DNA from: Chloroflexota bacterium
GTDB taxonomy: Bacteria > Chloroflexota > Limnocylindria > Limnocylindrales > CSP1-4
Direction of reading: 5' to 3'
Assembly: GCA_046045415.1 (NCBI GenBank)
Contig: JBJOLT010000015.1
Location: 5,988 to 69,987 of the forward strand
DNA: 64,000 nt
Shown: positions 1 through 64,000 of the stretch, piece after piece
Position numbering within the stretch: the stretch's first letter is position 1
Layout: every line of letters starts with the position of its first letter
Made by a program: the position numbers and the translations under genes
Notes under the pieces: model-generated
What the model saw: only the letters and a program-made list of their open reading frames with translations
The model's database searches: none
What the model was told of the DNA's origin: nothing

Positions 1-892
1 CGAAGAAGAAGGGGGTGAAGATCGCGCGGAGCGGGAGGATCTCGTGCTCCAGCTCCTTCGCGACCTCGGTCTCCGCGATGATCAGGCCGGCGACGAACGC
101 CCCGATGATCGCCGCGAGCCCGACGAAGTCGGCGAAGAGCGCGAGCGCGAGCATGAGGATGAGCGCGGGGACGAGCGGGGTCTCGGCGAACCGGGGGAAG
201 GTGAACGCCTCGCGCGGGAGGCCGCGGACTCGCCGCGCGACGGCGAACCCGAGGCCCACGAGGCCCACCGCGGAGACGGCGACGAGGAGGGTCGCGGCGG
301 AGACGTCCCCCTCCACGGCCCCGGTGAGGAGCCCGATCGCGATCAGCGCGAGGACGTCGTCGATCACGGCCGCCCCGAGGACGACCCGGGCGAACGGGCG
401 CGACAGGACCCCCATCTCCGCGAGGACCCGGCTCGTGATCCCGATGCTCGTGGCCGCGAGCGCGAGGCCGACGAAGGCGGCGCTCCCCGCCTCCTCGCCG
501 ACCGCGAGCGCGATCGCGACGCCCGCGCCGAGCGGGAGGAGCATCCCGATCACGGCGGTCGCCACCGCCGCCCGGCCGACGGCGAGGAGGTCGTCGGTCC
601 GGACCTCGAGCCCCACGGCGAAGAGGAGGATGACGACGCCGATCTCGGAGAAGGTGATCGCCGTCTCGCCCGGGACGACGAGCCCGAGCGCATGGGGACC
701 GACGAGGAAGCCGCCGACGAGCTCGCCGATGACGGCGGGCTGGCCGAGGCGCCGAGCGACCTCCTCGCCGAGCTTCGCCCCGACGAGGAGGATGAAGAGC
801 CCGAGGAGGACGTCGGTGGGCGCGCCGCCCGCCGCCGGCGCGGCGATACCGCCCGGCAGCGGCGGCGCGATGAGCGCGAGCAGCCCGTCCAT
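1..892 (-). CDS. Monovalent cation:proton antiporter (CPA/Kef-NapA-like Na+/H+ exchanger), 3'-truncated at window edge
   Basis: The minus-strand translation starting at ATG 890-892 (MDGLLALIAPPLPGG...) is a multi-TM protein with Na+/H+-exchanger-like segments. The ORF runs off the window start. Confidence 0.7.
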   Translation of the reverse strand, partial: MDGLLALIAPPLPGGIAAPAAGGAPTDVLLGLFILLVGAKLGEEVARRLGQPAVIGELVGGFLVGPHALGLVVPGETAITFSEIGVVILLFAVGLEVRTDDLLAVGRAAVATAVIGMLLPLGAGVAIALAVGEEAGSAAFVGLALAATSIGITSRVLAEMGVLSRPFARVVLGAAVIDDVLALIAIGLLTGAVEGDVSAATLLVAVSAVGLVGLGFAVARRVRGLPREAFTFPRFAETPLVPALILMLALALFADFVGLAAIIGAFVAGLIIAETEVAKELEHEILPLRAIFTPFFF

Positions 893-905
893 CGACCCTC
901 CCCGG

Positions 906-933
906 CGCGGGCGCCGGCCGTCCGGCGCCCGCG
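906..933 (-). terminator. Perfect 12-bp GC-rich hairpin (CGCGGGCGCCGG-ccgt-CCGGCGCCCGCG) between the heliorhodopsin stop and the antiporter start
   Basis: Seen directly in the sequence. There is no U-tract, which is usual for high-GC actinobacterial intrinsic terminators. Confidence 0.4.
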
Positions 934-948
934 AGTCTCAGCGGCGGT

Positions 949-1770
949 TCAGCCGCCCGGGCGGAGCGTCCCCGTGAAGACCTGCCACGCGAGGAGGGTC
1001 TTCGCGATGAGGCTCATCGCCATGTACGTCTTCTCGCCGGCGAGGTAGTCCTTCCAGCGGCCCACCTGCTTGTACTGGAGGACCATCGTGATCGCGAAGA
1101 CGTTGAAGGCGAGGAAGAGCGACGCGATGATCGCGTAGACGAACGCCGGGATCTGCGCCTCCTCCGGGAGGTCCGGCTGGACGGAGTACGCGACGACGAG
1201 CCCGAGGATCGCGATCCACGGGATGATCCCGGCGATGCACCCGAAGATGTAGTGCTTCCAGTCGACCTTCTCGCCCTTGGCGAGCCGGCCCTCGTTCGCG
1301 GCCTCCATCGACCAGCCGAAGAGGTTCATCGCGACGTTGCAGCCGGCGATCGCGATGAGCGCCGAGAACTCGTTGATGAACGAGAGGCTGGAGATCGCGA
1401 GGATCATCACCGTCGAGCTGAACGCGTACTCCACCCAGCGGAGCGGGTTCATCCCCCGGGCGAGCCACCCCTCGTAGCGCGAGCGGAGGAACCAGCCGGC
1501 GGTCGCGTGGGCGAGCGCGCTCATCGCGAAGAAGCTCGCGATGAACCAGGCGAGCGGGATGTCGAAGAGGGCGAGCTGGACCTCCTCGAGGCCGGCGAAC
1601 GTGCCGTTCTCGAAGATCGGCTTCGCCGTCGTGATGAACGGCGCGAAGCGCGCCTCGGTCGTGCCGACCGCCACCATGACCACGGCCTGGATGCCGTGGA
1701 GGAGCGTGAGCGCGCGGTTCCACCGCGCGAGGGACCGGCTCCGGCCGGGATCGATCGCAGTCGCCGTCAT
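949..1770 (-). CDS. Heliorhodopsin (7-TM retinal-binding protein with inverted topology)
   Basis: The 273-aa protein aligns by eye to heliorhodopsin 48C12. Matching segments include RWVEYAFSSTVMIL, FGCIAGIIPWIAILG and MSLIAKTLLAWQVFTGTL. The TM7 Schiff-base lysine and the TM3 glutamate are conserved. Confidence 0.85.
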   Translation of the reverse strand: MTATAIDPGRSRSLARWNRALTLLHGIQAVVMVAVGTTEARFAPFITTAKPIFENGTFAGLEEVQLALFDIPLAWFIASFFAMSALAHATAGWFLRSRYEGWLARGMNPLRWVEYAFSSTVMILAISSLSFINEFSALIAIAGCNVAMNLFGWSMEAANEGRLAKGEKVDWKHYIFGCIAGIIPWIAILGLVVAYSVQPDLPEEAQIPAFVYAIIASLFLAFNVFAITMVLQYKQVGRWKDYLAGEKTYMAMSLIAKTLLAWQVFTGTLRPGG

Positions 1771-1864
1771 CGGTTCGTCGTCTCCTTCGAGCGCAACAAC
1801 ATTCCCGCGGGATGGGCCCGCACCCCTTCCGTTCGGCCGCGTCCTCGGCGCGGATGGCTCCCGG

Positions 1865-2965
1865 TCAGCGTCGGGCGACGTCCGGGTTCGGGAGGACGAT
1901 CTCGCCGACCGTCGCGACGAGGTCGTGGTACGACTTGATGAAGCCGCGGAGCGTCCGCATCGTCGCGCCGTACGAGTCGAACTCGTCGACCGTCATCCCG
2001 TCGGGCTCGTACGCGCGCCGGAAGTCCGGGATCCGCTCCTCGAGCTCCCGCACCGTCGCCGGGTCGACCGGCACCGCCATCCGCTCGACCGGGTCGATCC
2101 CGCTCGCGTTGAAGCGGGCCTGCCACGCGTGCGGCATCGTGAGGATGACGTCGCCGCCGACGAACTCGGTCCAGTGGAGCCGGTGGCGGTACGCGGCGGC
2201 GAGCGCCCGCGTCCGGTAGCCCCGTTCGCGGTAGATCGCGTAGGCCCGCTTGAAGGCGGCGACGCCCGCCCAGTTCGTCGCGTCGGGGTGGACCGCGATC
2301 GCGTCGCGCTCCACGAGGACCTTCATCCAGTCGTCGAGCCGCCCCACCATGAGCGTGCAGACGGGCGTCATCGACGCGACGTCGTGACCCGCCGCCTCGC
2401 GCCGGACGAGGCCGCGCTCCACCGCCTCGGCGACGGCGATCATCTGCGGGACGGTGAACGAGACGGTCGCGTTGACGCTCACCCCGTGGAAGGTCGCCTC
2501 CTCGATCGCGGCGATCCCGGCGCGCGTCGCGGGGAGCTTCACCTGGATGTTCGGCGCGAGCGCGGCGAAGCGGATCGCCTGCTCGAGCATCCGCTCCGGA
2601 TCGACGTAGAAGGTCGGGTTCGTCTGGAGCGAGAGGCGACCCTTGCGCCCCCCCTCTCGCTCGAAGACCGGCCAGAGGATCGCCGCGCCGCGGACGGCCA
2701 TCTCCTCGACGATCGCCCAGGTGAGGACCTCCTCGGTCCACGTCGGGTGCTCGGCGCGGAGGGCGAGGACCCGGTCGGTCCAGTGGGCCCGCTCCTTCTG
2801 CATCACCTCGAGGACGATCGACGGGTTCGAGGTGGCCCCGACGGCGCCCCGCTCGACGGCGTACGCGAGCTCCTCGACCGCGCACGAGTCGTTCCAGTAG
2901 TCGGTGAGGAAGCGGTCGGTCATCCGCTTCAGCGGGCTCTCGGTCGGCAGCATCGTCGTCGTCAT
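1865..2965 (-). CDS. tal: Transaldolase (long actinobacterial type)
   Basis: 366 aa with the TSNPS motif and transaldolase-family architecture. Confidence 0.85.
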   Translation of the reverse strand: MTTTMLPTESPLKRMTDRFLTDYWNDSCAVEELAYAVERGAVGATSNPSIVLEVMQKERAHWTDRVLALRAEHPTWTEEVLTWAIVEEMAVRGAAILWPVFEREGGRKGRLSLQTNPTFYVDPERMLEQAIRFAALAPNIQVKLPATRAGIAAIEEATFHGVSVNATVSFTVPQMIAVAEAVERGLVRREAAGHDVASMTPVCTLMVGRLDDWMKVLVERDAIAVHPDATNWAGVAAFKRAYAIYRERGYRTRALAAAYRHRLHWTEFVGGDVILTMPHAWQARFNASGIDPVERMAVPVDPATVRELEERIPDFRRAYEPDGMTVDEFDSYGATMRTLRGFIKSYHDLVATVGEIVLPNPDVARR

Positions 2966-2987
2966 CGTCGCGTCCCCATCGAGCGTC

Positions 2988-3827
2988 TCACGACCGCGGC
3001 GCGGCCGGGTCCCAGTCCATCAGCCAGCGGTGGTCCGGATCCACCGTGAAGTGCCAGGCCCGGTTCGGGCCCGCCATCACGTTCAGGTACCAGCCGTCGT
3101 ACCCGGCCGGTGCGCCGAACGGGTGATAGCCGCGCGGGACGAGGACGAGGTCGAGGTCGCCGACCGCGTAGGACTCGTCGAGCGAACGGTCCGCCGTGTA
3201 GACCCGCTGGAAGCCGAAGGCACCGGGCCGCGCGAACCGATAGAGGTAGAGCTCCTCGAGGAGCGCCTCGGTCGGCGGGTCCTCCGTATCGTGCTTGTGC
3301 GGCGGATAGCTCGACCAGTTCCCGCCCGGCGTGATCACCTCGAACGCGATGAGCCGGCCGGCCTCCATCGCGGGCGACATGAGGTGGTGGACCCGCCGCT
3401 CGGTGACGCCGCTCCCGCGCGTCTCGGCGCGGATCGCGTCGGCGGGGACGACCGCGGTCCGGTGGAGCGGGCCCGCCGGGGCCGAGGCGATCGCGACGAG
3501 CGAGTCGCGGGTCGCGGTCGCGGCGACGCCGACACCGGGTGCGACGAGGACGACCCCCGCGGGCGGGCCGTCGAAGACGGACGTCCGCGTCCCGACGGAC
3601 CCGGCGTCGACCCCGTCGAGCTCGATGCGGGCCGTCCCCTCGAGCACGAGGACGAGCCGCTCCCGGCCGTCCGCGGCAGGGCCGACCGAGCCGACCCGGT
3701 CGCCGTTCCGGAGCCGGTGGAGCTCGAGGCTCGTCCACGTCCAGCCGGCGTTCGACGGGTCGACCGCATGGACGAGCGACCCCGCGCCGGGACGGCGGAG
3801 GAGGGATCGGGCGCCCGCCGCGCTCAG
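2988..3827 (-). CDS. iolB: 5-deoxy-glucuronate isomerase IolB
   Basis: The C-terminal ~280 aa match IolB (LVHAVDPSN..., cupin-like YPPHKHD). There is no canonical start near the alignment start. The candidates are a CTG overlapping the iolD stop at 3827 or an in-frame GTG at 3926. Confidence 0.7.
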   Translation of the reverse strand: MSAAGARSLLRRPGAGSLVHAVDPSNAGWTWTSLELHRLRNGDRVGSVGPAADGRERLVLVLEGTARIELDGVDAGSVGTRTSVFDGPPAGVVLVAPGVGVAATATRDSLVAIASAPAGPLHRTAVVPADAIRAETRGSGVTERRVHHLMSPAMEAGRLIAFEVITPGGNWSSYPPHKHDTEDPPTEALLEELYLYRFARPGAFGFQRVYTADRSLDESYAVGDLDLVLVPRGYHPFGAPAGYDGWYLNVMAGPNRAWHFTVDPDHRWLMDWDPAAPRS

Positions 3828-5725
3828 ATGAGCTCCCGACGCTGGGCGGCGAGTCCGCGCTCGTAGCGGTCGCGCGCCTCGCGGACGTTCTTCTGCGTGC
3901 TCGCCTCGGGGACCGGGACGTCCCACCAGCTCTCCTGGCCGGGGACGCGCCCCGCGGGGTCGGTCGGGACGACGACGACGGTCGGCCGGTCGCCGCCCCG
4001 CGCCCGGTCGAGGGCGGCGCGGATCTCGTCGGGTGTCCGCGCGGCGATCGCGACGGCTCCCATCGACTCGGCGTGGGCACGGAAGTCGATCGGGACCCAG
4101 TCGCCGACGAGCCGGTTCCGTGCCGGGTCGCGGAACCGGAGCTCGTTCCCGAAGTCGCGGACGCCCGAGCTCCGGGCGAGGTCCTGGATGCACTGGAACC
4201 CGTGGTTGTCGAGGACGACGATCGTGACGGGAAGCCGCTCGGCGACCGCGGTGACGATCTCGGAGTTCATCATCAGGTACGAGCCGTCGCCGACGATCAC
4301 GACGACCCGCCGGTCCGGCTCGGCGAGCTGGACGCCGAGCCCCGCCGCGATCTCGTAGCCCATGCACGAGTAGCCGTACTCGAGGTGGTACGCCTTCGGG
4401 TCCTCCGGCCGCCAGAGCTTCAGGAGGTCGCCCGGGAGGCTCCCCGCCGCGCAGACGACCGTCGCGTGGCCGCCGACCGCGTCGTTCACGATCCCGATGA
4501 TCTCCGGCTGGGCGAGGAGGCCGCCGTCGGCCGCGGCCGCCCCGCCGCTCCCGTGACGGTACCCGTCGACGCGGGCCTCCCACGTCCGCTTCTCCTCGGC
4601 GACCCGCTCCCGATAGCGGGGATCGGTCCCGGTCCAGCCGGCGGAGCGGAGCGCGGTCGCGAGCGCGACGAGGGCCTCGCGCGCGTCGGCGACGAGCGGC
4701 GTCGCCCGCATCTTCGCCGCGTCCATCCCGCCGATGTTGATCCCGATGAACGAGACGTCCGGATCCTGGAAGGCGGTCCGCGAGGCGGTGACGAAGTCGC
4801 CGAGCCGGCACCCCACCGAGACGACGAGGTCGGCGTCCCGTGCGAGCCGGTTCGCGGCGAGGCCGCCGGCGGACCCGACCGGGCCGACGTTCCACGGGTG
4901 GTCCCACGGGAGCGCGCCCTTCCCGGCCTGGCTCTCGGCGACGGGGATCCCGAAGTCGGTCGCGAGGGCGTCGAGCGCGGCGGACGCCTCGGCGTAGATG
5001 ACGCCGCCGCCGGCGACGACGATCGGCCGCTTCGCCGCCCGGATCCGCTCCACCGCCTCCGCGACGAACGCGGGCTCGGGGAGCGGCCGCCGGATCCGCC
5101 AGACCCGCTTCTCGAGGAACGAGACCGGCCAGTCGTACGCCTCCGCCTGGACGTCCTCCGGGAGGCTGATCGTCACCGCGCCCGTCTCGGCGGGGTCGGT
5201 GAGGATCCGGAACGCCTCGGGGAGGCTCGAGAGGAGCTGTTCCGGGCGGGAGATCCGGTCGAAGTAGCGCGAGACCGGCCGGAAGGCGTCGTTCGCGCTC
5301 ACGTCGCGCTCCACCGGGTGCTCGATCTGCTGGAGGACCGGATCGACGAGCCGGTTCGCGAAGTAGTCGGACGGGAGAAGGAGGACCGGGAGCCGGTTCA
5401 CCGTCGCGGTCGCGGCGCCGGTCACCATGTTCGTCGCCCCGGGCCCGATCGACGAGGTGCACGCGTAGGCGCGGAGCCGGTTCGCGTGCTTCGCGAAGGC
5501 GGTCGCGACGTGGACCTGCCCCTGCTCGTTCTGCGGCCGGTAGTACGGGAGCGCGACCTCGTCGCCGAGCTCCTCGAGCGCCTGGCCGAAGCCGGCGACG
5601 TTGCCGTGGCCGAAGATCCCCCAGACCCCGGCGATGAAGCGCCCCTCGCGTCCGTCCCGCTCGACGTGCTGCGCCGCGAGGTGGCGGACGAGCGCCTGCC
5701 CGACCGTGAGCCGTACCGTCTTCAC
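3824..5725 (-). CDS. iolD: 3D-(3,5/4)-trihydroxycyclohexane-1,2-dione acylhydrolase IolD (TPP-dependent)
   Basis: 633 aa. The N-terminus MKTVRLTVGQALVRHL matches IolD, and the protein has a TPP-enzyme fold (GDGSYLM). Confidence 0.9.
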   Translation of the reverse strand: MKTVRLTVGQALVRHLAAQHVERDGREGRFIAGVWGIFGHGNVAGFGQALEELGDEVALPYYRPQNEQGQVHVATAFAKHANRLRAYACTSSIGPGATNMVTGAATATVNRLPVLLLPSDYFANRLVDPVLQQIEHPVERDVSANDAFRPVSRYFDRISRPEQLLSSLPEAFRILTDPAETGAVTISLPEDVQAEAYDWPVSFLEKRVWRIRRPLPEPAFVAEAVERIRAAKRPIVVAGGGVIYAEASAALDALATDFGIPVAESQAGKGALPWDHPWNVGPVGSAGGLAANRLARDADLVVSVGCRLGDFVTASRTAFQDPDVSFIGINIGGMDAAKMRATPLVADAREALVALATALRSAGWTGTDPRYRERVAEEKRTWEARVDGYRHGSGGAAAADGGLLAQPEIIGIVNDAVGGHATVVCAAGSLPGDLLKLWRPEDPKAYHLEYGYSCMGYEIAAGLGVQLAEPDRRVVVIVGDGSYLMMNSEIVTAVAERLPVTIVVLDNHGFQCIQDLARSSGVRDFGNELRFRDPARNRLVGDWVPIDFRAHAESMGAVAIAARTPDEIRAALDRARGGDRPTVVVVPTDPAGRVPGQESWWDVPVPEASTQKNVREARDRYERGLAAQRRELI

Positions 5726-5771
5726 CCGATGCTCCTCTCGCGTCGCGACCCGCCGGGACGGACCGCTCGCG

Positions 5772-6776
5772 TCAGCGGTTCTTCCGCTCGTCGATGATGA
5801 TCGCGGCGACGATGATCACGCCCTTGACGACCTGCTGGTAGAAGGGCGAGACGTTCAGCAGGTCGAGGCCGTTGTTCATCACGCCGATGATCAGCGCTCC
5901 GACGACGGTCCCCCAGACGGTCCCGATCCCGCCCGCGAAGCTCGTCCCGCCGATGACGGCGGCCGCGATCGCGTCGAGTTCGTACCCCATCCCGAGGGCC
6001 GGCGTCGCCGACTCGACCCGGGCGGTGAGGACGACGCCGCCGAGGCCCGCGAGGAGCCCGGAGATCATGTAGATGAAGACCTTCGTCCGCGCGACGTTGA
6101 TCCCGGAGACCCGCGCCGCGGTCTCGTTCCCGCCGATCGCGTAGATGTGGCGGCCGAAGCGCGTGAAGTTCAGCATCACGTGCATGAGGACGACGACCGA
6201 GAGGAAGACGACGATCGGGACGGGGATCCCGAGGAGGTCGCCGCCGCCGATCCAGAGGAAGTCCTCGTTCAGCGTCGAGACCGGCCGCCCGTTCGAGTAG
6301 ATGTACCCGAAGCCGCGGGCCGCCGTCATCATCCCGAGCGTCGCGATGAACGGCGGGATCCTGAAGCCCGCGATGAGGAGGCCGTTCGTCATCCCGAGGA
6401 GGAGTCCGACGCCGAGGCCCGCGAGGACGGCGACGATCCCCGGGAGCTCGAGGCCCGGGTAGAGCGCCTGCTTCCAGCCGGGCTGCTGCACGAGGCTCGC
6501 GGCGACGAGCGCCGAGAAGCCGAGGATCGACCCGAGGGAGAGGTCGATCCCGAGCGTGATGATGCAGAGCATGACGCCGAGCGCGAGCAGGCCGATGACG
6601 GAGATCTGGCGCACGACGTTCAGCAGGTTCTGGCCCTGGACGAACGAGTTGTTCGGGGAGAAGACGGCGAGGATCGTGCACATCCCGAGGAAGATGAAGA
6701 CGATCAGGTACTTCCTCACGAAGCCGCTCGCGGCGGTCCGGTCGAAGCGGCCGGCGGCGGCCGGGGCAGCGGTCAT
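5772..6776 (-). CDS. Sugar ABC transporter permease (RbsC/inositol-type)
   Basis: 334 aa, about 10 TM segments, branched-sugar permease family. Confidence 0.85.
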   Translation of the reverse strand: MTAAPAAAGRFDRTAASGFVRKYLIVFIFLGMCTILAVFSPNNSFVQGQNLLNVVRQISVIGLLALGVMLCIITLGIDLSLGSILGFSALVAASLVQQPGWKQALYPGLELPGIVAVLAGLGVGLLLGMTNGLLIAGFRIPPFIATLGMMTAARGFGYIYSNGRPVSTLNEDFLWIGGGDLLGIPVPIVVFLSVVVLMHVMLNFTRFGRHIYAIGGNETAARVSGINVARTKVFIYMISGLLAGLGGVVLTARVESATPALGMGYELDAIAAAVIGGTSFAGGIGTVWGTVVGALIIGVMNNGLDLLNVSPFYQQVVKGVIIVAAIIIDERKNR

Positions 6777-6791
6777 CGTCCTCTTCCTCCG

Positions 6792-8291
6792 TCAGGCCGC
6801 CGGGGCGGCGATCGTCGCCGCCTCGAGGACCTTCTCCTGCGTCACGTCCGCGCGGGTGAACTCGGCGGTGATCCGGCCCCCGGCCATCACGAGGACCCGG
6901 TCGCTCATCCCGAGGATCTCGGGGAGCTCCGACGAGACCATGAGGATCGCCTTCCCCTGCTTCGCGAGGCCGGACATGAGGCGGTGGATCTCCGCCTTCG
7001 CGCCGACGTCGATCCCGCGGGTCGGTTCGTCGATCATGAGGATCTCCGGGCCGGTGAGGAGCCAGCGCGAGACGAGCACCTTCTGCTGGTTCCCGCCGGA
7101 GAGGAGCCGGATCAGCTGGGCGAGGCTCGGCGTCTTGATCGCGAGCGCGTCCCGCTCGCGCGCGCACTCGACGTCCATCTGCCGCTTCCGGAGGAAGCCG
7201 CCGGGGCTGAACCGGGCGAGGCTCGCGACCGTCATGTTGTCGCGGACGGGGAGGACCCCCATGATCCCGGTCAGCTTCCGGTCCTCGGTGAGGAGGCCCA
7301 TCCCGGCGGCGATCGCGTCGGCGGGCTGACGGATCCGGATCGGCTTCCCCTCGACGAGGACCTCGCCGCGGTCCACCTTCGTGACGCCGAAGATCGCCTC
7401 GAGGACCTCGGTCCGCCCCGCGCCCATCAGCCCGGCGAGGCCGAGGATCTCGCCCCGGCGGAGGTCGAACGTGATGTCCTCGATGACGCCCTCGCGGGTG
7501 AGGCCGCGGACCGAGAGGACGACCTCGCCGATCGCGGCATGCTCCTTCGGGAAGAGGTGGGTCAGCTCGCGCCCGACCATGAGCGAGATGAGCTTCTGGC
7601 GGTCGAGCTCGCCGGCCTCCTTCGTGGCCACGTGCCGGCCGTCGCGGAAGACGGTGACGCGGTCGGCGATCCGGAAGACCTCGTCCATCTTGTGGGTGAT
7701 GTAGATGACCGCGACGCCGCTCCCGCGGAGCGACCGGATGATCCGGTGGAGGTGGGCGACCTCGCGCTCGCTGATCGCCGAGGTGGGCTCGTCCATGACG
7801 ATGAGCTTCGCGTCGTAGGAGATCGCCTTCGCGATCTCGACCATCTGCGTCTGCGCGACGCTCAGGGTCCGCATGACGGCGCGCGGGTCGATCTCGATCT
7901 CCCAGCGCGCGAAGAGCTCGCGGCTCGCGGCGATCATCCGGCGCCGGTCGACGAGACCGAGGCGGTTGAGCGGCTCCCGCCCGAGGAAGATGTTCTCCGC
8001 GACGATCATCTCGGGGACCGGCGCGAGCTCCTGGTGGATCATCGAGATCCCCAGCCGGAGCGCGGTCGCGCTGTCGGGGATCGCCACGTCCCGACCGTCG
8101 AAGTGGATCGTCCCGGCGTCGGCGTGGTAGATGCCGGCGAGGACCTTCATGAGCGTCGACTTGCCGGCGCCGTTCTCGCCCATGAGCGCATGGACCGTCC
8201 CGCGCTCGACCTCGAGGTGGACGTCGTCGAGCGCCTGGACGCCCGGGAACGCCTTCGAGATGCCCGTCATCCGGAGGAGCGGCTCACCCAT
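6792..8291 (-). CDS. Sugar ABC transporter ATP-binding protein (duplicated ABC domains, RbsA-like)
   Basis: 499 aa with Walker [10 protein letters not shown] and a second ABC domain. Confidence 0.9.
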
Positions 8292-8443
8292 CCCTGCCTC
8301 GCGACCTCAGGCTCGTCACACTGCCGCCGGTCACCGTGAACCGGCCCTGAAACGCCGTTCGGAGGCCCGGCGAACCGGGCCTCCGAACGGTACCACTCGC
8401 GGTGTTCGCTTCGACCGCCCCGGAGGGACGGCCTCGCGGGCTC

Positions 8444-9412
8444 CTAGTTGGCGCCCAGGTAGTCCGCGATGTTCGCCGGGGTCACGAGGACATACGGGAT
8501 GTCGACGTAATCCGGCACGGTCTTGCCGTTGATGAGGTCGACGGCCGCCTGGACGCCGCCGCCACCCTGGCCGCTCGCGTCCTGGAAGACGGTGACCTCG
8601 AGCTCGCCCGCCTGCATCGCGGCGAGCGCCTCGGAGGTCGCGTCGACACCGCCGACGAAGACCGTGTCGAGGAGCCCGGCCGCCTTGAGGGCGTTGATCG
8701 CGCCGAGCGCCATCTCGTCGTTGTTCGCGCAGACGACGTCACCGGCCTTGAGGATGCCCGACTGGATCCAGTTCTCGGTGATCGCCTGGCCCTTCGCGCG
8801 GTCCCAGTCGCCGGCCTGCGTCGCGGCGACCTTCATCCCGACCTTCGCCGCAACGTCGTTGCAGCCCTGGGTCCGGAGGACGGCCGCCTCGTTCGAGACC
8901 TGGCCCTGGAGGATGACGATGTCACCCTTGTTGCCGGCGAGCTTCGCGAGCTCCTCCATCTCGACCGTGCCCGCGTAGAGCGAGTCCGAGCCGACATAGG
9001 GGACCCCGGCCTGCGACGGGTTCCGGTTGACGTAGACGAGCGGGATCCCCGCCGCCTTCGCCGCATCGGTCATCGGGCCGGCGGCGCTGGTGTCGACCGG
9101 GACGACGACGATCGCGGAGACCTTCTGCGAGATGAAGTTCTCGACCTGGCTGAGCTGGGTCGCGACGTCATCCTTCGCGTCGGTGATGACGAGCTCGACG
9201 CCGAGCTCCTCCGCCTTCGCCTTCATGCCGTCCTGGACGCGGCTGAGGAACGTGTCGCTGTTCGGGAACGCGGCCCCGATCGTGATGTCGCCGCCGCCGC
9301 TCCCGCCGTCGGCGGGGGCCTCGGACTCGGTCGTGCTCCCGGAGCACGCCGCGACGACGAGCATCGCGGCCATCAGCAGGCTCGCGAGCTTCCCGGTGCG
9401 CTGGAACGCCAT
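8444..9412 (-). CDS. Periplasmic sugar-binding lipoprotein (substrate-binding protein of the ABC importer)
   Basis: Signal peptide plus lipobox (VVAACSG) and a periplasmic binding protein type I fold. A GGAGGA Shine-Dalgarno sits 8 nt upstream. Confidence 0.85.
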   Translation of the reverse strand: MAFQRTGKLASLLMAAMLVVAACSGSTTESEAPADGGSGGGDITIGAAFPNSDTFLSRVQDGMKAKAEELGVELVITDAKDDVATQLSQVENFISQKVSAIVVVPVDTSAAGPMTDAAKAAGIPLVYVNRNPSQAGVPYVGSDSLYAGTVEMEELAKLAGNKGDIVILQGQVSNEAAVLRTQGCNDVAAKVGMKVAATQAGDWDRAKGQAITENWIQSGILKAGDVVCANNDEMALGAINALKAAGLLDTVFVGGVDATSEALAAMQAGELEVTVFQDASGQGGGGVQAAVDLINGKTVPDYVDIPYVLVTPANIADYLGAN

Positions 9413-9517
9413 CTACGGATTCCTCCTCTGTCTCACCGATCGGCCGGTCCGTGCCCCGAGGGTCACGCGTCCCGTCGGTCGGTCATCGATTGCCGGACGC
9501 TACCGAGCCGGCATCGC

Positions 9518-9537
9518 ACGCGTCAAGCGATGACGCG
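9518..9537. promoter_or_regulatory. Candidate operator: 7-bp perfect inverted repeat CGCGTCA-agcga-TGACGCG in the 228-bp region upstream of the binding-protein gene
   Basis: The palindrome is seen directly in the intergenic region between the iolE stop and the binding-protein gene start. Confidence 0.3.
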
Positions 9538-9639
9538 CGAGATGGCGACACTTTACGGTCTCCGGGCGCGCTCGTCATCACCGATCCGCGACCGATCCGC
9601 GACCGCGCCGAGTCCGACGGGCGCCGGGGGACGGGGCCC

Positions 9640-10617
9640 TCAGCGCGCCGGGAGCGGCCGACCGGGACCGAGGCCGATCCCCTCGAAGTAGACCCGGGTC
9701 CGGGTCGCGACGGGGAGCGGAGCGTCGAGCGCGCAGCCGAGCATGTCCTGCTCGACGATGCAGAAGAGGTCGCGGTCGAGCGCGGCGAGGGCGTCGAGGA
9801 CCGGCTCCATCGCCGGCTCCCCCTTCGGCGGCTCGATCATCACGCCGCGGCGGCAGGCCGGAGCGAAGCCCCACTGCTCGGCCTGGGCGCGGTCGCGGAC
9901 CGCCGGGTCCACCTGCTTGAGGTGGACGTACGCGATCCGCTCCGGGAAGTCGCGGATCAGCGCGAGGCTGTCGGCGCGGCCGTAGGCGACGTGGCCGGTG
10001 TCGAGGCAGAGGTTGACGTAGCGCGGGTCGGTCCCGTCGAGGAGGCGGACGATCTCGTCGTGCGTCTCGACATGGCTGTCCGCGTGCGAGTGGTAGACGA
10101 GCTTGAGGCCGTGCTGCTCGAGGAGGTACTTCCCGAGCTCGTCGTGGAGCGCCATCAGGTCGCGCCAGCCGTCGTCGGCGAGCGACCGGTCGATCGCCGG
10201 CTTGCCGTCGAGGTCGGTCGTCCCCTCGGGGAGGATCACGACGTACTCGGCGCCGAGCGGGAGGAGCGTCCGCGCCTCGGCGTCGCACGCCTCCTTCGCC
10301 TCCTGCCAGGCGGCACGCCCCCGCTGGAGCTTCGTCTGGACGGTCCCGCCGGTGAGCGTCAGGCCGCGCCGGCCCAGCTCCTCCTTGAGGCGGACCGGAT
10401 CGCTCGGGTTGTAGCCGTAGGGGCCGAGCTCCGTGTAGCGGTAGCCGGCCTTCGGGACCTCGTCGAGGTACTGCTCCCACGGGACCTGCTCGGGCGTGTA
10501 CGGGAACCAGACGCCCCAGGAGTCCGGGGCCGTCCCGAGGTGGAGCTTCGAGTAGTCGCGCGGGCTCACGTGGTCCTCCTCCGTGCCGCGCCGGCGCCGC
10601 GTGAGCGCGTGGTCCAT
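9640..10617 (-). CDS. iolE: Inosose (2-keto-myo-inositol) dehydratase IolE, xylose-isomerase-like TIM barrel
   Basis: 325 aa aligning to IolE (KLHLGTAPDSWGVW...). The start may instead be the GTG at about 10571. Confidence 0.8.
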   Translation of the reverse strand: MDHALTRRRRGTEEDHVSPRDYSKLHLGTAPDSWGVWFPYTPEQVPWEQYLDEVPKAGYRYTELGPYGYNPSDPVRLKEELGRRGLTLTGGTVQTKLQRGRAAWQEAKEACDAEARTLLPLGAEYVVILPEGTTDLDGKPAIDRSLADDGWRDLMALHDELGKYLLEQHGLKLVYHSHADSHVETHDEIVRLLDGTDPRYVNLCLDTGHVAYGRADSLALIRDFPERIAYVHLKQVDPAVRDRAQAEQWGFAPACRRGVMIEPPKGEPAMEPVLDALAALDRDLFCIVEQDMLGCALDAPLPVATRTRVYFEGIGLGPGRPLPAR

Positions 10618-10729
10618 CTCGGCAACGGGACGAGACGCTATCGACCGGCCCGGCCCGTGTCAATCGCGGGGGGTCGCGCCGGGTCGGGGACGTCGTGCGG
10701 CCGCGTGGCGCGGGGCGCATCCTCTCGGC

Positions 10730-11707
10730 ATGCGCGCGCTCCCGCCCCCGCCGCTCCCGTCCAGGACCGCGTGGCTCCTCCTCGGCGGCCTCGTCGTCGT
10801 CTGGGGACTCCACTGGCCGATCGTGAAGGCGGTGCTCGGCGAGCTCCCGCCGATGACCTACGCGGCACTCCGGGTCGCGACCGCGATCCCGGCGGTCCTC
10901 CTCGTCCTCGGCGCCCGACGGGAGATCGAGCTCCCGCCGCGCGGCGACCTCCCGGTCCTCATCGTCGTCGGCCTCGGCCAGATCGCGATCGGGACGGCGA
11001 TCATGAACCTCGCCCTCCTCGTCGTCCCGGCGGGCCGCTCGTCGGTGCTCTCGTACACGACCCCGCTCTGGACCGCGCTCCTCGGCGCGGCGCTCCTCGG
11101 CCTCCGGCTCCGCCGGCGCGAGGGGCTCGGGGTCGCCGTCGGGGTCGTCGGGATGGGGCTCCTCTTCGCGGCCGGGCTGGGCGGCGGCGCGGGGACGGCG
11201 GATGCGGGCATGGGCGGGGCGGCGGGCGCCGGATCGGGCGCGGGGGTGGCTGCCGGGTCGTCCGGCCTCGTCGTCGGGAGCCTCGCGCTCGTCGCCGGGG
11301 CCGTCGTGAACGCCGGCGCGGTCCTCATGCTCCGTGCGCACCGGTGGCGGTCCACCCCGCTTCGCCTCCAGCCGTGGCAGCTCGCGATCGGCCTCGTCCC
11401 GCTCGCGATCCTCGCGGCGGTGCTCGAGGACCCGGCGACGATCGACCTCACCCCGACGCTCCTCCTCGCCGTCCTCTACAGCGGACCGCTCGCGACCGCC
11501 TTCGCGTTCTGGGCGTATCAGACGATCGCGCGGACCCTCACGCCGTCGCAGACGACGACCGGCCTCCTCGCCGTCCCGGTCGTCGGGCTCGCCTCGAGCG
11601 CGCTCTTCCTCGGCGAGCCCCTGGGTCCCGGGGACCTGGCGGGCTTCGCGACGACGCTCGCCGGGATCGCGCTCGTCGCGGGTCCGGGCCGCGTTCGCGA
11701 GCCGTGA
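10730..11707 (+). CDS. EamA/DMT family transporter
   Basis: Ten predicted TM helices with tandem EamA domains. ATG 10730 was chosen because the upstream part of the ORF is R-rich. Confidence 0.7.
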   Translation: MRALPPPPLPSRTAWLLLGGLVVVWGLHWPIVKAVLGELPPMTYAALRVATAIPAVLLVLGARREIELPPRGDLPVLIVVGLGQIAIGTAIMNLALLVVPAGRSSVLSYTTPLWTALLGAALLGLRLRRREGLGVAVGVVGMGLLFAAGLGGGAGTADAGMGGAAGAGSGAGVAAGSSGLVVGSLALVAGAVVNAGAVLMLRAHRWRSTPLRLQPWQLAIGLVPLAILAAVLEDPATIDLTPTLLLAVLYSGPLATAFAFWAYQTIARTLTPSQTTTGLLAVPVVGLASSALFLGEPLGPGDLAGFATTLAGIALVAGPGRVREP

Positions 11708-11795
11708 CGCGGGTCGTACGCTTGCCGGGGCGGCCGGCGGCCGTGCCGCGGCGGTCCTCGATGACGCTGCGGCCTGGCGGATGACGGGAGGGGCG

Positions 11796-13538
11796 ATGGG
11801 CGGAGGATCGACGCGGCTCGTCGGCGTGGCGGCGGCACCGGGGATCGCCCGCGGCGCCTGGGCCCGGATCGAGCGGCGGCCGCTCCCGCGGGGACGGACC
11901 GTCGGGCCGGGCGACGAGGCGGTGGACCGCGAGGTGGCGGCGCTCGCGGCCGCCGCGGCGGCGGCCGAGTCGGAGCTGAACGCCCTCGCGGCCCGGCTGA
12001 CCGAGGCGGGGCATGCCGACGAGGCCGGGATCTTCGCCGCGTCCGCGGCGATGGCCGCCGATCCGATGCTGATCGACGGCGCGACGGGACGGATCCGGGA
12101 CGGGCGGGTCGGCGGGGTCGACGCGATCCTCGCGGCAGGGGACGAGGTCGCCGCGATCCTCGCCGCGGTCGACGACGAGCTGATCCGGGCGCGGGCCGCC
12201 GACATCCTCGACGTCGCCGACCGGATCGCCCGCCACGTCGCCGGGCTCCCGACCGACGAGGTGACGCTCGGGGCCCCGGCGATCGTCGTCGCGGAGGACC
12301 TCCCGCCGTCGCTCACGGCGACGATCCCGAAGGATCGGCTCCTCGGGATCGCCCTCGCCGGCGGCTCGCCCACGGCGCACGCCGCCATCCTCGCCCGCGC
12401 CTACGGGATCCCCGCCGTCGTCGGCGTCCCCGGGATCCTCGATGCGGTGACGGCCGCGGGACACGCGAGCGAGGTGGCGCTCGACGGGTCGACCGGGGAG
12501 GTCCTGATCGCGCCGACCGCCGCGGAGGTCGCCGAGCTGGACCGGCGCGCCGCCCGCCTCTCCGCCGACCGGGACCGCGACCTGGCCGAGGCGGCCCTGC
12601 CGTCGGCGACCCGCGACGGGACGCCGGTCGCGCTCCTCGCGAACATCGGGACCCCGGACGAGGCCGAGCGGGCGATCGCCCTCGGCGCGCGGGGCGTGGG
12701 TCTCTTCCGGACCGAGTTCCTCTTCCTCGAGCGGCCGGTCGCGCCGACGGAGGACGAGCAACTGGCCGCCTACCGTCGCGTCGTCGAGCGCTTCGCGGGC
12801 GACCCGGTGACGATCCGGCTCCTCGACGTCGGGGGCGACAAGCCGCTCCCCTACCTCCCGATCCCGCGGGAGGAGAACCCGTTCCTCGGCGTCCGCGGGC
12901 TCCGGCTCGCCGTCGACCGCCCGGAGGTCTTCCTCACCCAGCTTCGCGCCTGCATGCGGGCCGCGGCCGCCGGCCCGGTGAAGGTGATGGCGCCGATGAT
13001 CGCCGACCACGACGACGTCGGCCTCCTCGTCGAGCTCACGGCGCGCGCGCGGGCCGACCTCGCGGCCGCGGGCGTCGACCACGGCGAGATCTCGCTCGGC
13101 GTCATGCTCGAGGTCCCGTCGGCGATCCTCACCGCGGACACCTGGCTCGGGGAGGTCGCGTTCGCCAGCCTCGGCACGAACGACCTGACGCAGTACGCGC
13201 TCGCGATCGACCGCGGGAACCCCGCCGTCGAGCGCTACCGCGACTCGCTCCATCCCGCCGTCCTCCGGCTCGTCGCGCTCTCGGTGGAGAGCGCGCGGCG
13301 GACCGGGGCCGAGCTCTCCGTCTGCGGGGAGATGGCCGGCGATCCGGTCGCGGCGCTCGCCCTCGTCGGCCTCGGGATCCGCTCGCTCAGCATGGGAGCG
13401 ACGAGTCTCCCGGCCGTCCGGCGCGCGATCCGCGGGAGCGACCTCGCGACGCTCGAGGCGGCCGCGGCGGCGGCGCTCGTCGACGACTCGGCGCGCGCGG
13501 TGCGGGAGCGCTTCGCGGCACTCCTCGGCTCCGCCTGA
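11796..13538 (+). CDS. ptsI: Phosphoenolpyruvate-protein phosphotransferase (PTS enzyme I)
   Basis: Full-length alignment to E. coli PtsI (GLFRTEFLF, GTNDLTQY, GEMAGDP). The start has a GGGAGG Shine-Dalgarno; an alternative ATG is at 11781. Confidence 0.85.
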   Translation: MGGGSTRLVGVAAAPGIARGAWARIERRPLPRGRTVGPGDEAVDREVAALAAAAAAAESELNALAARLTEAGHADEAGIFAASAAMAADPMLIDGATGRIRDGRVGGVDAILAAGDEVAAILAAVDDELIRARAADILDVADRIARHVAGLPTDEVTLGAPAIVVAEDLPPSLTATIPKDRLLGIALAGGSPTAHAAILARAYGIPAVVGVPGILDAVTAAGHASEVALDGSTGEVLIAPTAAEVAELDRRAARLSADRDRDLAEAALPSATRDGTPVALLANIGTPDEAERAIALGARGVGLFRTEFLFLERPVAPTEDEQLAAYRRVVERFAGDPVTIRLLDVGGDKPLPYLPIPREENPFLGVRGLRLAVDRPEVFLTQLRACMRAAAAGPVKVMAPMIADHDDVGLLVELTARARADLAAAGVDHGEISLGVMLEVPSAILTADTWLGEVAFASLGTNDLTQYALAIDRGNPAVERYRDSLHPAVLRLVALSVESARRTGAELSVCGEMAGDPVAALALVGLGIRSLSMGATSLPAVRRAIRGSDLATLEAAAAAALVDDSARAVRERFAALLGSA

Positions 13539-13601
13539 GCGCGAACGGGACCGGCCGCTCCGCGCCGGGTCCCGGATCCGGAGCCCGCGGGGCCAGGCGC
13601 G

Positions 13602-14102
13602 TCAGGCGGGGACGGCTCCCTCGAGGACGAGGAGCGCCGTCTTCCGATCGAGCCCGCCGCCGAACCCGGTGAGGCTCCCGTCCGAGCCGACGACCCGGTG
13701 GCACGGGACGACGATCGAGAGCGGGTTCCGCCCGACGGCGCCGCCGACGGCCCTGCCCGCACCGGGCCGGCAGATCCGCGCGGCGATCTCGCCGTACGTC
13801 GTCGTCGTGCCGTACGGGATCGACCGGAGCGCCTCCCAGACGGCGAGCTGGAACGGGGTCCCCGCTGGGTCGAGGTCGAGGTCGAACGAGCGGCGGCGAC
13901 CGGCGAAATACTCGTCGAGCTGGCGGCCCACCGCGGCGAACGCGTCGGGCGCCTCGCGCCACCCGTCGGTCTCCCCCGGCCCGAACCGGGCACCCTCCAT
14001 GTGGATCGCGGAGAGCCGGACCCCCCGCCCCCCGGGTCCCGCGGGCTCGCCGACGAGGAGGAGCGGGCCGATCGGGCTCGGATGACGGGCGTGGATCTGC
14101 AT
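13602..14102 (-). CDS. ogt: Methylated-DNA-protein-cysteine methyltransferase
   Basis: 167 aa with the PCHRVV active site and an HTH-containing C-terminal domain. Confidence 0.85.
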   Translation of the reverse strand: MQIHARHPSPIGPLLLVGEPAGPGGRGVRLSAIHMEGARFGPGETDGWREAPDAFAAVGRQLDEYFAGRRRSFDLDLDPAGTPFQLAVWEALRSIPYGTTTTYGEIAARICRPGAGRAVGGAVGRNPLSIVVPCHRVVGSDGSLTGFGGGLDRKTALLVLEGAVPA

Positions 14103-14336
14103 CTCTCGGCCTCCTCGGGTCGACGGGGCGGGGCGGTGGCGCGGGACGGTCGATGACGACGGTCCGGGGAGGATGCCACGGGTGCGATGCCCTCGTCCGT
14201 TACGGCCGGTGGCGCCCGTTCTGGTGAATCCGGTGCGGGGCGGAAACGTTCGGCTCGACTCCCCCCTTTCCGCCGCGTGCGGGGCGGGGCATCCTCGGCG
14301 GGCGGTGTCCCGTCCGGTCGCCGCGGAGGAGGGAAT

Positions 14337-14654
14337 ATGGACCCGGAGTACATCCCCGGGGGACGGTGGGTGCGGGTGCTCGCTGCCGACGGAACGATCG
14401 TCGAGCCGCGGGGCCGCTGGCACCTGGCGACCGAGGACCCGTCGACCGAGCTCGACGACACCCCCCGACGGGCCGAGCTCGTCTGCGGGCGGGAACTGCG
14501 CGCGACCCGTGCGCGCGGCGAGGAGCTCGCCTTCGTGGCGACCCTGCCGCTCGCGAACCTGTGCGTCGCCTGTCACCGCGAGTGGCACCGCGAGCAGCTG
14601 ATGGCGCTCCGCGCCTCGAAGTCGAAGGGGTCGGCCGCGTTCCTCCCCGCCTGA
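14337..14654 (+). CDS. Hypothetical small protein (105 aa) with CxxCH motif
   Basis: Non-R-rich composition and a strong GGAGGAGGG Shine-Dalgarno 6 nt upstream of the ATG. It sits in an otherwise non-coding gap. Confidence 0.45.
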   Translation: MDPEYIPGGRWVRVLAADGTIVEPRGRWHLATEDPSTELDDTPRRAELVCGRELRATRARGEELAFVATLPLANLCVACHREWHREQLMALRASKSKGSAAFLPA

Positions 14655-14718
14655 CGGAGCCCGGCCGGCGGACCGCGCCGGCCGATCGGTCCCGCAGCGT
14701 GCGTCGACCGCGGCGTCT

Positions 14719-14796
14719 GGTCGGGGCGGCCGGATTCGAACCGGCGATCTCGTGCTCCCAAAGCACGCGCGTTGCCAGACTACGCCACGCCCCGAC
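14719..14796 (-). tRNA. tRNA-Pro (anticodon UGG)
   Basis: The reverse complement gives CGGGGCGTGGCGTAGTCTGG...CTTTGGGAG...GGTTCGAATCC...CCGCCCCGACCA, a cloverleaf with a 7-bp acceptor stem and a UUUGGGA anticodon loop. Confidence 0.8.
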
Positions 14797-14805
14797 GGGC
14801 GAAGA

Positions 14806-15501
14806 CTACTCGACCGGTCGCGCCCGTCCCCGGCGCCGCCGGACGAGCCAGACGGCCGCGAGCCCGACTGCCGCGACGAGCGCCGCGAGGACGAGCCGCT
14901 CGACGGGCTTGAGGACGTCGACGATCCCCTCCCACGCGGCGCCGAGGGCGACGCCCGCCCCGACGAGGAGGATCACCCACGGGAGCGACCCGATCGCCGT
15001 GTAGACGACGAACGGGAGCCGCGGCATCCGGGCGATCCCCGCGGCGAAGCTGACGAGCGAGCGGATCACCGGGAAGACCCGTCCGACGAGCGCGGCCTTC
15101 CTGCCGTGGGCGGCGAAGAAGCGCTCCGCGGCGGCGAGATCGTCGGGCGAGAGGAGGAGGAAGCGGCCGTACCGGAGGAGGAGCGGCCGCCCGCCGCGCG
15201 CGCCGATCTCGTAGGCGATGACGGCGCCGACGACCGAGCCGATGTCGCCCGCGATGACGATCGCGACCGGGTTCCAGCGGGCCCCGGTGAGCGGCTCGAT
15301 CGCGGTCGGGTCGGAGACGAGGAAGCCCGCGAACGGGAGGATCAGCTCGGACGGGAGCGGGACGACGACGCTCTCGACCGCGACCATGACGGCGACCCCG
15401 ACGTAGCCGATGACGCCGTAGATCGTGACGACGGCCTCGCGTACCGGGCCGTCGAGGAAGTCGAACACGCGGCGGGTCTCCCGGTCGGGCGGCCGGTGCA
15501 C
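14806..15501 (-). CDS. DedA/VTT-domain family membrane protein
   Basis: 231 aa with a DedA-like hydrophobic profile and motif. Confidence 0.8.
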   Translation of the reverse strand: MHRPPDRETRRVFDFLDGPVREAVVTIYGVIGYVGVAVMVAVESVVVPLPSELILPFAGFLVSDPTAIEPLTGARWNPVAIVIAGDIGSVVGAVIAYEIGARGGRPLLLRYGRFLLLSPDDLAAAERFFAAHGRKAALVGRVFPVIRSLVSFAAGIARMPRLPFVVYTAIGSLPWVILLVGAGVALGAAWEGIVDVLKPVERLVLAALVAAVGLAAVWLVRRRRGRARPVE

Positions 15502-15543
15502 GGCTCCTGCCGCGCGACGGACGCCTGAGGATTCTCCCCGATT

Positions 15544-16194
15544 TCAGAACCCGAGGCGGGCGAGCCGCGGCGCCATCCGGCGCGCCGCCCCCGCCCGGTG
15601 GCTGATCGCGTGCTTCTCCGCGGCCGATCGCTCGCCGAGCGTCCGCCCGTCGGCCGGGTCGGCGAGCGGGACGAAGATCGGGTCGTAGCCGAAGCCGCCG
15701 TCGCCACGCGGGCCGGCGGCGATCCGGCCGCGGCAGGTCCCGCGGACGAGCATGACGGGGATCCCGCCCCGCGGCCCGGCGGCGTCCGGGAGCGCGAGCG
15801 CGAGGACGCAGACGTAGCGGGCGCCACGGCGCTCCGGCGGGAGGCCGGCGAGCGCGCCGAGCAGCTTCTCGTTGTTCGCCCGGTCGGTCGCGTCCGGCCC
15901 GGCGTACCGCTTCGTCCGGACGCCCGGCCCGCCGCCGAGCGCGTCGACCTCGAGTCCCGAGTCGTCGGCGAGCGTCGGGAGGCCGGAGCGGCGCGCATAG
16001 GCGCGGGCCTTGAGCGCCGCGTTCGCGGCGAACGTCTCGCCGGGCTCGTCGACCTCGTCGGGGATCCCGAGATCGTCGAGGTCCACGAGTTCCGCCCGCG
16101 TGACGTGGAGGAGCTCGCGGAGCTCGCGGAGCTTGTGGTGCGAGCGGGTCGCGACGAGGAGGCGCGGCCGGGCGCCCCGGGCGGGCCCGCTCAG
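15544..16194 (-). CDS. rdgB: Non-canonical purine NTP pyrophosphatase RdgB/HAM1 (dITP/XTP pyrophosphatase)
   Basis: Aligns to E. coli RdgB from [18 protein letters not shown] onwards (FGYDPIF, ISHR). There is no ATG, GTG or TTG at the alignment start. The only in-frame candidate is a CTG overlapping the rph stop. Confidence 0.8.
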
Positions 16195-16925
16195 CGGCGG
16201 ATCCCGGCGATCGTCTCCGCCTGGGCGGCGAACAGCGTCGCGAGCCCGTCGTTCGCGAGGTCGAGCAGCGTATCGACGGCCGGCCGGTCGAACGGCTTCC
16301 CCTCCGCGGTCCCCTGAAGCTCGACGTACGTCCCCGCATCCGTCCCGACGACGTTGAAGTCGACGTCGGCCCGCGAGTCCTCGGAGTAGTCGAGGTCGAG
16401 GTACGGGACGCCGTCGACGAGCCCGACGCTCACCGCGGCGACGTGGCCGACGATCGTCCGCTCGAAGCCGCCGGCGATGAGCGCGGCGGCGAGCGCGACG
16501 TAGCCGCCGGTGATCGAGGCGGTCCGCGTCCCGCCGTCCGCCTGGAGGACGTCGCAGTCCACCGTCACCGTCCGCTCGCCGAGCTTCGCGAGGTCGATGA
16601 CGCCGCGGAGCGAGCGCGCGATGAGCCGCTGGATCTCGTGGGTCCGGCCGCCGAGCCGACCCTTCACGGACTCGCGCGGGCTCCGCTCCGCGGTCGCGCG
16701 GGGGAGCATCGCGTACTCGGCGGTGACCCAGCCGGTCCCCTTGCCGCGAAGGTGCGGCGGGATCCGCTCCTCGATCGTCGCGGCGCAGAGGACGCGCGTC
16801 CCCCCGAACGAGATGATGCACGAGCCCTCGGCCCACTTCTGGACCCCGAGCTCGATCGAGACGGGGCGGAGCTGGTGCGGCTGGCGTCCGTCCTCGCGGA
16901 TCCGGGCGCCGTTCCCGATCGTCAT
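16191..16925 (-). CDS. rph: Ribonuclease PH
   Basis: 244 aa, near-full-length alignment to E. coli Rph ([34 protein letters not shown]). Confidence 0.9.
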
Positions 16926-18085
16926 CGTGTCGCCTCCTCGGCCTTCGCCGCGTCCCAGAGCCGGTCGAGCTCGTCGAAGTCGAGGTCGCGGAGCGCGACC
17001 CCGCGGCTCGCCGCCTGCCGCTCGACGCTCCGGAAGCGGCGGCGGAACTTCTCGTTCGCCGCCCGGAGCGCCGCCTCGGCCTCCACGCCGTGCCGCCGGG
17101 CGAGGTTGACGACGACCATGAGGAGGTCGCCGAGTTCCTCGCGGCGGTGCTCGTGCCCGTCGGCGTCGAGGACCTCGCCGAGCTCCTCGCGCACCTTCTC
17201 GACGATCCCGTCGACGGTGGGCCAGTCGTAGCCGAGCGAGGCGGCCCGCTCCTGCATCTCCTGGCTCGCGGCGAGCGCCGGCATCGCCCGGCTGATCCCG
17301 TCGAGCGCGCTCTTCGGCGGCGCGGCGCTCCCCGCCTCGTCGGCCGCGGCGCTCGCCGCCTCGGCGGCCCGCCGCTCGTCCGCCTTGATCCGCTCCCACT
17401 GGCGGTTGACGTCGGACGAGGTCTCGGCGACCGCGTCGGCGAAGACGTGGGGGTGGCGGCGGACGATCTTCCGCCCGAGCGTCTCCCAGACGTCGGCGAG
17501 GTCGAAGACCCCGGCCTCCGCGGCGATCTCCGCATGGAGGACGACCTGGAGGAGGAGGTCGCCGAGCTCCTCGGCGAGCGCCGGGGTGGACCCGCGCTCC
17601 AGCGCGTCGTAGACCTCGTACGCCTCCTCGAGGAGGTGCTTGCGGAGCGACTCGTGCGTCTGCTCGCGATCCCACGGGCAGCCGTCCGGGGCCCGGAGCC
17701 GGTGGGAGATCCACGGGAGCGCCCACGGTCCGGTGGGCCCCTCGTCCACCGGGAGCGGGGCGAGGTAGACGGGCGCCGCGAGATCGCCGGCCGCCAGCTC
17801 CCCGACGGTCGTCGGCTCCGGCTGTCCGAACCGTCCCACCGGGTGGCCGCCCGGGTAGAGGCGGCGGAGGAGGGCGAGCGGGTCGGTCGCCCGCGGCCCG
17901 TGGCGGCCCGGGAGCGGCCCGGCGGACGTGGGCTCGCCTCCGAGGAGCGCGAGCGGGACGACGACGAGCGGGCGGGACGGCTCGATCGGGATCGCGGCGA
18001 GCTGCTCGGCAGGGGCGATCTGGAGCCCGGCGGCGGGGTCGAGCCCCCACCGGAGGCGCGCCTCGCGGACGAGCGCGTCGAGCAC
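16922..18085 (-). CDS. mazG: MazG nucleoside-triphosphate pyrophosphohydrolase with ~150-aa N-terminal extension
   Basis: The C-terminal ~230 aa contain tandem MazG domains. There is a 4-nt overlap with the rph start. Confidence 0.8.
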
Positions 18086-18094
18086 CGACGCGAC

Positions 18095-19819
18095 CTAGAT
18101 CAGGTCCGTCGGGAAGGGCTCGACCGTGATCTCGGCGCCGGCCTTCTGCTCGTCGTACCAGTTCCGGAAGGCGTTCGCGCGGAGCGTCGCGATCTGGTCG
18201 CCCTCGGGCTTCCTCGTGGCCTCCTCGGCGACGAGGAAGATCGTCCAGCCGCTCGAGGACTCGAGGACCTCGCTGACCGACCCGATCGGCGCGGCGAAGA
18301 TCGCCGTCTCGAGCTCCTGCTCGATCTGGCCCTTCGCGATCCAGCCCATGTCGCCGCCGCGCGTCGCATCGTCGCCCTCGGAGCTCTCGCGTGCGATCGC
18401 CGCGAAGTCCGCACCGGGTGCGCTCGCCTGCGTCCGGAGCGTCGCGATCCGCTCGGCGCCGGCCGCACGACGTCCCTCGTACCGGATCACGTGCCAGCCG
18501 AACGACGAGCGGACCGGGGCGAGGATCTGTCCTTCCGCGAGCCCGTCGGCGAAGATCGCCGCCCCGAACGCCGGGTCGACGTCCGCCTCGGCGAACCAGG
18601 GGAGGTCCCCGCCGTTCGCACCGGAGCCCTTGTCGTCGCTCTGCGAGGTCGCGAGCTCCGCGAAGCGCGACGGGTCGGCGACGAGCTGCTCGTAGACGGT
18701 GTTCGCCGACGCCTCGGCCGCCGCCCACGCGGGATCGCCGGAGGAGAAGCTGCCGGAGGCGCTCGGATCGCCGCCGGGCGAGAAGAGGATGTGCGACGAC
18801 TTCGCCTGCTCGACGGCCGCAGCGGAGGGATCGCCCTGGACGACGATCCGGCTGACGCGCCGCTGGACCGTCTCGCTCTCGACCGCGTCGGCGGTGATCT
18901 TGTCCTCGAGAGCGGTCCGGGCGAGCTCGCCGCGGAGGAGCTCGCGGTACGCCTCGATCGGGATGTCGGCGTCCTCGATCGCCTGCTGGTAGTTCGGGTC
19001 GACCTGCGACGCGACGATCTCGGTCACGCGGCCGATCCGGTAGGTCCCCTCGAACGCCTCGATCACGTCGGTGATCCCGTCCTTCTCGAGCGCGAAGAGC
19101 GCGGTGAGGAAGGGGTCCGGCTCGTCCGTCAGCGAGACGTAGCCGAGGTCGCCGCCGTTCGCGGCGCTCGGATCGGTGGAGACGGCGGTCGCGACCTCCT
19201 CCCACGCCTTCCCGGCGCGGACGTCGGCGAGCGCCTGCTCGGCCCGCTTCCGGGCGTCCTCGGCGGTGTCGCCCGAGGTCCCCGAGGCGGTGACCGAGAT
19301 GAGCCACGCCTTCCGGACCTCCGGCGCGGTCGCCTCCTTCAGGAGGGCCGCGTCGACCGCCTCGTCGGTCACCCCGACCCCCTCGCGCTCGGCGAGCTGG
19401 ATCCGGAGCGTGGAGTCGACGAGGTCCTCGAGCGAGGAGTCGGGGAGGAGCTGCGACTTGATCTGGAGATCCTGGAACTGCGCGTCCGCCTGGGCCTGGC
19501 TGATCCGCCCGGCGCTCAGCGCGTTCTGGACGTTCGACGAGAGCCGCTGGAGCCGCCACGTGTCGGCGAGGACGCGGTGGCGGAGGTCGTCCTTCGTCAG
19601 CGTCTCGCCGTTCACGACGGCGACGGTGCTGAAGTGGTCGCTCCAGTACGACGCGACGCCGGCGCCGACGAGGAGGACGACGCCGAGGATCGTCGAGCCG
19701 ACGAGGAAGAGGTTGACGTAGAGGGTCCGGCGGGCGCCGTGGTCGATCGGCTGGCGGGGCCGCCGGGCGGCGGGCGTGGGTCGAAGGCTCATGCGGTTCG
19801 GGGTCCCTGTTCGTCGCAC
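18095..19819 (-). CDS. Membrane-anchored peptidyl-prolyl cis-trans isomerase, SurA/PrsA-like (parvulin domain)
   Basis: N-terminal TM anchor, a SurA-N-like region, and a PpiC/parvulin signature (GGDLGY.., GGDLPWF, GGDMGWI). Confidence 0.7.
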
Positions 19820-19864
19820 GGCGGGGGGAGGCCGGCGGAGGTGGTGGTCGAGATCGGTCGCATG

Positions 19865-21166
19865 CTACCGCATCGACCAGCCGGCGCCGAGCCTGAGGAC
19901 CTGACGCGGGCGGAGCTGCCGGCCGCGGGAGGTGTTCGTCGTGTCGACGACGAGCGAGGCCGTCGCATAGACCGCCGCCCAGTCGATCGCGGCATGGGGC
20001 GTGAGCGCCACGACGACATCCGATCCGGCGAGGAGCGGCTCGAGCGCCGTCGAGGTCCGCTCGGTCCCGGCGGCATCGGCGAAGCGAGGGACGTGCGGGT
20101 CGTGGTACTCGACCGCCGCGCCGCGCTCGGCGAGGAGCGCGATCACGTCCGCCGCCGGCGAGTTCCGGGGATCCCGGACGTCGGCCTTGAAGGCGACCCC
20201 GAGGACCCCCACCCGCGCTCCCTTGAGGGCGCGGCCGCGGTCGTTCAGCGCCTCGGCGACGAGGTCCGCGACGTGGCGCGGCATCGCGAGGTTGATGTCG
20301 CCGGCGAGCTCGACGAACCGGTCGACGAAGTCGAACTCGCGGGCCCGCCACGAGAGGTAGTAGGGATCGACCGGGATGCAGTGGCCGCCGACCCCCGGCC
20401 CGGGCCGGAACGGCATGAAGCCGAACGGCTTCGTCGCCGCCCCGTCGATCACCTCCCAGACGTCGAGCCCCATCCGCTCGCAGAGGAGGGCGAGCTGGTT
20501 GACGAGCGCGATGTTCACGTTCCGGAAGACGTTCTCGAGGAGCTTGGCGAGCTCGGCCGCGTCGGGCGAGCTCATCTCGACGACCGTCGCGTTGATCCGG
20601 CGGAGGAGCGTCGCCGCCCGGGCGGTCGCCGCGGGTCCGAGGCCGCCGACGAGCCGCGGGACGTCGCGCCGCGCGCTCGCCGGGTCGCCGGGGTTCACCC
20701 GCTCGGGTGCGAAGGCGAGGTCGAAGTCCCGGCCCGCGGCGAGTCCGCCCGCCTCGAGCGCGGCCCGGAACGGGCCGGTCGTCGTCCCGGGGAAGGTCGT
20801 CGACTGGAGGACGACGAGCTGGCCTCGCCGGAGCGAGCCGCGGACGAGCGCGGCGGCCGAGAGGACCGGCTCGAGATCGGGGTCCTTCGAGCGGGTGATC
20901 GGCGTGGGGACGCAGACGAAGAGCCCGTCGACCGCCCCGAGGTCGGCATCGTCGACGTGGGCGATCGACAGGCCGGTCCCGAGCGCCGCCCGGAGCCGCG
21001 CGTCGTCGACGTCGTCGATCGGCGAACGTCCCGCCGCCAGCTCGGCGACGCGCTCGCGGCTCGCATCGACGCCGACGACCTCGAGGCCCGCCTCGACGAA
21101 CGAGATCGCGAGCGGGAGCCCGACGTAGCCGAGCCCGACGATCGCGAGGCGCTGGTCGGCGGTCAT
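19865..21166 (-). CDS. Nucleotide-sugar (UDP-glucose/GDP-mannose family) 6-dehydrogenase
   Basis: 434 aa with an N-terminal Rossmann motif ([13 protein letters not shown]) and catalytic GGHCIPVDP. Confidence 0.85.
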
Positions 21167-22380
21167 CCGGACGAGGATACCGGACGTCCCGGGCCGCTCA
21201 TCAGGCGATCGACGACCGCGAGGTAGCGCGGCGCCTCCGCCTCCCACGAGCGCTCCCGGGCGAGCGCGAGCGTCCGTCCGACCCGCGCCGCCCGCGCCTC
21301 GGGCTCGTCGACGAGCGAGAGGATCGCGGCGGCCATCGCGGCGGCGTCCCCCGGCTCGTACGCGAGGACGCTCCCGGGCGGGCAGGTCGCCTCGACCATC
21401 GGGAGCCGGGTCGCGACGACCGGCTTCCCCATCGCCGCGTACTCGAAGATCTTCGTGGAGAGGCTGACGTCCGTGAAGGCGTCGCGGCGGGTCGGGGCGA
21501 GCCCGACGTCGGCGGCCGCGAGGACGGCGGGGACCTCCTCGAGCGGGATCCGGCCGTGGAGGCGGACGCGGTCGGCGATCCCGCGCGCGGCGGCGAGGGC
21601 GGCGAGCGCGGGGGCGGTGTCGCCCCGGCCGTAGATGTCGAACACGAGCGCGAGCTCCGGGCGCCGCTCGCGGATGAGCGCGACCGCCTCGACGGCCACG
21701 TCGACCTCGTAGGTCGGCGTGAGGGCGCCCGCGTAGACGAGCCGGAGCGTCCCGTCGGCCATGAACGCGCGGACCGGATGGGCCGCGGGGTCGAAGCGGG
21801 CGAGGGCGGCGAGGTTCCGGACGACGCTCACCTTCCGCACCGGGACGCCGGCGGCGAGGAGCCGCGCCTCCAGCGCCTCGTTCACGACGAGGACCTCCGA
21901 TGCGATCGCGACGGCGAGCCGCTCCTGGAGGACGAGGAGCGCGTGGGCGACGGGGTTCGCGGCCGCCGGGAAGCGGCTCCGGAAGAACTCGGGCATCGCC
22001 TCGTGGAAGTCGACGAGGAGCGGGACCCCGGCGAGCCGGAGCGGGAGCGCCGCGGCCGCGAGCAGGTCGGGGATCGTGTGGACCTGGACGAGCCCGTACC
22101 GGCGGCGGCGGTGCGCCCGGACGAGCGCGATCGTCGAGCGGACGAGGAAGTCGAGGTACTCGGCGGCGTACCGGCCGATCCCCGCCCCCTGGTGGCGCTG
22201 GACCCCGAGCCGGGCGACCCGGACCCCGGCGATCGTCGCCTCCGACGGCTCCCCCGGCCGCCGGAGCGCGATGACGTCGACCTCGCGGCCGGCGGCGACG
22301 AGCGCCTCGGCCTCGCGCCTGACGCGCGGATCCTCGTCGTAGTACGAGTGGACGATCATGCAGACCGGCGGGCGGCTCAC
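21163..22380 (-). CDS. Glycosyltransferase family 4
   Basis: 405 aa with a GT-B fold and a C-terminal GT4 donor-binding region ([18 protein letters not shown]). ATGA overlap with the dehydrogenase start. Confidence 0.8.
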
Positions 22381-22440
22381 CCGCTGATGCTATCGGCTCG
22401 GCCGCCGCCACCGTGCGGGGGCGTGCTACCGTGCGCGCCG

Positions 22441-23334
22441 ATGGAGAGAAGCCCCGCGCCGGCCGCCGAGGACGGCGTCGCGCTCCGCTCGACCGCCGAC
22501 CGGCCGGGACCGCTCGGGCTGATCCGCGAGGCGATCGCCGAGACCGCGTCCCGCCGCCGGCTGATCCGCTACCTCGTCCAGGCGGACCTGAAGAAGAAGG
22601 GGTCGGACACCCTCCTCGGGAACGTCTGGTGGATCCTCGACCCGCTCCTCCAGATGGCGGTCTACGTCGTCCTCGTCACCGTCATCTTCCAGCGGACGGT
22701 CCCGGACTACCCGCTCTTCATCTTCGCGGCGATCCTCCCGTGGAAGTGGTACACGAGCAGCGTGAGCGACGCGATCGGCTCGGTCGTCGGCCAGGAGCGG
22801 CTCATCAAGCAGATCCACTTCCCGAAGCTGATCCTCCCGACCGCGACGACGGTCGCGGGGATCGCGAACTTCGGCTTCGGGCTCGTCGCCCTCGCCGGGC
22901 TCCTCGTCGTCTTCTACGCGGACCGCGCGTCGCCGTACCTCCTCCTCCTCCCGGCGATCGCCGCGGTCCAGCTCGTCCTGACGCTCGCGGTCGCGTACGT
23001 CGTCTCCGCCGTGAACGTCTTCTTCCGCGACGTCGCGAACGTGAGCCGGCACGCGCTCCGGATCTGGTTCTACCTCTCGCCCGGGCTCTACGGCGCCGAC
23101 GCGATCGAGGCGCTCAGCGAGACGAACCCGCTCGTCGCCGACCTCATGCGGCTCAACCCGTTCTACACGCTCTTCGAGTCGTACCGGGCGGTGATCTACG
23201 GGACGGCGGCCGGCGGGCCGACGAGCCCGCCGTGGGCGGAGCTCGCCGCGTGGGGCCTCGGTTCGGTCGTCCTCCTCGCGCTCGCGACGTTCGTCTTCAA
23301 GCGGCTCGAGCCCGCGTTCGCGAAGGTCCTCTGA
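22441..23334 (+). CDS. ABC-2 type polysaccharide/teichoic-acid export permease (Wzm/TagG/KpsM-like)
   Basis: 297 aa, 6 TM, ABC-2 family. Confidence 0.8.
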   Translation: MERSPAPAAEDGVALRSTADRPGPLGLIREAIAETASRRRLIRYLVQADLKKKGSDTLLGNVWWILDPLLQMAVYVVLVTVIFQRTVPDYPLFIFAAILPWKWYTSSVSDAIGSVVGQERLIKQIHFPKLILPTATTVAGIANFGFGLVALAGLLVVFYADRASPYLLLLPAIAAVQLVLTLAVAYVVSAVNVFFRDVANVSRHALRIWFYLSPGLYGADAIEALSETNPLVADLMRLNPFYTLFESYRAVIYGTAAGGPTSPPWAELAAWGLGSVVLLALATFVFKRLEPAFAKVL

Positions 23335-24179
23335 TGGCCGACGAGCGACTCCATCCCGACGCGGTCGACGCGACCGCCCCGACGGTGATCGACGTCCATG
23401 GGCTCGGCGTCCGCTACAGCCTTCGGCTGACCCGTCGGAACACCGTCCGGCAGTCCTTCGCGAACCTGCTGAAGCCGCGCGAGGGCCCGACCGACTTCTG
23501 GGCGCTCCGCGACGTGACGTTCCGGCTGATGCGGGGCGAGTCGCTCGCGGTGATCGGGCCGAACGGCGCCGGGAAGTCGACGCTCCTCCAGGCGCTCGCC
23601 GGGATCATCACGCCGTCCGAGGGGGAGATCGCCGTCCGCGGCCAGATCTCGAGCCTCCTGACGCTCGGCGCCGGCTTCGACGCGGAGCTGAGCGGGCGCG
23701 ACAACATCATGCTCGCCGGCGCGTTCATGGGGATGGACCACCGGGAGATCGAGCGGCGGATCGACGGGATCATCGCGTTCGCGGACATCGGCCAGTTCAT
23801 CGACGCCCCGATCAAGACGTACTCGTCCGGGATGCGGGCGCGGCTCGGCTTCTCGATCGCGACCTCGGTCGACCCGGACATCCTCCTCCTCGACGAGGTC
23901 CTCGCGACCGGCGACCAGGTCTTCCGGGCGAAGTCGCAGGCGCGGGTCCTCGAGCTCGTCCGCGCGGCGAAGGGGATCGTCCTCGTGACCCACGACATGA
24001 ACTGGGTGACCGAGTTCTGCAACCGGGCGCTCCTCCTCGAGGGAGGCCGGATCGTCGCCGAGGGGGATCCGGCGGAGATCGTCGCGATCCACCGCGAGCA
24101 CTCCGAGCGGGTGAAGGCCGAGAAGCTCGCCGAGGCGGCGCGGCTCCTCGCGGGCGCGCGCGAGGGCGGCGGCCGCTAG
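23334..24179 (+). CDS. Polysaccharide/teichoic-acid export ABC ATP-binding protein (Wzt/TagH-like)
   Basis: Walker A GPNGAGKST, signature YSSGM, Walker B LLLDE. TGATG overlap with wzm. Confidence 0.85.
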   Translation: MADERLHPDAVDATAPTVIDVHGLGVRYSLRLTRRNTVRQSFANLLKPREGPTDFWALRDVTFRLMRGESLAVIGPNGAGKSTLLQALAGIITPSEGEIAVRGQISSLLTLGAGFDAELSGRDNIMLAGAFMGMDHREIERRIDGIIAFADIGQFIDAPIKTYSSGMRARLGFSIATSVDPDILLLDEVLATGDQVFRAKSQARVLELVRAAKGIVLVTHDMNWVTEFCNRALLLEGGRIVAEGDPAEIVAIHREHSERVKAEKLAEAARLLAGAREGGGR

Positions 24180-25519
24180 GCCGGGACCGGCGGGCGCCCG
24201 CCCGCGGGCGGCGGGGCGTCAAGAGGCGGCGGCGCGTCGCGGGGCGGCGGGGGGACGAGCCGTGCCGCGAGCGCGAGGTACGGGACGACGGCGGTCTCCC
24301 AGTTGTACCGCTCCCTGGCGGCGGCGAGCGCGCGGGCCCGCATCGCCTCGCGCTCGTCCGACGGGGCCTCGAGGACCGCTCGGAGCGCCCGCCGCAGGTC
24401 GGCGACGTCGCCCGGGTCCGCGACCGCGCCGATCCGCTCCGCCTCGAGGATCGAGCGCATCACCTCGAGGTCGCGGCCGAGGACGATCGGGGTCCCCGCG
24501 GCGAGCGACTCCCAGAACTTGTTCGGCGTCGAGAGCCGCTGGTTCAGCGAGCCCGCGGGGACGGCGATGATCGTCGCGTCGGCGGAGGCGGTCCAGGCCG
24601 GGACGTCGTCGGGGTGCACCGGCGGGAGCGTCACGTGGCGGCCGGCGTAGCGCGGGTCGCGGTCGCGCTCGCGGAGCCGCTCCGCCCACGGCCCGAAGCC
24701 CAGCATGACGAGCGCCGCGTCCTCGAGGCCGAGGACCGCCTCGGCGGCCTCCTCGAGCCCGCGCTCTCGGCCGAGCCGCCCGAGCCAGAGGACGACGCGC
24801 CGCTCCGGCGGGAGTCCGGCCGCCGCGCGGATGAGGTCGGGCCGGCGCGCGGGCGGGTCCCATCGCGGCTGGCAGTTCGCGAGGACGGTCGGGCGGGTCC
24901 GGACCGGCCAGGTCGCCGCGAGGTGGTCGGCGAGCGGCTCGTTCACGGTCACGACCGCGTCGGCGCGCCGGACCCAGCCCCGCTCCCGTGCCGCGTAGGC
25001 GGCGACGAGCGGGCGCGGCAGCCCGGCGACGTTGTTCGACTCGAGGATCACGTCGATCACGTCGTAGACGACCCGGCCCTCGCGGCCCGCGCGGCGCGCG
25101 GCCGCGGCGAGCGGGAGCGCCACCCCGACGGTGAGGATCCCGCACGCGTGGTAGAGATCGGCCGGCGGCAGCTCCGCGCGGAGCGCCGCCCACCAGCCGC
25201 GGGCGTTGAGCGGCCAGGCGAGCGCCTTGGCGGCGACGTCGACGAGCCGTCGGATCGCCGCGAGCGGCCCGCGCCGACGGCCGCGCGAGCCGGTGGCGGC
25301 GCCGACCGCGTACCGGGCGAACGGGCCGCGCGGACGGTAGCGGCGGATGACGACCCCGGAGCGGCCGTCACGCTCCGTCTCGGGGACCTCGGGGCGCGCG
25401 GCCTCCGCGAGCGCGGCGATCTCCACCTCGAACCCGGCCCCCTCGAGACTCCGGGCGACGCGGAGGCCGCGCGAATAGGGAGCGGCGGCGTTCGCGACGA
25501 GGACGACGGCGCGCCGCAC
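24176..25519 (-). CDS. Glycosyltransferase, GT-B (GT4-like), paralog 1 of a tandem triplet
   Basis: 448 aa. The C-terminal motif GSLNQRLSTPNKFWESLAAGTPIV is shared with the two upstream paralogs. A GTG start was chosen; it overlaps the wzt stop via CTAG. Confidence 0.7.
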   Translation of the reverse strand: MRRAVVLVANAAAPYSRGLRVARSLEGAGFEVEIAALAEAARPEVPETERDGRSGVVIRRYRPRGPFARYAVGAATGSRGRRRGPLAAIRRLVDVAAKALAWPLNARGWWAALRAELPPADLYHACGILTVGVALPLAAAARRAGREGRVVYDVIDVILESNNVAGLPRPLVAAYAARERGWVRRADAVVTVNEPLADHLAATWPVRTRPTVLANCQPRWDPPARRPDLIRAAAGLPPERRVVLWLGRLGRERGLEEAAEAVLGLEDAALVMLGFGPWAERLRERDRDPRYAGRHVTLPPVHPDDVPAWTASADATIIAVPAGSLNQRLSTPNKFWESLAAGTPIVLGRDLEVMRSILEAERIGAVADPGDVADLRRALRAVLEAPSDEREAMRARALAAARERYNWETAVVPYLALAARLVPPPPRDAPPPLDAPPPAGGRPPVPA

Positions 25520-25575
25520 GGGCGGGGGCGCCGGCGGCGGGGCGACCGGGCGGGGGGCGCGACCGGCGGGGCCGC

Positions 25576-26973
25576 TCACCACGGCCGTCCGGTCAGACGC
25601 CCGTACTCCTCGACGAGGAGTCCCATCTGGCGTTCCCACGAGTACGGGCCGTGCGCCGCGGCGAGGGCGCGGTCGCGGAGCGCGCGCCGCTCCGCCGGCG
25701 GCGCGTCGAGGATCGCCCGGATCGCCGCCGCGATCGCCGCGGGGTCGGTGGGGTCGACGAGCCGGCCGCAGCCGGTCTCCCGGACGATCGCCGCCATCCC
25801 GGGGAGGTCGCTCGCGACGACCGGGACCCCGGCCGCCATCGCCTCGAAGAGCTTGTTCGGCGTCGTCAGCCGGTGGTTGAGCGTCGAGGGCTGGATCGGC
25901 ATCGCGACGACGTCGGCCGCCGCGACCCAGCCGAGGAGCTCCGCCGGCGGGACCGCGGGGAGGAGCCGGACGCGCCCGGCCGCGGGGCCGGCCGGATCCG
26001 CCGCGATCCGCTCCAGCTCCCCGGCGAGCGGCCCGTACCCGAGGAGGACGAGCACCGCGTCCGGGACCCCGCCGATCGCGGCGACGAGCTGCTCGATCCC
26101 GCGATGCGGCGCCAGCCCGCCCTGGTAGAGGACGACGCGCGTCCCGGCGGCGAGTCCGAGCGCTTCGTGGAAGCGGCGCACGGGCGGGTCGCCGGGGTCG
26201 AAGCGGTACGAGCAGTTCATGACGATCGCCGGGAGCGGGACGCCGAAGCGGTCGGCCATCACCTCCGCGTACGGCCGGTTGACCGTCATCACCCGGTCCG
26301 CGCGGCGGGCCCAGCCGCGCTCGACCCGGCCGAGGAGCCGGCGCGCCGGACCGGGGAGACGCGCGAGGTTGTTCGCATCGACGTAGATGTCGCGCGCGTC
26401 GTAGACGACCCGGCCGCCGCGGGCGGCGGCGACCGCGAGCGCGACCGGGATCCCCATGTACGCCATCCCGTGGACGACGTCGGCCGGTGGGGCGACCGCC
26501 CGGGCGGCACGTGCCTGGGACCGGACGGTGAGCGCGATCGCGGCGATCCGGACGGCGGCCGCCACCGCGCGCCGGAGCCGGCCGCGGGACGCGACGCGGG
26601 ATGGCGCGGCGGCCGCCACGCCCGTCGCCGCGGCGTCCGTCGCCGCCGCGTCCGTCGTCGCCGCGCCCGTCGCCGCGGCGCGTCGCCCGGAGCGCCACCG
26701 GGCGACGGCTCGCCGGATCGGGGCCGGGAGCGGAAGGCCGTCCGCGGCGGAGACGGGAAGACGGACGATCCGGTAGCCGGCCGGATCGCGCGCCTCGGCG
26801 GGGAGGCCCGGCGCGAGCCGCGCGAGGACGGTCACCTCGTGGCCGCGGGCGGCGAGCGCGCTCGCGATCCGGAAGGTCCGTGAGTCGAACTCGCCGGTCG
26901 TCGGGAGGACGATCGTGCAGCGCTGCGGGACCGGCGCGTTCGAGCCGTCCGCCGCGGCGCGTCCCCCGCTCAC
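25576..26973 (-). CDS. Glycosyltransferase, GT-B (GT4-like), paralog 2 of a tandem triplet
   Basis: 466 aa (STLNHRLTTPNKLFEAMAAGVPVVASDLPGM). The GTG start overlaps the stop of paralog 3 (GTGA). Confidence 0.7.
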   Translation of the reverse strand: MSGGRAAADGSNAPVPQRCTIVLPTTGEFDSRTFRIASALAARGHEVTVLARLAPGLPAEARDPAGYRIVRLPVSAADGLPLPAPIRRAVARWRSGRRAAATGAATTDAAATDAAATGVAAAAPSRVASRGRLRRAVAAAVRIAAIALTVRSQARAARAVAPPADVVHGMAYMGIPVALAVAAARGGRVVYDARDIYVDANNLARLPGPARRLLGRVERGWARRADRVMTVNRPYAEVMADRFGVPLPAIVMNCSYRFDPGDPPVRRFHEALGLAAGTRVVLYQGGLAPHRGIEQLVAAIGGVPDAVLVLLGYGPLAGELERIAADPAGPAAGRVRLLPAVPPAELLGWVAAADVVAMPIQPSTLNHRLTTPNKLFEAMAAGVPVVASDLPGMAAIVRETGCGRLVDPTDPAAIAAAIRAILDAPPAERRALRDRALAAAHGPYSWERQMGLLVEEYGRLTGRPW

Positions 26974-28382
26974 GCCGTCGTCCGCACCGGCCCGGCCGCC
27001 GTGAGCTCCTCGTAGAGCCGGATCAGCCCGGCCGATTCGGTCTCCCAGTTCCAGCGACCGTGCGCGGCCGCGAGGCAGCGCGCCCGGAGCGTCGCCATCC
27101 CGTCCGGGGGCAGGGCGAGGAGCTCGGCGATCCCCCGGGCGAGCGCCGGGACCGACGCGGGGTCGCAGACGACCCCGAGCGGGCCCGCCGGGTCGCCGAG
27201 GACGATCCGCCGCATCTCGGGGAAGTCGCTCGCGACGACCGGGACGCCGGCCGCGAGGCACTCGAAGAGCTTGTTCGGCGTCGAGAGCGCGTGGTTGAGC
27301 GTCGAGGCCTGGATGGCGACGACACCGACGTCGGCGCCGGCGACCCACTCGACGAGCTCGTCGGGCGGGACGGCGTCGAGGACGTGGAGCCGACCGCCGT
27401 AGCGGGGGTCCGCCGCGGCGCGGTCGAGGTCCTCGCGCATCCGCCCGTAGCCGAGGTAGACCGCGTGGACCCGCTCGAGGCCCGGCTCGAGGATCGCGGC
27501 CGCGAGCTCCTCCAGCCCGCGGTGCGCCGAGAAGCCGCCGTGATAGAGCGCGATCGGCTCACCGGCGGGGACCCCGGCGGCGGTCCTCAGCAGGTCGCGC
27601 CGCTCGATCCGACGCTCGTGGCGGGCCGGCGTGTTGTGGAGGACGACGGTCCGCCGGGGCGCGTACCGGCGCCCGAGCTCCTCCGCGAGCGAGACGTTCA
27701 CGGTCACGAGCGCGTCGGCGGCCGCGACCCAGCGCGCCTCGAGGCGCCGGAACCGGTCGCGGATCCAGCGTGGCCGGTGGGCGTTCGTCCCCGACTCGAG
27801 GAAGATCTCGTGGCTGTCGTAGACGACGCGGCCGCCGTTCCGCGCCGCGGCCCGGAGCGCGGCCGGGAGACCCGTCAGGTCGTGCCCGTGGTAGACGTCG
27901 GCGAGCGGCGCCGCCCGGGCCGCGGCGTCCGCCCAGCCGAGGATCGCGAAGCGCCAGCGGACGAGCCAGTCGAGCAGCGTCCCGCCGGGCGGCTGCGGCC
28001 TCCCGCGCCCCCACGCGAGGTACCACGCGCCGCGGACGACGACCCACGGCATCGCGACGACGGCGAGGGCGGCCGCCGCGGCCGCGTTCAGGAGCCCGAT
28101 CGGGAAGCGGCCGAGCGCGTGCCGGAGCCGGAAGAGGAGCCACGAGCGGGCCCGCCACGGGTAGCGCGCCCAGATCCACCAGCGTCGCCACGCGTGCGGG
28201 ATCGGGACGCGGACGATCTCGACGCCGTCGCGCGTCTCGCGGTCACCCACCCGCGCCGCCGGGTCGGTCGGGCGGGCGAGGATCGTCACCTCGTGACCGG
28301 CCGCGGCGAGCGTCCCCGCCTCGCGGAGCACCCGCGCGTCGGTCCGGCAGTCGTTGAAGACGAACATGACGACGCGGCTCAT
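26970..28382 (-). CDS. Glycosyltransferase, GT-B (GT4-like), paralog 3 of a tandem triplet, with a Trp-rich amphipathic insert
   Basis: 471 aa starting MSRVVMFVFNDCRTD (STLNHALSTPNKLFECLAAGVPVVASDFPEM). The N-domain carries a W-rich insert, WRRWWIWARYPWRARSWLLFRL. Confidence 0.75.
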   Translation of the reverse strand: MSRVVMFVFNDCRTDARVLREAGTLAAAGHEVTILARPTDPAARVGDRETRDGVEIVRVPIPHAWRRWWIWARYPWRARSWLLFRLRHALGRFPIGLLNAAAAAALAVVAMPWVVVRGAWYLAWGRGRPQPPGGTLLDWLVRWRFAILGWADAAARAAPLADVYHGHDLTGLPAALRAAARNGGRVVYDSHEIFLESGTNAHRPRWIRDRFRRLEARWVAAADALVTVNVSLAEELGRRYAPRRTVVLHNTPARHERRIERRDLLRTAAGVPAGEPIALYHGGFSAHRGLEELAAAILEPGLERVHAVYLGYGRMREDLDRAAADPRYGGRLHVLDAVPPDELVEWVAGADVGVVAIQASTLNHALSTPNKLFECLAAGVPVVASDFPEMRRIVLGDPAGPLGVVCDPASVPALARGIAELLALPPDGMATLRARCLAAAHGRWNWETESAGLIRLYEELTAAGPVRTTA

Positions 28383-29497
28383 CGGACGCCACCGGCCTCG
28401 AGCGCCGTGACGATCGCCTCGGCCGCTCCGGCCGGCGCGAGGGCGACGGTCGCGGCCCGCTCCCGTGCCGCGGCCGGGGCCGACGACGGCGGTGCGAGGC
28501 GATCGAGCGCCGCGACGGCGAGCGCCGCATCGCGGCCGACGAGGACCGTCAGCCCGCGCGGATCGGCAGCCGCCTCGACCCACTCGGTCGTCCCGCGGAG
28601 CACGAGGCACGGCACCGCGAGCCAGGCGGCCTCGCGCTGGACGCCGCCGGAATCCGTGAGGACGGCGGCGGCGTGGAGCTGCAGGGCGAGCGAGGTCCGG
28701 TAGCCCTGCGGCTCGAGGATCGCGACGCTCGCGGGGAGCTCGATCCCGGCGGCGTCGAGCGCCGCCCGGGTCCCCGGGTGGAGCGCGAGGACGACGGGCC
28801 GCTCCGGGGTGGCGACGGCGGCGAGGAGCGCGCTCCAGCCGCGGAGCGCCGCCTCGTCGCGGTTCTCGGCGCGGTGGACCGTCGCGAAGCAGTAGCCGCC
28901 CGGCCGGAGCGGGATCCCGAGGCGCTCCCCGATCGCGGCGACGGGCGCCGGGTCGCGGATCGCCGCGAGCGTCCGTGCCGCGAGATCCTGCATCAGGTCG
29001 CCGACGAGCGTGACGCCCTCCCCGATCCGTTCGGCCTCGAGGTTCGCGACGGCCGCCGGGGTCGGGGCGAAGCGCCAGCGGGCGAGGTGATCGGCGACGA
29101 TCCGGTTCCGCTCCTCCGGCATCGCCCGGTCGAAGCTCCGGAGCCCCGCCTCGACGTGCGCGAGCGGGATCCCCGCCCGGGTCGCGGCGAGCGCCCCGGC
29201 GAGCGTCGAGTTCGTGTCGCCGTAGACGAGGACCGCGTCCGGGCGCCACTCGGCGAGGAGCGGGTCGAGCGCGTCGAGCATCCGGGCGACCTGCTCGCCG
29301 GCCGTCCCGCCGCCGATCCCGAGGGAGCGGTCGGGCTTCGGGAGGCCGAGCTCGGCGAAGAAGGCGCCGGCCATCGCCTCGTCGTAGTGCTGGCCGGTGT
29401 CGACGAAGCGCTCGTCATGGCGTGCGCGGAGGACCGGGCCGAGCGCCGCCGCCTTGATCAACTGGGGGCGCGTCCCGAGGACGCTGACGATCCGCAC
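28379..29497 (-). CDS. UDP-N-acetylglucosamine 2-epimerase (non-hydrolysing; WecB/WbpI-like)
   Basis: 372 aa aligning along its whole length to the WecB family. ATGA overlap with paralog 3. Confidence 0.85.
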   Translation of the reverse strand: MRIVSVLGTRPQLIKAAALGPVLRARHDERFVDTGQHYDEAMAGAFFAELGLPKPDRSLGIGGGTAGEQVARMLDALDPLLAEWRPDAVLVYGDTNSTLAGALAATRAGIPLAHVEAGLRSFDRAMPEERNRIVADHLARWRFAPTPAAVANLEAERIGEGVTLVGDLMQDLAARTLAAIRDPAPVAAIGERLGIPLRPGGYCFATVHRAENRDEAALRGWSALLAAVATPERPVVLALHPGTRAALDAAGIELPASVAILEPQGYRTSLALQLHAAAVLTDSGGVQREAAWLAVPCLVLRGTTEWVEAAADPRGLTVLVGRDAALAVAALDRLAPPSSAPAAARERAATVALAPAGAAEAIVTALEAGGVR

Positions 29498-29525
29498 GCG
29501 GAGAGCCTACCCGCCGCCGGGCGGG

Positions 29526-30956
29526 TCAGCGGCGCGCGGCGGGACGGCGGACGGCGGACGGGACCCCGACGCCGTGGTAGGCGACCCCGCGCGGGAGGGC
29601 GAGCGACCGAAGGCTGTTCCGGCCGTCGTAGAGGACCTGCAGGTGCGGGAAGCAGCCGAAGTCGAGCGTCGCGAAGCGGGGATCCGCGGTCTGGGTGACG
29701 ATCGCGAGCGCGTCGCTCCGCTCGCCCCAGCGGTACGGGGCGGCGCCGAGGGCGGCCGTCTCCGCCTCGTCGAGGAGCGGGTCGTAGGCGGCGACGCGGG
29801 CGCCGTGGAAGGTGAGGCGCTCGATCAGCGGGACCGCCCGGCTGTAGGCGAGCTCCTTCACCCCGTGGCGGTAGGTGAGCCCGAGGACGAGGATCGTCGT
29901 CCCGTCGAGCCCGCCGAGCGCCCGCTGGAGCGCCCTGACCGCGACGCCGACCTGCCCGTCGTTCGTCTTCCGCGACGTCGCGACGAGCTCCATCTCCGGG
30001 GCGCGACTGAGGAGGAAGTGCGGATAGACCGGGATGCAGTGGCCCCCGACGCCGATCCCGGGCTGGTGGATGTGCGAGTAGGGCTGGCTGTTCGCCGCGT
30101 CGATCACCTCCTGGATGTCGACGCCGACCCGGTCGGCATAGCGCGCGAACTCGTTCGCGAGCGCGATGTTCACGTCGCGGTAGGTGGTGTCGGCGAGCTT
30201 GCTGAACTCGGCCGCCTCGGCCGACGACATCGCGACGATCTCCGCGTCGAGGACGGACGCGTAGAAGCGGGCGGCGAGGTCGGTCGCCTCGGGCGTCAGC
30301 CCCCCGACGAGCTTCGGATAGGCGGCGAGGTTCCGGAGCGCCGCCCCGCTGTAGAGCCGCTCCGGCGAGAAGGCGACGTGGAGGTCGCGCTCGATCGACG
30401 TGCCGCTCGCCGCCTCGAGCTTCGGCGCGAAGCGGCCGCGCGTGTCCCCGACCGGGAGCGTGGTCTCGAAGATGACGAGCGAGCCCGGATGGACCCCGGG
30501 CGCGATCGACGCGACCGCGGCGTCCATGTAGCGGTAGTCCGGCTGGTGGGCGTCGTCGAGCATGACCGGGACGATGAGGACGACGACGTCGGACTCGCGC
30601 GCCGCGGCGGCGGCATCGGTCGTCGCGCGGAGCCGGCCGGCGGCGTGGGCGCCCGCGACGAGCTCGGCGAGCCCCGGCTCGTCGTCGACGTGCGACTCGC
30701 CCCGATTGATCGAGTCGACGACCTCGCGTCGGACGTCGACGGCGACGACCTCCCAGCCGTGCGAGGCGTACTGGGCGCAGAGCGGGAGCCCCATCTTGCC
30801 GGCGCCGATCACCGCGACCCGGCCGGCGGTCCCCTCCTCGCCGGTCCACGGGGAGACCCGGCGCGTCTCGCCGTGCGGGCACGGCGCCGCCGGGAGCTCG
30901 ATCGAGCCGCCGAGGAGGCTCGGCCCCGTCGCGCTCGGGCGGGCGACGATCCTCAT
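29526..30956 (-). CDS. UDP-N-acetyl-D-glucosamine/mannosamine 6-dehydrogenase (WbpA/WecC-like)
   Basis: Rossmann motif VAVIGAGKMGLP and catalytic GGHCIPV. The true start is probably downstream of the ORF's first ATG, for example a GTG near 30850. Confidence 0.8.
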   Translation of the reverse strand: MRIVARPSATGPSLLGGSIELPAAPCPHGETRRVSPWTGEEGTAGRVAVIGAGKMGLPLCAQYASHGWEVVAVDVRREVVDSINRGESHVDDEPGLAELVAGAHAAGRLRATTDAAAAARESDVVVLIVPVMLDDAHQPDYRYMDAAVASIAPGVHPGSLVIFETTLPVGDTRGRFAPKLEAASGTSIERDLHVAFSPERLYSGAALRNLAAYPKLVGGLTPEATDLAARFYASVLDAEIVAMSSAEAAEFSKLADTTYRDVNIALANEFARYADRVGVDIQEVIDAANSQPYSHIHQPGIGVGGHCIPVYPHFLLSRAPEMELVATSRKTNDGQVGVAVRALQRALGGLDGTTILVLGLTYRHGVKELAYSRAVPLIERLTFHGARVAAYDPLLDEAETAALGAAPYRWGERSDALAIVTQTADPRFATLDFGCFPHLQVLYDGRNSLRSLALPRGVAYHGVGVPSAVRRPAARR

Positions 30957-32005
30957 CGGGCCGGGAGCCGCGCGGCGAGGGCGGAGAGGTCGGACGGGCG
31001 CCCGGCGTCGGCGGATTCGAGGAGTGCGGTGGCGATCGCGACCGCCCAGAGGCCGTCCTCGACGTCGACTGCGGGGCGGCCGCCGCCCCGGACCGTCGCG
31101 AGGAAGGCGTCGATCTCCGCGACGAGCGGCTCCCGGTTCTCGACCGGGATCTCCGCGACGTCGCCGGCGAACGTCGTCGCGTAGCCCCCGAGCGTCTGCG
31201 GGTTCGCGACGTCGGCCTTCGTGAAGGTGAGGCGCTGCGTCAGGTAGTCGAGCTCGAACATCCCCTCCTCGCCGATGACGGTCAGCTGGCGTCGCTTCGC
31301 GGGCGTCAGCCAGTTGACGTCGATCATCCCGGTCGCGCCCGACGGGAAGTGGAGGAGGCCGAAGAGGAGGTCCTCGTGCGTCGCGTGGATCCGCTGCGCA
31401 TGCTCGGCGTAGGCGCGGGAGGGGCGCTCGCCGGCGATCCAGCAGAGCATGTCGGCATCGTGCGTGCCGAGGTCCACCGTCACCCCGACGTCGCGGATCC
31501 GCGCGGGGAACGGGCCGGCGCGCCGGCTCGCGATCGCGTAGACCGTCGAGAGGGCGCCCCCCCGGAGGAGCTCGCCGAGCCGGAGGACGGCGGGGTTGAA
31601 GCGCTCGACGTGGCCGACCTGGACCGGGACACCCGCGGCGCGGGAGGCCTCGACGATCCGGAGCCCCTCCTCCACCGACGCGGCGAGCGGCTTCTCGACG
31701 AGGAGCGCGACGCCCCGCTCGATCGCGGCGAGCGCGAGCGGGAGGTGGGCGGTCGTCGGCGCCGCGACGACGACCGCGTCGAGCTCCGCCTCGGCGATCA
31801 TCGCGAGCGGCTCGGAGAAGCCCTGTGCGCCCGATCGCGCCACCGCCTCCTCGACCGCGGCGGCCGCGGGGTCCGCGACCGCGACGAGCCGGCAGCCGGG
31901 CTGCGCGGCGAGGACGCGGAGATGGTTCCGTCCCATCGAGCCGAGTCCCGCGAGGCCGACGCGGACCTCGCGCTCGCCGACCGGCGTCCAGCGCGCGGGG
32001 CTCAT
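30953..32005 (-). CDS. Gfo/Idh/MocA-family NAD-dependent oxidoreductase (WbpB-like UDP-GlcNAcA 3-dehydrogenase)
   Basis: 350 aa (GLAGLGSMGRNH, EKP motif). ATGA overlap with the dehydrogenase. Confidence 0.8.
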   Translation of the reverse strand: MSPARWTPVGEREVRVGLAGLGSMGRNHLRVLAAQPGCRLVAVADPAAAAVEEAVARSGAQGFSEPLAMIAEAELDAVVVAAPTTAHLPLALAAIERGVALLVEKPLAASVEEGLRIVEASRAAGVPVQVGHVERFNPAVLRLGELLRGGALSTVYAIASRRAGPFPARIRDVGVTVDLGTHDADMLCWIAGERPSRAYAEHAQRIHATHEDLLFGLLHFPSGATGMIDVNWLTPAKRRQLTVIGEEGMFELDYLTQRLTFTKADVANPQTLGGYATTFAGDVAEIPVENREPLVAEIDAFLATVRGGGRPAVDVEDGLWAVAIATALLESADAGRPSDLSALAARLPAR

Positions 32006-32015
32006 CGGGCGGGGC

Positions 32016-33116
32016 TCATCGGGGGGCGGCGTCCCCGTGCCGCGCGACGGCGGCCCGGACGGCGCCGATCACCGTCGCCTGCTCGTCGGCGGTCAGGTTG
32101 GGGTGCATCGGGAGGGCGATCGTCCGCGCCGCCGCGGCGTCGGTCACCGGGAGGTCGGCGTGGAGGCCGCGCTCCATCACGTACTCCTGCCGGTGGACCG
32201 GGAGCGGGTAGTAGACGTCGGCGCCGACCCCGTTCTCCCGGAGATCGGCGAGGATCGCGTCGCGCGCGCCGCCGACCTCGACGGTGTACTGGTGATAGAC
32301 GTGCGTCCGTCCCTCGGGCGTGACCGGGAGCCGGACCGGGAGATCGGCGAACGCCTCGTCGTACCGACCGGCGATCGCCTGGCGGCGTGCGGTGTTCCGC
32401 TCGAGCTTGTCGAGCTGGACGAGCCCGATCGCCGCGTTCAGGTTCGTCATCCGGAAGTTGTAGCCGAGGATCTCGAACGCGTAGCGGGTCCGCATCCCCT
32501 GGTTGCGGTAGAGCCGGAGCCAGTCGGCGAGCCGGTCGTCGTTCGTCGTCACCATCCCGCCCTCGGCGGTCGTCATGTTCTTCGTCGCGTAGAAGCTGAA
32601 GGCGCCGTGGCCGAACGAGCCGGCGCGGCGGCCGCGGTAGGTCGCCCCGTGCGCCTGGCAGGCGTCCTCCACGACCGCGATCCCGTGGCGGTCGGCGATC
32701 GCGCAGATCATGTCCATGTCGGCGACGAGGCCGAAGAGATGGACCGGGACGATCGCGCGGGTCCGCGGCGTGATCGCCTTCTCGATCAGCTTCGCGTCGA
32801 TGACGTAGGTGTCCGGCTCGATGTCGACGAAGACCGGGGTGGCGCCGGTGAAGAGGATCGAGTTCGCCGTCGCCGCGAACGTGTGCGCGACGGTGATCGC
32901 CTCGTCGCCGGGGCCGAGCCCGAGGCCGGCGAAGATCGCCATCTCGGCGAGCGTCCCGTTGCCGAACGCGATCGCGTGGCGGACGCCGCACATCGCGGCG
33001 AACCGCTCCTCGAACTCCGCGACCTGCTTCCCCTGGGCGATCATCCCGCTCCGGAGGACCTCGGTCACCGCCTCGATCTCCTCGGGACCGATGTCCGGCT
33101 TCGCGATCGGGATCAT
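32016..33116 (-). CDS. DegT/DnrJ/EryC1/StrS-family PLP aminotransferase (WbpE-like)
   Basis: 367 aa (MIPIAKPDIG...) with a sugar-aminotransferase fold and the PLP-binding lysine region (FSFYATKNMTTAEGG). Confidence 0.85.
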   Translation of the reverse strand: MIPIAKPDIGPEEIEAVTEVLRSGMIAQGKQVAEFEERFAAMCGVRHAIAFGNGTLAEMAIFAGLGLGPGDEAITVAHTFAATANSILFTGATPVFVDIEPDTYVIDAKLIEKAITPRTRAIVPVHLFGLVADMDMICAIADRHGIAVVEDACQAHGATYRGRRAGSFGHGAFSFYATKNMTTAEGGMVTTNDDRLADWLRLYRNQGMRTRYAFEILGYNFRMTNLNAAIGLVQLDKLERNTARRQAIAGRYDEAFADLPVRLPVTPEGRTHVYHQYTVEVGGARDAILADLRENGVGADVYYPLPVHRQEYVMERGLHADLPVTDAAAARTIALPMHPNLTADEQATVIGAVRAAVARHGDAAPR

Positions 33117-33787
33117 GCGCTCGCTCCATCGGCTGGGGCGTCGGCCCGCTCGGCGAGCGCGTCGGCCCTGGGGTCGTACCGGTAGGCGCGCCCGCATCGG
33201 GCGCAGTGGAGACTCGGATCGTGAGCGTACAACTCGGGCTTCCCCGGCGCCGGGTTCCCGTGCTCGTCCTTCAGCCGGTCGCCGCACGCGCAGACCCAGC
33301 CGATCCGGCGGGCCGGGTTGCCGGCGACGAGCGCGTGGTCGGGGACGGTCCTCGTGACGACCGCCCCGGCCCCGACGGTCGCGAAGCGCCCGACGTCCAC
33401 CCCCGCGACGACGACGGCGCCCGCACCGATCGAGCAGCCGTAGCGGAGCGTGATCGGGCTGACGACCCAGTCGGCGGCGCGGGCGAGCTCGCCGGTCGCG
33501 GTGATCGCGCGGGGGAACCGGTCGTTCGTGAGGATCGCGTTCGGGCCGATGAAGACGCCGTCCTCGACCGTGACGCCGTGGTAGACGAGCGCGGCGTTCT
33601 GGATCTTCACCCGGTCGCCGATGACGACGTCCTCGTCGATGAACGCATCGCGGCCCACGATGCAGCCCGCGCCGATCGTCGCGCGGTTCCGCACCTGGGC
33701 GCGGTGCCAGACGCTCGATCCGGCGCCGATCGCGACGTCCGCCTCGATGTCGGCCGACGGGTGGACGCGCGCAGAGGGGTCGATCAC
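33113..33787 (-). CDS. Hexapeptide-repeat N-acetyltransferase (WbpD-like)
   Basis: Left-handed beta-helix repeats followed by a C-terminal CxxC...CxxC. A GTG start at 33787 is preferred because the longer ORF would overlap the upstream GT2 gene. Confidence 0.75.
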   Translation of the reverse strand: MIDPSARVHPSADIEADVAIGAGSSVWHRAQVRNRATIGAGCIVGRDAFIDEDVVIGDRVKIQNAALVYHGVTVEDGVFIGPNAILTNDRFPRAITATGELARAADWVVSPITLRYGCSIGAGAVVVAGVDVGRFATVGAGAVVTRTVPDHALVAGNPARRIGWVCACGDRLKDEHGNPAPGKPELYAHDPSLHCARCGRAYRYDPRADALAERADAPADGASA

Positions 33788-33965
33788 GGGTGGGAAGGGC
33801 TCCTTCGACGGCGCGCGACGGGGGCTCGGCGAGCGCGGCGCGAGCGCGACCGAGGCGTGGCGGAGTATACCGGAGCGGCCCTTCGGGACCCGGCGGGCGA
33901 CGGGCCGATCCCGTCGGTCCGACGCGCTCGGGCAGGTGGGCGCGGGCCGGTCGCCCTCCCCGGCC

Positions 33966-34796
33966 TCATCGCCGGCGGACCGCCGCCGCGACGGCCGCAC
34001 CCTGGCGGAGGAGCGCGCGGACGAGGCGCTCGACGAGCCGGCCCGCTCCGGTCGCACGGAGCTCGTCGCGGCGGAGGGCGAGGACGAGGACGAGCGCCTC
34101 CCAGATGATCCGGCGCGACATCTTCGAGCGGCCCACCCGACGGTCGCGGAAGGTGATCGGGACCTCCCGGATCCGTGCGCGGCCCCGCGCGGCCCGGTAG
34201 GTCATCTCGATCTGGAAGACGTAGCCGCCGGCATGGATCCCGCCGAGGTCGATCGCCGCGAGCGTCGCGGCGCGCCACGCCTTGAAGCCGCCGGTGAGGT
34301 CGCCCGGGCCGAGCCGGAGGACGAGCTTGGCGAAGAGGCTCCCGCCGCGGGAGACGATCCGACGACCGATCCCCCAGTCCTCGACCCGCCCGCCGCGGCA
34401 GTACCGAGAGCCGATGACGAGGTCGGCCTCGCCGCGCTCGAGCGGCCCGAGGAGCGCCGGCAGCGCGTCAGGATCGTGGGACCAGTCGGCATCCATCTGG
34501 ACGACGGTCCCGGCACCGCCGGCGAGGGCGACCCCGAAGCCGTCGACGTAGGCGCGCCCGAGTCCCTCCTTCCCGGCTCGATGGCGGACCCTGATCCGCG
34601 GGTCGGCGGCGGCGAGCTCGTCGGCGAGCCGGCCGGTCCCGTCCGGCGAGGCGTCGTCGACGACGAGGAGCGTCGCCTCGGGGAGCGCCTCGAGGATGGC
34701 GCGCGCGATCGGGGCGAGGTTCTCCGCCTCGTCGTACGTCGGGAGGACCACCCACGTCCCGGCGGGACGGGGCTCCGCGGTCGTTCGGCGCGCCAC
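33966..34796 (-). CDS. GT2 polyprenol-phosphate mannosyl/glycosyl transferase (Ppm1/DPM1-like)
   Basis: VVLPTYDEAENL and DADWSHDP (DxD) motifs, as in dolichol-phosphate mannosyltransferase. Confidence 0.8.
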   Translation of the reverse strand: MARRTTAEPRPAGTWVVLPTYDEAENLAPIARAILEALPEATLLVVDDASPDGTGRLADELAAADPRIRVRHRAGKEGLGRAYVDGFGVALAGGAGTVVQMDADWSHDPDALPALLGPLERGEADLVIGSRYCRGGRVEDWGIGRRIVSRGGSLFAKLVLRLGPGDLTGGFKAWRAATLAAIDLGGIHAGGYVFQIEMTYRAARGRARIREVPITFRDRRVGRSKMSRRIIWEALVLVLALRRDELRATGAGRLVERLVRALLRQGAAVAAAVRRR

Positions 34797-34880
34797 GCCC
34801 GGGAGTGTAGGGCAGGTCCGGCGGCCCCTCCCGGGGCGCCGCGTGGCCTGCGGGTCAGCGGGAGGGCCGCGGCCCGCAGG

Positions 34881-36668
34881 TCAGCGGAGCGGGATCGAGA
34901 GCTGCGCCACGCCGCGGAGCCCGAGGAGGTCGGTCCCGCTCACGGCGATCGAGAGGCGACCGGCCGTCCCGCCCCGGAGGACGGGGATCCGGGCGACCCA
35001 GCGGTCGCCCTCGAGGACCATCCGGACGCTCCGCGCCGCGAGGCCGGGCTGCATGACGCGGGCGACCGGCGGCGCGGCGACCGGCTCGGCCGCGGCCGCG
35101 GTGAGGACGAGGATCCCGCCCCGGACGGCGATCGAGCGGCCGGTCGCGAGGGCGAACGGCCCGACCCCGATCGGCACCCCGATCCGGGTCGCGAGCCCGC
35201 CCGACGCCGCGACGACGCTCGCCCGGTACGTGCCCGGCGCGACGGGGCGGCCGTCCGCCCCGATCCCGTCCCAGGGGACGGCGTGGAACCCGGCCCCCCG
35301 CGGCGCTCGCGGGGCGACGGTCGCGACGGTCCGGCCGGCCGCGTCGAGGATCGCGACCGAGACGGTGGCGGCCGCCGCGAGCGTGAACGAGACCTCGGTC
35401 GCGCCGGGGGCGGTCCCGTTCGGGTCCGCCGGCCAGATCGCGGGGAGGCTCGTGGCGACCCCCGCGAGCGCCGTGTGGACGGCGATCCGCTTCTGGAGCG
35501 GCGGCGCCACGTTCCCGGCCGCGTCGCGGGCGGAGACGGTCGCGACGTACCGTCCGTCGGGGACGACCGCGCCCGCGTCGTCGCGCCCGTCCCACGTGAC
35601 GGTCGTCCGTCCCGGAGCGACGGGGAGCGACCAGGCGCGGACCGGGCCGCCTCCCTCCGCGGCGATCGCGACCTCGAGCAGGCCGCCCTCGCCGAGGGCG
35701 AGCGGGAGTGCGATCGACTCGCCGACGCCGTCGCCGTTCGGCGAGAAGGTGACGGGGGCGAGGGCGTTCCCGACCGCGACGAGCGTCGGCGGGGCGACGT
35801 CGGGGGGCGGGGCGACGACCGGGGCGCCGAGCGCCGGATCGAACGGCGCGAGCGGGTCGGACGAGGTCGCGCCGCGGACGGCGTCGGTCGTGAGCGACGG
35901 GTCGCCGAGGAACGAGCGGTAGAAGCCGGTCGTCGGCGTCTCCGGATCGAGCTGGCCGAGCCGGCCGGGCGTCCGGACGCTCTGGAAGGGGATGAGGTTC
36001 CAGTTCGCCCCCGGCGCGACCCGCCAGAGCGAGTCGAGCGTCTGGCTCGTCGCGAAGAGCGCGTTCATGTAGTAGACGGAGCCGCGGTGCGCGTCCGCGA
36101 TGACGGCGCCCGCGCCCGCCGCGCTCCAGCCGGCCGCCATGTTGTCGACGCGCTGCTGCGCGACGTCGATCGTCGGCTCGCCCCGGCCCGGCTCGGAGTT
36201 CCCCGAGGCGTAGCAGAGGTGGTGGAGGAGGACGAGGGCACCCGGCGCCAGCCTCACCTCGGCGGCGAGATACGCCTCGCCCCAGTAGCGGGTCGTGGAG
36301 TCGCCGCTCCCCGGATACGGGTTGAGGCCGAGGCCGTCCTGGGTCGCCGGGAGGAGCGTGGTCGAGTACGGGCTCGGGAACCCGTTCCCGTGGCCGAGGT
36401 AGACGACGACGTTCGCGCCCTGGAGCGCCGGCTTCGCGAGCTCCCACGTCGCGTTCGGGGAGTAGAGGGTCGTGACGTCGCTCGTCCACCGGCGGGCCTC
36501 CGCGGCGATCGCCTCCGCCTCGCTCCGATACGAGGAGGTCATCGAGCCGGCGGGGCCGACGATGACGACGACCTTCGGCGGGGTCGCGGCGGCGACCGGC
36601 GGGGCGGCGAGCCCGAGGGAGCCGGCGGCGGCGAGTGCCGCGAGGATGACGGCGACGAGTCGGTTCAC
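34881..36668 (-). CDS. Secreted protein: N-terminal putative caspase/gingipain-like (His-Cys) domain plus C-terminal FlgD-Ig-like domains
   Basis: Signal peptide. YLGHGNG...HHLCYASGNS is spaced like a clan-CD His/Cys dyad. C-terminal TVTWDGRDDAGAVVPDGRY-type repeats resemble FlgD Ig-like domains. Confidence 0.6.
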   Translation of the reverse strand: MNRLVAVILAALAAAGSLGLAAPPVAAATPPKVVVIVGPAGSMTSSYRSEAEAIAAEARRWTSDVTTLYSPNATWELAKPALQGANVVVYLGHGNGFPSPYSTTLLPATQDGLGLNPYPGSGDSTTRYWGEAYLAAEVRLAPGALVLLHHLCYASGNSEPGRGEPTIDVAQQRVDNMAAGWSAAGAGAVIADAHRGSVYYMNALFATSQTLDSLWRVAPGANWNLIPFQSVRTPGRLGQLDPETPTTGFYRSFLGDPSLTTDAVRGATSSDPLAPFDPALGAPVVAPPPDVAPPTLVAVGNALAPVTFSPNGDGVGESIALPLALGEGGLLEVAIAAEGGGPVRAWSLPVAPGRTTVTWDGRDDAGAVVPDGRYVATVSARDAAGNVAPPLQKRIAVHTALAGVATSLPAIWPADPNGTAPGATEVSFTLAAAATVSVAILDAAGRTVATVAPRAPRGAGFHAVPWDGIGADGRPVAPGTYRASVVAASGGLATRIGVPIGVGPFALATGRSIAVRGGILVLTAAAAEPVAAPPVARVMQPGLAARSVRMVLEGDRWVARIPVLRGGTAGRLSIAVSGTDLLGLRGVAQLSIPLR

Positions 36669-36812
36669 GCGATCGAGACCTCCGCTCTGCGAGGGAGGAC
36701 GATCGTGGGCGCGGCCCGGGGTGGTGCGCAGCCGTGCGAAGGTCCGCGGGTCGCTGGCCCCTTCGTCCGGCTGTGCCCGGTGCGCGGACGCCCACGGCGG
36801 GGCGGCCGCCCG

Positions 36813-37796
36813 CTACGGGACCGGGGTCGGGCTCGGCGCGGCGGGGTCGGGGGTGACGAACGGCTGCTCCGAGTCGGGGAGCGTCCCGTCGTCGTTCGTC
36901 ACCTCGGTCGGCTGCTCGCCGAGGTCCGGGAGGCCGCCCTCGTAGTCGGTGATGACGAGGACGTACTCGAGCCGGTCGAGGTCGGCGGTCGGCTGGAGGT
37001 AGGCGGTCTGGACGACCGCGTTCGCGTCGCGGATCACGTCGACGACCTGGCCGACGACGAGGCCCTTCGGATACGGGGAGCGGACCCCCGACTGGAGCTC
37101 GATCCCGGCGGTGACCACCTCGTCGCCGATGAGGATCTTCTCCGTCGAGTCGATGTTCCGCATGACGAGGACGCCGCCGAGCTGGCCGTCGATCTCCCCG
37201 GTCGCGGCGCTCGCCTGCAGCTGGCCGATCACCGTCGAGCTCGTGTCGTTGATGAGGACGACGTTCGCGGCATCGCGGCCGACCTGGACGACCCGGCCGG
37301 CGAGCGCGCCGCCCGCCGCGATGACGACGTCGCCGACGGCGATCCCCTGCGCGGTCCCGACGTCGATCGTGATCACCCGTCGGAAGTCGGACGCATCACG
37401 GCCGATGACGATCGCGGTGACGGTCGCGAACTGGAGTCCGTTCCGGAGCTGGAGGAGCCCGGTGAGGAGCTCGTTCTCCCGCGCGAGCTCGACCGCCCGG
37501 GCGTTCTCGGCCCGGAGCCGCGCGTTCTCGTCGATGAGCCGGGCGTTGTCGCGCCGGAGCCCGTCGATCTCGGTGAGCGCCGCGGTGATGGACGCCCCCG
37601 TCCTCGCGACCGAGGTGAGCGCCGCCTGGAGCGGCCGGAAGGCGAAGCCGATCCCCTTCTGGACCTCGACGATCGGCTCGGCGCTCGAGAAGGCCATGAG
37701 GACGACCGTCGCGACGAGGAAGACGACGTACGTGGCGACCCGCCGCCGCGCGGCGCGCGCGGCGAGGGCGGCGGCGGAGGGACCGACCCCGGCCAT
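36813..37796 (-). CDS. mreC: Rod shape-determining protein MreC
   Basis: N-terminal TM anchor, a coiled coil (LRAENARAVELARENELL) and the MreC beta domain. Confidence 0.85.
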   Translation of the reverse strand: MAGVGPSAAALAARAARRRVATYVVFLVATVVLMAFSSAEPIVEVQKGIGFAFRPLQAALTSVARTGASITAALTEIDGLRRDNARLIDENARLRAENARAVELARENELLTGLLQLRNGLQFATVTAIVIGRDASDFRRVITIDVGTAQGIAVGDVVIAAGGALAGRVVQVGRDAANVVLINDTSSTVIGQLQASAATGEIDGQLGGVLVMRNIDSTEKILIGDEVVTAGIELQSGVRSPYPKGLVVGQVVDVIRDANAVVQTAYLQPTADLDRLEYVLVITDYEGGLPDLGEQPTEVTNDDGTLPDSEQPFVTPDPAAPSPTPVP

Positions 37797-37814
37797 CGAC
37801 GACCCGGGCCCGGG

Positions 37815-38867
<1,053 letters not shown>

Positions 38868-38953
38868 CCGGGCGTGTGTCCCCACGGGCTGGTGATGAAG
38901 GCACCGCAGTATACCCGCCGCCCCCACGCGGACTCTCGGGAGCGATGCGGCGC

Positions 38954-39724
38954 TCACTCCGCCGCGCGTGCCGCCGACGGCCCCCGGTCGAAGGCGACGC
39001 CACGGTCGCGGAGGCTGACGAACGCGTCGTGCCCGACGACGAGGTGGTCGAGGACCTCGACGTCGAGGAGCCGGCCGGCCGCGAGCGCCTCGGCGGTGAG
39101 ATGGAGGTCGTCGGGGCTCGGGGTCGGGTCGCCCGACGGGTGGTTGTGGACGAGGATCACCCCGACGGCGTTCTCCCGGACCGCGTCGCGGAAGAGCTCC
39201 CCCACCCGGACGAGCGACGCGCTCACGTTCCCCTGGTAGACCGTGACGACCCGGAGGACGGCGTTCCGGCTGTTGAGGAGGACGACCCGGAGCTCCTCGC
39301 GCTCGAGCCGGCCCATCTGGAGGACGAGCCGGTCGGCGATGTCCCTCGGGGAGCGGACGATCCAGCGGCCGGTCGGCCAGTCGGCGAGGAGGCGGCGACC
39401 GAGCTCGAAGGCCGCGACGAGGCGCGCCGCCCGCGCGGCACCGACCCCCGGGAGCGAGTCGAGCTCCGACGGCGCGGCCCGCGCGAGACCGCTCAGCCCG
39501 TCATGGCGGGCGAGCGCGTCCTCGGCGATCGCGACGGCGCTCGCGCCCCGGACGCCGCTCCCCCAGAGGAGCGCGATCAGCTCGGCCGAGGTGAGGCCGG
39601 CGACCCCGCGCTGGACGAGGCGCTCACGGGGTCGCTCCGCGGCGGGGAGCTCCCTGATCGTGCGACCCGGCCGTGCCGCCCGCCCCCGGGGCGCCATGCC
39701 CGTCCCGTCTCCGCTCACGTCCAC
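38954..39724 (-). CDS. radC: RadC-family JAB-domain protein (UPF0758)
   Basis: HhH N-terminus plus a JAMM motif (HNHPSGDPTPSPDD). The start is probably the internal MAPRG. Confidence 0.85.
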   Translation of the reverse strand: MDVSGDGTGMAPRGRAARPGRTIRELPAAERPRERLVQRGVAGLTSAELIALLWGSGVRGASAVAIAEDALARHDGLSGLARAAPSELDSLPGVGAARAARLVAAFELGRRLLADWPTGRWIVRSPRDIADRLVLQMGRLEREELRVVLLNSRNAVLRVVTVYQGNVSASLVRVGELFRDAVRENAVGVILVHNHPSGDPTPSPDDLHLTAEALAAGRLLDVEVLDHLVVGHDAFVSLRDRGVAFDRGPSAARAAE

Positions 39725-39887
39725 CCCGACCTCCAGCGCTGGATCCCCGGACCCGGACGACGGAGCCCGCCGATTCCCCCGCCATCCGGATCCGGGGACG
39801 AGGCGAGACTAGGCGGCGCCGCTCACCGGTCGATCGACGGGGCCTCCACCCGGGCTCGCCGCCGGCGCCGTCGTCGGGCGAGGGCCG

Positions 39888-40946
39888 TCAGGTGCCGGCG
39901 AGGTTCGAGGCCGCCTGCGCGACGACGATGAGGGCGCCGTTGAACGCGGCGTGGAGGCCGATCGCGGCGTAGAGCGACCGGCGGCGGAGGAAGATCCAGC
40001 CGAGGGCGATCGCGACGGGGAGCCGTCCCGCGAAGCCGACGGCGGCGATCCCGACCGCCTCGCCGAACGTCGGGGCGCTGACGGCGATCACGTGGACGAG
40101 CGCGAAGAAGAGTGCCCCCCGGACGAGGGCCGCCCGCTCGCCGATCGCCCGCGCCCAGGCGGTCGTCGCGAAGCCGCGGAAGAAGATCTCCTCGCCGATC
40201 GGCGCGACGATCGCCGCCGTCACGAGGTTCAGCGCGAGGCCGGCCGCGTCGGTCGCCTCGGGGAGCGCGGGCTCCGGGGTCGATCCGACGACGCGGATGA
40301 GGAGGTCGAGGAGGAGTCCGGTGACGAGGACGACCGGCGCCGCGAGGAGCGCACCGGCGAGGAGCTCGCGGAGCGCCCGTCCGGGCGGCACGGCGAGGCC
40401 GATCTCCGACCACGAGAGCGCGCCGGACCCCACGACGAGGAGGCGGACGAGGACGAGGTAGACGACGCCGGTCGCGAGGACGGAGGCGAGCGCCGTCGTC
40501 GGCGAACGCGCCGGGACGCCGGCCGCACCGAGGAGCGCCACGAGGAGGGCGACGAGGAGGAGGGTGAGCGGGATCGTCGCCGCGAAGACGAGGAAGGGCG
40601 ACGGGCCGCGATACGGCGCCGCGCCGCCGTCGCTCCCGTGATCGTCGTCGCCCACCGCATCCGGCGACCCGCGGCGCCGTTCGAGCGCCTGGGAGCCGGC
40701 GCCGCCGAAGAGGCCGAGGCCGAGGAAGAGGAGGCCTGCGAGCAGCAGGCCGCTCGCCGCCGCCCGCCCGCCGGCGAGGAGCGAGACGAGGATCAGGCCG
40801 CCGCCGACGATCGTGAGGAGCCAGGCGACGAGGTAGAGGCCGGGCGCAGCACGGCGGTCGAGGCCGAACGTCGCGCTCCCCGGCGGCCCTGCCCGCGTCG
40901 GCTCGGGCGCGGCTCCGGGCGGCTCCTCGCGGGTCGGGTCGGTCAC
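39888..40946 (-). CDS. CPBP-family intramembrane metalloprotease (CAAX protease-like)
   Basis: EEIFFRG and FALVH motifs with multiple TM segments. The GTG start overlaps the upstream gene's stop (GTGA). Confidence 0.7.
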   Translation of the reverse strand: MTDPTREEPPGAAPEPTRAGPPGSATFGLDRRAAPGLYLVAWLLTIVGGGLILVSLLAGGRAAASGLLLAGLLFLGLGLFGGAGSQALERRRGSPDAVGDDDHGSDGGAAPYRGPSPFLVFAATIPLTLLLVALLVALLGAAGVPARSPTTALASVLATGVVYLVLVRLLVVGSGALSWSEIGLAVPPGRALRELLAGALLAAPVVLVTGLLLDLLIRVVGSTPEPALPEATDAAGLALNLVTAAIVAPIGEEIFFRGFATTAWARAIGERAALVRGALFFALVHVIAVSAPTFGEAVGIAAVGFAGRLPVAIALGWIFLRRRSLYAAIGLHAAFNGALIVVAQAASNLAGT

Positions 40947-41560
40947 CGCTCCGGCAGCGACCCGGTGGCTGCGCTCGCGCTCGGCTGCTTCGACGGCGCG
41001 GTCGCGGACGACGGAGCGCGACCGGCGGCGGCCGGGCCGCCCGCGGTCGCCTCCGACCCGGCCGGTGCCGACTCGCTCGCCCGCTCCCCGAGGTCGCGGC
41101 CGCACCAGGCGCAGAGGAGCCAGTCGGTCGCGACGAGGCGGCTGCACCCCGGGCACGGCCGGCTCAGCCGCACCCGGCAAGAGGGACACGCGATCCAGTC
41201 GTCGCGGACGCGCCGGCGGCAGCGCGGGCAGGACCCCGACGCGTCCACCTCGGCGAGGAGCGCCTCCTGCGCGAGCGTCCGCTCGTAGACGTCGTCCGTC
41301 CGCTCCTGGGGCCGGATCAGCCGGTAGAGGAGGACGGCGGCCGGGAAGAGGATGGGCGTGAAGACGACGATGACGGCCGCGGCGACGTACGGGAGGACGG
41401 CGTTGTCGGTCCGGAGCTGGAGGTCGCGGAAGGCCCAGTACGCGGACGCGAGCCAGAGGACGACCCAGTAGATCGCGAAGGCGCGGATCCCGAGCTGGAC
41501 GATCGGGCTCCCGAGGAAGCCGCCGATCGCGCCGGTGATCCCGTCGATGATGTCGGCCAT
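40943..41560 (-). CDS. Membrane protein with C-terminal double zinc-ribbon (CPRC...CPSC...CPGC...CAWC)
   Basis: Starts MADIIDGITG.., has 2-3 TM segments and four CxxC pairs. Confidence 0.6.
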   Translation of the reverse strand: MADIIDGITGAIGGFLGSPIVQLGIRAFAIYWVVLWLASAYWAFRDLQLRTDNAVLPYVAAAVIVVFTPILFPAAVLLYRLIRPQERTDDVYERTLAQEALLAEVDASGSCPRCRRRVRDDWIACPSCRVRLSRPCPGCSRLVATDWLLCAWCGRDLGERASESAPAGSEATAGGPAAAGRAPSSATAPSKQPSASAATGSLPER

Positions 41561-41618
41561 CGGGTCGTGGGGGCCTCCGTCGCTGCCCCGGCGCGGCGCC
41601 GCGGGGCGGAGCGCGAGT

Positions 41619-42518
41619 CTAGCAGGCGTCCGGCCCGGCTCGGCCGAGGAGCGAGGAGGTCGCGACGACCGCGAGGAGGGCGAGCGAGCCGCCCCACGCC
41701 CCGACGAAGAGAAGGGCGAGCGGGAGGGCGGCGGGACTCCCGATCGCGAGGGCGTCGCCGGCCGCCTCCCAGGCGAACCGCGCGAGCGCGAGCGACGGGA
41801 CGACGAGGAGGGCGGTGCGGGCGGCGTCGCGGAGTCCGCCGCGGACGAGCTCCCCGGGCCGTCGGATCGCCGCGGCGAGGGCGGCCGCGACCGCGCTCCC
41901 GGACCCCGTGCCGTCGACCGCGACCCGCCGGGCGGCGACGCCCCCGAGCCGGCTCGCGAGGAGCCACGCCGCTCCCACGAGGAGGAGGACGTCGGCGGCA
42001 CCCGCCGCGACCCTGAGCGGGAGGGCGACGGCGGGGTCCGATGGGCCGGTCAGCTCCCCGTACGCCACCGCGACGAGCCGGGGCACCGACCATGCGAGGG
42101 CGACGCCGAGCGGGATCGCGAGGAAGGCGCGGACGGCGAGGATCCGGAGCGGGTCGCCGCGCCGGGGAGTGGCGACGGGCACGACCCTCCCGTCGGCTCC
42201 GGCCGCGGTACGGAGGAGGGCGGCCTCGACGACCGCCGCGACGAGTCCCGCGCCGGCGAGCCAGCCGGCGACCCCGAGGACGGCGGACGCGATCGCGCCG
42301 AGCAGGGCGGGCGAGGGGCCGGACGGCGTGATCGCCGTCGGGCCGACGAAGGTGGCGACCCCGACGGACGACGGGAGGACGACGACCGGGAGGAGCGCGA
42401 CCGCGAGCCAGCCGTGGAGGAGCGCGACCGCGAGCGCGGCGGGCCAGAGGTCGCGTCGCGCGAGTGCCGCCCGGAGGCCGAGCGGCCCGCCGCTCATCCG
42501 GGCCGGGCCGTCCCGCAT
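41619..42518 (-). CDS. Hypothetical membrane protein
   Basis: Ala/Leu-rich hydrophobic profile on the gene-dense strand. The opposite frames are R/E/D-rich junk. No family was recognised. Confidence 0.35.
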   Translation of the reverse strand: MRDGPARMSGGPLGLRAALARRDLWPAALAVALLHGWLAVALLPVVVLPSSVGVATFVGPTAITPSGPSPALLGAIASAVLGVAGWLAGAGLVAAVVEAALLRTAAGADGRVVPVATPRRGDPLRILAVRAFLAIPLGVALAWSVPRLVAVAYGELTGPSDPAVALPLRVAAGAADVLLLVGAAWLLASRLGGVAARRVAVDGTGSGSAVAAALAAAIRRPGELVRGGLRDAARTALLVVPSLALARFAWEAAGDALAIGSPAALPLALLFVGAWGGSLALLAVVATSSLLGRAGPDAC

Positions 42519-42525
42519 CCGGACG

Positions 42526-45500
42526 TCACGGGGCGGGGCTGGCGCCGCCGGTCAGCTCGGCGAGCTGGCTGAGCGCCTCCTCGACGAGCGCGATCTCGCT
42601 CCCGTACGTGGCGAAGTCGCCGCGGCGGAGCGCCGCCTGCGCGAGCTCGAAGTGAAGGTTCGCGTACTCGATGAGCGCCGCGACGTCGCCGGTCGGCGGG
42701 GTCGGCGCGGGGCTCCCGCCCGGCGCCGGCGTCGGGGTCGGCGTCGCACCGCCCGAGCCGCCCGAGCCGCCCGAACCCCCGGAGCCGCCGGTCCCGTTCG
42801 AGGCGAGCTGCGCCTCGAGGGCCTCCTCGAGCGTGTCGCCCCAGACGACGGTCGTCGAGGTCGCGATGATCACCTTCTGGAGCTCGGGGAAGGCGGAACT
42901 CGTCGACTGCAGGTAGATCGGCTGGAGGTAGATGAGCGAGTCCTGGATCGGCATGACGATCAGGTTCCCGCGGATCACCCGGCTCCCGGCCTGGCTCCAG
43001 AGGCTGATCTGCGCGCTGATCGTCGGATCGGCGTCGATCCGCGCCTCGATCTGGTTCGGGCCGAGGACCGACGTGTTCTCCGGGAACTTGTGGACCCGGA
43101 CCTCGCCGTACGCCTCGCCGTCGTTCCGGGCCGCGATCCACGCGATCATGTTCGGCCGCCGCTGCGGGACCATCGGCTGGAGGAGGAGGAACTCGGTCGC
43201 GGTCTCCCCGGGCATCCGCATCTGGACGTAGTACGCCTCGGCGGGGAGCGTCTGGTCGCTCCCCGAGTCGACCGGGACGGTCCAGAGGTCCTCGCGGTTG
43301 TAGAAGGCGGCCGGGTCGCTCACGTGGTAGGTGGCGTAGAGGCGCGTCTGGACGTTGAAGAGCTCCTCCGGGTAGCGGACGTGCGAGCGGAGATCCTCGG
43401 GGAGCTCGTCGAGCGGCCGGAAGAGCGTCGGGAAGACGCCGCCGTAGGCCCGGACGAGCGGGTCGTCGGTGTCCGCGACGTAGAAGCTCATCGTCCCGTC
43501 GTACGCGTCCATGACGACCTTCACGGAGTTCCGGATGTAGTTGAACGGAAGGTCGCCGAGCCCGGTCCCGGGGAGTTCGAGCGGATCGAAGCGCTGGGCG
43601 TTCGGGAAGCGGTCGCTCACGGAGTAGGCGTCCTGGATCCAGACGAGCCGGCCGTCCTCGCGGATGACGAGGTACGGATCCTTGTCGTACCGGAGGAAGG
43701 GGGCGACGAGCCGGAGCCGCTCCTCGAGCGATCGGTGGAAGAGGATCTGGCTCTCCGAGGTGACCTGGTCGCTGATGAAGAGGTTCAGGTCGCGGAAGCG
43801 CGCGGCGAAGAGGAGCCGCGTCAGCGTGTTGTCGATGCGGACGCCGGTCGTGCCGGTCCAGCGGGTCTGCTGCCCGAGCCCGGCCGAGCCGCCCTCCGCG
43901 TCGCTCCCGACCGGGTAGTCGAACTCGCTCTGGCGGGCGCCGACGAGGACCCAGTCGCTCGGGCGCTCGCCGAAGTAGATCCGGAACTGGTCGATCGACG
44001 GCGCGCCGTCGACGGAGACGGGCGGGAGATCCTTGACGTAGAGGTTCGGCTGGCCGCTCTGCGTCGCCTCGTTCACCGGGACGAGGACCGCCCCGACGCC
44101 GTGCGTGAAGGTGATCTTCTGGTTGACCCACGAGTTCGCCTGCGGGTTCTTCTCGGGGGCGAGCTCGCGCGCCGAGAGCATCACCTGGCGCTGCTCGCCG
44201 TCGATCAGATAGCGGTCCGTGTCGACGTCGACGAACTCGTAGTACTGGCGGACCGTCTGGACCTGGTCGATGACGTCGCGGAGCGGCCGGTAGTCCCAGA
44301 CGCGGGCGCTCCGGAAGGTCTCGTCCTCGGCGGCGACGCTCGCCGCGGTGAGGGGCGCCTCGCCGCCGTAGTCGACCTGGCGCCAGTCGTCGAGGTCGTA
44401 GGCGAGCCGCGTCATCTCGATGTTGTTCCGGATGTACGGCTGCTCCTGGGCGAACTGGTTCGGGACGACGGTGAAGCGCTGGATGAACTCCGGGTAGAGC
44501 GTCCCGAGGACGACGGATGCGCCGAGCCAGATCGCGACCGTCATCGCGAGCGGCCAGACCATGTTCGTGAAGGCGCCGCCGACGAGGAACGCGGCGGCGA
44601 GCGCTGCGATCGCCGTGAGGACGTCGAGGCCGAGGAAGCGGGCGTTCGCGTCCGTGTAGCTGACGCCGGTGGCGACGCCCTGGGCGCCGTAGACGAGCTC
44701 GTACTTGTCGAGCTGGTACCCGGCGGCGACCGAGAGGAGGTAGAGGCCGGCGAGGACGCCGATGTGGACCCGGATCGGCGTCGTGGGGCGGAGGTCACCG
44801 CGGAGCCCCGCGAGGAGGTACCGGGCGCCGGCGACGATGAGCGCGCCGACGACGAGCCCGTTGAGGACCGACTGGACGAGCCGGAGGAACGGGAGGTCGA
44901 AGAGGAAGAACGAGATGTCCTGCCCGAAGACCGGGTCCGGGGCGGCCGCACCGGCGGCGTCGAACGGGACGCGGTTGAGGTAGAGCTGGATCGTCTCCCA
45001 CGACCCGGCGGCCGCGGCGCCGATCCCGAGCGCGAGGAGGAGCGAGAGGCCGACGATGAGCGGGATCCCGACCGGCCCGAGATCGGGCATCGAGGCGCCC
45101 GGCGTCACGTCGCGGGCCCCGCCCGACCGGGCCCGGTAGCGGTCGTCGCCCTGACCGGAGACGGTCCAGCCGCGCTCCCCGGCGGCGGCCGCCTCGTTCA
45201 TCCGGTCGATGAGGCGGGCGAGGGTCCCGCGGCCGTCCGGATCCGGCGGCGGGCCGAGCCGACCGGCGACCCAGAGGTTCCCGAGCAGGAAGAGGAGCGC
45301 GACGGCGAGGGCGGCGGCGAAGAGGATCAGCTGCGTCCCGACGCGGGTCCAGAAGACGTCGTCGTAGCCGACGCTCGTGAACCAGATCGCGTCGGTCCAG
45401 AGGTCGAGGACGAAGCCGCCGAGGAGGAAGACGAGGAAGGCGACCCCGGCGACGACGGTGAGGGAGACCTGGCGGACGGCGCCGATCCCGGCGCCGTCGT

Positions 45501-45717
45501 TCGGTCCGCCGGCGCCCCGGCGCGGCGGGCGCGGCCCGGACCCGCCGGGTCCGTCGGCGCGGGGCCGCCGGATCGGCTCCGGCTCGTCGTCCGCGTCCCG
45601 GTCGCCGGGGTCGCGCGGACCGCTCTCGCCGGGCGGCCGCTCGCCGCGGGCCATCGCGGCCTCGGCTTCCTGGCGGCGCCGCAGCTCTTCCATGAACTCG
45701 CCGAAGAGGTCCTTCAT
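42526..45717 (-). CDS. UPF0182-family large integral membrane protein
   Basis: 1063 aa. The architecture and conserved blocks are typical of actinobacterial UPF0182 proteins. There is a C-terminal GGS/PT-rich linker. Confidence 0.8.
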   Translation of the reverse strand: MKDLFGEFMEELRRRQEAEAAMARGERPPGESGPRDPGDRDADDEPEPIRRPRADGPGGSGPRPPRRGAGGPNDGAGIGAVRQVSLTVVAGVAFLVFLLGGFVLDLWTDAIWFTSVGYDDVFWTRVGTQLILFAAALAVALLFLLGNLWVAGRLGPPPDPDGRGTLARLIDRMNEAAAAGERGWTVSGQGDDRYRARSGGARDVTPGASMPDLGPVGIPLIVGLSLLLALGIGAAAAGSWETIQLYLNRVPFDAAGAAAPDPVFGQDISFFLFDLPFLRLVQSVLNGLVVGALIVAGARYLLAGLRGDLRPTTPIRVHIGVLAGLYLLSVAAGYQLDKYELVYGAQGVATGVSYTDANARFLGLDVLTAIAALAAAFLVGGAFTNMVWPLAMTVAIWLGASVVLGTLYPEFIQRFTVVPNQFAQEQPYIRNNIEMTRLAYDLDDWRQVDYGGEAPLTAASVAAEDETFRSARVWDYRPLRDVIDQVQTVRQYYEFVDVDTDRYLIDGEQRQVMLSARELAPEKNPQANSWVNQKITFTHGVGAVLVPVNEATQSGQPNLYVKDLPPVSVDGAPSIDQFRIYFGERPSDWVLVGARQSEFDYPVGSDAEGGSAGLGQQTRWTGTTGVRIDNTLTRLLFAARFRDLNLFISDQVTSESQILFHRSLEERLRLVAPFLRYDKDPYLVIREDGRLVWIQDAYSVSDRFPNAQRFDPLELPGTGLGDLPFNYIRNSVKVVMDAYDGTMSFYVADTDDPLVRAYGGVFPTLFRPLDELPEDLRSHVRYPEELFNVQTRLYATYHVSDPAAFYNREDLWTVPVDSGSDQTLPAEAYYVQMRMPGETATEFLLLQPMVPQRRPNMIAWIAARNDGEAYGEVRVHKFPENTSVLGPNQIEARIDADPTISAQISLWSQAGSRVIRGNLIVMPIQDSLIYLQPIYLQSTSSAFPELQKVIIATSTTVVWGDTLEEALEAQLASNGTGGSGGSGGSGGSGGATPTPTPAPGGSPAPTPPTGDVAALIEYANLHFELAQAALRRGDFATYGSEIALVEEALSQLAELTGGASPAP
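42749..42795. repeat. Tandem 9-nt repeat (cccgagccg x3-4) encoding a (GGS)n linker in the UPF0182 protein
   Basis: Seen directly in the sequence. It translates to GGSGGSGGSGGSGG followed by a PT-rich stretch. Confidence 0.5.
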
Positions 45718-45799
45718 CGTCTCGCGATCTCTCGTGGGCGGTGGGACTCAGGGGTCGAGGGGGTCGGGCGTCTGGGAGGAAGCGTACGACGAATCCCGT

Positions 45800-46255
45800 T
45801 CAGGGGCTGCCGAGCCGCTCCGCCGCACGCCGGAACCCGTCGAGCGCGGTCGCCGCGAGCTCCGACGGCTCCATCGTCGCGGCCCGCATCGGCTCCCAGC
45901 GGAAGCCCGCGACGACGATCGCGGGCGCGGTCCACGGGCGCCCCTCGTCCTCCGGGGCGACGCCGAGCCGGAGGCGGATCATCTGCCGTCCGCCCTCCTC
46001 GAGGATCATCCCGGAGAGGGCGCCCGCGAGCGCCGGGCCGAGCCGGGCGAGCGGCGGGTCGGCGGGCGGGCCGGAGCGCGGCGCGAGGGCGCGGAGCGGG
46101 ACGATCCCCGCGTCGTCGGCGACCCAGAGGAGCGCGAGCCACCAGCCCTCGAGGTCGCGGACCTCCGAGACCCCGGCGCGGAGCGTCCCGCCGGGGGCGC
46201 GGACCTCGACCTCGGGGGCGACCGAGCTCCCGGGGACCGCGAGCCGGTCGCTCAT
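45800..46255 (-). CDS. Hypothetical protein (152 aa)
   Basis: Non-R-rich part of a longer ORF ([11 protein letters not shown]...). ATGA overlap with the upstream small gene. Confidence 0.4.
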   Translation of the reverse strand: MSDRLAVPGSSVAPEVEVRAPGGTLRAGVSEVRDLEGWWLALLWVADDAGIVPLRALAPRSGPPADPPLARLGPALAGALSGMILEEGGRQMIRLRLGVAPEDEGRPWTAPAIVVAGFRWEPMRAATMEPSELAATALDGFRRAAERLGSP

Positions 46256-46500
46256 CGGCGCCCGGACCGGTCCTCCTCGCCCTCGTCGGTCCCGATCAGG
46301 AGGCGGAGGAGGAGGCCGCGGCGCGGCCGGGGACGCTCGGGGAGGGCGACGGTCGTGACGCCGGGGATCGGCGGGAGCTCGTCCTCTGCGGCGCCCGGCT
46401 TCGGGAGCGTCGCGCCGCACGACGGACAGACGGCGGCCGACTTCGCCCGCGACGCCTTCGGGAGCGGCTCCGAGCACCAGGGGCAGGCGGTCACTCCCAT
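46252..46500 (-). CDS. Small zinc-ribbon protein (83 aa, CPWC...CPSC)
   Basis: Starts [14 protein letters not shown]...CPSCG. It overlaps the guaA stop by 10 nt. Confidence 0.45.
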
Positions 46501-48236
46501 TCGATCGTCGCCGGCGGCTTCGAGCTGATGTCGTAGACGACGCGGTTCACGCCGGGCACCTCGTTCACGATCCGGGCGGAGATCCGCCCGAGGACGTCGT
46601 ACGGGAGCTTCGCCCAGTCGGCGGTCATCCCGTCCTCGGAGGTGACGGCGCGGATCGCGACGACGTTCGCGTAGGTGCGGCCGTCGCCCATGACGCCGAC
46701 GGAGCGGACCGGGGTGAGGATCGCGAACGACTGCCAGACGCTCCGGTAGAGGCCGGCCGCCTTGATCTCGTCGATCACGATCCAATCCGCCTCGCGGAGC
46801 GTGTCGAGCCGCTCGGCGGTCACCTCGCCGATGATCCGGATCGCGAGGCCGGGGCCGGGGAAGGGCTGGCGCTGGACCATCGCCTCCGGGAGCCCGAGCT
46901 CCAGCCCGACGACCCGGACCTCGTCCTTGAAGAGGTACCGGAGCGGCTCGATCAGCTGGAACCGGAGGTCCGCCGGGAGGCCGCCGACGTTGTGGTGCGT
47001 CTTGATCTTCTGGGCGGTCTTCGTGTCCGAGGTGGCCGACTCGATCACGTCTGGGTAGAGGGTCCCCTGGGTGAGGAAGTCGATCCGCCCGAGCTTCGTC
47101 GCCTCCTCCTCGAAGACGCGGATGAACTCGTCGCCGATGATCCGGCGCTTCTGCTCCGGGTCGATGACCCCCGCGAGCCGGGCGAGGAAGCGCTCCCGCG
47201 CGTCGACCATCACGAGCCGCATCCCGAGGTTCGCCTCGAAGGTCGCGCGGAGGAGCTCCGACTCCTTCTTCCGCATCAGCCCGTGGTCGACGTAGATGCA
47301 CGTGAGCCGGTCGCCGACCGCGCGATGGACGAGCGCCGCCGCGACCGCCGAGTCCACCCCGCCGGAGAGCGCGCAGATCACCTTCCCGTCGGAGCCGGTG
47401 GACGCGGCGTGCCCGTCGACCCGGTCGCGGATCTCCGCGACGGTCGTCTCGATGAAGTTCGCCGGGGTCCACGCGGGGGCGATCCGGGCGATCCCGGTCA
47501 CGAAGTTGCGGAGGAGGTCCTTGCCGCGCGGCGTGTGGACGACCTCGGGGTGGAACTGGATCCCGTAGAGGCGCCGGTCCGGGGCGGCGAGCCCCGCGTA
47601 CGGCGTCGAGTCGGTCTGGGCGGTCGCGACGAAGCCCTCGGGGAGCCGGGTGATCGAGTCGCCGTGGCTCATCCAGACCGGCTGATCCCGCTCGAGCCCG
47701 GCGAAGAGCGCGTCCGACTCGCTCGTCACGTGGACCGACGCCGGCCCGTACTCGCGCTTCGCGGAGGCGGCGACCTCGCCGCCGAGCTCGCGCGCCATCA
47801 GCTGCGCGCCGTAGCAGATCCCGAGGACCGGGAGCCGGCCGCCCCAGATCGAGGCGTGCGGCCGCGGCGCCCCGGCGTCGTAGACGGAGTTCGGGCCGCC
47901 GGAGAGGATCACCGCGCGGACGCCGCGTCGCTCGAGCTCGTCGACCGGCGTGTCGTGCGGGAGGAGCTCGGAGTAGACGTTCAGCTCGCGGACCCGGCGG
48001 GCGATCAGCTGCGCGAACTGGCTCCCGAAGTCGAGGACGGCGACGACGCCCGGCTCCGGGACGATCGCGGCCGTCGGCGGCGGGTCCGACGGCGCCCGCG
48101 ACGGCGCGGGCGCATCGAGCGCGACCTCGAGATAGGCCTCGACCTCCGCGTCGTCGGGCGCGAGGACCCGGTGCCCGGCGTTCGCCGCGTCGCCGTGGAC
48201 GGTCTTCCCGCGCTCGGTCCTCCCGCGCTCGGTCAC
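46491..48236 (-). CDS. guaA: GMP synthase (glutamine-hydrolysing)
   Basis: GATase1 domain (GICYGAQ) plus an ATP-PPase domain (SGGVDS). The N-terminal ~50 aa are probably extension. Confidence 0.9.
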
Positions 48237-48294
48237 GCTCGATCGATCCTCCGTCGGCCGCGTCCACCCCGTCCGCGACAGTCTATCGGTGGGC

Positions 48295-48717
48295 TCACGA
48301 CCGGTTCCGCATCGCCTCGGCGGCCATCGCGAGGTAGCCGTCGATCCGCTCGACGACGACCGGCGGCGTCCCGAGCTCGGCCGCCGTCACGGCGAGCGAG
48401 GCGCGCATCGCCTCGAGCCAGTGGTCGCGCTCCTCCGGCCCGATCGGGAACTCGAAGTGACGCGCTCGGAGGCGGGGGTGGCCGCGCTCGGCGGAGTAGG
48501 TCGTCGGGCCGCCCCAGTACTGGGCGAGGAAGAGGGTGAGGCGGCGTCGGGCGGGGCCGAGGTCATCCCGCTCGGGGTAGAGGCGAAGGAGGACCTCGTC
48601 GGTCGCCACCCGATCGTAGAAGCCGTCGACGAGCCGCTCGAAGAACGGCATCCCGCCGGCGGCCTCGAAGACGCTCGTCTCGTCGTCGGCTCCGGCGGCG
48701 GCCGGTTCGCTCGTCAC
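48295..48717 (-). CDS. Group II truncated haemoglobin (trHbO/GlbO-like)
   Basis: Aligns to GlbO ([41 protein letters not shown]). A GTG start was chosen. Confidence 0.75.
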
Positions 48718-48727
48718 GGGTCCCGGG

Positions 48728-49969
48728 TCAGCCGCCGCGCTGCCAGCTCTTCCCCTCGGTCTGCACCGACGGGGCATGGACGATCTCGACCGCCTGCATC
48801 TCGCGGAGCGTGCGGGCCCCGAGGGCGGCCATCGACTGGCGGAGCGCGCCGACGAGGTTCTCGGAGCCGTCGGTGACGCGCGCCGGGCCGAAGAGGATCC
48901 GCTCGAGGCTCCCGACCGTCCCGACCGAGATCCGCGTCCCGCGCGGGAGCGTCGGCGACGGGGCGGCCATCCCCCAGTTCGTCCCCCGGCCGGGCGCCTC
49001 CTCGGCGCGGGCGAGCGGCGAGCCGAGCATCACCGCATCCGCTCCGGCGGCGATCGCCTTCGCCAGCTCGCCGCCCCGGCGCATCCCGCCGTCGGCGACG
49101 ACCGGGACGTACCGGCCGGTCTCCTTCATGTACGCGTCGCGCGCGGCGGCGACGTCGGCGATCGCGGTGACCTGCGGGACGCCGATCCCGAGGACCTCGC
49201 GCGTCGTGCACGCGGCCCCGGGCCCGACGCCGACGAAGACCGCGGCGGCGCCCTGCTCCATGAGGGCGAACGCCGCTTCCGCGTTCGTCGTGTTCCCGAC
49301 CGCGACCGGGATCGGCATGAAGCGGGTGAAGTCGCCGAGCTCGAGCGGCTCGTAGCCGGTCGCGAGGTGGCGGGCGCTGCTCACCTGGCTCTGGACGAGG
49401 AAGAGGTCGGCGCCGTGCTCGGCGCAGAAGGGACCCCACCGTCGGGCCGCGGCGGGGGTGGCGGCCACCGCGACCTTCGAGCCGGCGTCGCGGATCGCGG
49501 CGAGGCGTCGGGCGACGAGCTCCTCCTGAAGAGGCTCGGCGTATGCCGCCGCGAGCAGCCCCTGGACCTCGTCCTTCGGCGCGGCCGCGATCCGGGCGAG
49601 GACGGCGTCGGGGTCGGGGAAGCGACCCTGGACGCCCTCGAGGTTGAGGACCGCGAGCCCGCCGAGGCGGGCGAGCTCGCCGGCGAGCCGCGCGTCGACG
49701 ACGGCGTCCATCGCGGCGGCGAGGACCGGGATCGCGAGCGGGATCCCGGCGAAGACCTGGGAGAGGTCGACGTCGCCGGGCTCGACCGTGCTCGTTCCGG
49801 GAGCGAGCGAGACGTCCTCGAAGCCGTAGGTCGGGCGGATCGCATCGACCTTCGAGCGGAAGACCCGCCGGGCCGCGGGATCGGTCGCCGAGACCGGGAC
49901 GCCTCTTCCGTGCTGCAACGCGGCCCTCCAGGGTTGCCGGCGCTGCCGGCGGGGGTGAGCGGGTTGCAC
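48728..49969 (-). CDS. IMP dehydrogenase-family protein GuaB3 type (no CBS domains)
   Basis: Aligns along its length to the mycobacterial GuaB3 family (TIM barrel, GVGPGAACTTREVLGIGVPQ). Confidence 0.8.
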   Translation of the reverse strand: MQPAHPRRQRRQPWRAALQHGRGVPVSATDPAARRVFRSKVDAIRPTYGFEDVSLAPGTSTVEPGDVDLSQVFAGIPLAIPVLAAAMDAVVDARLAGELARLGGLAVLNLEGVQGRFPDPDAVLARIAAAPKDEVQGLLAAAYAEPLQEELVARRLAAIRDAGSKVAVAATPAAARRWGPFCAEHGADLFLVQSQVSSARHLATGYEPLELGDFTRFMPIPVAVGNTTNAEAAFALMEQGAAAVFVGVGPGAACTTREVLGIGVPQVTAIADVAAARDAYMKETGRYVPVVADGGMRRGGELAKAIAAGADAVMLGSPLARAEEAPGRGTNWGMAAPSPTLPRGTRISVGTVGSLERILFGPARVTDGSENLVGALRQSMAALGARTLREMQAVEIVHAPSVQTEGKSWQRGG

Positions 49970-50067
49970 GCCAGTCTACAGCGGCGCCGCGGAGGCGGCC
50001 GGATCGACGACCCCGATCGACGTGCCGCACCGGCGTCCGGCCGCGCCGCGCAGCCGTGGCGCGTCCC

Positions 50068-50556
50068 TCAGGTCAGTGCCCGGGCCCCCGCGAGCGTCAG
50101 CTCGAACCAGACGGCGCGCGCCGGGTCCGCGAGATCCTCGGCGATCCGCCGGAGCGCCTCGCGATAGCCGGGCCAGACGACCTCGGCGATCGCGTCCTCG
50201 ATCGGGACCCACCGGTGCCCGTCGTGCTCGTGCGAACGGACGGGCTCGATCCCCGGGCGGACGACGACGGCGAAGACCGCGCTCAAGACGACGGCGTCGA
50301 CCGACGGCTCGTGGAACTGGTTCACGAGGTCGAGGTCGTAGAAGGCCTCGATCCCGTCGGCGGCGATCCCGGTCTCCTCGGCGAGCTCGCGGAGCGCGCC
50401 GAAGGTGATCCGCTCCCCCGGCTCGAGCGACCCGGAGACGCACTGCCAGAGGCCGGGGAGGATCCGGCCCGGGGCGCGGCGGAGGAGCAGGGTCTCGAGG
50501 CGGTCGCCGGCGCGCCGGACGACCCAGCAGTCGACGAGGTCCGGCCTGAGGCTCAC
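50068..50556 (-). CDS. NUDIX hydrolase
   Basis: Nudix box GSLEPGERITFGALRELAEETGI. A GTG start was chosen. Confidence 0.75.
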   Translation of the reverse strand: MSLRPDLVDCWVVRRAGDRLETLLLRRAPGRILPGLWQCVSGSLEPGERITFGALRELAEETGIAADGIEAFYDLDLVNQFHEPSVDAVVLSAVFAVVVRPGIEPVRSHEHDGHRWVPIEDAIAEVVWPGYREALRRIAEDLADPARAVWFELTLAGARALT

Positions 50557-50569
50557 GGGGCGGCGGCGA

Positions 50570-50899
50570 TCAGAGCCGCTCGAACCGCTCGACCGGGACG
50601 ACGAAGACCGTCGCCCCGCCGATCTCCACCTCGAGCGGGTACGGCATGAAGAACTCGCCCGGCTCGACGATCGGCGGCAGCGGGTCGACGACCTGGGTCC
50701 GGGCGCGGCACGTCTCGCGGACGATCCCGAGGATCTCGTCGATCCGATCCTCCTCGGCGCCGACGAGGACGGTCGCGTTCGACTGGCGGAGGAACCCGCC
50801 CGACGACTGGAGGCGGGTCGCCCGGTGGTCGGCGGCGAGGAGCGCCTCGACGAGCGGGCCCGCATCCTCGCCGTGGACGATCGCGATGACGAGCTTCAC
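50570..50899 (-). CDS. darA: PII-like c-di-AMP receptor DarA (YaaQ/DUF970 family)
   Basis: 109 aa aligning along its whole length to B. subtilis DarA (MKLVIAIV..., TRLQSSGGFLRQSNATVLVG, YPLEVEIGGATVFVVPVERF). Confidence 0.8.
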   Translation of the reverse strand: MKLVIAIVHGEDAGPLVEALLAADHRATRLQSSGGFLRQSNATVLVGAEEDRIDEILGIVRETCRARTQVVDPLPPIVEPGEFFMPYPLEVEIGGATVFVVPVERFERL

Positions 50900-50994
50900 G
50901 GGGACGAGTATCGGTCAGGCGGGCCGCCGGGTCCACCCTCCCGGGGACGGTCGGGGGACCGGCCCGGGGAGGGGGCTCGTCGCGACCCCCTACA

Positions 50995-52047
50995 ATGCGC
51001 GGGACGACCCCGGAGGAGGAGCTGGTGGCGATCGAGGGACCCGGCACGGAGACGAAGCTCGACGCGCTGACCGACGCAGCGGCTGCGCTCGCGCGGGCGA
51101 GCGACCTCGACGCCGCGATCGGGGCGATCCTCGACGCGACCGTCGGCGCGGTCGGCGCGACCGCCGGCGCGGTCTTCCTCCGCCAGCCCGACTCGCCGAT
51201 CCTCTACGTCGCCGCCCGCCACGGCCTCGACGACGCCGCGGTCGCGACCTTCGAGCGCGAGGTCGAGGACCCGGCCCACCCGGTCGCCGCCGCCGCCCGC
51301 GACGTCGCCGCGGTCTTCGACCGCCCGGTCGTCGGCGCCGAACCGCGGGCCCGCTCGGCGGCGGACCTCCCGCTCGTCGTCACCCACGAGGGCCTCGACC
51401 TCGCCCTCGGCGTGATGACGCTCGCCTGGGCGAGCGCGCGGACGACCTCCCGGAGCGAGCAGCAGCTCGCGCGCGCCGCCGCGGACCTCATCGCCGCCGC
51501 GGTCGACCGGGCGCACCTCGGCGCGCTCCTCGCCGAGCGGGCGGAGTGGTACGAGCGGCTCACCCACACGGACGCCCTCACCGGGCTCGCGAACCGGCGG
51601 ACCTTCGAGCGGGTCCTCGAGATGGACCTCGCCCGGGCCGCGCGGCAGCGGACCGAGCTCTCGCTCGTCGTCTTCGACGTCGACGACTTCGGGAACCTGA
51701 ACGCGACCCGCGGCCACGCCGTCGGCGACGACGTCCTCCGGACGATCGCCGCGACGATCGCGGAGGGGGTCCGCCTCGTCGACACCGTCGCCCGGCTCGG
51801 ACCGGACGAGTTCATCGTCAGCGCCCCCGGGGCGGGCGGCGTCGTCGTCGCCCGCCGCATCCTCGCGACGCTCGCGGCCGGGAACGCGGAGGGCGGGGAG
51901 CCGTTCACCACCTCCGCCGCCGTCGTCCGCTACCCGAGCGACGGGGCGGACGGTCCGGAGCTGATCGCGGCCGCCGAGGCGGCGATCGCCCGGGCGAAGG
52001 CGCAGGGCCCCGGTTCGGTCGAGGCCGCGGAGTACCTCGCGCCCTAG
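50995..52047 (+). CDS. GAF-domain diguanylate-cyclase-like protein with degenerate GPDEF motif
   Basis: N-terminal GAF domain followed by a GGDEF domain (TGLANRR, VVFDVDDFGNLN) in which RxGGDEF is RLGPDEF. Confidence 0.8.
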   Translation: MRGTTPEEELVAIEGPGTETKLDALTDAAAALARASDLDAAIGAILDATVGAVGATAGAVFLRQPDSPILYVAARHGLDDAAVATFEREVEDPAHPVAAAARDVAAVFDRPVVGAEPRARSAADLPLVVTHEGLDLALGVMTLAWASARTTSRSEQQLARAAADLIAAAVDRAHLGALLAERAEWYERLTHTDALTGLANRRTFERVLEMDLARAARQRTELSLVVFDVDDFGNLNATRGHAVGDDVLRTIAATIAEGVRLVDTVARLGPDEFIVSAPGAGGVVVARRILATLAAGNAEGGEPFTTSAAVVRYPSDGADGPELIAAAEAAIARAKAQGPGSVEAAEYLAP

Positions 52048-52727
52048 GCCCCGGGCGTCCCGACGGCGAGCCCGAGCCGCCGGACCGCATCGGCGAGCGA
52101 GCCCGCGACCGTCGCCTCGTCGCGAGTCGCGTCGACGACGACCCAGCGGGCCGGGTCCTCGGCCGCGAGCCGGAGGAAGCCCGCCCGGACCCGCTCGTGG
52201 AACGCGACGTCGAAGGCCGACTCGAACCGGAGATGCTCGTCGGAGCCCTTCCGCGCGAGACCGGCGGCGACCGGGACGTCGAGGAGGATCGTGAGGTCCG
52301 GCCGGAGGCCGCCGGTCGCGTAGGCGCCGATCGCCCGGAGCTCGTCGACCGGCTGCCCGGAGCCGAAGCCCTGGTAGGCGAGCGTCGAGTCCGCGTACCG
52401 GGCGACGATGACGACCTCGCCGCTCGCGAGCGCCGGCTCGATCACCTCGTCGACGTGCTGGGCGCGGGCGGCGTTGAAGAGGAGGACGTCGGTCCGCGGC
52501 CCGATCGGGACCTCGGCCGGGTCCGCGCGGAGGAGCAGCTCGCGGATCCGCTCGCCGGCGGCCGTCCCCCCCGGCTCCCGCGAGAGCCTCACCCGGTGCC
52601 CGGCGGCGGTGAGCGCCGCGGCGAGCCGGGCCGCCTGCGAGGTCTTGCCGCTCCCGTCGGGGCCCTCGATCGTGATGAACCGGCCGCGCGCGGCGTGCTG
52701 CCGGGGAGGGGCGGTCGGGTCGCTCAC
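52044..52727 (-). CDS. tmk: Thymidylate kinase
   Basis: P-loop GPDGSGKTS, a DRY-like motif and a lid region. Confidence 0.85.
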   Translation of the reverse strand: MSDPTAPPRQHAARGRFITIEGPDGSGKTSQAARLAAALTAAGHRVRLSREPGGTAAGERIRELLLRADPAEVPIGPRTDVLLFNAARAQHVDEVIEPALASGEVVIVARYADSTLAYQGFGSGQPVDELRAIGAYATGGLRPDLTILLDVPVAAGLARKGSDEHLRFESAFDVAFHERVRAGFLRLAAEDPARWVVVDATRDEATVAGSLADAVRRLGLAVGTPGA

Positions 52728-52788
52728 CGGGCGAGTCTACCGTCGCGACCCGGCCCGGCGCCGTCCGCGGTGCTAGGCTTCCGACCCG

Positions 52789-54243
52789 ATGAAGGACCTC
52801 GCCGACCTCGCGCTCGACACCGCCACCGCAGCCGGCGCCGGCTATGCCGACGTCCGGATCGTCGAGCGGACGGAGGAGTCCGTGACGGTCCGCTCCGGGC
52901 GGCTCGAGGCCGCCGCCTCCGGGGCGGAGGACGGGGTCGGGGTGCGGGTCCTCGTCGACGGTGCGTGGGGCTTCGCGGCGACCCACCGACTCGAGCGACA
53001 GGACGTGGAGCGGGTCGCCGCCGAGGCGGTCGAGATCGCCCGGGCGTCCGCCACCGCGCTCAGGACCCCGGTCCGGCTCGACGACCGGCCGGTCGCGCGG
53101 GGCCGCTACGAGACGCCGTGCGCGGAGGACCCGTTCGCCGTCCCGCTCGAGCAGAAGGTCGCCGAGCTCCTCGCCGCCGATGCCGAGATGGGCCGGGTGA
53201 AGGGCATCGCGTGGACGGAGGCGACCTACGGGGCGCGACGCGAGCGGAAGACGTTCGCCGCCTCGGACGGCTCCTTCGTGGAGCAGACGATCGTCCACGC
53301 CGGGGCGGGCATCGAGGCGAACGCCGTCGAGGGCGACGAGCACCAGCGGCGGAGCTACCCGATGGACACCGGCTCGTGGCGATCCGCGGGCTACGAGCAC
53401 ATCCGCGGCCTCGGGCTCGTCGAGAACGCCGGGCGGATCGCCGAGGAGGCGGTCGCGCTCCTCTCCGCGCCGCAGTGCCCGTCGGGCCGGATGACGGTGA
53501 TCCTCGACCCGAGCCAGCTCTACCTCCAGGTCCACGAGAGCTGCGGCCACCCGACCGAGCTCGACCGGGTCTTCGGGACCGAGGCGTCGTACGCCGGCAC
53601 TAGCTTCCTCACGACGGACAAGCTCGAGGCCGGCTTCCGGTACGGCTCCGACCTCGTGACGATCGTCGCCGACGCGACCGAGCCGGGAGGCCTCGGCACC
53701 TTCGGCTGGGACGACGAAGGGGTCGCCGCCCAGCGGGTCCCGCTCGTCGAGGACGGGATCTTCGTCGGCTACCTCTCGTCCCGCGAGACGGCCCCGCGGA
53801 TCGGGCGACGGAGCGGCGGGGCGATGCGGGCCGACGGCTGGAACCGGATCCCGCTCATCCGGATGACGAACGTCAGCCTCGTGCCGCGCGACGGGATGTC
53901 GCTCGGGCAGATCATCGAGTCGACCGACGACGGCCTCTACCTCGTGACGAACCGCTCGTGGTCGATCGACGACCGGCGGCTCAACTTCCAGTTCGCGACC
54001 GAGGTCGCGTACGAGGTGAAGGGCGGGAAGATCGGCCGGCTCCTGAAGAACCCGACGTACACCGGGATCACGCCCGAGTTCTGGCGCTCGTGCGACGCCG
54101 TCGCGGACGCGAGCAGCTACCGGATGTTCGGGACCCCGAACTGCGGGAAGGGCGAGCCCGGCCAGGTCGGCTTCGTCGGCCACGGGGTGAGCGGCGCCCG
54201 GTTCCGCGACGTCCAGGTCGGGGTCGGGAAGTGGCGCGGATGA
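52789..54243 (+). CDS. tldD: TldD-family metalloprotease
   Basis: 484 aa with HESCGH. Confidence 0.9.
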   Translation: MKDLADLALDTATAAGAGYADVRIVERTEESVTVRSGRLEAAASGAEDGVGVRVLVDGAWGFAATHRLERQDVERVAAEAVEIARASATALRTPVRLDDRPVARGRYETPCAEDPFAVPLEQKVAELLAADAEMGRVKGIAWTEATYGARRERKTFAASDGSFVEQTIVHAGAGIEANAVEGDEHQRRSYPMDTGSWRSAGYEHIRGLGLVENAGRIAEEAVALLSAPQCPSGRMTVILDPSQLYLQVHESCGHPTELDRVFGTEASYAGTSFLTTDKLEAGFRYGSDLVTIVADATEPGGLGTFGWDDEGVAAQRVPLVEDGIFVGYLSSRETAPRIGRRSGGAMRADGWNRIPLIRMTNVSLVPRDGMSLGQIIESTDDGLYLVTNRSWSIDDRRLNFQFATEVAYEVKGGKIGRLLKNPTYTGITPEFWRSCDAVADASSYRMFGTPNCGKGEPGQVGFVGHGVSGARFRDVQVGVGKWRG

Positions 54244-55604
54244 GGTACGCGCCGCCCCCGCGCGATCCCGCGCCGACGCTCGAGCTCGCCGAGGCCGCGG
54301 TCCGGCACGCGCTCGACGCCGGGGCCGACGAGGCCGAGGCGGTGGTCCTCGCGAGCGACTCGGCACTCACCCGCTTCGCGAACAGCGAGATCCACCAGAA
54401 CGTCGCCGAGCGGAGCCTCGAGGTCCGGCTCCGGTTCATCCGCGACGGCCGGTCCGGGGTCGTCACCGCCGACGCGACGGACGACGAGGGGCTCCGCCGG
54501 CTCGCCGGATCGGCCGCCGGCCTGACGAGGCTCCTCGAGCCGCAGCCGGACCTCCCGTCGCTCCCCGACCCGACGCCGCTCCCAGAGGTGACCGGCGCGT
54601 TCGCCGAGGCGACGGCGACGGCGTCGCCGGCGATGCGGGCCGAGGGGGCACGGGCCGTGATCGCGGCGGCCGACGCGGCGGGTGTCGGGTCGTTCGGTTC
54701 GTTCACGACCTCGGTCGACTGGACGGCCGTCGTCAACTCGCGCGGGATCCGCGTCGCGGAGGCGCGGACCCGGGCGCACCTCGTCACGGTCGCGATGGGC
54801 CCGGACGAGGGGACGGGCTACGCGGAGTCGTGCGCGGTCGACGTCGGCACGATCGACGCGGCGGCGCTCGGCCGGGAGGCGGCCGCGACCGCCCGTGCCT
54901 CGGCGCGTCCGGTGGACATCGCCCCGGGCGACTACCCGGTCGTCCTCGCGGAGTACGCGGTCGGCGACATCCTCGACTACCTCGGCTACTGCGGCTTCTC
55001 CGCCCTCGCCGTCCAGCAGGGACGCTCGTTCTTCGAGGCGGGGAAGCGGATCGGCTCGCCCCTCGTGACGATCTGGGACGACGCGCTCGACCCGGCCGGG
55101 ACGCCGGCGTCGTTCGACTTCGAGGGCGTCGCGAAGCAGCGGGTCCCGCTCGTCGTCGACGGGGTCTGCCGCGAGATCGTCCACGACGCGGCGACGGCCG
55201 CCGCCGCGGGACGCCGCTCGACGGGCCACGGCCTCCCCGCGCCGAACACGTGGGGCCCCTTCCCGCTCAACATGGTGATGCGCGCCGGCGACGCGAGCCG
55301 CGACGAGCTGATCGGCGGCCTGGAGCGGGGGCTCCTCGTGACGCGGATCTGGTACTCGAACCCGGTCCACCAGAAGCAGCTGATCATGACCGGGATGACC
55401 CGCGACGGGACCTTCCTCGTCGAGGGCGGACGGATCGTCGGACCGGTCCGGAACCTCCGCTTCACGCACAGCTATCTCGATGCGCTCGCCGCGACGAGCG
55501 CGGTCGGCCGCGAGCGGCGGACGATCTCGGGGATGCTCGGCACGTACGTCGTCCCGTCGATCCGGGCCGACTCGTTCACGTTCACGGGCGCGACGGAGCG
55601 CTGA
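54240..55604 (+). CDS. pmbA: PmbA/TldE-family protease partner
   Basis: 455 aa, TldD/PmbA fold. ATGA overlap with tldD. Confidence 0.85.
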   Translation: MRYAPPPRDPAPTLELAEAAVRHALDAGADEAEAVVLASDSALTRFANSEIHQNVAERSLEVRLRFIRDGRSGVVTADATDDEGLRRLAGSAAGLTRLLEPQPDLPSLPDPTPLPEVTGAFAEATATASPAMRAEGARAVIAAADAAGVGSFGSFTTSVDWTAVVNSRGIRVAEARTRAHLVTVAMGPDEGTGYAESCAVDVGTIDAAALGREAAATARASARPVDIAPGDYPVVLAEYAVGDILDYLGYCGFSALAVQQGRSFFEAGKRIGSPLVTIWDDALDPAGTPASFDFEGVAKQRVPLVVDGVCREIVHDAATAAAAGRRSTGHGLPAPNTWGPFPLNMVMRAGDASRDELIGGLERGLLVTRIWYSNPVHQKQLIMTGMTRDGTFLVEGGRIVGPVRNLRFTHSYLDALAATSAVGRERRTISGMLGTYVVPSIRADSFTFTGATER

Positions 55605-55623
55605 CTTCGCGGGAGGCGGACGG

Positions 55624-56613
55624 ATGGCGAAGATCGGCTACGCGGCGATGCTCGAGCAGTTCCACCCGACGGACCTGCTCGACTGGTGCGCGCAGGCGGA
55701 GGCGGCGGGGTTCTCGGCGGGCTTCATGGTCTCCGAGCACTTCCACCCGTGGACGCCGCAGCAGGGCCAGTCCGCCTTCGCGTGGAGCTTCATGGGGGCG
55801 CTCGGGACGCGGACGTCGCTCCCGTTCGGCACCGCCGTCACCTGCCCCGGCTTCCGCTACCACCCGGCGGTCATCGCCCATGCCGCCGCGACGCTCGGTG
55901 CGATGTTCCCCGGCCGCTTCTACCTGGGGCTCGGCGCCGGGGAGGCGCTCAACGAGCACGTCGTCGGGTCGTTCTGGCCGGAGATCGGCGTCCGGAGCGC
56001 GATGATGTTCGAGTCGATCGAGATCATCAACAAGCTCTTCACCGGCGAGGTCGTCAAGCACAAGGGCGAGTACTTCACGCTCGAGAGCGCCCGTCTCTAC
56101 ACCCGCCCGGAGAAGCCGGTCCCGATCCTCGTCGCCACCGCGGGCCCGGTGAACGCGAAGAAGACCGGGAAGTACGCGGACGGGATCATCACCGTCGGCG
56201 CGGCGGACGAGAAGATCGCGATGCTCTGGGGGAAGTACGAGGAGGGCGCGAAGGAGGCGGGCAAGGACGTCACGACGACGCCGAAGCTCCTCCAGATCCA
56301 CGTCTCCTGGGCGCGGACCGACGACGAGGCGGTCGAGAACGCGATGAAGGAGTGGCCGAACGGCGGGATGCCCTTCCCGAAGCAGGACATCAAGAACCCG
56401 GAGGACTTCGCCGCGATGGCGAAACTCGTCAGGCCGGAGGACTTCAAGAACCGCGTCCTCATGACGTCCGATCTCGGCAGGCACATCGCCCACATCCAGC
56501 ACTACGTCGACATGGGCTTCGACGAGGTCCACGTCCACAACGTCGGCCGGAACCAGGCCGAGTTCATCGAGGTCTTCGGGAAGGACGTCATCCCGGCCCT
56601 CAGGCTCGGGTAG
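55624..56613 (+). CDS. LLM-class F420-dependent oxidoreductase (Fgd-like glucose-6-phosphate dehydrogenase family)
   Basis: 330 aa aligning to mycobacterial Fgd1 (HFHPW, GLGAGEALNE). Confidence 0.75.
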   Translation: MAKIGYAAMLEQFHPTDLLDWCAQAEAAGFSAGFMVSEHFHPWTPQQGQSAFAWSFMGALGTRTSLPFGTAVTCPGFRYHPAVIAHAAATLGAMFPGRFYLGLGAGEALNEHVVGSFWPEIGVRSAMMFESIEIINKLFTGEVVKHKGEYFTLESARLYTRPEKPVPILVATAGPVNAKKTGKYADGIITVGAADEKIAMLWGKYEEGAKEAGKDVTTTPKLLQIHVSWARTDDEAVENAMKEWPNGGMPFPKQDIKNPEDFAAMAKLVRPEDFKNRVLMTSDLGRHIAHIQHYVDMGFDEVHVHNVGRNQAEFIEVFGKDVIPALRLG

Positions 56614-56616
56614 CCG

Positions 56617-57039
56617 TCAGCGGCGGGCGCCTCGTCCGTCGAAGAACCCGAGCCGGACGAGCAGGTCCCGGTTCGCCGCCACCGCCGCGTAGAGGAGCCG
56701 GACCGCGCGACGGAACGGGGTGACGCCGAGCCACGGGCGGACCGCGCCGCCCCCCGGGAGCCGGACCGCGATCGCGAGGATCGCGTCGCCGCCACGCGCC
56801 ACCTCCCCGCTCCGCGGGTCGACGACGGTGAGCGCCTCGGCGAGATCGTGCGTCCCTGCAGCCGCGCGCACGTGGTCGTGGGCGGACCCGGGCGCCTCGG
56901 CGAGCGGGAGCAGCTCGAACGCCCGGCGGCCCCTCGGCCCGGCATCCCAGCGCCGGAGGTGCGCGACCGCCCAGCGGCAGAACGAGCACTCCCCGTCGTA
57001 GAGGACGACGAGCGACCCGGCGCCCCCGGTCAGCCCCAC
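56617..57039 (-). CDS. Thiol-disulfide oxidoreductase DCC family (DUF393)
   Basis: [17 protein letters not shown] start was chosen. Confidence 0.7.
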
Positions 57040-59159
57040 GAGCTGCGGGCCGTCTCGGGGTAGAGCCTGACGCGCCGGTACGGCTCCCGGCCGCGGGACC
57101 GCGAGACGACGTTCGCGCGCTCGGCGAGCTGGTGCTGGAGGCGGCGGATGTACGCGTTCTGCGGCGAGAGCTCCACCGGCTCCGAGCCGTGGAGGACGAG
57201 CCCGATCCCCTCCTCGGCCTCGCGGAGCGCCGCCTCGCGCGGGTCGATCGCGAGCGAGAAGATCGAGGTGAGGCTCGCCTCCATCTGGAGGACCGTGTTG
57301 CTCTTCAGGACGTAGACGGGCATCGAGCGCTCCTCCGCCTCGCGGAGCTGCGGCGTCTTCTGGCGGTACTCGCTCTTCAGCACCATGACGACGTCGGCCT
57401 CGTCCACGTCGCGCGCGACGACGACGGGGAGCTGGAGCTCGCGGACCGCCTGCTCGAGCCGCTTCCGGCTCACCCCGATCGGCAGGACCCGGATCGTCGG
57501 GAGGATCGACCCCTCCTCGTCGTCGTACCCGGCGTCCGCGTCTGCGCCGGACCCGAAGGCCTCGGCGGCGAGCTGCTCCGCGTTGACCGGGCCGGTCCCC
57601 TCCTCGGCCCGGAGCGACGTGATCGCCCGCTCCGCCTGGTCGAGCCACTCCTGCTGGCGGCGGAGCTCCCGGGCGTCGCGGGCGCGCGGCTCCGGGGAGG
57701 GGACGGCGCCGCGCTCGAGCGGACCGCGGTCCGCGATCTCGCCGATGACGAACGGGACGCCCGGCACGGTCGGCGCCGCGCCGCCGGGGGCGGCCGGACC
57801 GACTGCGAGGTCGCGACCGGAGAGCCGCTCCCCGGGGAGCGAGTACGGTCCCCCGGGCGGGCCGCCGTCGCCGCGGTCGTGGCGGGTGCCGGTCCCGCGA
57901 CCCGCCGACTCGCGGCCGCCCGGCTCGCGGCCGCGCGCCCCCCGCCAGCCGCCGGACTGACCGGGCCGGTACCCCGGGCGGTACGCCGCTCCCTGCTCCC
58001 CGTGGCCGCCGCGGTACGAGCCACCGCGCCAGCCCGGCTCCATCCGCCATGGCGCGCCGCCACCGACGAGGCCGGCGAAGCGCTCGGTGCCGAGACGCTC
58101 GCGCGGCGACGGGCGCGGCCGCGACTGGGACCGGTGGACCCCCTCCTCGTCGCGCCACCGGAGCTCCGGCGCCTCGGGCTCCCCGCGGAGGAGCGAGTCG
58201 ACGGTCTCCGCGACGTCGGCGTGGACGATCACCCGGTCGCGGTCCTGGATCTCGATGACGACGTCGAAGGTGGGCGGCGCCTTCCGCTCGAGGACGCTCT
58301 TCTGCGAGCGGCGGCGGCGGGCTTCCTCGTCGCCGAGCGTGACGCTCTGGATCCCGCCGATCAGGTCCGAGAGGGTCGGGTTGAGCATCAGGTTGTCGAG
58401 GTTGTTCCCGTGCGCCGTCCCGATCAGCTGGACGCCCCGCTCCGCGATCGTCCGGGCGGCCTGCGCCTCGAGCTCCGTCCCGATCTCGTCGATGACGATC
58501 ACCTGGGGCATGTGGTTCTCGACCGCCTCGATCATCACCTCGTGCTGGAGCGAGGGCGTCCGGACCTGCATCCGGCGCGCCTTGCCGATCGCCGGATGCG
58601 GGATGTCGCCGTCCCCGGCGATCTCGTTCGACGTGTCGACGACGACGACCCGCTTGCGGAGGTCGTCGGCGAGGACGCGCGCCGCCTCGCGGAGCATCGT
58701 CGTCTTGCCGATCCCCGGGCGGCCCATGATGAGGATCGACTTCCCGCTCTCGACGAAGTCCCCGATGATCTCGATCGTCCCGAAGACGGCGCGCCCGATC
58801 CGGCAGGTGAGCCCGACGATCTTCCCGTTCCGGTTCCGGATGGCGCTGATCCGGTGGAGCGTCCGCTCGATGCCCGCCCGGTTGTCGTCGCCGAACGACC
58901 CGATGTGGTCGACGACGTAGCCGATGTCGGCCTCGGTGACCTCGCGCTCGAGGAGCATCACCTCGTCGTTCGGGAAGCGCGCCTCGGGACGCCGGCCCAG
59001 GTCGAGGACGACCTCGATGAGGTCGGACCGGTCCGGGAGGGCGCGGACGGCGGCGACCACCTCCGGCGGGAGCGCCGTCAGGAGGAGCTCGAGGTCGTCG
59101 GCCGCCTCGCGGCGGGTGGCTGCGGTCGGGCGCGGGTCGGGCACGGTCTCTCCTTCCAC
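57030..59159 (-). CDS. SpoIIIAA/Ycf45-like AAA+ ATPase with RGG-rich disordered linker and C-terminal R3H/KH-like domain
   Basis: Walker [10 protein letters not shown] and Walker B VIVIDEIG. An RGG/RG-rich low-complexity region of about 150 aa precedes a basic C-terminal domain. The GTG start is uncertain. Confidence 0.7.
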
Positions 59160-59161
59160 GC

Positions 59162-60202
59162 TCAGCGGATCGCGGGGACGAGCGCCGGCTGGGCGACGCG
59201 GACGAGCGTCTCCTTCAGGAGGAGGACGACGCTCGCGACCGTCGCGAAGCCCGCCTCCTCGAGGCGGCGGTCGAGCGGCGCCTCGTACGTGCGGACCGGG
59301 GAGATGACGCCGTGCTCCCGCCGGTCGCCGCCGCGATGCTCGGCGATGACGCCGAGACCGTGGCGGATCGCGCCGGACGGGTCGGCCCCGGGACGGGCGA
59401 TCACCTTGAGGTAGTGCGGCTGGTCCGCCTCCGCGACCCCCACCTGGACGAAGGCGTCGAGGAGCGTCCCGTCCTCGCCCCCGTCCTCGGCCTCGACGAC
59501 GAACGAGCGGACGTCCGCGAAGCGGAGGAGCGGCGCGAGGCTGGAGCGCGGGACGCGCCACGCGCCGCCCTGCCGCTCCCAGTCGACGAGCCGGTAGGCC
59601 TCGAGCCGCCGGACGGGGACCGGGGTCGTCGCCTCGTAGAGGCGGCTGAGCGCGAGGGCGTCGAGCGGGGTCGTCGGCCGGATCCGTGCCGCGGCGATCT
59701 CGTCCCGGCCCATCGGCTCGGGGAGCGGCCGGTCGGCCGGGCGGACCATCACGAGCTCCTCGCCGTAGCGGGCGAAGCCCGACTGCATGAAGAGCTCGAC
59801 GTTCCCCGCCCGGTCGAGGCACGCGACGTGGAGGCGGATCGCCCCGCGCCGGGACCCCTCGCGCATCAGCTGCTGGAGGAGGCGGAAGCGGATGTCGCCG
59901 GCGGTCGCCGCCCCGATCGCGTCGAGCTCCACGATCGTCCACTCGTCGCGATGGCCGTCCCGCTCGACCCTCAGGAGGCCCGCGACGGTCCCCGACTCCT
60001 CGTAGACGTAGAGCAGGTCATGCGGGCTGAAGGCGCCGAGGGGGAGCCGGAAGAGACTGAAGACGCCGATCGGCGGACCGCTCACCGGCAGCCCGAGCGA
60101 GCGGGTCTCCTGCGCCTCCCGCTCGGCGAGCCGGGAGAGCTCCCCGAGCGCGGCGAGGTCCGTGAGGCGCGCGATCCGGACCTTCCCGGGGCGCGCGCTC
60201 AT
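59162..60202 (-). CDS. Hypothetical protein, possible tandem GNAT-like acyltransferase fold
   Basis: 347 aa, not R-rich. ATGA overlap with the pdxT stop. The family assignment is tentative. Confidence 0.45.
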
Positions 60203-60885
60203 CCGCCGACCCGCTCCCCTGCCGACCGGCGGGTGGGGTGGCGGCGGCGACCGGATCCCTCGCCGGGCTGCTCGTGCTCGGTCGCCATCGTCGCGACGAG
60301 GCGGTGGAAACGGGTCTCCCCCGCGAGCTCCGGATGGAAGGCGGTCGCGATGACGTTCCGCTCGCGGACGGCGACGATCCGGCCGTCCTCGAGCCGGGCG
60401 AGGACGTCGACGCCGGGCCCGACCCGCTCGATGACCGGCGCGCGGATGAAGACCGCCCGGACCGGCTGGTCGCCGAGGACGGGGACGGGAAGGTCCGCCT
60501 CGAACGAGTCGAGCTGGCGGCCGAACGCGTTCCGCGCGACCGTGACGTCGAGGAGGGGGAAGACCGGCTCGTCCCCGCCCGAGATCTCCTTCGCGAGGAT
60601 GATCATCCCGGCGCACGTCCCGAAGATCGGCGCGCCGCGGGCCGCGAGCTCGAGCACCGGCTCCCGGAGCCCCCATCGATCGATCAGCTTCCGCATCGTC
60701 GTGCTCTCGCCGCCGGGGAGGATCAGGCCGCTCACCCCGGCGAGGTCGCGGGGAAGGCGCACCTCGACCGCCTCGACGCCGATCCGGCGGAGGAGCTGGA
60801 CGTGCTCGATGAACGCCCCCTGGAGGGCAAGGACCCCGATCCTCACGAGAGGGGTGCCGCCGCGCGGATCGCTCGCACCGGCCAC
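60199..60885 (-). CDS. pdxT: Pyridoxal 5'-phosphate synthase glutaminase subunit
   Basis: GATase triad GTCAG...HPE. Confidence 0.9.
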   Translation of the reverse strand: MAGASDPRGGTPLVRIGVLALQGAFIEHVQLLRRIGVEAVEVRLPRDLAGVSGLILPGGESTTMRKLIDRWGLREPVLELAARGAPIFGTCAGMIILAKEISGGDEPVFPLLDVTVARNAFGRQLDSFEADLPVPVLGDQPVRAVFIRAPVIERVGPGVDVLARLEDGRIVAVRERNVIATAFHPELAGETRFHRLVATMATEHEQPGEGSGRRRHPTRRSAGERVGG

Positions 60886-60898
60886 CCGAGCCGGCCCA

Positions 60899-61783
60899 CT
60901 ACCAGCCGCGGACCGCCAGGCGCTCGTGCTCCGGGATCGCCTCGAGGGCGATCCCTCGCATCGCCCCGCCGAGCCCCTTCGAGACGTCGGCGATGATCGC
61001 CGGGTCCTCGAAGTGCGTCGTCGCCTGGACGATCGCGTTCGCCATCCTCGCCGGCGACTCGCTCTTGAAGATCCCCGAGCCGACGAACACCCCCTCGGCC
61101 CCGAGGTGCATCGCGAGCGCGGCGTCCGCCGGGGTCGCGATCCCGCCGGCGACGAAGTTCACCACCGGGAGCTTCCCCGCACGGGCGACCTCGCGGACGA
61201 GGTCGAGCGGCGCCTGCAGCTCCTTCGCCGCGACGAAGAGCTCGTCGTCGCGCATCGACGCGAGCCGGCGGATCTCGGCGTTCACGGTCCGGATGTGGCG
61301 GACGGCCTCGACGATGTTCCCGGTCCCCGCCTCGCCCTTCGTCCGCATCATCGCGGCGCCCTCGCTGATCCGGCGGAGGGCCTCGCCGAGGTTCCGCGAG
61401 CCGCAGACGAACGGGACCTTGAAGGCGTGCTTGTCGATGTGGTTCGACTCGTCGGCGGGGGTGAGGACCTCCGACTCGTCGATGTAGTCGACGCCGAGCG
61501 CCTCGAGGACCTGCGCCTCGACGATGTGGCCGATCCGGGCCTTCGCCATGACCGGGATCGTCACGGCGTCCATGATCCCGACGATCATCTCGGGGTCGCT
61601 CATCCGGGCGACGCCGCCCGAGGCGCGGATGTCGGAGGGGACGCGCTCGAGCGCCATGACGGCGACGGCGCCGGCGTCCTCCGCGATCTTCGCCTCGTCG
61701 GGGGTGACGACGTCCATGATGACGCCGCCCTTGAGCATCTGCGCGAGGCCCGTCTTGGTCGCCCAGGTGGAGGTCTCGGTCAT
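60899..61783 (-). CDS. pdxS: Pyridoxal 5'-phosphate synthase lyase subunit
   Basis: 294 aa, highly conserved PdxS ([27 protein letters not shown]). Confidence 0.9.
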
Positions 61784-61907
61784 GATCGGATCGGTCCTTC
61801 AGCGGTGGTGGTCGCGCCGAACGCCGCCGGGACGGCCCCGGCCCCGCGTCCGCACCTGATCATTCGCGGCCACCGCCTCCGCGGATTATCGCACGCGTGG
61901 TCGAACG

Positions 61908-61936
61908 GCCCGGCGACCGTCCGGTCCGGTCGCCGG
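61908..61936 (-). terminator. 11-bp stem hairpin (CCCGGCGACCG-tccggtc-CGGTCGCCGGG) immediately after the VOC gene stop
   Basis: Seen directly in the sequence. It lies between the VOC gene and the pdxS promoter region. Confidence 0.35.
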
Positions 61937-61938
61937 GC

Positions 61939-62727
61939 TCATCGCCCCCCGCCGAGGACGAGCCAGCGGCAGCCGAGGAGCTCCGCGCACCGGAGCTCGC
62001 CCGCGGGCGTCCCGGCGACCCGGAGGACGACCGTCGCGACCGGCGGATCCCCCGGCGGCCGCGTCGGCACGAGGCGGAGCGTCGCGGCGCCGATCGCCGC
62101 GTCACGGGCGCCGCGACCGGCGAGCGACGGCCGGAACGGCCCGATCCCCGCGCCGACGAGGAGACGCATCCCGATCCGGTGGGTCTCGGCGACCGGGAGC
62201 TCGAGCCGCTCGAGCCTCACGGGTCCGCCGATCGGATGGGCCTCGGCCGCCCGCGCCGCCCGCTCCGCGGGCGTCCATTCGGCCGCGGCGCCGTCGTGCT
62301 CGATGAGGAACGGGGGTTCGAGGGGGCCGAGGCGGGACGCGGCGGCGAGCCGCCAGCGGACGACCCGGCCGTCCGGCCGCGTCCGCTCCCCGTCCAGCGG
62401 CCCGGCGAGGTCGGCGCCGCCGGCCCGCAGCCGGTCGACCTCGACGTCGAGCCGCTCGGTCGCCACGGCCCACGTCGCGAGCCCGCCGCCCGCCGCGAGC
62501 GTCCGGACGGTCGGCGCCCCGACCCAGGAGGCGGCGGCGAGCGTCGGGTCGCGCACCCCGATCAGCTCGAGGTAGGTGTCGCCGAGCCAGACGAGCCGGT
62601 TGAAGGTCCCGAGCCGCGCATGGTCGCCACCGCCGGTCGCCCGGAGGCCGAGCTCGCGCTCGAGGAGCGCCGCCGCGCCGTCGGGGTCGGCGACGGCGAT
62701 GACGAGGTGGTCGATCCGGGTCGGCAC
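61939..62727 (-). CDS. VOC (glyoxalase/bleomycin-resistance/dioxygenase) family protein, two-domain
   Basis: IDHLVIAVADPD... motif. A GTG start was chosen; the upstream ORF extension is R-rich. Confidence 0.6.
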   Translation of the reverse strand: MPTRIDHLVIAVADPDGAAALLERELGLRATGGGDHARLGTFNRLVWLGDTYLELIGVRDPTLAAASWVGAPTVRTLAAGGGLATWAVATERLDVEVDRLRAGGADLAGPLDGERTRPDGRVVRWRLAAASRLGPLEPPFLIEHDGAAAEWTPAERAARAAEAHPIGGPVRLERLELPVAETHRIGMRLLVGAGIGPFRPSLAGRGARDAAIGAATLRLVPTRPPGDPPVATVVLRVAGTPAGELRCAELLGCRWLVLGGGR

Positions 62728-62783
62728 GTGCGCAGCGTAGCGCCGCGACGACGCGCCCCCGGGGCGGTACCCTCTCGTGGCGC

Positions 62784-62975
62784 ATGGAGGGTCCGATGAC
62801 GAGCGACTACGCGACGACGCGCGAGCGGCTCCTAGCTGAGCACGCCGAGGCGCGGCGCCGCCGCGACGCGGCGGAGCACGGGAGCGACGCCCACCGAAAG
62901 GCGATCGCCGAGGTCGGCCGGATCGAGGTCGAGCTCGCGCGACTCGCGAGGGACCAGGACCCGCCGCTCGTCTGA
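62784..62975 (+). CDS. Hypothetical small protein (63 aa)
   Basis: Charged, helical composition in an intergenic gap. Confidence 0.3.
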   Translation: MEGPMTSDYATTRERLLAEHAEARRRRDAAEHGSDAHRKAIAEVGRIEVELARLARDQDPPLV

Positions 62976-63050
62976 CGCGGCGCGATCCGCGAGCTGCCCG
63001 GTCCGTGGTCCGCACGGACCGCGACCCGGACCCCTGCTAGCATCGCGGCG

Positions 63051-63566
63051 ATGGATGGGGTCGTCCTCGTGCTCAACCAGAACTACGAGCCGCTGAACGT
63101 CTGCAACCTGCCTCGCGCGTTCCGGCTCGTCTTCGGGTCGAAGGCCGAGGTGATCGAGTACGACCACCAGGTGATCCGGACGCCACGGGAGAGCTACCGC
63201 GCCCCGTCGGTGATCCGGCTCCAGCACCAGGTCCGCCGGCCGCGGCCCCGGGTGAAGCTCTCGCGCCGGGAGGTCTTCAATCGCGACCGGCACACCTGCC
63301 AGTACTGCGGGCGGCAGGCGAACGACCTGACGCTCGACCACGTGGTCCCGCGCCGCCATGGCGGCGGCCACTCGTGGGAGAACCTCGTCGCCGCCTGCAA
63401 GGCGTGCAACCACCGCAAGGGCTCCCGGACCCCGGAGGAGGCGCATCTCAGGCTCGTCCGCCCGCCGTTCGAGCCGCGGAGCGACGTCTACTCGCTCTTC
63501 ACCCCCTACCTGGACGACGCGCGGAACGAGGCCTGGCGCGGCTACCTCTTCCTCGGTCGGAGCTGA
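63051..63566 (+). CDS. HNH endonuclease (conserved actinobacterial ~170-aa type)
   Basis: CQYCG...LDHVVPRRHGG...NLVAACKACNHRKG. Confidence 0.8.
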   Translation: MDGVVLVLNQNYEPLNVCNLPRAFRLVFGSKAEVIEYDHQVIRTPRESYRAPSVIRLQHQVRRPRPRVKLSRREVFNRDRHTCQYCGRQANDLTLDHVVPRRHGGGHSWENLVAACKACNHRKGSRTPEEAHLRLVRPPFEPRSDVYSLFTPYLDDARNEAWRGYLFLGRS

Positions 63567-63609
63567 GGCGATCGGCGCGCCGGTCGCCCCGCCCGCGCTC
63601 CCCCCGGCG

Positions 63610-64000
63610 GTGGGGGCGCTCCTCGACGAGCTGGTGGACGCCGGTCACGCGGCCTTCGTCGTCGGCGGGTCCCTCCGCGACGCGCTCCTCGGCCGACCGG
63701 CGGAAGACTGGGATCTCGCGACGGACGCACGGCCGGAGCGGCTCCTCGAGCTCCACCCCGAGGCGCTCTACAAGAACCGCTTCGGGACGGTGATCGTCCG
63801 GCGCGACGAGGTCGCGTACGAGATCACGACGTTCCGGAGCGACCACGAGTACACGGACTTCCGCCGGCCGGGGCGGGTCGAGTTCGGGTCGTCGATCGAG
63901 GAGGACCTCGCTCGCCGGGACTTCACGGTGAACGCGATGGCGTGGGGGCGCCGACCCGGCGAGGCCGCCCCCGCGTACGTCGACCCGTACGGCGGCCGTG
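63610..64000 (+). CDS. cca: CCA-adding tRNA nucleotidyltransferase/poly(A) polymerase family, 5' part (continues past window)
   Basis: Nucleotidyltransferase head motif VVGGSLRDALLGRPAEDWDLAT. A GTG start was chosen. Confidence 0.65.
   Translation, partial: MGALLDELVDAGHAAFVVGGSLRDALLGRPAEDWDLATDARPERLLELHPEALYKNRFGTVIVRRDEVAYEITTFRSDHEYTDFRRPGRVEFGSSIEEDLARRDFTVNAMAWGRRPGEAAPAYVDPYGGR

Follow-up and report, generated by a model that had tools for sequence, protein, structure and literature searches.

The 64-kb stretch of Chloroflexota DNA analysed here (hereafter the window) carries a heliorhodopsin (HeR) gene between the last gene of an inositol-type (iol) operon, a gene resembling tal, and a gene for a cation:proton antiporter, all three being encoded on the same strand (Table 1). 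The spacers on either side are short. Exactly 94 nt separate the tal stop codon (TGA, 1867..1865) from the HeR start codon (ATG, 1770), as the original prediction had given for the two genes and their shared strand, and 56 nt lie between HeR and the antiporter gene, the ATG of which is at 892. The upstream spacer contains a conserved promoter-like motif and a Shine-Dalgarno sequence, and the downstream spacer contains a G+C-rich hairpin.

Table 1. Features of the HeR locus; positions are those of the window unless given as residues of the HeR protein.
Feature	Position	Strand	Basis or remarks
CPA2 (Kef-type) cation:proton antiporter	2..892	-	Pfam PF00999 and TIGR00932; truncated by window edge
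Hairpin, perfect 12-bp G+C stem	906..933 (stem 906..917 / 922..933)	-	4-nt loop, without U-tract
HeR CDS	949..1770	-	273 aa; ATG to TGA ORF; Pfam, NCBIfam, PDB, AF2
HeR TM helices (predicted)	residues 8-35, 73-94, 109-129, 135-158, 171-196, 209-234, 239-266		
HeR ECL1 beta-hairpin	residues 45-67		strands 45-54 and 57-67; AF2 model
Shine-Dalgarno AAGGAG	1782..1787	-	11 nt before HeR ATG; kept in L081 and L082
-10-like block CGAA	1832..1835	-	exact match to CCATCC-N16-CGAA at 1857..1832
-35-like block CCATCC	1852..1857	-	exact motif match; begins 7 nt past tal stop codon
'tal', divergent TAL/FSA-family class I aldolase	1865..2965	-	Pfam PF00923; last gene of iol-type operon, outside HeR unit

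The HeR open reading frame matches the Pfam Heliorhodopsin family PF18761 over the whole model (positions 1-242 of 242; E=1.7e-79; 267 bits, cut-off 26.7) and passes the NCBIfam equivalog NF038020 (255.8 bits, cut-off 100), and the closest solved relatives of its product in a PDB sequence search are 48C12 and the Thermoplasmatales HeR (E~2e-47). The AF2 model (pLDDT 71, pTM 0.65) has seven TM helices, and when it was compared with the PDB by Foldseek the top 10 matches were HeRs without exception (TM-score 0.67-0.79, E about 1e-14 to 5e-12), type-1 rhodopsins appearing only at E>1e-3. Alignment with 48C12 places the Schiff-base lysine K257, within the TM7 motif LIAKTLLAWQ (residues 254-263), opposite K241, the counterion E114, within the TM3 motif RWVEY (residues 111-115), opposite E107, and the histidine pair H25 and H88 opposite H23 and H80; the lysine is invariant in 26 clade members, and the glutamate and both histidines are likewise invariant in the clade. 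The gene had been put forward as a clear heliorhodopsin with precisely this lysine and glutamate conserved, and the family matches, the alignment and the predicted fold all bear this out; neither of the two objections raised in advance, absence of the Schiff-base lysine and a topology at odds with seven TM segments, applies.

Residues shared with the non-pumping 48C12 comprise H25, H88, E114, K257, S253, R111, E156, Y242 and E246, and only two of the compared residues differ, namely A116 (for S109) and M229 (for Q213), the latter methionine being invariant throughout the clade. Likeness to 48C12 (6SU3/6UH3) and the Thermoplasmatales HeR (6IS6) extends over the full length (37% identity, TM-scores 0.70-0.79) and includes the Schiff-base lysine, the glutamate counterion, His23/His80, Ser237, the polar residues of the cytoplasmic cavity and the long ECL1 beta-hairpin, although the window HeR has longer ECL1, TM4-TM5 and TM5-TM6 loops, and its host is a Limnocylindria-like member of the Chloroflexota whereas theirs are Actinobacteria and Archaea. 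The protein falls in a bacterial clade, at 37% identity to 48C12 and outside the viral group, and a metagenome scan for nearer relatives found none above ~72% identity across the whole protein. A count of lysine and arginine made by eye, with helix flanks included, gave ~15 in the N-terminal tail and ICL1-3 versus 3 in ECL1-3 and the C-terminal tail, a distribution that is consistent, by the positive-inside rule, with a predicted topology in which the N-terminus is inside. The cytoplasmic loops are positively charged and rank among the best-conserved regions of the clade. Judged by its sequence and predicted fold, the HeR protein is a genuine, full-length and ordinary member of the family.

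About 87 nt upstream of HeR, within the tal-HeR spacer, is the two-block motif CCATCC-N16-CGAA. It escaped notice in the original prediction. Of 131 related loci, 41 have an exact copy ahead of HeR, where 300 dinucleotide shuffles predict 0.04 (maximum 1), and all of these sites lie at -59 to -93 relative to HeR. The blocks are 16 nt apart in every case (41/41), never 12-15 or 17-19 nt, and both are conserved, in contrast to the sequence between and around them (about 0.1 bit per position). Of the 55 exact copies present on both strands of 3.27 Mb of loci, 42 precede HeR. The genes around HeR differ among motif-bearing loci, which include the window, L084, L001, L002 and the 5′ part of L083. 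Taken by itself, the single exact copy of this 10-base motif in the window lacks significance (at ≤1 mismatch there are 3 matches, with 5.4 expected); the weight of the motif comes only from the comparison across loci. About 58% of the related HeR loci, mostly of the LitR/GS-island class, are without it.

Since a conserved ECF-type motif occupies the 94-nt spacer, HeR is probably transcribed on its own signal and not at the end of a sugar-operon transcript; no terminator was found between tal and the motif, and read-through from the iol operon could still occur. The likely transcription start is near 1825, which would give a 5′UTR of about 55 nt. Scans of 600..3100 for sigma-70 promoters and intrinsic terminators returned nothing, the sigma-70 consensus being uninformative in this high-G+C phylum.

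Four of four SigK-like ECF sigma factor genes among the related loci carry the same motif at -35 from the start codon, the position expected for autoregulation. These genes encode Sigma70_r2 and Sigma70_r4_2 domains and are followed by an anti-sigma gene with zf-HC2 and RskA_C domains. The best PDB relatives of the sigma factors are Mycobacterium tuberculosis SigK (E=2e-32) and Rhodobacter sphaeroides RpoE (2Q1Z; E=9e-24); for the anti-sigma factor, no match was obtained among PDB sequences. ECF sigma, RskA, LitR and HeR genes follow one another in this order on a single strand in three loci (L042, L046, and L058), and a SigK-like ECF gene is also found upstream of HeR in L064. The mycobacterial SigK consensus is likewise CCATCC-N16-CCGAAT, and the mycobacterial SigK regulon is not known to include a heliorhodopsin. 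The window HeR has the upstream sequence expected of a gene in a SigK/RskA-like ECF regulon, that is, two blocks at fixed spacing shared with the sigma gene itself, and we infer that CCATCC-N16-CGAA is an ECF-type promoter used by a SigK/RskA-like sigma factor. In the literature that could be searched, no mention of a regulatory link between HeR and ECF sigma factors turned up.

The related loci resemble the mycobacterial SigK-RskA system (ECF19-like) in that their motif-bearing sigma factor is, among solved structures, nearest to SigK and their anti-sigma factor has an RskA_C domain, and in that the gene neighbourhood and regulon of this sigma factor contain a CFA-synthase homologue and fasciclin-domain proteins, comparable to ufaA1 and mpt70/mpt83 (PMC4105308, PMC9861118). 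The window differs from the mycobacterial case in having neither regulatory gene; no SigK-like ECF sigma or anti-sigma factor was detected by tblastn in the 64 kb. A second likeness is to the RpoE-ChrR (ECF11) singlet-oxygen regulon of Rhodobacter and Pseudomonas, in which the consensus is TGATCC-N16-CGTA and the regulon includes photolyase, cfaS and SDR genes (PMC5507510). The architecture xxATCC-N16-CGxA is common to both, but the -35 block in the window is CCATCC and not TGATCC, the -10 block is CGAA and not CGTA, and the anti-sigma factor of the related loci is of the RskA type and not a ChrR with a cupin domain.

A third likeness is to systems that combine LitR/CarH with an ECF sigma factor. 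In the LitR-LitS system of Streptomyces, a LitR/CarH light regulator (MerR plus B12) has an ECF sigma partner. L042, L046, and L058 pair ECF sigma, RskA and LitR genes with HeR; the window is without LitR, and a scan of its 64 kb likewise found no GS-like gene, photolyase, or retinal or carotenoid genes. The motif is present in 6 of 34 LitR-island HeRs versus 25 of 45 in the comparison set, and because the LitR-island HeRs are mostly without it, the LitR and ECF-motif circuits look like alternatives.

CCATCC-N16-CGAA could instead be a transcription factor operator or a leader element of HeR, with HeR transcribed from a housekeeping promoter or by read-through. The motif is short and the sigma-70 scan is uninformative in this phylum, both of which leave some room for such an element; we nevertheless consider it unlikely. 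Two blocks held apart by a strict 16-nt, non-conserved spacer and devoid of dyad symmetry argue against this alternative, as do the occurrence of the motif at -35 before all four SigK-like ECF genes and its closeness to the published ECF consensus. The RNA comparisons lend it little encouragement either: Rfam searches (the whole window at the gathering threshold, and 850..1950 at an E-value threshold) returned only tRNA-Pro and one chance-level match, no family matching the tal-HeR spacer, and the HeR 5′UTR folds no better than shuffled sequence.

Downstream of HeR, the predicted cation:proton antiporter was confirmed and can be assigned to the CPA2 (Kef-type) family. The strong hairpin said to precede it is real but is neither a canonical terminator nor exceptional in energy: its centroid energy is -29 kcal/mol, which is not unusual for DNA of 74.5% G+C (z = -1.19, 26 of 200 shuffles as good). 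The element is not repeated within the window. Its stem is identical in L081, L082 and L083, with differing flanks, these contigs representing a single population, and it may act as a terminator, an attenuator or a stabilizer of the mRNA end.

It is conceivable that HeR acts as a light-dependent regulator of this antiporter, a pairing of two membrane proteins comparable to that of HeR and the ABC transporter, the two genes being co-transcribed through a hairpin that, without a U-tail, may not terminate; the shared strand, the 56-nt gap and the presence of Kef-type antiporters with TrkA_N domains within four genes of HeR, on either side, in 8 of 83 loci would all suit such an arrangement. These Kef genes, however, are not orthologues of the window antiporter, because their domain architecture differs and they share only about 30% identity with it. 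Its real orthologues, at 70-77% identity, lie in a housekeeping block, mreD-PBP2-rodA-CBS-CitMHS, without HeR in 4/4 look-ups, and on these contexts we reject a conserved partnership between HeR and the antiporter. The sole apparently independent HeR-antiporter pair, L083, was also rejected as such: this contig is a mosaic, and from about nucleotide 500 of HeR onward it matches L081 at 100% identity, so that the 3′ half of HeR, the hairpin and the antiporter gene are the same in both. The HeR-antiporter adjacency is specific to this lineage, and regulation of the antiporter by HeR is quite unlikely.

The upstream neighbours had been described as a transaldolase/inositol cluster. The inositol part stands, iolB and iolD passing their respective NCBIfam equivalog cut-offs, but tal is only a member of the TAL/FSA family: it retains the Schiff-base lysine motif VKLPAT and falls below the cut-off in 8/8 NCBIfam transaldolase models, its best score being 123.7 bits where the cut-off is 367 (NF002881), and a canonical transaldolase can therefore be ruled out. 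Among 145 HeR loci from genomes and metagenomes searched by tblastn, L081 and L082 are the only ones with homologues of tal and iolB close to HeR, and homologues of iolD, the iol ABC permease and the binding protein are near none of the other HeRs. The antiporter, included in these searches, did not recur outside the population of the window either. L081 and L082 represent one population, the window's own (HeR 97% and tal 99.5% identical). Hence the tal-HeR adjacency, the recurrence of which the original prediction had proposed to check across genomes, does not extend beyond that population in these loci, and the value for guilt-by-association that had been attached to the carbohydrate neighbours is small.

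The same data bear on the notion that HeR is coupled functionally to these genes, as the last gene of their operon, and exerts light-dependent control over one of its enzymes or over the sugar ABC transporter. The common strand, the 94-nt gap without a terminator-like site and the location of the sugar ABC transporter 4 kb upstream of HeR are compatible with it, and there are parallels of a kind in a HeR that modulates an ABC transporter, albeit a multidrug exporter (PMC11109279), and in actinobacterial HeRs that are co-transcribed with a sugar dehydrogenase (PMC8612252). Such coupling is nonetheless very improbable given that tal and iolB accompany HeR in just two contigs of one population, that the clade-conserved motif belonging to HeR itself starts 7 nt past the tal stop codon, and that the tal-like orthologues are followed by an aldehyde dehydrogenase gene, not by HeR, in 2/2 contexts. 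That HeR is a light-driven or light-gated ion transporter, as are some viral HeRs that transport protons (cited in PMC11109279), or a light-dependent enzyme, in line with the enzymatic role suggested for the cytoplasmic cavity (PMC7771536), is scarcely credible for a protein that belongs to the bacterial clade and not the viral group, and in which, of the residues compared with non-pumping 48C12, only A116 and M229 differ.

HeR genes of sister Limnocylindria lie beside a GS-like gene in 21 of 83 loci, a photolyase gene in 10 and a gene for a MerR-family regulator in 23, and other HeRs of the same class adjoin a B12-binding MerR regulator (LitR/CarH-type), photolyase, a GS-like gene or Cu/Zn SOD. 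Glutamine synthetase (GS), photolyase, ABC transporter and MerR are HeR neighbour groups listed in PMC11109279, and binding of HeR to GS and to an ABC transporter takes place via charged residues of the cytoplasmic loops (PMC9529153, PMC11109279). The window HeR has conserved, positively charged cytoplasmic loops in common with the AbHeR-glutamine synthetase, TfHeR-photolyase and OcHeR-OmrDE ABC transporter systems but, unlike them, has no such partner within the 64 kb; none of the published partner groups is next to it, its neighbours being the TAL/FSA-family gene and the CPA2 antiporter. A search for HeR positions that separate GS-linked from ECF-promoter HeRs, as a signature of a partner interface, gave only 11 and no signal, nearly all of them being conservative and in TM helices, with one in a cytoplasmic loop. 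On these comparisons, the neighbours of the window HeR are an accident of lineage and a poor guide to its function.

The explanation we favour, with a probability of roughly 0.6, is that the HeR gene is self-contained and belongs to an ECF regulon for stress or light, the HeR partners being encoded elsewhere. The unit would consist of the ECF-type promoter, a 5′UTR of ~55 nt with its Shine-Dalgarno sequence and the coding sequence, followed by the G+C hairpin. It lies where, in this lineage, an inositol-type sugar operon meets a housekeeping antiporter. In related Limnocylindria, the same promoter would autoregulate the SigK/RskA-type ECF sigma factor and drive genes for SRPBCC, fasciclin, cupin, FMN-reductase and MsrP-like proteins. 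By analogy with known systems and from this gene content, HeR is most likely switched on within a light or photo-oxidative stress regulon. Its product is predicted to be a retinal-binding, non-pumping 7-TM photoreceptor with a cytoplasmic N-terminus that would act on partner proteins via its cytoplasmic loops, the recurrent candidates in relatives being the glutamine synthetase-like protein and photolyase.

A more far-reaching proposal is that HeR is the sensor of the SigK/RskA-type system and not merely one of its targets. Light-activated HeR would act on the single-pass anti-sigma factor RskA, either directly or via photo-oxidative chemistry, and release the sigma factor, which would in turn raise HeR expression in a positive feedback loop. 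The proposal is allowed because HeR bears the promoter motif of the sigma factor, the order sigma-RskA-LitR-HeR occurs in three loci, and in M. kansasii light induces fasciclin genes that belong to the SigK regulon (PMC9861118); it is nevertheless a long shot. The stimulus of the mycobacterial SigK-RskA regulon is not known (PMC7509140). Were HeR such a sensor, HeR would gain a transducer, and a stimulus could be named for the SigK-RskA family.

The function of HeRs is still being worked out partner by partner, mostly from gene neighbours, and the window HeR shows the limit of this approach: its neighbours are lineage-specific and misleading, whereas a short promoter motif travels with HeR across many contexts. 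If the promoter assignment is true, a large group of Chloroflexota HeRs would be part of a stress regulon under an ECF sigma factor, with SigK-RskA and RpoE-ChrR as its relatives. This would supply a testable condition for HeR production, namely light, singlet oxygen or sigma factor activation, as well as a defined group of co-regulated genes among which HeR partners could be sought, and it hints at light as a possible input to the SigK-RskA family.

The heliorhodopsin (HeR) encoded in the window is a standard heliorhodopsin from a large and already described family (4087 database clusters at E<=1e-20). As the original prediction held, the ORF encodes a heliorhodopsin: its Pfam Heliorhodopsin match spans the entire model (E=1.7e-79) and its NCBIfam HeR equivalog score is 255.8 bits against a cut-off of 100. 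The nearest solved structures by sequence are those of 48C12 and the Thermoplasmatales archaeon HeR (TaHeR), at E about 2e-47. When the protein is aligned pairwise with 48C12, to which it is 37% identical, the Schiff-base lysine K241 corresponds to K257 within LIAKTLLAWQ and the counterion E107 to E114 within RWVEY, so that the TM7 lysine and TM3 glutamate previously picked out in these motifs are both kept. The His pair H23/H80 (H25/H88 here) and S237, Q26, N101, R104, W105, Y108, E149, Y226, E230, and W246 of 48C12 are likewise retained, the sole departures among the residues checked being S109 to A116 and Q213 to M229; the functional roles of these residues we take to be those described in the structural papers on 48C12 and TaHeR. 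An AlphaFold model of moderate confidence (pLDDT 71, pTM 0.65), based on 26 clade members, contains seven helices and the HeR-typical beta-hairpin joining TM1 and TM2. The ten best PDB matches to this model are all heliorhodopsins (TM-score 0.67-0.79), and type-1 rhodopsins were reached only at E>1e-3 in the same search. About 15 Lys and Arg residues, counted by eye, fall on predicted cytoplasmic segments vs 3 on outer segments, a distribution that, as far as prediction goes, would be expected for inverted topology.

Features of the HeR region (window positions) and further motif copies in loci encoding HeR relatives (L-numbers)
Feature	Position	Strand	Remark
HeR ORF	1770..949	minus	ATG..TGA, 273 aa
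Shine-Dalgarno AAGGAG	11 nt ahead of HeR ATG	minus	read from sequence
Hairpin	906..933		HeR-antiporter spacer; perfect 12-bp G+C stem
Exact motif copy, CCATCC-N16-CGAA	1857..1832	minus	begins 7 nt past tal stop codon
tal-like gene	1865..2965	minus	22 nt past iolB
iolB	2988..3836		with tal operon
iolD	3824..5725		with tal operon
ABC transporter	5772..9412		with tal operon
iolE-like gene	9640..10617		with tal operon
Other copies of CCATCC-N16-CGAA	L046:2591, 6434, 12425; L058:2609, 14530; L064:4038; L066:9724; L084:14621; L101:1576		

The gene upstream of HeR lies 94 nt away, the distance first reported, and had been labeled a transaldolase (tal). Membership of the TAL/FSA family stands and the Schiff-base lysine motif VKLPAT is kept, but the protein is a distant member that scores 124 bits, far below the 367-bit transaldolase cut-off, and shares about 30% identity with the transaldolase of C. 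glutamicum; by sequence it is a class I aldolase that has diverged within the TAL/FSA family. Within the window, the inositol-type operon to which it belongs has no iolC (kinase), iolJ (aldolase), or iolA gene. In two of two other genomes, an aldehyde dehydrogenase gene comes immediately after the orthologue of the tal-like gene (71-76% identity). It could be speculated that the tal-like protein is a non-phosphorylating aldolase, converting 2-deoxy-5-keto-gluconate to dihydroxyacetone and malonate semialdehyde. Downstream, HeR is separated by 56 nt from a CPA2 cation:proton antiporter gene. The hairpin in this spacer had been called strong and does possess a perfect stem, but its folding energy (z = -1.19) is unremarkable in 74.5% G+C DNA; it lacks a U-tract and is not repeated elsewhere in the window.

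The genomic setting of HeR was compared with 80 species-level genome and 61 metagenome loci carrying HeR relatives (61-74% identity), and with the contigs that carry the nearest database proteins; the top relatives of HeR, the antiporter, and the tal-like protein all come from Chloroflexota MAGs, mostly labeled Candidatus Limnocylindrales. Among the fetched HeR loci, a tal or iolB homologue is close to HeR in L081 and L082 only, two contigs from the window's own population (97% identity for HeR, 99.5% for tal); no other HeR has iolD or the permease and binding-protein genes of the iol ABC transporter nearby. The gene context in L084 (HeR 74% identity) is wholly different from that of the window. 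Orthologues of the antiporter are numerous (70-77% identity). In four of four look-ups they reside in a conserved block (mreD, PBP2, rodA, CBS, CitMHS, antiporter) bordered by genes for an AI-2E transporter, DnaJ, and L21/L27, and HeR is absent. L083, a further locus in which another gene lies upstream of HeR, was considered as independent evidence for the HeR-antiporter pair and rejected. Its sequence matches L081 at 100% from about nucleotide 500 of HeR across the hairpin and the start of the antiporter (L083:1-1140 vs L081, window 892..1870), but identity falls to 75-92% over the first ~500 nt of HeR and to about 40% in the DNA before it; this mosaic reflects either a recombination event within HeR or chimeric assembly of the metagenome, and hence lends no independent support to the pairing. 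Since tal and iolB homologues occur only in L081 and L082, antiporter orthologues elsewhere lack HeR, and L083 is a mosaic, both adjacencies are confined to one population. The tal-HeR pair does not recur in the other loci compared, and the carbohydrate catabolism genes have little value as guilt-by-association clues. The arrangement is best read as a rearrangement junction rather than a functional cluster.

Elsewhere in the window, mreB and mreC (36813..38927) are followed by a FlgD_ig-domain gene, without the mreD, PBP2, and rodA genes that in relatives (antiporter-orthologue loci L147-L152) precede CBS, CitMHS, and then the antiporter orthologue. Their absence points to a rearrangement particular to this lineage, one that would also have brought HeR and the antiporter together. 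The window additionally contains a large cell-surface polysaccharide gene cluster (19865..34751), encoding two UDP-glucose/GDP-mannose dehydrogenases, an ABC-2 exporter pair, three GT4 and one GT2 glycosyltransferases, a UDP-GlcNAc 2-epimerase, a Gfo/Idh/MocA oxidoreductase, a DegT aminotransferase, and a hexapeptide acyltransferase; a gene for a cyclic-di-AMP receptor (PF06153), which diverges from one for a GAF-GGDEF diguanylate cyclase (50570..52047); and a tRNA-Pro (TGG; 14718..14794, minus strand), its only RNA gene and only Rfam gathering-threshold match.

De novo clustering of neighbor families at 83 loci identified a B12-binding-domain MerR regulator of LitR/CarH type (23 loci), an SRPBCC plus NAD(P)-binding protein (23), a glutamine-synthetase (GS)-family gene (21), an amino-acid permease (14), a photolyase (10), and a Kef/TrkA_N antiporter (8) near HeR, with fasciclin, DUF4397, SDR, and Cu/Zn SOD genes also recurrent. 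These agree with the published HeR neighbor groups, which include GS, photolyase, MerR, and SDR (PMC11109279), with the experimentally demonstrated HeR-GS interaction (PMC9529153), and with a HeR-photolyase interaction as cited in PMC11109279. Many Limnocylindria (L004, L009, L017, L022, L025, L036, L041, L061, and others) share a "light island" with HeR at about 10001 in each locus. On its 5' side, a photolyase and the LitR/CarH-type regulator gene are divergent from DUF4397, which is followed by the SRPBCC plus NAD(P)-binding protein and HeR; 3' of HeR are the GS-family gene, the amino-acid permease, a 295-aa protein without Pfam match, and the Cu/Zn superoxide dismutase, often with a Kef/TrkA_N antiporter. 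By complete Pfam annotation, neither the recurrent HeR-neighbor genes nor retinal or carotenoid genes are present anywhere in the 64-kb window.

A recurring CCATCC was first seen when the sequences preceding HeR were inspected across all loci, and was then analyzed formally. The element consists of two blocks, CCATCC(G)-N16-CGAA, and occurs exactly in 41 of 131 HeR upstream regions (positions -130 to -15), against an expectation of 0.04 and a maximum of 1 in 300 dinucleotide-preserving shuffles, or in 55 of 131 with one mismatch allowed. The spacer is 16 nt in 41/41, with no instance at 12-15 or 17-19 nt. Every site is found 59-93 nt ahead of the HeR start codon, and 42 of the 55 exact copies in 3.27 Mb of loci (both strands) are upstream of HeR. 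The blocks are fixed, and information content in the spacer and flanks is about 0.1 bit per position. The pattern as a whole bears the predicted signature of a sigma-factor promoter, not of an RNA structure or dyad operator. The motif is also upstream of HeR in L084, L001, L002, and the 5' part of L083, all with different upstream genes, so it travels with HeR rather than with the neighbors. A second CCATCC (1810..1815, minus strand), within the presumed HeR 5'UTR and conserved in L081 and L082, precedes by 20 nt, the wrong spacing for the motif, a CGAA abutting the Shine-Dalgarno. It may be a vestige of promoter duplication, which would account for the -87 and -61 classes of motif positions. 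Read-through into HeR from the iol operon is possible as another source of transcription, since no terminator was found between tal and the motif.

Non-HeR copies of the motif precede an ECF sigma-factor gene (L046, L058), SRPBCC genes (L046, L064, L101), fasciclin, cupin, and Oxidored_molyb (MsrP-like) molybdoenzyme genes, and an NADPH-FMN reductase gene divergent from HeR, outlining a candidate SigK-like regulon in Limnocylindria. All four homologues of the ECF gene in the fetched loci carry the motif (two exact, two with one mismatch) at -35 from the start codon, the position expected of an autoregulated, nearly leaderless ECF operon. The protein has Sigma70_r2/r4_2 domains and is closest among solved structures to M. 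tuberculosis SigK (E=2e-32), then R. sphaeroides RpoE (E=9e-24); a zf-HC2 plus RskA_C anti-sigma factor is encoded next, and a CFA-synthase homologue just upstream. The mycobacterial SigK promoter consensus is CCATCC-N16-CCGAAT, and the sigK locus includes the CFA-synthase-like ufaA1. The SigK regulon comprises this locus and the fasciclin genes mpt70/mpt83 (PMC4105308); its stimulus is unknown (PMC7509140), and fasciclin genes are light-induced in M. kansasii (PMC9861118). The RpoE-ChrR-type system, with consensus TGATCC-N16-CGTA and a core regulon of photolyase, cfaS, and SDR (PMC5507510), has the same promoter architecture and largely the same gene content as the candidate Limnocylindria regulon.

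HeRs inside the LitR/GS/photolyase island mostly lack the motif (present in 6/34), and those in scattered contexts carry it in 25/45; the window HeR belongs to the scattered, motif-bearing class. A small group of motif-containing loci has the order CFA synthase, ECF, RskA, LitR, HeR, recalling Streptomyces, where LitR is paired with LitS.

The window HeR thus sits at a lineage-specific junction, bringing its own regulatory signal, and we infer that a SigK/RskA-type sigma factor uses the motif as a promoter. Most likely, such an ECF factor would be activated by light-related or oxidative stress and would transcribe HeR from 1857..1832. The protein would most likely bind retinal and, when illuminated, modulate one or more partners, as demonstrated for other HeRs, by means of its cytoplasmic loops, which are conserved and carry positive charge; the GS-like protein and photolyase, recurrent in relatives, are candidates. 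A limited check of the open-access literature found no paper pairing heliorhodopsin with "extracytoplasmic" or with Limnocylindria, and those naming both heliorhodopsin and sigma factors appeared unrelated, judging mainly by titles; the HeR-ECF promoter link appears to be new. The gene and its position are unsurprising to a specialist, but the promoter link, a property of the clade rather than of the window, provides a cheap, testable handle on the timing of HeR expression and on the genes co-expressed with it.

Follow-up and report, generated by a model that had tools for sequence, protein, structure and literature searches.

A 13-gene locus in the window (the whole stretch of 64,000 nucleotides analyzed) is, with reasonable probability, a strain-variable envelope-glycan island of an uncultured Limnocylindria bacterium, with a conserved cassette for UDP-2,3-diacetamido-2,3-dideoxy-mannuronate (UDP-ManNAc3NAcA) at its center. 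Judged from its sequence, the cluster very probably produces the rare acidic sugar ManNAc3NAcA and exports a polymer based on it.

Results

Gene content and host of the locus

GC3-based gene calling combined with Pfam and NCBIfam searches placed the 13 genes at 19865-34796, reproducing the gene content, gene order, and both end coordinates of a first-pass annotation (Table 1). The locus comprises a contiguous five-enzyme nucleotide-sugar cassette (acetyltransferase, DegT aminotransferase, Gfo/Idh/MocA dehydrogenase, UDP-sugar 6-dehydrogenase, and 2-epimerase), four GT4 glycosyltransferases, one DPM1/Ppm1-like GT2, a Wzm/Wzt-type ABC exporter, and a second dehydrogenase. The glycosyltransferases therefore number five and not six, as had been counted. 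Genes g13-g5 lie on the minus strand, g3/g4 on the plus strand, and g2/g1 on the minus strand again.

Table 1. Positions and assignments of the genes and features of the locus
Feature	Position	Strand	Evidence
g13, GT2, DPM1/Ppm1-like polyprenyl-phosphate hexosyltransferase catalytic domain, without transmembrane segment	33966..34796	-	Pfam Glycos_transf_2, 90 bits
Probable 178-nt spacer, g13 to core operon; AAGGAG 12 nt before GTG 33787, lone TATACT	33788..33965	-	Sequence reading
g12, left-handed beta-helix N-acetyltransferase, WlbB/WbpD-like	33113..33787 (or to 34000)	-	Pfam Hexapep
g11, DegT/DnrJ/EryC1 PLP-dependent sugar aminotransferase	32016..33116	-	Pfam, 427 bits
g10, Gfo/Idh/MocA NAD-dependent sugar 3-dehydrogenase	30953..32005	-	Pfam
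g9, UDP-HexNAc 6-dehydrogenase, WbpA/WecC class	29526..30956	-	TIGR03026, 340 bits, above cut-off
g8, non-hydrolysing 2-epimerase, UDP-GlcNAc3NAcA-type active-site signature (WbpI/WlbD type)	28379..29497	-	TIGR00236, 229 bits, above cut-off
g7, GT4 glycosyltransferase, variable island part	26970..28382	-	Pfam Glyco_trans_1_4, Glyco_transf_4
g6, GT4 glycosyltransferase, variable	25576..26973	-	Pfam
g5, GT4 glycosyltransferase, variable; start GTG 25579	24176..25579	-	Pfam
g4, polysaccharide-export ABC ATPase, Wzt/TagH/RfbE group, 281 aa	23334..24179	+	Pfam ABC_tran
g3, ABC-2 (Wzm-like) permease	22441..23334	+	Pfam ABC2_membrane, 23.9 bits, just under gathering score
g2, GT4 glycosyltransferase, sole transferase accompanying the cassette in minimal loci	21163..22380	-	Pfam
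g1, second UDP-HexNAc 6-dehydrogenase	19865..21166	-	TIGR03026, 376 bits
Neighbouring secreted 595-aa protein: signal peptide, conserved N-domain, two FlgD_ig domains	34881..36668	-	

Eight genes (g12-g5) had been described as coupled throughout by ATGA/GTGA overlaps. We found such 4-nt overlaps at five of the seven junctions, namely ATGA where g11, g9, and g7 start within the preceding gene and GTGA at g7/g6 and g6/g5, whereas the remaining two are gaps of 10 and 28 nt. The g6/g5 overlap counts only with the g5 start at GTG 25579, which is favored by homologue alignments extending to residues 2-5 of the resulting 467-aa form. Another ATGA joins g2 and g1, and the g5 stop overlaps the convergent g4 stop by 4 nt (CTAG). 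Because four-base overlaps are frequent across the window, which has a GC content of 75%, translational coupling in the locus is unremarkable. The g12 reading frame is open upstream to 34000/34057, its 71 extra residues being Arg/Pro-rich, and similarity in most relatives starts only at residues 55-72. The sole predicted homologue start begins at the equivalent VID... residues. The homologues and the AAGGAG motif point to GTG 33787 as the probable start; since this leaves a spacer before g12, g13 is probably uncoupled from it. A consensus promoter scan gave no match.

All 60 related loci belong to Chloroflexota of the class Limnocylindria, and the host is a Limnocylindria bacterium, not the actinobacterium implied earlier. 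These relatives are known solely as metagenome-assembled genomes, so the earlier statement that no such polymer is characterized for the lineage is trivially true; a paper on the lineage is silent on the cell envelope. The window also carries a gene for heliorhodopsin, a family reported to be absent from diderms. The host is probably monoderm and probably lacks LPS.

The nucleotide-sugar cassette

The strongest evidence for UDP-ManNAc3NAcA comes from g8. Its best PDB match was the biochemically characterized Thermus thermophilus UDP-GlcNAc3NAcA 2-epimerase (8SXV; 280 bits, aligned over residues 2-310), compared with 134 bits for Escherichia coli WecB. Residues A16, Y92, and W306 align with Thermus Ala18, Tyr96, and Trp307 and are conserved in 53/53, 50/53, and 52/52 g8 orthologues, respectively. 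In all UDP-GlcNAc epimerases, an Arg binds the 3-OH of UDP-GlcNAc; g8 instead has Trp there, and it also shows the Ala and Tyr replacements associated with the 6-carboxylate. The structural paper on the Thermus enzyme interprets these three substitutions as an adaptation to a 3-N-acetyl, 6-carboxylate substrate. The assignment of g8 to the last pathway step is thus well supported by its predicted active site.

For g9, the best PDB matches were 4R16, a UDP-ManNAcA dehydrogenase, and Cap5O. The acetyltransferase g12, 54-79% identical in related loci, was closest to 3MQG (4.3e-37, 131 bits; next match 103 bits), deposited as "lipopolysaccharides biosynthesis acetyltransferase," which we take to be Bordetella petrii WlbB. 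Matches of g11 to perosamine synthetase (284 bits), ArnB (252-256 bits), and WbpE (251 bits) scored so closely that no single specificity was assigned; the slightly nearer relation to the first two than to WbpE weakens our interpretation. So does g10, whose best NCBIfam match was NF040723, an archaeal UDP-GlcNAc 3-dehydrogenase (262 bits, under the 450-bit cut-off), far nearer than its best PDB match, 3Q2K (89 bits), followed by 7BVJ (74.5 bits). The depositors' names for these two are generic; we presume them to be Bordetella pertussis WlbA and GnnA. PDB and NCBIfam searches gave no g10 match to the Pseudomonas/Thermus WbpB type, and close homologues carry the automated name UDP-GlcNAc 3-dehydrogenase. 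Its substrate may be UDP-GlcNAcA, as in the Wbp order, or UDP-GlcNAc, as in the family of archaeal MMP0352, which oxidizes UDP-GlcNAc in vitro. In the NCBIfam search, only generic epimerase and dehydrogenase models reached a curated equivalog cut-off among the pathway enzymes. As predicted earlier, the cassette contains the full Wbp/Wlb-type set of enzyme classes, with the last step well supported by the g8 signature and with an acetyltransferase closest to WlbB.

Glycosyltransferases, second dehydrogenase, and exporter

As proposed earlier, g13 resembles dolichyl/polyprenyl-phosphate mannose synthases. Its sole PDB match was Pyrococcus dolichol-P-mannose synthase (5MLZ, 2e-29, residues 16-241), with weak NCBIfam matches to AglJ and PpgS, and we found no hydrophobic segment in g13. 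It occurs in 28 of 60 related loci, 2-3.5 kb away from the core cassette. The GT4 g2 adjoins the epimerase in 17/17 minimal loci and is 53-64% identical across relatives; it had no PDB relative at 1e-10. Counterparts of g7 in relatives are 44-64% identical or absent, and those of g6 are 39-64% identical. The second dehydrogenase, g1, is 35% identical to g9 and best matches 4R16 and 3G79; only three related loci have a close homologue of it (61-76% identity).

Both exporter subunits scored best against Wzt/TagH and Wzm models, in agreement with the first-pass annotation and with membership in the Wzt/TagH/RfbE group predicted from sequence. In NCBIfam, g4 matched galactan Wzt (192 bits) and TagH (177-187 bits), all under the equivalog cut-offs, and g3 matched galactan Wzm/RfbD (54.6 bits) and, weakly, KpsM. 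The g4 product is too short for a C-terminal carbohydrate-binding domain; g3 has four strong hydrophobic segments, and its stop codon has one base in common with the start codon of g4 (TGATG). The pair thus resembles TagGH of wall teichoic acid and mycobacterial galactan Wzm/Wzt (RfbDE), the best-scoring curated families, in combining an ABC-2 permease with a short ATPase, but the scores are far under the equivalog cut-offs (192 versus 400 bits; 55 versus 380 bits) and the predicted substrate differs. In 20 related loci the exporter is paired with variable GT4s, and g3 is 50-64% identical. Wzm/Wzt export is not obligatory to the system, because 17 related genomes keep the cassette and g2 with no exporter at the site.

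Synteny and neighborhood

Synteny in related genomes, suggested earlier as a check, held for the five-gene cassette, which lies at a constant position, between mreBC and surA-mazG-rph, in the 60 related genomes, but not for the surrounding transferases and exporter, which vary as in an O-antigen island. The epimerase adjoins the dehydrogenase in 51/55 loci and the other three cassette genes lie upstream in 51/52; the cassette is inherited as a unit.

A SurA-like PPIase gene adjoins the locus. The neighboring 595-aa secreted protein is the positional homologue of CWB2 wall-binding proteins in related loci: its N-domain is 43-56% identical to the same-position protein in nine of them, and four of these nine have three CWB2 repeats instead, encoded directly beside the island. 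CWB2 proteins are absent from the window. Among the Pfam-scanned ORFs of the window, which include all those of 170 aa or more, we detected no initiating phosphoglycosyl transferase, no LCP ligase, and no polymerase or ligase; oligosaccharyltransferase and GT-C genes were likewise absent, as were genes for lipid A, Lpt, BAM, and WaaL.

Discussion

Family membership, the content and synteny of the genes, and the specificity signature of g8 were observed directly; from these we infer all substrates, the acceptor, and the final attachment, as well as the order of steps, since homology points to no single substrate for the dehydrogenases or the aminotransferase. In the proposed pathway, g9 would oxidize UDP-GlcNAc at C6, and g10 (NAD) would oxidize C3 before amination by g11 (PLP), with either g9 or the g10/g11 pair acting first. 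N-Acetylation of the 3-amino group by g12 and C2 epimerization by g8 would then yield UDP-ManNAc3NAcA. The conserved g2 is the likely ManNAc3NAcA transferase. Using a second uronate from g1, the variable g5-g7 could extend an acidic chain at the inner membrane face on a polyprenyl carrier primed by a transferase encoded elsewhere. The finished chain would be exported by g3/g4 to become a teichuronic-acid-like wall polymer, and g13 would probably provide a polyprenyl-phosphate hexose for extracytoplasmic decoration.

The heliorhodopsin gene and the Chloroflexota lineage support a monoderm wall glycan, and so do the genes for CWB2 proteins next to the island in related loci and the occurrence of ManNAc3NAcA in wall polymers of Geobacillus, Streptomyces, and Cutibacterium. 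The lack of a priming transferase, LCP ligase, polymerase, and ligase among the scanned ORFs of the window weakens this interpretation. An unlikely alternative to a peptidoglycan-linked polymer is that the glycan modifies proteins of the surface or S-layer, or a membrane glycolipid, in parallel with Methanococcus N-glycans with GlcNAc3NAcA and ManNAc3NAcA derivatives. In its favor, several enzymes find their best matches in archaea (NF040723, AglJ, Pyrococcus DPMS), archaeal N-glycans reportedly contain ManNAc3NAcA, the island adjoins a gene for a modular secreted protein both here and in relatives, and the minimal loci with one transferase and no exporter would fit a single residue or short glycan. 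The Methanococcus maripaludis/M. voltae pathway (MMP0350-0353, MMP0357) shares the diacetamido-uronate chemistry and a single-membrane cell, and g10 scores best against an MMP0352-based model. However, the archaeal sugars enter dolichol-linked N-glycans transferred by AglB, and the scanned ORFs include no oligosaccharyltransferase. The presence of four GT4s alongside two uronate dehydrogenases is suggestive of a repeat polymer, polymers are typically complete when Wzm/Wzt exporters move them, and the documented homes of ManNAc3NAcA in single-membrane bacteria are wall polymers.

Quite improbable, in our view, is a locus for two sugars, in which g8/g9 would be a WecB/WecC pair making UDP-ManNAcA and g10-g12 would convert UDP-GlcNAc directly to UDP-GlcNAc3NAc (the sugar being 2,3-diacetamido-2,3-dideoxyglucose), like GnnA/GnnB- and MMP0352-type enzymes. 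The best curated match of g10 and the automated names of its close homologues, the in vitro activity of MMP0352, the UDP-ManNAc dehydrogenases nearest g9, and the generic WecB model passed by g8 agree with it. Against it stand the Trp that g8 has in place of the 3-OH-binding Arg, its Ala and Tyr changes, the twofold higher score of g8 against the GlcNAc3NAcA epimerase than against WecB, and the inheritance of all five genes as a single block. An LPS O-antigen locus of a diderm is very improbable given the lineage, the heliorhodopsin gene, and the absence of lipid A, Lpt, BAM, and WaaL genes from the scanned ORFs of the window, even though the same enzymes supply Pseudomonas and Bordetella with O-antigen sugars, such loci typically combine ABC-dependent export with a variable island flanked by conserved regions, and a SurA-like gene is adjacent.

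Returning to the wall polymer, the cassette has the same five enzyme classes as the Wbp (P. aeruginosa), Wlb (B. pertussis), and T. thermophilus HB27 five-ORF pathways, with an epimerase signature like that of Thermus and an acetyltransferase closest to WlbB. It differs in g10, which is weakly WlbA-like and nearer the MMP0352 family, in g11, which resembles WbpE no more than it does other sugar aminotransferases, in its tight AcT-AT-Ox-DH-Epi operon, and in its Chloroflexota host, probably without LPS.

The first-pass annotation held that ManNAc3NAcA is not known from monoderms, which the literature contradicts. The sugar occurs in the wall polysaccharide of Cutibacterium acnes, and a published survey found it spread across archaea, Gram-positives, and Gram-negatives. 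Streptomyces griseus teichuronic acid contains ManNAc3NAcA and has a predicted Wbp-like utr locus (Cell 2025, PMC13274773). By their description, the S. griseus and S. antibioticus utr loci resemble ours in serving a single-membrane bacterium's acidic wall polymer with ManNAc3NAcA or GlcNAc3NAcA, in the predicted precursor pathway, and in varying between species. In Streptomyces, however, TarS/TarM-like enzymes attach the polymer to ribitol-phosphate teichoic acid, whereas we saw no teichoic acid genes here, and the transferases are GT4s with a dedicated Wzm/Wzt exporter. In Geobacillus stearothermophilus, the anionic, non-pyruvylated secondary cell-wall polymer (GlcNAc, Glc, ManNAc3NAcA) anchors S-layer proteins, paralleling the CWB2 proteins beside the island in related Limnocylindria, although the anchoring domain there is another module, neither SLH nor CWB2. 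Gene neighborhood suggests that the polymer may serve as a CWB2 anchor. The cluster is real but fairly ordinary, as ManNAc3NAcA in monoderm walls is already documented.

Genes and Organization of the Locus

Because the window has a GC content of about 75%, plain ORF lists were full of spurious frames; genes were called by codon-position GC, and each call was checked with Pfam and NCBIfam. This yielded 13 genes (g1 to g13) within the locus and reproduced the gene list and coordinates of the first-pass annotation; the feature exists, and its limits had been set correctly. Its count of six glycosyltransferases (GTs) was rejected, as five are present. The ATGA/GTGA coupling proposed for eight of the genes was observed at five of seven junctions, the remaining two having gaps of 10 and 28 nt. 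Four-base overlaps are found all over the window and thus characterize the genome rather than this locus.

Coordinates of features in the window and in related loci
Feature	Sequence	Position	Strand	Remarks
Heliorhodopsin gene	window	949-1770	-	PF18761, 267 bits
Carbohydrate-related gene set	window	2988-10617		KduI/IolB-family protein, thiamine-pyrophosphate enzyme, xylose-isomerase-like TIM barrel, sugar-type ABC importer (binding protein, ATPase, permease)
Glycan locus	window	19865-34796		13 genes
g2 (GT4), g1 (second UDP-HexNAc 6-dehydrogenase)	window		-	divergent from g3, 60 bp apart
g3 (ABC-2 permease), g4 (ABC ATPase)	window		+	convergent with g5
g13 (GT2), g12, g11, g10, g9, g8, g7, g6, g5 (last three GT4s)	window		-	in transcription order
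Core cassette (g12 to g8)	window	28379-33787	-	contiguous
14-nt tandem duplication	window	~31995-32022	-	across g11 stop and g10 start
TATACT hexamer	window	33863-33868	-	upstream of core operon
Secreted protein, 595 aa	window	34881-36668	-	beside the island; C terminus of two FlgD_ig domains
UPF0182 family protein, 1063 aa	window	42526-45717	-	858 bits
rmlA-like and rmlB-like genes	L006	3165-5215		minimal-type locus
Neighbour protein	L017	2703-4361
Neighbour protein	L051	2-2977
g11 homologue	L051	7879-8946

The first two genes of the minus-strand series, g13 and g12, are probably separated by 178 nt. We placed the start of g12 at GTG 33787, which has AAGGAG 12 nt upstream and corresponds to the predicted start of one homologue. 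Forms of 295 and 314 aa were rejected in favor of this start, because similarity to the long form begins in most relatives only at residues 55-72 and because the longer ORF adds 71 residues of Arg/Pro-rich filler. A scan of the locus for consensus promoters and terminators found none; the lone TATACT hexamer, which lies in the 178-nt spacer in DNA of about 75% GC, may be a -10 element, with no full promoter given by the scan. At the g11-g10 junction, CCGATGAGCCCCGC occurs twice in perfect tandem, as if an ATGA overlap junction had been duplicated and had thereby produced the 10-nt gap.

Elsewhere in the window, the UPF0182 family gene lies downstream of genes for a CAAX-protease-like and a zinc-ribbon protein. 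The carbohydrate-related gene set at 2988-10617 is unrelated to the glycan locus and may, as a guess, be an inositol-catabolism cluster.

Predicted Product of the Core Cassette

All enzyme classes required for UDP-2,3-diacetamido-2,3-dideoxy-mannuronate (UDP-ManNAc3NAcA) are encoded side by side in the cassette: a 6-dehydrogenase (g9), a 3-dehydrogenase (g10), an aminotransferase (g11), an N-acetyltransferase (g12), and a 2-epimerase (g8). In the Pseudomonas pathway, oxidation at C6 precedes amination at C3; in the cassette it may come either before or after. Among the NCBIfam models only the generic TIGR00236 and TIGR03026 passed their cut-offs, and equivalog models settled no substrate.

As judged from sequence comparison, the 2-epimerase g8 offers the strongest single piece of evidence for the cassette product. 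Its best solved relative in a PDB search was the Thermus thermophilus UDP-2,3-diacetamido-2,3-dideoxy-glucuronate 2-epimerase (3.5e-82, 280 bits), compared with 215 bits for the M. jannaschii UDP-GlcNAc epimerase and 134 bits for Escherichia coli WecB. The paper describing the Thermus structure reports that Trp307 replaces the Arg that binds the 3-OH in UDP-GlcNAc epimerases, and that Ala18 and Tyr96 stand in place of Leu/Met and His/Gln, respectively. In the HMMER alignment, A16, Y92, and W306 of g8 fall on Ala18, Tyr96, and Trp307, and g8 keeps the catalytic Asp as well as the Arg/Gln/Lys/Glu ligands. The same signature runs through the Limnocylindria orthologues, with Ala in 53 of 53, Tyr in 50 of 53 (Phe in the other three), and Trp in 52 of 52. 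These data point to UDP-ManNAc3NAcA as the probable product of the cassette.

The best PDB match of g12 was 3MQG, which we take to be Bordetella petrii WlbB; at 131 bits it was 28 bits ahead of the next match (103 bits), and g12 is predicted to be a WlbB/WbpD-type left-handed beta-helix N-acetyltransferase. For g10, the top PDB match was 3Q2K, presumably B. pertussis WlbA, at only 89 bits, with 7BVJ, presumably GnnA, at 74.5 bits. Against NF040723, the model for archaeal UDP-GlcNAc 3-dehydrogenases, g10 scored 262 bits, below the cut-off of 450. A large homologue search with g10 returned close Limnocylindria relatives alone, all bearing automated names; these favor UDP-GlcNAc 3-dehydrogenase, EC 1.1.1.374, WbpB/WlbA being EC 1.1.1.335. 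MMP0352 has been reported to serve as a UDP-GlcNAc dehydrogenase in vitro. The PDB search with g11 gave perosamine synthetase at 284 bits, ArnB at 252-256 bits, and WbpE at 251 bits. The dehydrogenase g9 passed the generic TIGR03026 alone, with UDP-ManNAc dehydrogenases as its nearest characterized proteins; it is 35% identical to g1, and the closest matches of the two are UDP-ManNAc and UDP-GalNAc dehydrogenases. We could thus assign g9, g10, and g11 only to their predicted enzyme classes. The complete Wbp-like pathway proposed in the first-pass annotation stands as far as the five classes, the g8 signature, and the proximity of g12 to WlbB are concerned, with g9, g10, and g11 placed to class only.

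The nearest characterized relatives are archaeal for g10 (the MMP0352-based model), for g9 and g1 (Pyrococcus horikoshii 4R16), and for g13 (P. furiosus DPMS and AglJ), as is the second-best match of g8 (M. jannaschii 4NEQ). Such matches could reflect either the composition of the databases or a real affinity.

A Conserved Cassette within a Variable Island

Scanning species-representative genomes with g9 recovered 60 related loci (L001-L060; 67-78% identity), all in metagenome-assembled genomes, and all window proteins were compared with them by tblastn. Every one of the 60 is from Chloroflexota, most being labeled Limnocylindria or Limnocylindrales; the actinobacterial host implied by the initial reading was rejected.

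The block g12-g11-g10-g9-g8 proved near-invariant: g8 follows g9 in 51 of the 55 loci with enough flanking sequence, and g10-g12 precede g9-g8 in 51 of 52. Its site is always between mreB-mreC and surA-like/mazG/rph. Outside the cassette, everything varies. Seventeen minimal loci consist of the cassette followed by the GT4 gene g2 and then surA; a Wzm/Wzt exporter pair is present in 20 loci, with differing sets of GT4s, and a close g1 homologue (61-76% identity) in only 3. Synteny is therefore conserved for the five core genes at a fixed site but not for the surrounding transferases and exporter. Such an arrangement is that of an O-antigen-like or wall-polymer island: precursor genes are conserved, assembly genes vary, and the chromosomal site is fixed. 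Since no other transferase travels with the cassette, we infer that g2 is the leading candidate for transferring ManNAc3NAcA.

Homologues of g11 in these loci, that of L051 among them, split into two divergent classes of allele, one about 68-81% and the other about 50-57% identical to the window copy, in a cassette that is otherwise uniform at ~70% identity; this suggests gene replacement or recombination within the conserved block. The two classes have similar PDB profiles.

In L006, the one minimal locus examined here, genes for an rmlA-like nucleotidyltransferase and an rmlB-like 4,6-dehydratase lie between mreC and the acetyltransferase gene, and other minimal loci have a gap of similar size at this position. 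Genomes of this type may pair a 6-deoxyhexose with the diacetamido-uronate.

Export and Assembly

The ATPase g4 had its best curated matches in the galactan Wzt of mycobacteria (192 bits) and in TagH (177-187 bits). Its partner g3, a multi-pass membrane protein with multiple hydrophobic segments, matched Wzm/RfbD (54.6 bits), KpsM weakly, and Pfam ABC2_membrane just below threshold (23.9 bits). We place the two adjacent genes in the polysaccharide-export group, as an ABC-2 permease and its ATPase, and with these matches the ABC-dependent export put forward in the first-pass annotation is plausible. At 281 aa, g4 is too short for a C-terminal glycan-binding domain, so export would be of the TagGH/galactan type and not of the terminus-recognizing type.

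Among the Pfam-scanned ORFs of the 64-kb window, we found no initiating polyprenyl-phosphate GlcNAc-1-P (WecA/TagO) or hexose-1-P transferase and no polymerase, ligase, or LCP enzyme. These functions probably lie elsewhere, as wecA and tagO usually do, and attachment of the polymer to the wall is putative.

The sole solved relative of g13 was the Pyrococcus dolichol-phosphate mannose synthase 5MLZ (2e-29, residues 16-241). No transmembrane domain was found in g13, and the catalytic subunit of Ppm1 is likewise not known to have one. The match and the lack of a membrane domain support the label "Ppm1-like" given to this GT2 and suggest that g13 may supply a lipid-linked hexose to be used for decoration outside the membrane.

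Host Envelope and Neighboring Secreted Proteins

The host is probably a single-membrane bacterium. The window carries a heliorhodopsin gene, flanked by genes for an Na+/H+ exchanger and a transaldolase, and the reported absence of this family from diderm bacteria supports a monoderm host. No lipid A, Lpt, or BAM genes were found among the scanned ORFs of the 64-kb window.

Of the 28 related loci with a g13 gene, 11 have immediately upstream of it a gene for a secreted protein with three CWB2 cell-wall-binding repeats (PF04122, 182-191 bits). The CWB2 module tethers surface proteins of Clostridioides to an anionic polymer of the wall. A search for CWB2 proteins in the window found none; there, the same position is held by the 595-aa secreted protein. 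Its N-domain shares 43-56% identity with the protein found at this position in nine related loci, and in four of the nine that protein has CWB2 repeats. The C-terminal module has been swapped between genomes: two FlgD_ig domains in the window, three CWB2 repeats in L015, L017, L030, and L060, and GH18, FlgD_ig, and three CWB2 repeats in L051. This neighborhood fits an envelope-anchoring role for the glycan.

The conserved N-domain also has an HGNG...HLCYASGNSEPG motif, possibly a His/Cys dyad.

Discussion

The five steps of the Wbp/Wlb pathway have been established for Pseudomonas and Bordetella; the last of them, catalyzed by the epimerase, has been characterized in Thermus. A 2014 survey found complete enzyme sets in several phyla and traced the sugar from archaea through to bacteria, Gram-positive as well as Gram-negative. 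In Geobacillus stearothermophilus, ManNAc3NAcA provides the acidic part of the secondary wall polymer to which S-layer proteins bind. It also occurs in the wall and matrix polysaccharide of Cutibacterium acnes, and the teichuronic acid of Streptomyces griseus has it as its repeating uronate, the utr locus for that polymer being predicted to encode a Pseudomonas-like pathway (PMC13274773). The central argument for novelty, that of a Gram-negative sugar in a monoderm, thus fails. We found no description of the Limnocylindria envelope in the literature, a recent Limnocylindria paper included, and the prediction is therefore new for this class only. The biochemical reading of the first-pass annotation was largely right, the sugar being probable and ABC-dependent export plausible; wall attachment is presumptive, and novelty was overstated.

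One broader reading, which we consider rather unlikely, is that the cassette fixed beside mreBC encodes, across the uncultured class Limnocylindria, the lineage's main anionic wall polymer or the conserved linkage unit of that polymer, in place of teichoic acid. Such a polymer would be the ligand that keeps CWB2-type and other modular surface proteins on the cell, and the variable transferases and exporter would create serotype-like diversity.

The known pathway and the known occurrence of the sugar are unchanged by these results, whose value lies in annotation and the comparative picture rather than in a new mechanism. They are useful in annotation, in the prediction of receptors for phages and lectins, and in the choice of enzymes for characterization, above all g10, a 3-dehydrogenase that stands between the WlbA type of bacteria and the MMP0352 type of archaea. 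Limnocylindria are abundant Chloroflexota of soil and freshwater. For this class, the locus allows one component of the envelope to be predicted in a concrete and testable way: an acidic glycan of diacetamido-uronate, whose precursor cassette is a conserved feature at a fixed position with an O-antigen-like variable region around it.

Follow-up and report, generated by a model that had tools for sequence, protein, structure and literature searches.

Receptors of the DarA/PstA type are PII-like c-di-AMP-binding proteins that have been described as Firmicutes proteins, with structures from Staphylococcus aureus, Listeria monocytogenes, and Bacillus subtilis, where the protein is also called YaaQ (4d3g/4d3h, 4wk1, 4rww, and 4rle). 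In S. aureus PstA, mutation of T28, N41, or the GGFL motif abolishes c-di-AMP binding, while G47 and F99 are adenine-specific (PMC4316997). The darA-tmk operon has been reported to be invariable in six Firmicutes and PstA to be absent in Actinobacteria (Choi et al. 2015, PMC4475381). Moreover, recent genetics link PstA with thymidine starvation (PMC12802241, PMC13484208).

Here we analyzed a darA homologue and its neighbors in a 64-kb stretch of DNA, hereafter the window. The locus is an ordinary member of this known family in a rearranged nucleotide-metabolism neighborhood (Table 1). We consider it likely that it represents an old Terrabacteria tmk-darA pair that was broken up in Limnocylindrales-like Chloroflexota, and that the NUDIX hydrolase encoded next to darA is not a partner of DarA. 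The initial annotation had assigned the sequence to a high-GC actinobacterial genome, a taxonomic reading that we correct: the sequence belongs to a MAG of the Chloroflexota, near Ca. Limnocylindrales. NCBI lists the encoded proteins as MFM2105281-83 under the name 'Chloroflexota bacterium', the closest species representatives are Ca. Limnocylindrales/Limnocylindria, and an actinobacterial name appears on none of the best 80 DarA locus records. The same arrangement is found on two independent metagenome contigs (L002 and L004; DarA, GGDEF, and Tmk proteins 93-100% identical, NUDIX 91-98%), which excludes an assembly artefact as the origin of the gene order.

Table 1 Features of the darA locus, with positions given in the window.
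Feature	Position	Strand	Evidence and remarks
guaA, GMP synthase	46491..48236	-	Translation; orthologues with GATase and GMP_synt_C domains
Bacterial truncated globin	48295..48777	-	PF01152, E 9.6e-28
guaB3-family IMP-dehydrogenase-related gene	48728..49918	-	TIGR01304, 419.5 bits (cut-off 342)
NUDIX hydrolase, 162 aa, single domain	50068..50556	-	PF00293, E 4.3e-18; Nudix box GSLEPGERITFGALRELAEETG
darA/pstA homologue, 109-aa PII-like c-di-AMP receptor	50570..50899	-	PF06153 (CdAMP_rec) and PstA structures
-10-like box GATACT	50907..50912	-	Ends 7 nt before the darA GTG
Putative -35-like TGGACC	50930..50935	-	17 nt upstream of the -10 box; read from the sequence
GAF-like and degenerate GGDEF gene	50995..52047	+	PF00990, E 2.8e-30; divergent from darA, convergent with tmk
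tmk, dTMP kinase	52044..52727	-	PF02223, E 2.6e-44; TIGR00041, 157 bits (cut-off 83)
TldD, PmbA, luciferase-like monooxygenase	52789..56613	+	Pfam matches; opposite-strand block between tmk and the R3H ATPase gene
SpoIIIAA-like ATPase/PTPase/R3H gene	57030..59942	-	Pfam matches

By family membership, the darA product (109 aa) is indeed a c-di-AMP receptor of the DarA/PstA type, with ligand binding predicted from its residues. As the initial annotation had proposed, it aligns to DarA over its full length: Pfam PF06153 is matched over residues 1-108 of 109 (124.9 bits, cut-off 27; E 2.1e-36), and the best structures in the PDB are those of PstA from S. aureus (4d3g, E 7e-31), Listeria (4rww, 1e-27), and B. 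subtilis YaaQ (4rle, 7e-26). The alignment with 4d3g is gapless, with about half of the residues identical, and close homologues are named 'cyclic-di-AMP receptor' by NCBI. No Pfam P-II match was obtained at E 0.01 or better and the best canonical PII structure, 1ufl, reached only E 0.047. Although they belong to the same ferredoxin-like PII fold family, GlnB/GlnK and SbtB differ from the window protein, which lacks the long T loop and the ATP/2-oxoglutarate motifs and which matches PstA better than canonical PII by about 29 orders of magnitude.

To compare the ligand pockets, we used the c-di-AMP contact residues listed for S. aureus PstA (PMC4316997). All the mutationally validated contacts are kept in the window protein, with R26, T28, GGFL, N41, G47, and F99 at matching positions, and the wider set of conserved residues comprises K2, D12, R26, T28, G34-G35-F36-L37, N41, T43, G47, R67, G94-G95-A96, and F99. 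The protein has the length of the S. aureus, Listeria, and B. subtilis proteins and shares with them the short T' loop carrying GGFL, the D12-R67 salt-bridge pair, and GGA at 94-96, and it also has a long B' loop (approximately residues 68-92). Across 93 DarA copies (the collected loci plus the window), T28 and L37 never vary, G34 and G35 are present in 92, F99 in 91, G47 in 90, and N41 in 89. In Chloroflexota and Dormibacterota, a protein described from Firmicutes has kept its ligand pocket. By analogy, DarA would be a trimeric PII-like receptor holding c-di-AMP at its subunit interfaces, where the short T' loop together with T28, N41, G47, and F99 would contact the ligand, and signaling would proceed through altered contacts of the long B' loop with partner proteins.

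The genomic linkage to tmk known from firmicute darA (PMC4475381) is shared by this locus in a modified form. As first annotated, tmk lies on the same strand as darA, 1.1 kb upstream, and the gap is filled by an oppositely oriented GAF-like/GGDEF gene with the motif RLGPDEF, whose stop overlaps that of tmk in a CTAG (52044-52047). With an opposite-strand gene between the two, the darA-tmk operon itself is not kept; unlike its firmicute counterparts, darA here lies in a Chloroflexota host, outside a tmk operon, behind its own probably leaderless promoter, and without holB and yaaR downstream. The proposal that firmicute tmk-darA synteny persists in an actinobacterial genome was thus right about the linkage and wrong about the host. 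The gene immediately preceding darA is tmk in all 11 Dormibacterota loci, in five of the 22 other Chloroflexota loci, and in 19 of the 32 from Bacillota/Mycoplasmatota, and the two genes overlap by 4 nt in L017, L018, L025, L052, and L087. The linkage is widespread in Chloroflexota and Dormibacterota as well, often with this translational overlap. In outgroups, an orthologue of the R3H-ATPase gene lies directly upstream of tmk (by tblastn, the R3H gene is 60-74% identical to the ORF preceding tmk in L015-L019, L024-L027, L034, L052, L068, L076, and L087), whereas in the window it is found 4.3 kb further upstream, behind the opposite-strand TldD-PmbA block. Such deep conservation fits the thymidine starvation genetics of PstA and suggests a functional link between tmk and darA rather than an accident of Firmicutes.

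We propose that, in this lineage, tmk and darA became separated when the GAF-like/GGDEF gene inserted between them in opposite orientation, an event that would leave darA to run from its own promoter. Indeed, the hexamer [T/G]ATACT occurs at -12 to -14 from the darA start codon in 12 of the 14 clade loci, against a background of 6e-5 per position, and in L089 and L092 a TTGACC is spaced 18 nt from the -10 box. Because the GATACT box of the window ends 7 nt ahead of the darA GTG, it is a probable promoter of a leaderless darA mRNA. A generic promoter and terminator scan reported no sigma-70 site, the darA boxes having been missed because they score 8/12 under its 9/12 rule. The single terminator-like match on the gene strand is located inside darA and was dismissed.

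The divergent GGDEF gene is the sole invariant partner of darA in the close clade. The initial annotation had called it convergent, which is correct with respect to tmk, but what is conserved is its divergent arrangement with darA, seen with tmk further upstream in all 11 clade loci that have enough upstream sequence. The GAF-like region of the protein scores 25.1 bits against GAF_3 (cut-off 27; E 2.5e-5), with weak or faint matches in its orthologues. An alternative start, GTG 51025, lies behind GGAGGAGGAG and fits a 340-aa member of the same cluster. A GG[D/E]EF motif and the phosphate-binding Lys and Arg are important for cyclase activity in PleD and WspR. Aligned with WspR and other cyclases, the window protein carries GPDEF, with FK changed to FG and GRN to GPG, and so departs from an active diguanylate cyclase at all these sites; among its orthologues the motif drifts (GGDEF, GPDEF, GADEF, and GSDEF), and neither the FK lysine nor the GRN arginine is kept. 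Since the residues for metal binding and guanine contact (DxD, N, D, and DE) are retained, some residual cyclase activity may persist. An I-site RxxD lies five residues before the motif (RLVD-TVARL-GPDEF) and is conserved in nine of nine aligned orthologues. PelD and PopA, too, have a degenerate GGDEF domain with a preserved RxxD I-site and function as c-di-GMP receptors. The window protein resembles them in the spacing of RxxD from a non-canonical GG[DE]EF and in the loss of the Lys and Arg positions, and is set apart by its retained DxD, N, D, and DE residues and its N-terminal GAF-like sensor.

These features raise the question of whether the divergent pair is a node of c-di-GMP/c-di-AMP cross-talk, in which the two genes share a regulatory region or DarA binds the GGDEF protein, and in which the GGDEF protein would act mainly as an I-site c-di-GMP sensor. 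The pair is kept in loci whose DarA identity ranges from 100% to 67%, despite repeated gain and loss of flanking genes, and the I-site is kept while the active site decays. However, two back-to-back promoters within about 100 bp would resist insertions without any functional link, and the pairing arose once: a GGDEF gene stands beside darA in 0 of 73 loci outside the clade, and no homologue of the GGDEF protein of the window was found in their flanks of up to 8 kb a side. Literature searches revealed no such link, nor anything on 'GPDEF' with GGDEF or on Limnocylindria with c-di-AMP. We therefore regard such a node as unlikely. The more specific proposal that DarA and the I-site GAF-GGDEF protein, encoded back-to-back in every clade genome, form a direct c-di-AMP/c-di-GMP link, with DarA perhaps binding and controlling the GGDEF protein, we regard as quite unlikely. 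The clade-wide pair nevertheless offers a hypothesis that is cheap to test, given a cultivable relative.

Downstream of darA, the NUDIX gene opens a same-strand nucleotide-metabolism array that continues with guaB3, the truncated globin gene, and guaA. Its GTG start lies exactly 13 nt past the darA stop, as had been noted, and an identical 162-aa model (100% identity) is deposited at NCBI. The protein scores 66 bits against PF00293 (cut-off 21.1), and its Nudix box GSLEPGERITFGALRELAEETG matches GX5EX7REUXEEXGU. Every curated equivalog cut-off was failed, and the best curated family was NudB (PRK09438, 48 bits, cut-off 103; positions 20-148 of 151 aligned). An assignment to NudB, suggested by this best NCBIfam match and a WQxVxG-like motif, was rejected because the score is less than half of the cut-off. 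A match at the fold level does not reveal the substrate of a Nudix enzyme. The window protein has a canonical Nudix box and a length of about 160 aa in common with NudB (dihydroneopterin triphosphate/dATP diphosphatase), MutT, and Ap4A hydrolases; unlike that of NudB, its conserved neighbor is guaB3 and not folate genes. Similarly, the GuaB3 homologue resembles actinobacterial GuaB3 in scoring above the TIGR01304 equivalog cut-off and in its purine (guaA) neighborhood, and differs in having the NUDIX gene before it and the truncated globin gene after it. Because of the 13-nt gap and the lack of a recognizable promoter in it, darA and the NUDIX gene are probably co-transcribed in this genome, and a long transcript from darA to guaB3 may bring some co-regulation.

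Could the two genes form a module, in which the NUDIX protein removes c-di-AMP or a related nucleotide (Ap4A or pppApA), or is regulated by DarA? The tight spacing is in its favor, as are the weak PDB matches of the NUDIX protein, which are to MutT-like proteins and Ap4A hydrolases (3u53 and 1kt9), although NudB, below threshold, and not an Ap4A hydrolase, is the best curated match. So is gene order in part: the NUDIX gene directly follows darA in the window, in L001-4, and again in L007, L008, and L014, where DarA is 72-79% identical, and wherever a clade locus has it, it lies 3' of darA in the same orientation, no more than about 3 kb away and often closely packed with the inserted genes. 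Against this, the adjacency is broken by one or two unrelated genes in L005, L012, L089, L091, and L092, and L011, L013, and L016 have no NUDIX gene. What follows darA instead is Fic, MFS, and DinB genes (L005), DinB (L089), MaoC and MFS (L091), MFS (L092), a gene for an 880-aa protein (L011 and L013), or a reverse ORF (L016). Only in the close clade, where DarA is 72% identical or more, does a Nudix-box gene lie up to 6 kb from darA; no locus outside it has one at this distance, whereas the place beside guaB3 is kept, no more than about 750 nt upstream, in all nine distinct arrangements that contain the NUDIX gene. Finally, Nudix hydrolases cleave the pyrophosphate bonds of nucleoside diphosphates linked to another moiety, X, while c-di-AMP and pApA contain phosphodiesters only. 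By this general enzymology, the suggestion that the NUDIX protein could degrade the nucleotide ligand of DarA is chemically implausible. We thus judge a two-gene module very unlikely, and the tempting but unsupported combination of receptor and Nudix enzyme can be set aside: the pairing is an unstable, lineage-specific gene order and no new signaling module. On our preferred reading, in which the pairing would reflect local gene order, the most likely role of the NUDIX protein is that of a housekeeping nucleoside-triphosphate/diphosphate pyrophosphohydrolase linked to guaB3, and not that of a c-di-AMP-degrading partner of DarA.

In agreement with the initial annotation, the window contains no recognizable cyclase or phosphodiesterase for c-di-AMP: the diadenylate cyclase motif GxRH[RK][AS] is absent from all long ORFs in a six-frame translation of the 64 kb, and DAC, DHH, and HD-type phosphodiesterase domains are absent from the approximately 45 window ORFs scanned against Pfam. 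Rfam, run on the whole window at gathering thresholds, returned one tRNA and no c-di-AMP (ydaO) or c-di-GMP riboswitch. A different specificity for this PII-like protein (that of GlnB/GlnK, of CutA, or of a receptor binding some other nucleotide) is barely credible, for although the 109-aa protein scores 127.3 bits (E 3.2e-37) against the NCBIfam DarA equivalog NF058593, below the trusted cut-off of 140, carries D and R in place of N24 and Q108 of S. aureus PstA, and stands in a window devoid of a cyclase and a c-di-AMP riboswitch, its PF06153 match is full-length and far above cut-off, the binding-abolishing and adenine-specific positions are all kept, and positions 24 and 108 vary throughout the 93 copies.

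A defense-system reading was dropped, as PADLOC gave only weak, generic fold-level matches, to the NUDIX protein and Tmk. Several gene starts in the neighborhood also deserve adjustment. The first 270 codons of the R3H gene ORF are probably an N-terminal over-extension, and the truncated globin probably starts inside its ORF, yielding a protein of about 139 aa, the length at which its homologues are called. For guaB3, whose homologues are called at 396 aa, the likely start is TTG 49918, preceded by GGAGGG.

The 109-residue product of darA, which the initial annotation had aligned end to end with the c-di-AMP receptor DarA (YaaQ) of Bacillus subtilis, matched the Pfam family CdAMP_rec (PF06153) over residues 1-108 in a profile search (E 2.1e-36, 124.9 bits). 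Alignments to receptors of solved structure were gapless: PstA from Staphylococcus aureus (4d3g, E 7e-31) and from Listeria (4rww, 1e-27), and YaaQ/DarA from B. subtilis (4rle, 7e-26). Canonical PII proteins reached no better than E 0.05 in the same comparison, so the assignment to GlnB or CutA that the initial annotation had named as refuting does not arise. In S. aureus PstA, c-di-AMP is contacted by N24, R26, T28, F36 and L37 of the GGFL T′ loop, N41, G47, F99, and Q108, and binding is impaired or abolished by T28A, N41A, and GGFL-to-AAAA (Campeotto et al., PMC4316997). The window DarA retains K2, D12, R26, T28, G34, G35, F36, L37, N41, T43, G47, R67, G94-G95-A96, and F99, and departs from the S. 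aureus contacts at two positions alone, with D for N24 and R for Q108; both positions vary freely among 93 DarA copies. Across the same copies, T28 and L37 are invariant and the T′-loop GG, N41, G47, and F99 nearly so. The score against the NCBIfam DarA equivalog, 127.3, is slightly under the cut-off of 140, which we read as divergence from the Firmicutes set rather than another function. Judged by its sequence, the protein is a bona fide receptor of the DarA/PstA family, a further member of a known family, in a Chloroflexota genome.

The host itself had been called a high-GC actinobacterial genome. This is wrong, since the MAG was deposited as Chloroflexota, the nearest homologues of the window DarA belong to MAGs of Chloroflexota and Ca. 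Limnocylindrales (75-81% identity), and no actinobacterial name occurs among the best 80 species-representative DarA loci, in agreement with the reported absence of PstA from Actinobacteria (Choi et al. 2015, PMC4475381). Three proteins of the locus, deposited on a 71-kb contig of this MAG, are each labelled "hypothetical protein" at NCBI (MFM2105281-83; locus tags RL338_313-315), and close homologues of the window DarA already carry the label "cyclic-di-AMP receptor".

Features of the darA locus and of the remaining window
Feature	Position	Strand	Remarks
heliorhodopsin	949-1770	-	PF18761, E 1.7e-79; adjoins Na+/H+ exchanger fragment and transaldolase
MazG protein	16922-18085	-	387 aa, two MazG nucleotide pyrophosphohydrolase stretches; beside triple-PPIase SurA-like protein
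RadC-MreB-MreC cluster	36813-39724	-	ordinary housekeeping genes
UPF0182 membrane protein	42526-45717	-	1063 aa; ordinary housekeeping gene
guaB3-family gene, then truncated bacterial globin	48295-49918	-	followed by guaA
NUDIX	50068-50556	-	162 aa, GTG start
darA	50570-50899	-	109 aa; CdAMP_rec
GATACT box (-10-like)	50907-50912	-	TGGACC 17 nt upstream
GGDEF gene	50995-52047	+	divergent from darA; stop overlaps tmk stop
tmk	52044-52727	-	stop overlaps GGDEF-gene stop
SpoIIIAA-like ATPase, phosphotyrosine-phosphatase-like, R3H gene	57030-59942	-	orthologue of outgroup tmk-flanking gene

Synteny was scored by tblastn with the window proteins across 92 related darA loci (cited here by L numbers). 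Of the proposed Firmicute tmk-darA synteny, the linkage holds, with a GGDEF gene intervening in the window: tmk immediately precedes darA, in the same orientation, in 11/11 loci from Dormibacterota, 5/22 from other Chloroflexota, 19/32 from Bacillota/Mycoplasmatota, and one of the two Limnocylindria loci whose DarA is 66% identical. A tmk-pstA operon was described in 2015 (PMC4475381). In five high-GC outgroup loci from Limnocylindria and Dormibacterota (L017, L018, L025, L052, and L087), a 4-nt overlap links the tmk stop to the darA start (around position 8001), which suggests translational coupling. Many high-GC outgroup loci have a SpoIIIAA-like/R3H ATPase gene no more than about 1 kb upstream of tmk, and its position directly ahead of tmk-darA in Dormibacterota, Chloroflexia, and Limnocylindria points to a long-standing ATPase-tmk-darA unit. 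In the window, an opposite-strand TldD-PmbA-luciferase-like block now separates this gene from tmk. The ancestral order was therefore likely ATPase-tmk-darA, and the window lineage has gained an opposite-strand insertion on either side of tmk. In the window ATPase ORF, roughly the first 270 codons look over-extended.

The GGDEF gene, whose stop does share a CTAG with that of tmk (52044-52047), is divergent from darA with tmk further upstream in 11/11 loci of the Limnocylindrales-like clade with enough upstream sequence (DarA at least 67% identical). No GGDEF gene adjoins darA in the loci outside the clade, and no homologue of the window protein was detected in their flanks, up to 8 kb a side. 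This distribution indicates that the gene was inserted once and then inherited. Its orthologues share merely 38-48% identity, and the active-site motif drifts from GGDEF in most to GPDEF in the window, GADEF in L009, and GSDEF in L016; RxxD, the I-site five residues before this motif, is present in 9/9 aligned orthologues. Alignment with WspR and further cyclases of solved structure shows that the window protein retains the DxD, the N and D that contact guanine, the DE pair, and the C-terminal Lys, but lacks two residues, the "FK" Lys and the "GRN" Arg, which contact phosphates in PleD and WspR. Because of these two losses, we read it as a weakened or inactive cyclase that could still bind c-di-GMP at the I-site. 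The meaning of the clade-wide divergent pair is uncertain, and cross-talk between DarA and the GGDEF protein seems to us very improbable. The N-terminal GAF match is just under threshold (25.1 versus 27 bits). The gene may start at GTG 51025 instead of ATG 50995 (50995-51027, +): GGAGGAGGAG lies just 5′ of this GTG, TACAAT overlaps the annotated ATG, and a 340-aa member of the GGDEF cluster fits the shorter form. An ECF sigma factor and anti-sigma (RskA/zf-HC2) pair, absent from the window, sits between tmk and the GGDEF gene in L005 (5138-6699), L091 (2172-3721), and L092 (2588-4071).

A [T/G]ATACT box at positions -12 to -14 relative to the darA start codon, with its end about 7 nt short of that codon, occurs in 12/14 clade loci (the window, L005, L007-L013, L089, L091, and L092), against a background of 6e-5 per position for this hexamer in clade loci. 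L014 and L016 instead carry TATACT 36-42 nt upstream of darA, L016 also with GGAGG. Since the box is conserved just 5′ of the start, darA is predicted to have its own promoter here, co-transcription with tmk not being possible, and the geometry implies a leaderless mRNA.

The NUDIX start follows the darA stop by exactly the 13 nt first described, and with no promoter-like box between them the two genes are probably co-transcribed in the window genome. An identical 162-aa model is deposited at NCBI. The arrangement is not an assembly artefact, as it recurs on independent metagenome contigs (DarA, GGDEF, and Tmk 93-100% identical, NUDIX 91-98%). The protein carries a canonical Nudix box, matches PF00293, fails the cut-off of every curated subfamily model (best NudB, 48 bits versus 103, then MutT-type), and gives weak, mixed PDB matches to MutT-like proteins and Ap4A hydrolases. 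Pyrophosphate linkages are what Nudix enzymes cut, and neither c-di-AMP nor pApA has any, their bonds being phosphodiesters only; degradation of the DarA ligand, considered plausible in the initial annotation, is therefore chemically unlikely.

No Nudix-box gene lies within 6 kb of darA outside the close clade. The gene after darA is NUDIX in the window, L001-L004, L007, L008, and L014; elsewhere in the clade this place is taken by a Fic fragment, MFS transporter, and DinB (L005), DinB (L089), MaoC and MFS (L091), MFS (L092), an 880-aa protein (L011 and L013), or a reverse-strand ORF (L016). NUDIX, where present, is always directly 5′ of a guaB3-family gene (TIGR01304, 419.5 bits, in the window), in one case with a small F420H2-reductase gene intervening. 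The variable gene after darA and the constant NUDIX-guaB3 pair point to GGDEF/darA and NUDIX-guaB3 as the stable units, with the darA-NUDIX junction a frequent insertion site. The apparent DarA-NUDIX-GGDEF module would thus be an inherited, insertion-prone neighbourhood plus one clade-wide divergent GGDEF/darA pair. The clade loci preserve the series NUDIX-guaB3...globin...guaA but differ in what is inserted into it (F420H2 reductase, hydrolases, polyketide-cyclase-like genes). TAGACT and then a GGAGGG Shine-Dalgarno precede the guaB3 TTG at 49918 and may be its own expression signals. With an internal globin start, such as homologues have, guaB3 and the globin gene would be about 13 nt apart.

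Scans of the 64-kb window bore out the lack of a cyclase or phosphodiesterase: the diadenylate-cyclase motif did not occur, Pfam searches of about 45 ORFs gave no phosphodiesterase domain of the DHH or HD type, and Rfam found no c-di-AMP riboswitch in the window. DAC-domain proteins are known in Chloroflexi. A defence-system reading of the locus found no support from PADLOC. Partners of PstA were long unknown before recent work. Apo-PstA has been linked to thymineless death in Listeria (PMC12802241) and, by a 2026 preprint on S. aureus, to a repressor complex of GlnR-GlnA-PstA (PMC13484208).

Elsewhere in the window, ORFs 21556-23334(+), 15598-16317(+), 41619-42518(-), 61897-62799(+), and 23414-24022(-) show coding-like GC3 but matched no Pfam family at a threshold of E 1e-5. 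The MazG protein adds a second enzyme of nucleotide house-cleaning to the window. The heliorhodopsin, a light-sensing rhodopsin of debated function, is here encoded in a Limnocylindrales-like Chloroflexota genome.

Follow-up and report, generated by a model that had tools for sequence, protein, structure and literature searches.

A GGDEF protein with a GPDEF signature and an invariant I-site in Limnocylindrales, a candidate c-di-GMP receptor

About a quarter of GGDEF domains deviate from the signature (PMC3974145). The first glycine tolerates Ala, Ser, His and Met, and the natural variants AGDEF and SGDEF, once presumed dead, proved to be active (PMC3974145). At the second glycine, replacement by Ala is the standard mutation used to inactivate diguanylate cyclases (DGCs), and it abolishes DGC phenotypes for many Vibrio enzymes (PMC11575326, PMC3359988). 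A natural substitution at that position is found in the GEDEF domain of PdeA (CC3396) from Caulobacter crescentus, which reportedly shows no DGC activity but binds GTP (bioRxiv 10.1101/2025.08.14.670421). PopA of C. crescentus, PelD of Pseudomonas aeruginosa and SgmT of Myxococcus xanthus are presented in PMC3974145 and PMC3509222 as c-di-GMP receptors that bind the ligand at the I-site of a degenerate GGDEF domain. Dcsbis (PA2771) of P. aeruginosa, a protein of GAF-GGDEF architecture, combines high cyclase activity with a canonical signature (PMC4937426). Degenerate GGDEF domains are thus common, several are known c-di-GMP receptors, and the protein described below, whose signature reads GPDEF, therefore does not alter the picture; it most likely belongs to a kind already known, the degenerate-GGDEF c-di-GMP-binding regulators.

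The gene, its neighbours and its domains

The window is the whole 64-kb stretch of DNA analysed. Within it the locus comprises:

50570 to 50899, reverse strand: DarA/PstA-type c-di-AMP receptor gene, 109 aa, divergent and upstream (Pfam CdAMP_rec, 2.1e-36)
50991 to 50996, forward strand: conserved -10-like hexamer TACAAT, from intergenic comparison by eye, overlapping the called start ATG 50995
50995 to 52047, forward strand: ORF of 350 aa, the GenBank call
51012 to 51021, forward strand: Shine-Dalgarno-like GGAGGAGGAG, 5' of GTG 51025, read from the sequence
51025 to 52047, forward strand: probable true coding sequence, 340 aa, GTG start, from family start positions and lengths
52044 to 52727, reverse strand: thymidylate kinase gene, convergent (Pfam Thymidylate_kin, 2.6e-44, and synteny)

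The ORF is represented in NCBI by MFM2105283.1, 'hypothetical protein RL338_315 [Chloroflexota bacterium]', and its translation contains VRLVDTVARLGPDEFIVS. An earlier note made from the sequence alone had placed the gene at the same 50995-52047. The ORF stands, but homologue alignment and intergenic comparison indicate that GTG 51025, rather than ATG 50995, is probably the true start. Query residue 11 is where 145 of 180 aligned homologues begin, the family has a median length of 340 aa, and the 90% cluster of the query also holds a 340-aa member. GGAGG-like runs occur in homologous loci, spaced equally from their starts. The hexamers TACAAT, TACGAT or TAGCAT recur in the intergenic DNA between darA and the GGDEF gene in six loci (L003, L004, L007, L088, L091 and L092), 25-85 nt 5' of the called starts. 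Because a consensus scanner for sigma-70 promoters and terminators, run over 50850-52150, returned no site and no terminator, a -10 role for TACAAT is something we only infer.

The 109-aa neighbour matches PstA (4d3g, 7e-31) and YaaQ (4rle, 7e-26) in PDB, and a gene of this type adjoins the GGDEF gene, divergently, in 20 of 20 homologous loci. On the other side, the 3' end of the thymidylate kinase gene overlaps the GGDEF-gene stop codon (52044-52047). One might imagine the GGDEF and DarA/PstA pair as a module through which, in Limnocylindria, the sensing of c-di-GMP (or GTP) is linked with c-di-AMP signalling, a speculative proposal to which we assign slim odds. Such a module might act by direct contact of the two small receptors, or instead by co-regulation from their common promoter region of 95-200 bp. 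An Rfam scan of the whole window gave one tRNA only, with no c-di-GMP or c-di-AMP riboswitch. Our literature searches returned no paper tying DarA to GGDEF proteins as a cross-talk node of this sort, and nothing on c-di-GMP in Limnocylindria.

The gene product is a soluble protein with three successive parts:

51046 to 51444, forward strand: N-terminal GAF-like domain, approximately residues 18-150 (sub-threshold match to Pfam GAF_3, 2.5e-5; AF2 model; Foldseek)
51451 to 51567, forward strand: long helix, residues 153-191, that links the GAF-like domain to the GGDEF domain (AF2 model)
51565 to 52008, forward strand: GGDEF domain, residues 191-338 (Pfam PF00990, PDB sequence matches, Foldseek)

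The GGDEF domain is recognized by PF00990 (E=2.8e-30; 105.6 bits, cut-off 23.8) and TIGR00254 (1.6e-29, 102.8 bits against 37.4), has PDB sequence matches at 2.8e-24 and below, and superimposes on isolated GGDEF domains in Foldseek with a target-normalised TM of 0.8-0.86 and rmsd of 2.4-3.3 A. Scores for the N-terminal region stay under the Pfam cut-offs (GAF_3 25.1 bits against 27, GAF 17.6 against 22.4, GAF_2 15.4 against 28.6). The GAF-like assignment is nevertheless supported by the precomputed GAF_2, GAF or GAF_3 matches that many homologues carry, and by the AlphaFold model (pLDDT 89.9 for the protein) and Foldseek, the predicted order of secondary-structure elements being that of a typical GAF domain. 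The best full-length Foldseek matches, with 357-378 columns aligned, are two PHY/GAF-GGDEF cyclases, IsPadC (5llw) and Dcsbis (4zmu), and coiled-coil-linked cyclases among the Foldseek matches have the same helix arrangement. NCBIfam gave generic domain-level matches only, with all equivalog models far under cut-off and no curated family name. Neither Pfam nor NCBIfam profiles matched an EAL domain, and the chain stops 12 residues past the GGDEF domain.

Signature, active site and I-site in the query and its family

Residues were mapped by BLASTP to PleD, whose sequence was checked against 1w25/2wb4; the roles of PleD residues, including K332, K442 and R446, are from PMC12943098, PMC7288161 and PMC7911125. 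The positions of interest, all on the forward strand, are:

51634 to 51636, forward: R214, equivalent to PleD R313, the I-site residue given by the partner GGDEF domain in PleD
51691 to 51693, forward: G233, replacing the transition-state Lys (PleD K332)
51772 to 51783, forward: primary I-site R260-L-V-D263 (PleD R359xxD362), five residues 5' of the signature
51799 to 51813, forward: signature G269-P270-D271-E272-F273 (PleD G368-F372)
51802 to 51804, forward: Pro270 codon CCG, replacing the second Gly (PleD G369)
51856 to 51858, forward: R288, equivalent to PleD R390 (I-site)
52009 to 52011, forward: P339, replacing the phosphate-binding Arg (PleD R446)

The earlier note had read RLGPDEF, with Pro for the second signature glycine, and had that glycine contacting GTP. 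Both points are borne out, the former by the codon CCG at 51802-51804 and the latter by PMC7911125, which counts G368 and G369 among the GTP-binding residues. Its description of the domain as otherwise well conserved is not, as the stretch it cited, FDVDDFGNLN, has Gly for the conserved Lys (K332), and R446 has become Pro339. The query retains the equivalents of PleD D327, N335, D344, R366, G368, E370, E371 and K442, besides those of R359, D362, R390 and R313. The Mg2+ ligands D327 and E370, and E371, are present as D228, D271 and E272, the guanine-binding N335 and D344 as N236 and D245, and the phosphate-binding K442 as K335. In Hypr GGDEF domains, which produce cGAMP, the guanine-specifying Asp (PleD D344) is replaced by Ser or Thr. 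Since D245 is kept in the query, and is invariant in the family, Hypr/cGAMP-type specificity was rejected.

The substitution, read from a metagenome-assembled genome (MAG) of 70-79% G+C, a kind of assembly that can contain errors, might be a sequencing or assembly artefact, and the earlier note had asked whether the base call was sound; alternatively, the gene might be a decaying pseudogene. GPDEF is shared by all six of the nearest homologue clusters (P0001-P0006, at 59-98% identity). Their contigs were assembled from eight other read sets: SRR32903039, SRR32903073, JGI 3300051163, DRR672267/69/70, SRR34018718 and SRR20069380. Their Pro codon is CCC or CCG, with adjacent codons also differing synonymously. 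A change from GGN (Gly) to CCG takes two base changes. With Pro in all six clusters, and encoded by two synonymous codons, a miscalled base is ruled out. The ORF is intact. Between the query and its nearest relative (L001) dN/dS is 0.06, and comparisons inside the GP clade give 0.14 and 0.21; the gene has been under continuing purifying selection since the Gly-to-Pro change. Deeper values, 0.39-0.53 between the query and relatives that are about 60% identical to it, cannot be relied on, since in a genome of 75% G+C the synonymous sites are by then almost saturated. The separate assemblies, the synonymous Pro codons and the low dN/dS together rule out error and pseudogene alike, and we put the chance of either as next to nil.

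The family, about 340 aa in length, has full-length members seen only in Chloroflexota/Limnocylindrales MAGs, and residue counts were made over 167 of these. The second signature glycine is present in 118 of 167, with Ala (17), Pro (16), Ser (5), Arg (4), Asp (3), Glu (2), Asn (1) and also His among the replacements. By comparison, a crude sample of 100 GGDEF domains from outside the family has Gly at this position in 99 and Pro in none (Fisher p=2e-10 for non-Gly, 7e-4 for Pro). The equivalents of K332 and R446 are lost across the family generally, even alongside a canonical GGDEF signature: Lys is found at the former position in 5 of 167 members and Arg at the latter in 48. Better kept are the equivalents of D327 (152/167) and N335 (141/167). 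Deep branches have signatures such as GPAEF, GRGEF, GNDQF and DASAF, with VRLVDT.AR still present, and among the deeper branches there are losses of Mg- and guanine-binding residues as well. In a neighbour-joining tree, the GPDEF clade of the query forms one group nested among GGDEF members, and additional GP members lie in a separate deep clade; proline at the second position appears, from this topology, to have arisen at least twice. The seven sequences of the GPDEF clade keep all the remaining active-site residues despite about 40% sequence divergence. What the earlier note had taken for a single oddity is one case of a family-wide erosion of the catalytic site.

The I-site has fared otherwise. 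In the query, R260-L-V-D263 is followed by TVARL and then by GPDEF, and R260, D263, R288, R267 and D245 are each found in 167 of 167 full-length members, R214 having a weighted conservation of 1.00. The I-site codons vary synonymously between relatives, so the constraint acts on the protein. Across this family the I-site is invariant whereas the catalytic site is eroding.

Function of the GPDEF domain

We favour, with a probability of roughly 0.55, the reading that the protein has a catalytically dead or crippled GGDEF domain and, in the manner of PopA, PelD and SgmT, works as a receptor or adaptor that binds c-di-GMP at its I-site rather than as a cyclase. Three phosphate or transition-state contacts are gone (at Pro270, Gly233 and Pro339), so little or no c-di-GMP synthesis is the most likely consequence. 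Even Gly-to-Ala at the second position routinely inactivates DGCs, which makes a dead or crippled I-site receptor the best reading. The earlier note had thought the proline likely to abolish or alter cyclase activity, and had suggested that the protein is a receptor or regulator with sensing through the GAF domain. Loss or strong impairment of activity fits all of the comparative evidence, although the further losses at K332 and R446 had been overlooked. The receptor role fits it too, but the feature under the strictest selection is the RxxD I-site of the GGDEF domain itself (167/167), not the GAF domain.

That catalysis is lost, that the protein dimerises and binds c-di-GMP, and what kind of output it has, we infer along the following lines. 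The linker helix would keep the protein dimeric. The I-sites would take up intercalated c-di-GMP, with R214 cross-linking the partner domain. GTP may still sit in the crippled active site, its binding possibly retained besides that of c-di-GMP. Ligand binding would then shift the arrangement of GGDEF domain, helix and GAF-like domain, and so change the contact with a partner.

The same observations can be read in favour of a working, perhaps slow, product-inhibited diguanylate cyclase, GPDEF being a new active signature variant. The I-site would be equally expected, and invariant, in such a feedback-inhibited enzyme, and the ancestral protein may have been one, because 70% of the family keep a canonical GGDEF with Mg and guanine residues intact. 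None of the seven GPDEF-clade sequences has lost K442 or any Mg or guanine ligand, which could reflect selection for residual catalysis and not for GTP binding alone. Purifying selection on the gene is strong. The hairpin in this family would have to tolerate non-Gly at the second position; K332 and R446 are lost even in canonical members, and the family may therefore use a somewhat different phosphate-binding arrangement. AGDEF and SGDEF set a precedent for activity, at the first position. A literature search on GPDEF as a GGDEF variant found no relevant paper, judged by title and abstract. Against activity, proline lacks a backbone NH and is restricted in its phi angle, and it stands where PleD has a GTP-binding residue and where even alanine kills DGCs. 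Relatives have Arg, Asp, Glu, His or Asn at the same position, and related branches lose D327, N335 and E371. This variety, together with the further losses, points to relaxed selection on catalysis rather than to an alternative catalytic solution, and we regard an active cyclase as unlikely.

A third reading would have the domain sense GTP, or guanine nucleotides, through its crippled active site, as the GEDEF domain of PdeA does, with the I-site secondary. The metal ligands survive, as do both guanine contacts, N236 and D245, the latter in every member including branches with otherwise ruined active sites, and PdeA shows that a domain substituted at the second glycine can yet bind GTP. The conserved gene block also holds guaA, a guaB-like IMPDH-family gene and a NUDIX hydrolase gene, but these are part of a broader conserved gene order, and their presence may be a historical accident. 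No EAL or other output domain is available for GTP to control, the three phosphate contacts are absent, and many relatives have lost N236 and D228, whereas none has lost the I-site. We think a dedicated GTP sensor distinctly improbable. Six-frame ORFs of the 64-kb window contain no second GGDEF gene detectable by the GGDEF HMM.

Comparison with described systems

The modest interest of the family lies in a natural series within one orthologous, syntenic gene, running from GGDEF through GADEF, GSDEF and GPDEF to ruined active sites with the I-site untouched. Such a series could be used to probe the transition from enzyme to receptor, and whether the second glycine is indispensable. It also affords an initial view of cyclic-dinucleotide signalling in a Chloroflexota class that is abundant but uncultured, and brings to light that the gene is consistently paired with one for a c-di-AMP receptor.

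With PopA, PelD and SgmT the query shares a non-canonical signature, an intact RxxD I-site five residues upstream, and presumed binding rather than synthesis of c-di-GMP, the binding being a prediction for the query. It differs from them in its input, a GAF-like domain and helix in place of receiver domains, a membrane/GAF module or a histidine kinase. It has no recognisable output module, and in its clade a single signature residue is changed while Mg and guanine ligands are kept. The GEDEF domain of PdeA is similar in its substituted second glycine and retained guanine-binding residues, but the replacing residue there is Glu rather than Pro, and that domain regulates a fused EAL phosphodiesterase, which the query does not have. 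Dcsbis, at 341 aa, is alike in its GAF-GGDEF architecture and in having an I-site (4zmu; Foldseek E=3e-16, sequence E=7.9e-14, identity only about 25%), but its signature is canonical where that of the query is GPDEF. VCA0965 (AGDEF) and ECA3270 (SGDEF) are, like the query, natural one-residue departures from GG(D/E)EF with RxxD present; those two active proteins are substituted at the first glycine, and the query at the second.

The GGDEF protein and its start codon

The open reading frame at 50995..52047 (+) has a 350-aa translation, here called the query (...GVRLVDTVARLGPDEFIVS...), identical to GenBank entry MFM2105283.1, 'hypothetical protein RL338_315 [Chloroflexota bacterium]'. Its C-terminal half is a genuine GGDEF domain, matching Pfam PF00990 (2.8e-30, residues 191-338) and TIGR00254 (1.6e-29); a PDB sequence search gave 48 matches, headed by PA0575, WspR and PleD. 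The N-terminal half scores 25.1 bits against the Pfam model GAF_3, below its cut-off of 27, and many homologues carry GAF-family matches. An AlphaFold model built with 66 family sequences as input (pLDDT 89.9) places a GAF-like alpha/beta domain at about 18-150, a single long helix at 153-191 and then the GGDEF fold. Over its full length, Foldseek matches the model best to the PHY-helix-GGDEF cyclase IsPadC (5llw/5llx/6et7) and to the GAF-GGDEF cyclase Dcsbis (4zmu).

The true start is probably GTG 51025 rather than the annotated ATG 50995, giving a likely product of 340 aa (51025-52047), because residue 11 is the first residue in 145 of 180 aligned homologues, GGAGGAGGAG at 51012-51021 precedes the GTG, and the ATG falls within TACAAT (50991-50996), a conserved -10-like hexamer that homologous intergenic regions also carry, 25-85 nt ahead of the start. 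This revision leaves the signature motif, GPDEF, unaffected.

Gene neighbourhood

The query gene lies in the following block, conserved in relatives from guaA to the PmbA-like gene.

46491-48386, - strand, guaA (GMP synthase)
48728-49969, - strand, guaB-like IMPDH-family gene
50068-50565, - strand, NUDIX hydrolase gene
50570-50899, - strand, darA, DarA/PstA-type c-di-AMP receptor gene (CdAMP_rec PF06153, 2.1e-36; S. aureus PstA 4d3g, 7e-31)
50995-52047, + strand, query GGDEF gene
52044-52727, - strand, tmk, convergent with the GGDEF gene
52789-55400, + strand, tandem TldD and PmbA-like metallopeptidase genes (4-bp overlap, 54240-54243)

Wherever a homologous locus includes upstream DNA (20 of 20, within L001-L022), the gene immediately next to the GGDEF gene, divergently transcribed, is darA, even where GGDEF identity is as low as 39%. 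Relatives have extra genes between darA and the NUDIX gene or between the GGDEF gene and tmk, and never, in these 20 loci, between darA and the GGDEF gene. In Bacillus, too, tmk and darA lie side by side on one strand, which makes the GGDEF gene look like an ancient arrival within a tmk-darA operon. That the pairing reflects functional coupling we consider very doubtful; it may be inheritance only. The GGDEF protein is the faster-evolving one, at 39-62% identity in the same loci, against 67-81% for DarA, 63-79% for TldD and 66-89% for the GuaB-like protein.

Several further features were observed. The guanine-nucleotide metabolism genes guaA and guaB-like, with the NUDIX gene (46491-50565, -), share the darA strand near a GTP/c-di-GMP-related protein. 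The element GAGTATAGG (GAGTATCGG in the window, 50900-50914) abuts the darA start codon and is conserved at loci L003-L007, L088 and L091; on the darA strand it reads as a -10-like box (TATACT/GATACT) just 7 nt away from the GTG, a spacing that points to a leaderless darA mRNA. At their 3' ends the GGDEF gene and tmk overlap by 4 bp (52044-52047), and a scan of 50850-52150 found no terminator-like hairpin for either. Inserts of 1.5-2 kb separate these two genes in several relatives among L007, L009, L010, L012, L013, L015, L016 and L019; that of L007 (6022-7505) encodes an ECF-type sigma factor and a zf-HC2/RskA anti-sigma factor. Other relatives have DinB_2 or a two-component system between darA and the NUDIX gene, and the tandem TldD/PmbA pair is also conserved in L004 and L005.

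Elsewhere in the window, G+C is 70-79% throughout (peak 0.77-0.79 at 24-30 kb), and the following were seen, of which the HNH and RadC-like genes are possible mobile-element remnants.

14718-14794, - strand, tRNA-Pro(TGG), the sole Rfam match across 64 kb
34881-37814, - strand, 643-aa ORF carrying FlgD Ig-like domains, immediately downstream of MreC and adjoining a family 2 glycosyltransferase, an unusual companion of rod-shape genes
38954-39808, - strand, RadC-like JAB-domain gene
42526-45747, - strand, very large (1073-aa) UPF0182 family protein of unknown function (Pfam 6.9e-258)
62976-63566, + strand, stand-alone HNH endonuclease ORF

The GPDEF signature and the active site

The earlier note read the signature as GPDEF, which is a genuine and reproducible feature and is under selection. 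Pro270 (CCG, 51802-51804) recurs in all six nearest homologue clusters (98, 98, 62, 61, 62 and 59% identity to the query), whose contigs derive from eight other read sets; the codon is CCC in six contigs and CCG in two, and the surrounding codons differ synonymously. The Nei-Gojobori dN/dS ratio for the window against a 98% relative is 0.06, with 0.14 and 0.21 for pairs within the GPDEF clade, so the gene has been kept under purifying selection since the substitution. An artefact is scarcely credible.

Query residues were mapped by BLASTP on the reference cyclase PleD (sequence verified against 1w25/2wb4), with residue roles from the literature (PMC12943098, PMC7288161, PMC7911125). Conservation was computed with weighting over 167 full-length family members, in whose selection the I-site, the allosteric c-di-GMP site, played no part.

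PleD residue, query residue, state, role and family conservation
D327, D228, kept, Mg, 152/167
K332, G233, lost, transition-state stabilisation, Lys in 5/167
N335, N236, kept, guanine, 141/167
D344, D245, kept, guanine, 167/167
R359, R260, kept, I-site, 167/167
D362, D263, kept, I-site, 167/167
R366, R267, kept, 167/167
G368, G269, kept, GTP, 160/167
G369, P270, lost, GTP, Gly in 118/167 (others include A17, P16, S5, R4, D3, E2, N1)
E370, D271, kept, Mg, 161/167
E371, E272, kept, 159/167
R390, R288, kept, I-site, 167/167
R313, R214, kept, I-site, weighted conservation 1.00
K442, K335, kept, phosphates
R446, P339, lost, phosphates, Arg in 48/167

Three contacts to the phosphates or the transition state are therefore missing from the query, whose I-site is complete. 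Judged by this mapping, its active site is more damaged than the earlier note reported: that note called the domain otherwise well conserved, citing FDVDDFGNLN, the very stretch in which the K332 equivalent is lost.

Family-wide pattern and functional reading

The homologue search found over 120 proteins about 340 aa long, with 45-62% identity to the query, and an exhaustive search of representatives gave 142 clusters at E<1e-30. Among GTDB species representatives, all 15 matches covering most of the query are Chloroflexota, 'Candidatus Limnocylindrales' or 'uncultured Chloroflexia' MAGs, and matches in other phyla are confined to the GGDEF domain. Family signatures include GADEF, GSDEF, GRDEF, GDDEF, GHDEF, GEDEF, GNDQF and GPAEF, and further GPDLF, GPETF, GPDGF, GPDEV, GRAEF, RAGEF, ADREF and DASAF; VRLVDT.AR stands unaltered ahead of every one of these. 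The GTDB representatives L019-L022 read GADEF, GNDQF, GPAEF and GRGEF, several with D327 and N335 also replaced. Outside the family, position 2 is Gly in 99 of 100 signatures and Pro in none (Fisher p=2e-10 for any non-Gly, 7e-4 for Pro), in a crude, regex-based sample from the same searches that misses very degenerate domains. In a neighbour-joining tree the query and its six nearest clusters form a single clade nested among GGDEF-bearing members, the remaining GP members are dispersed through a deep, degenerate clade apart from it, and GADEF turns up at several unrelated positions. The tree thus implies two or more origins of Pro and many losses of the second Gly.

Sequence comparison across the family finds absolute constraint on the I-site alongside repeated, progressive loss of catalytic residues, the pattern that selection for c-di-GMP binding at this site would be expected to leave. 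We favour, at a probability of roughly 0.55, a GGDEF protein whose catalysis is dead or crippled and which would serve as a c-di-GMP receptor or adaptor through its I-site, probably dimeric through the modelled long helix, with its output presumably going through a partner. The interpretation offered in the earlier note is broadly right, though incomplete. The query's own clade, which retains the Mg and guanine ligands, is early in this decay, and GTP binding may therefore persist. The same ligands would suit a slow but real cyclase, which is unlikely given that Gly-to-Ala at the second position routinely inactivates cyclases (V. fischeri panel, PMC11575326; CdgA G287A, PMC3359988).

They would also suit a GTP sensor, a still less probable reading despite the precedent of PdeA, whose natural GEDEF domain lacks cyclase activity and still binds GTP (bioRxiv 10.1101/2025.08.14.670421). 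The natural variants reported active in PMC3974145, AGDEF and SGDEF, are changed at the first Gly, whereas the query is changed at the second. The interest of the query is modest: the preferred reading makes it a degenerate GGDEF receptor-type protein, of a kind already known, in an uncharacterised, Chloroflexota-specific family.
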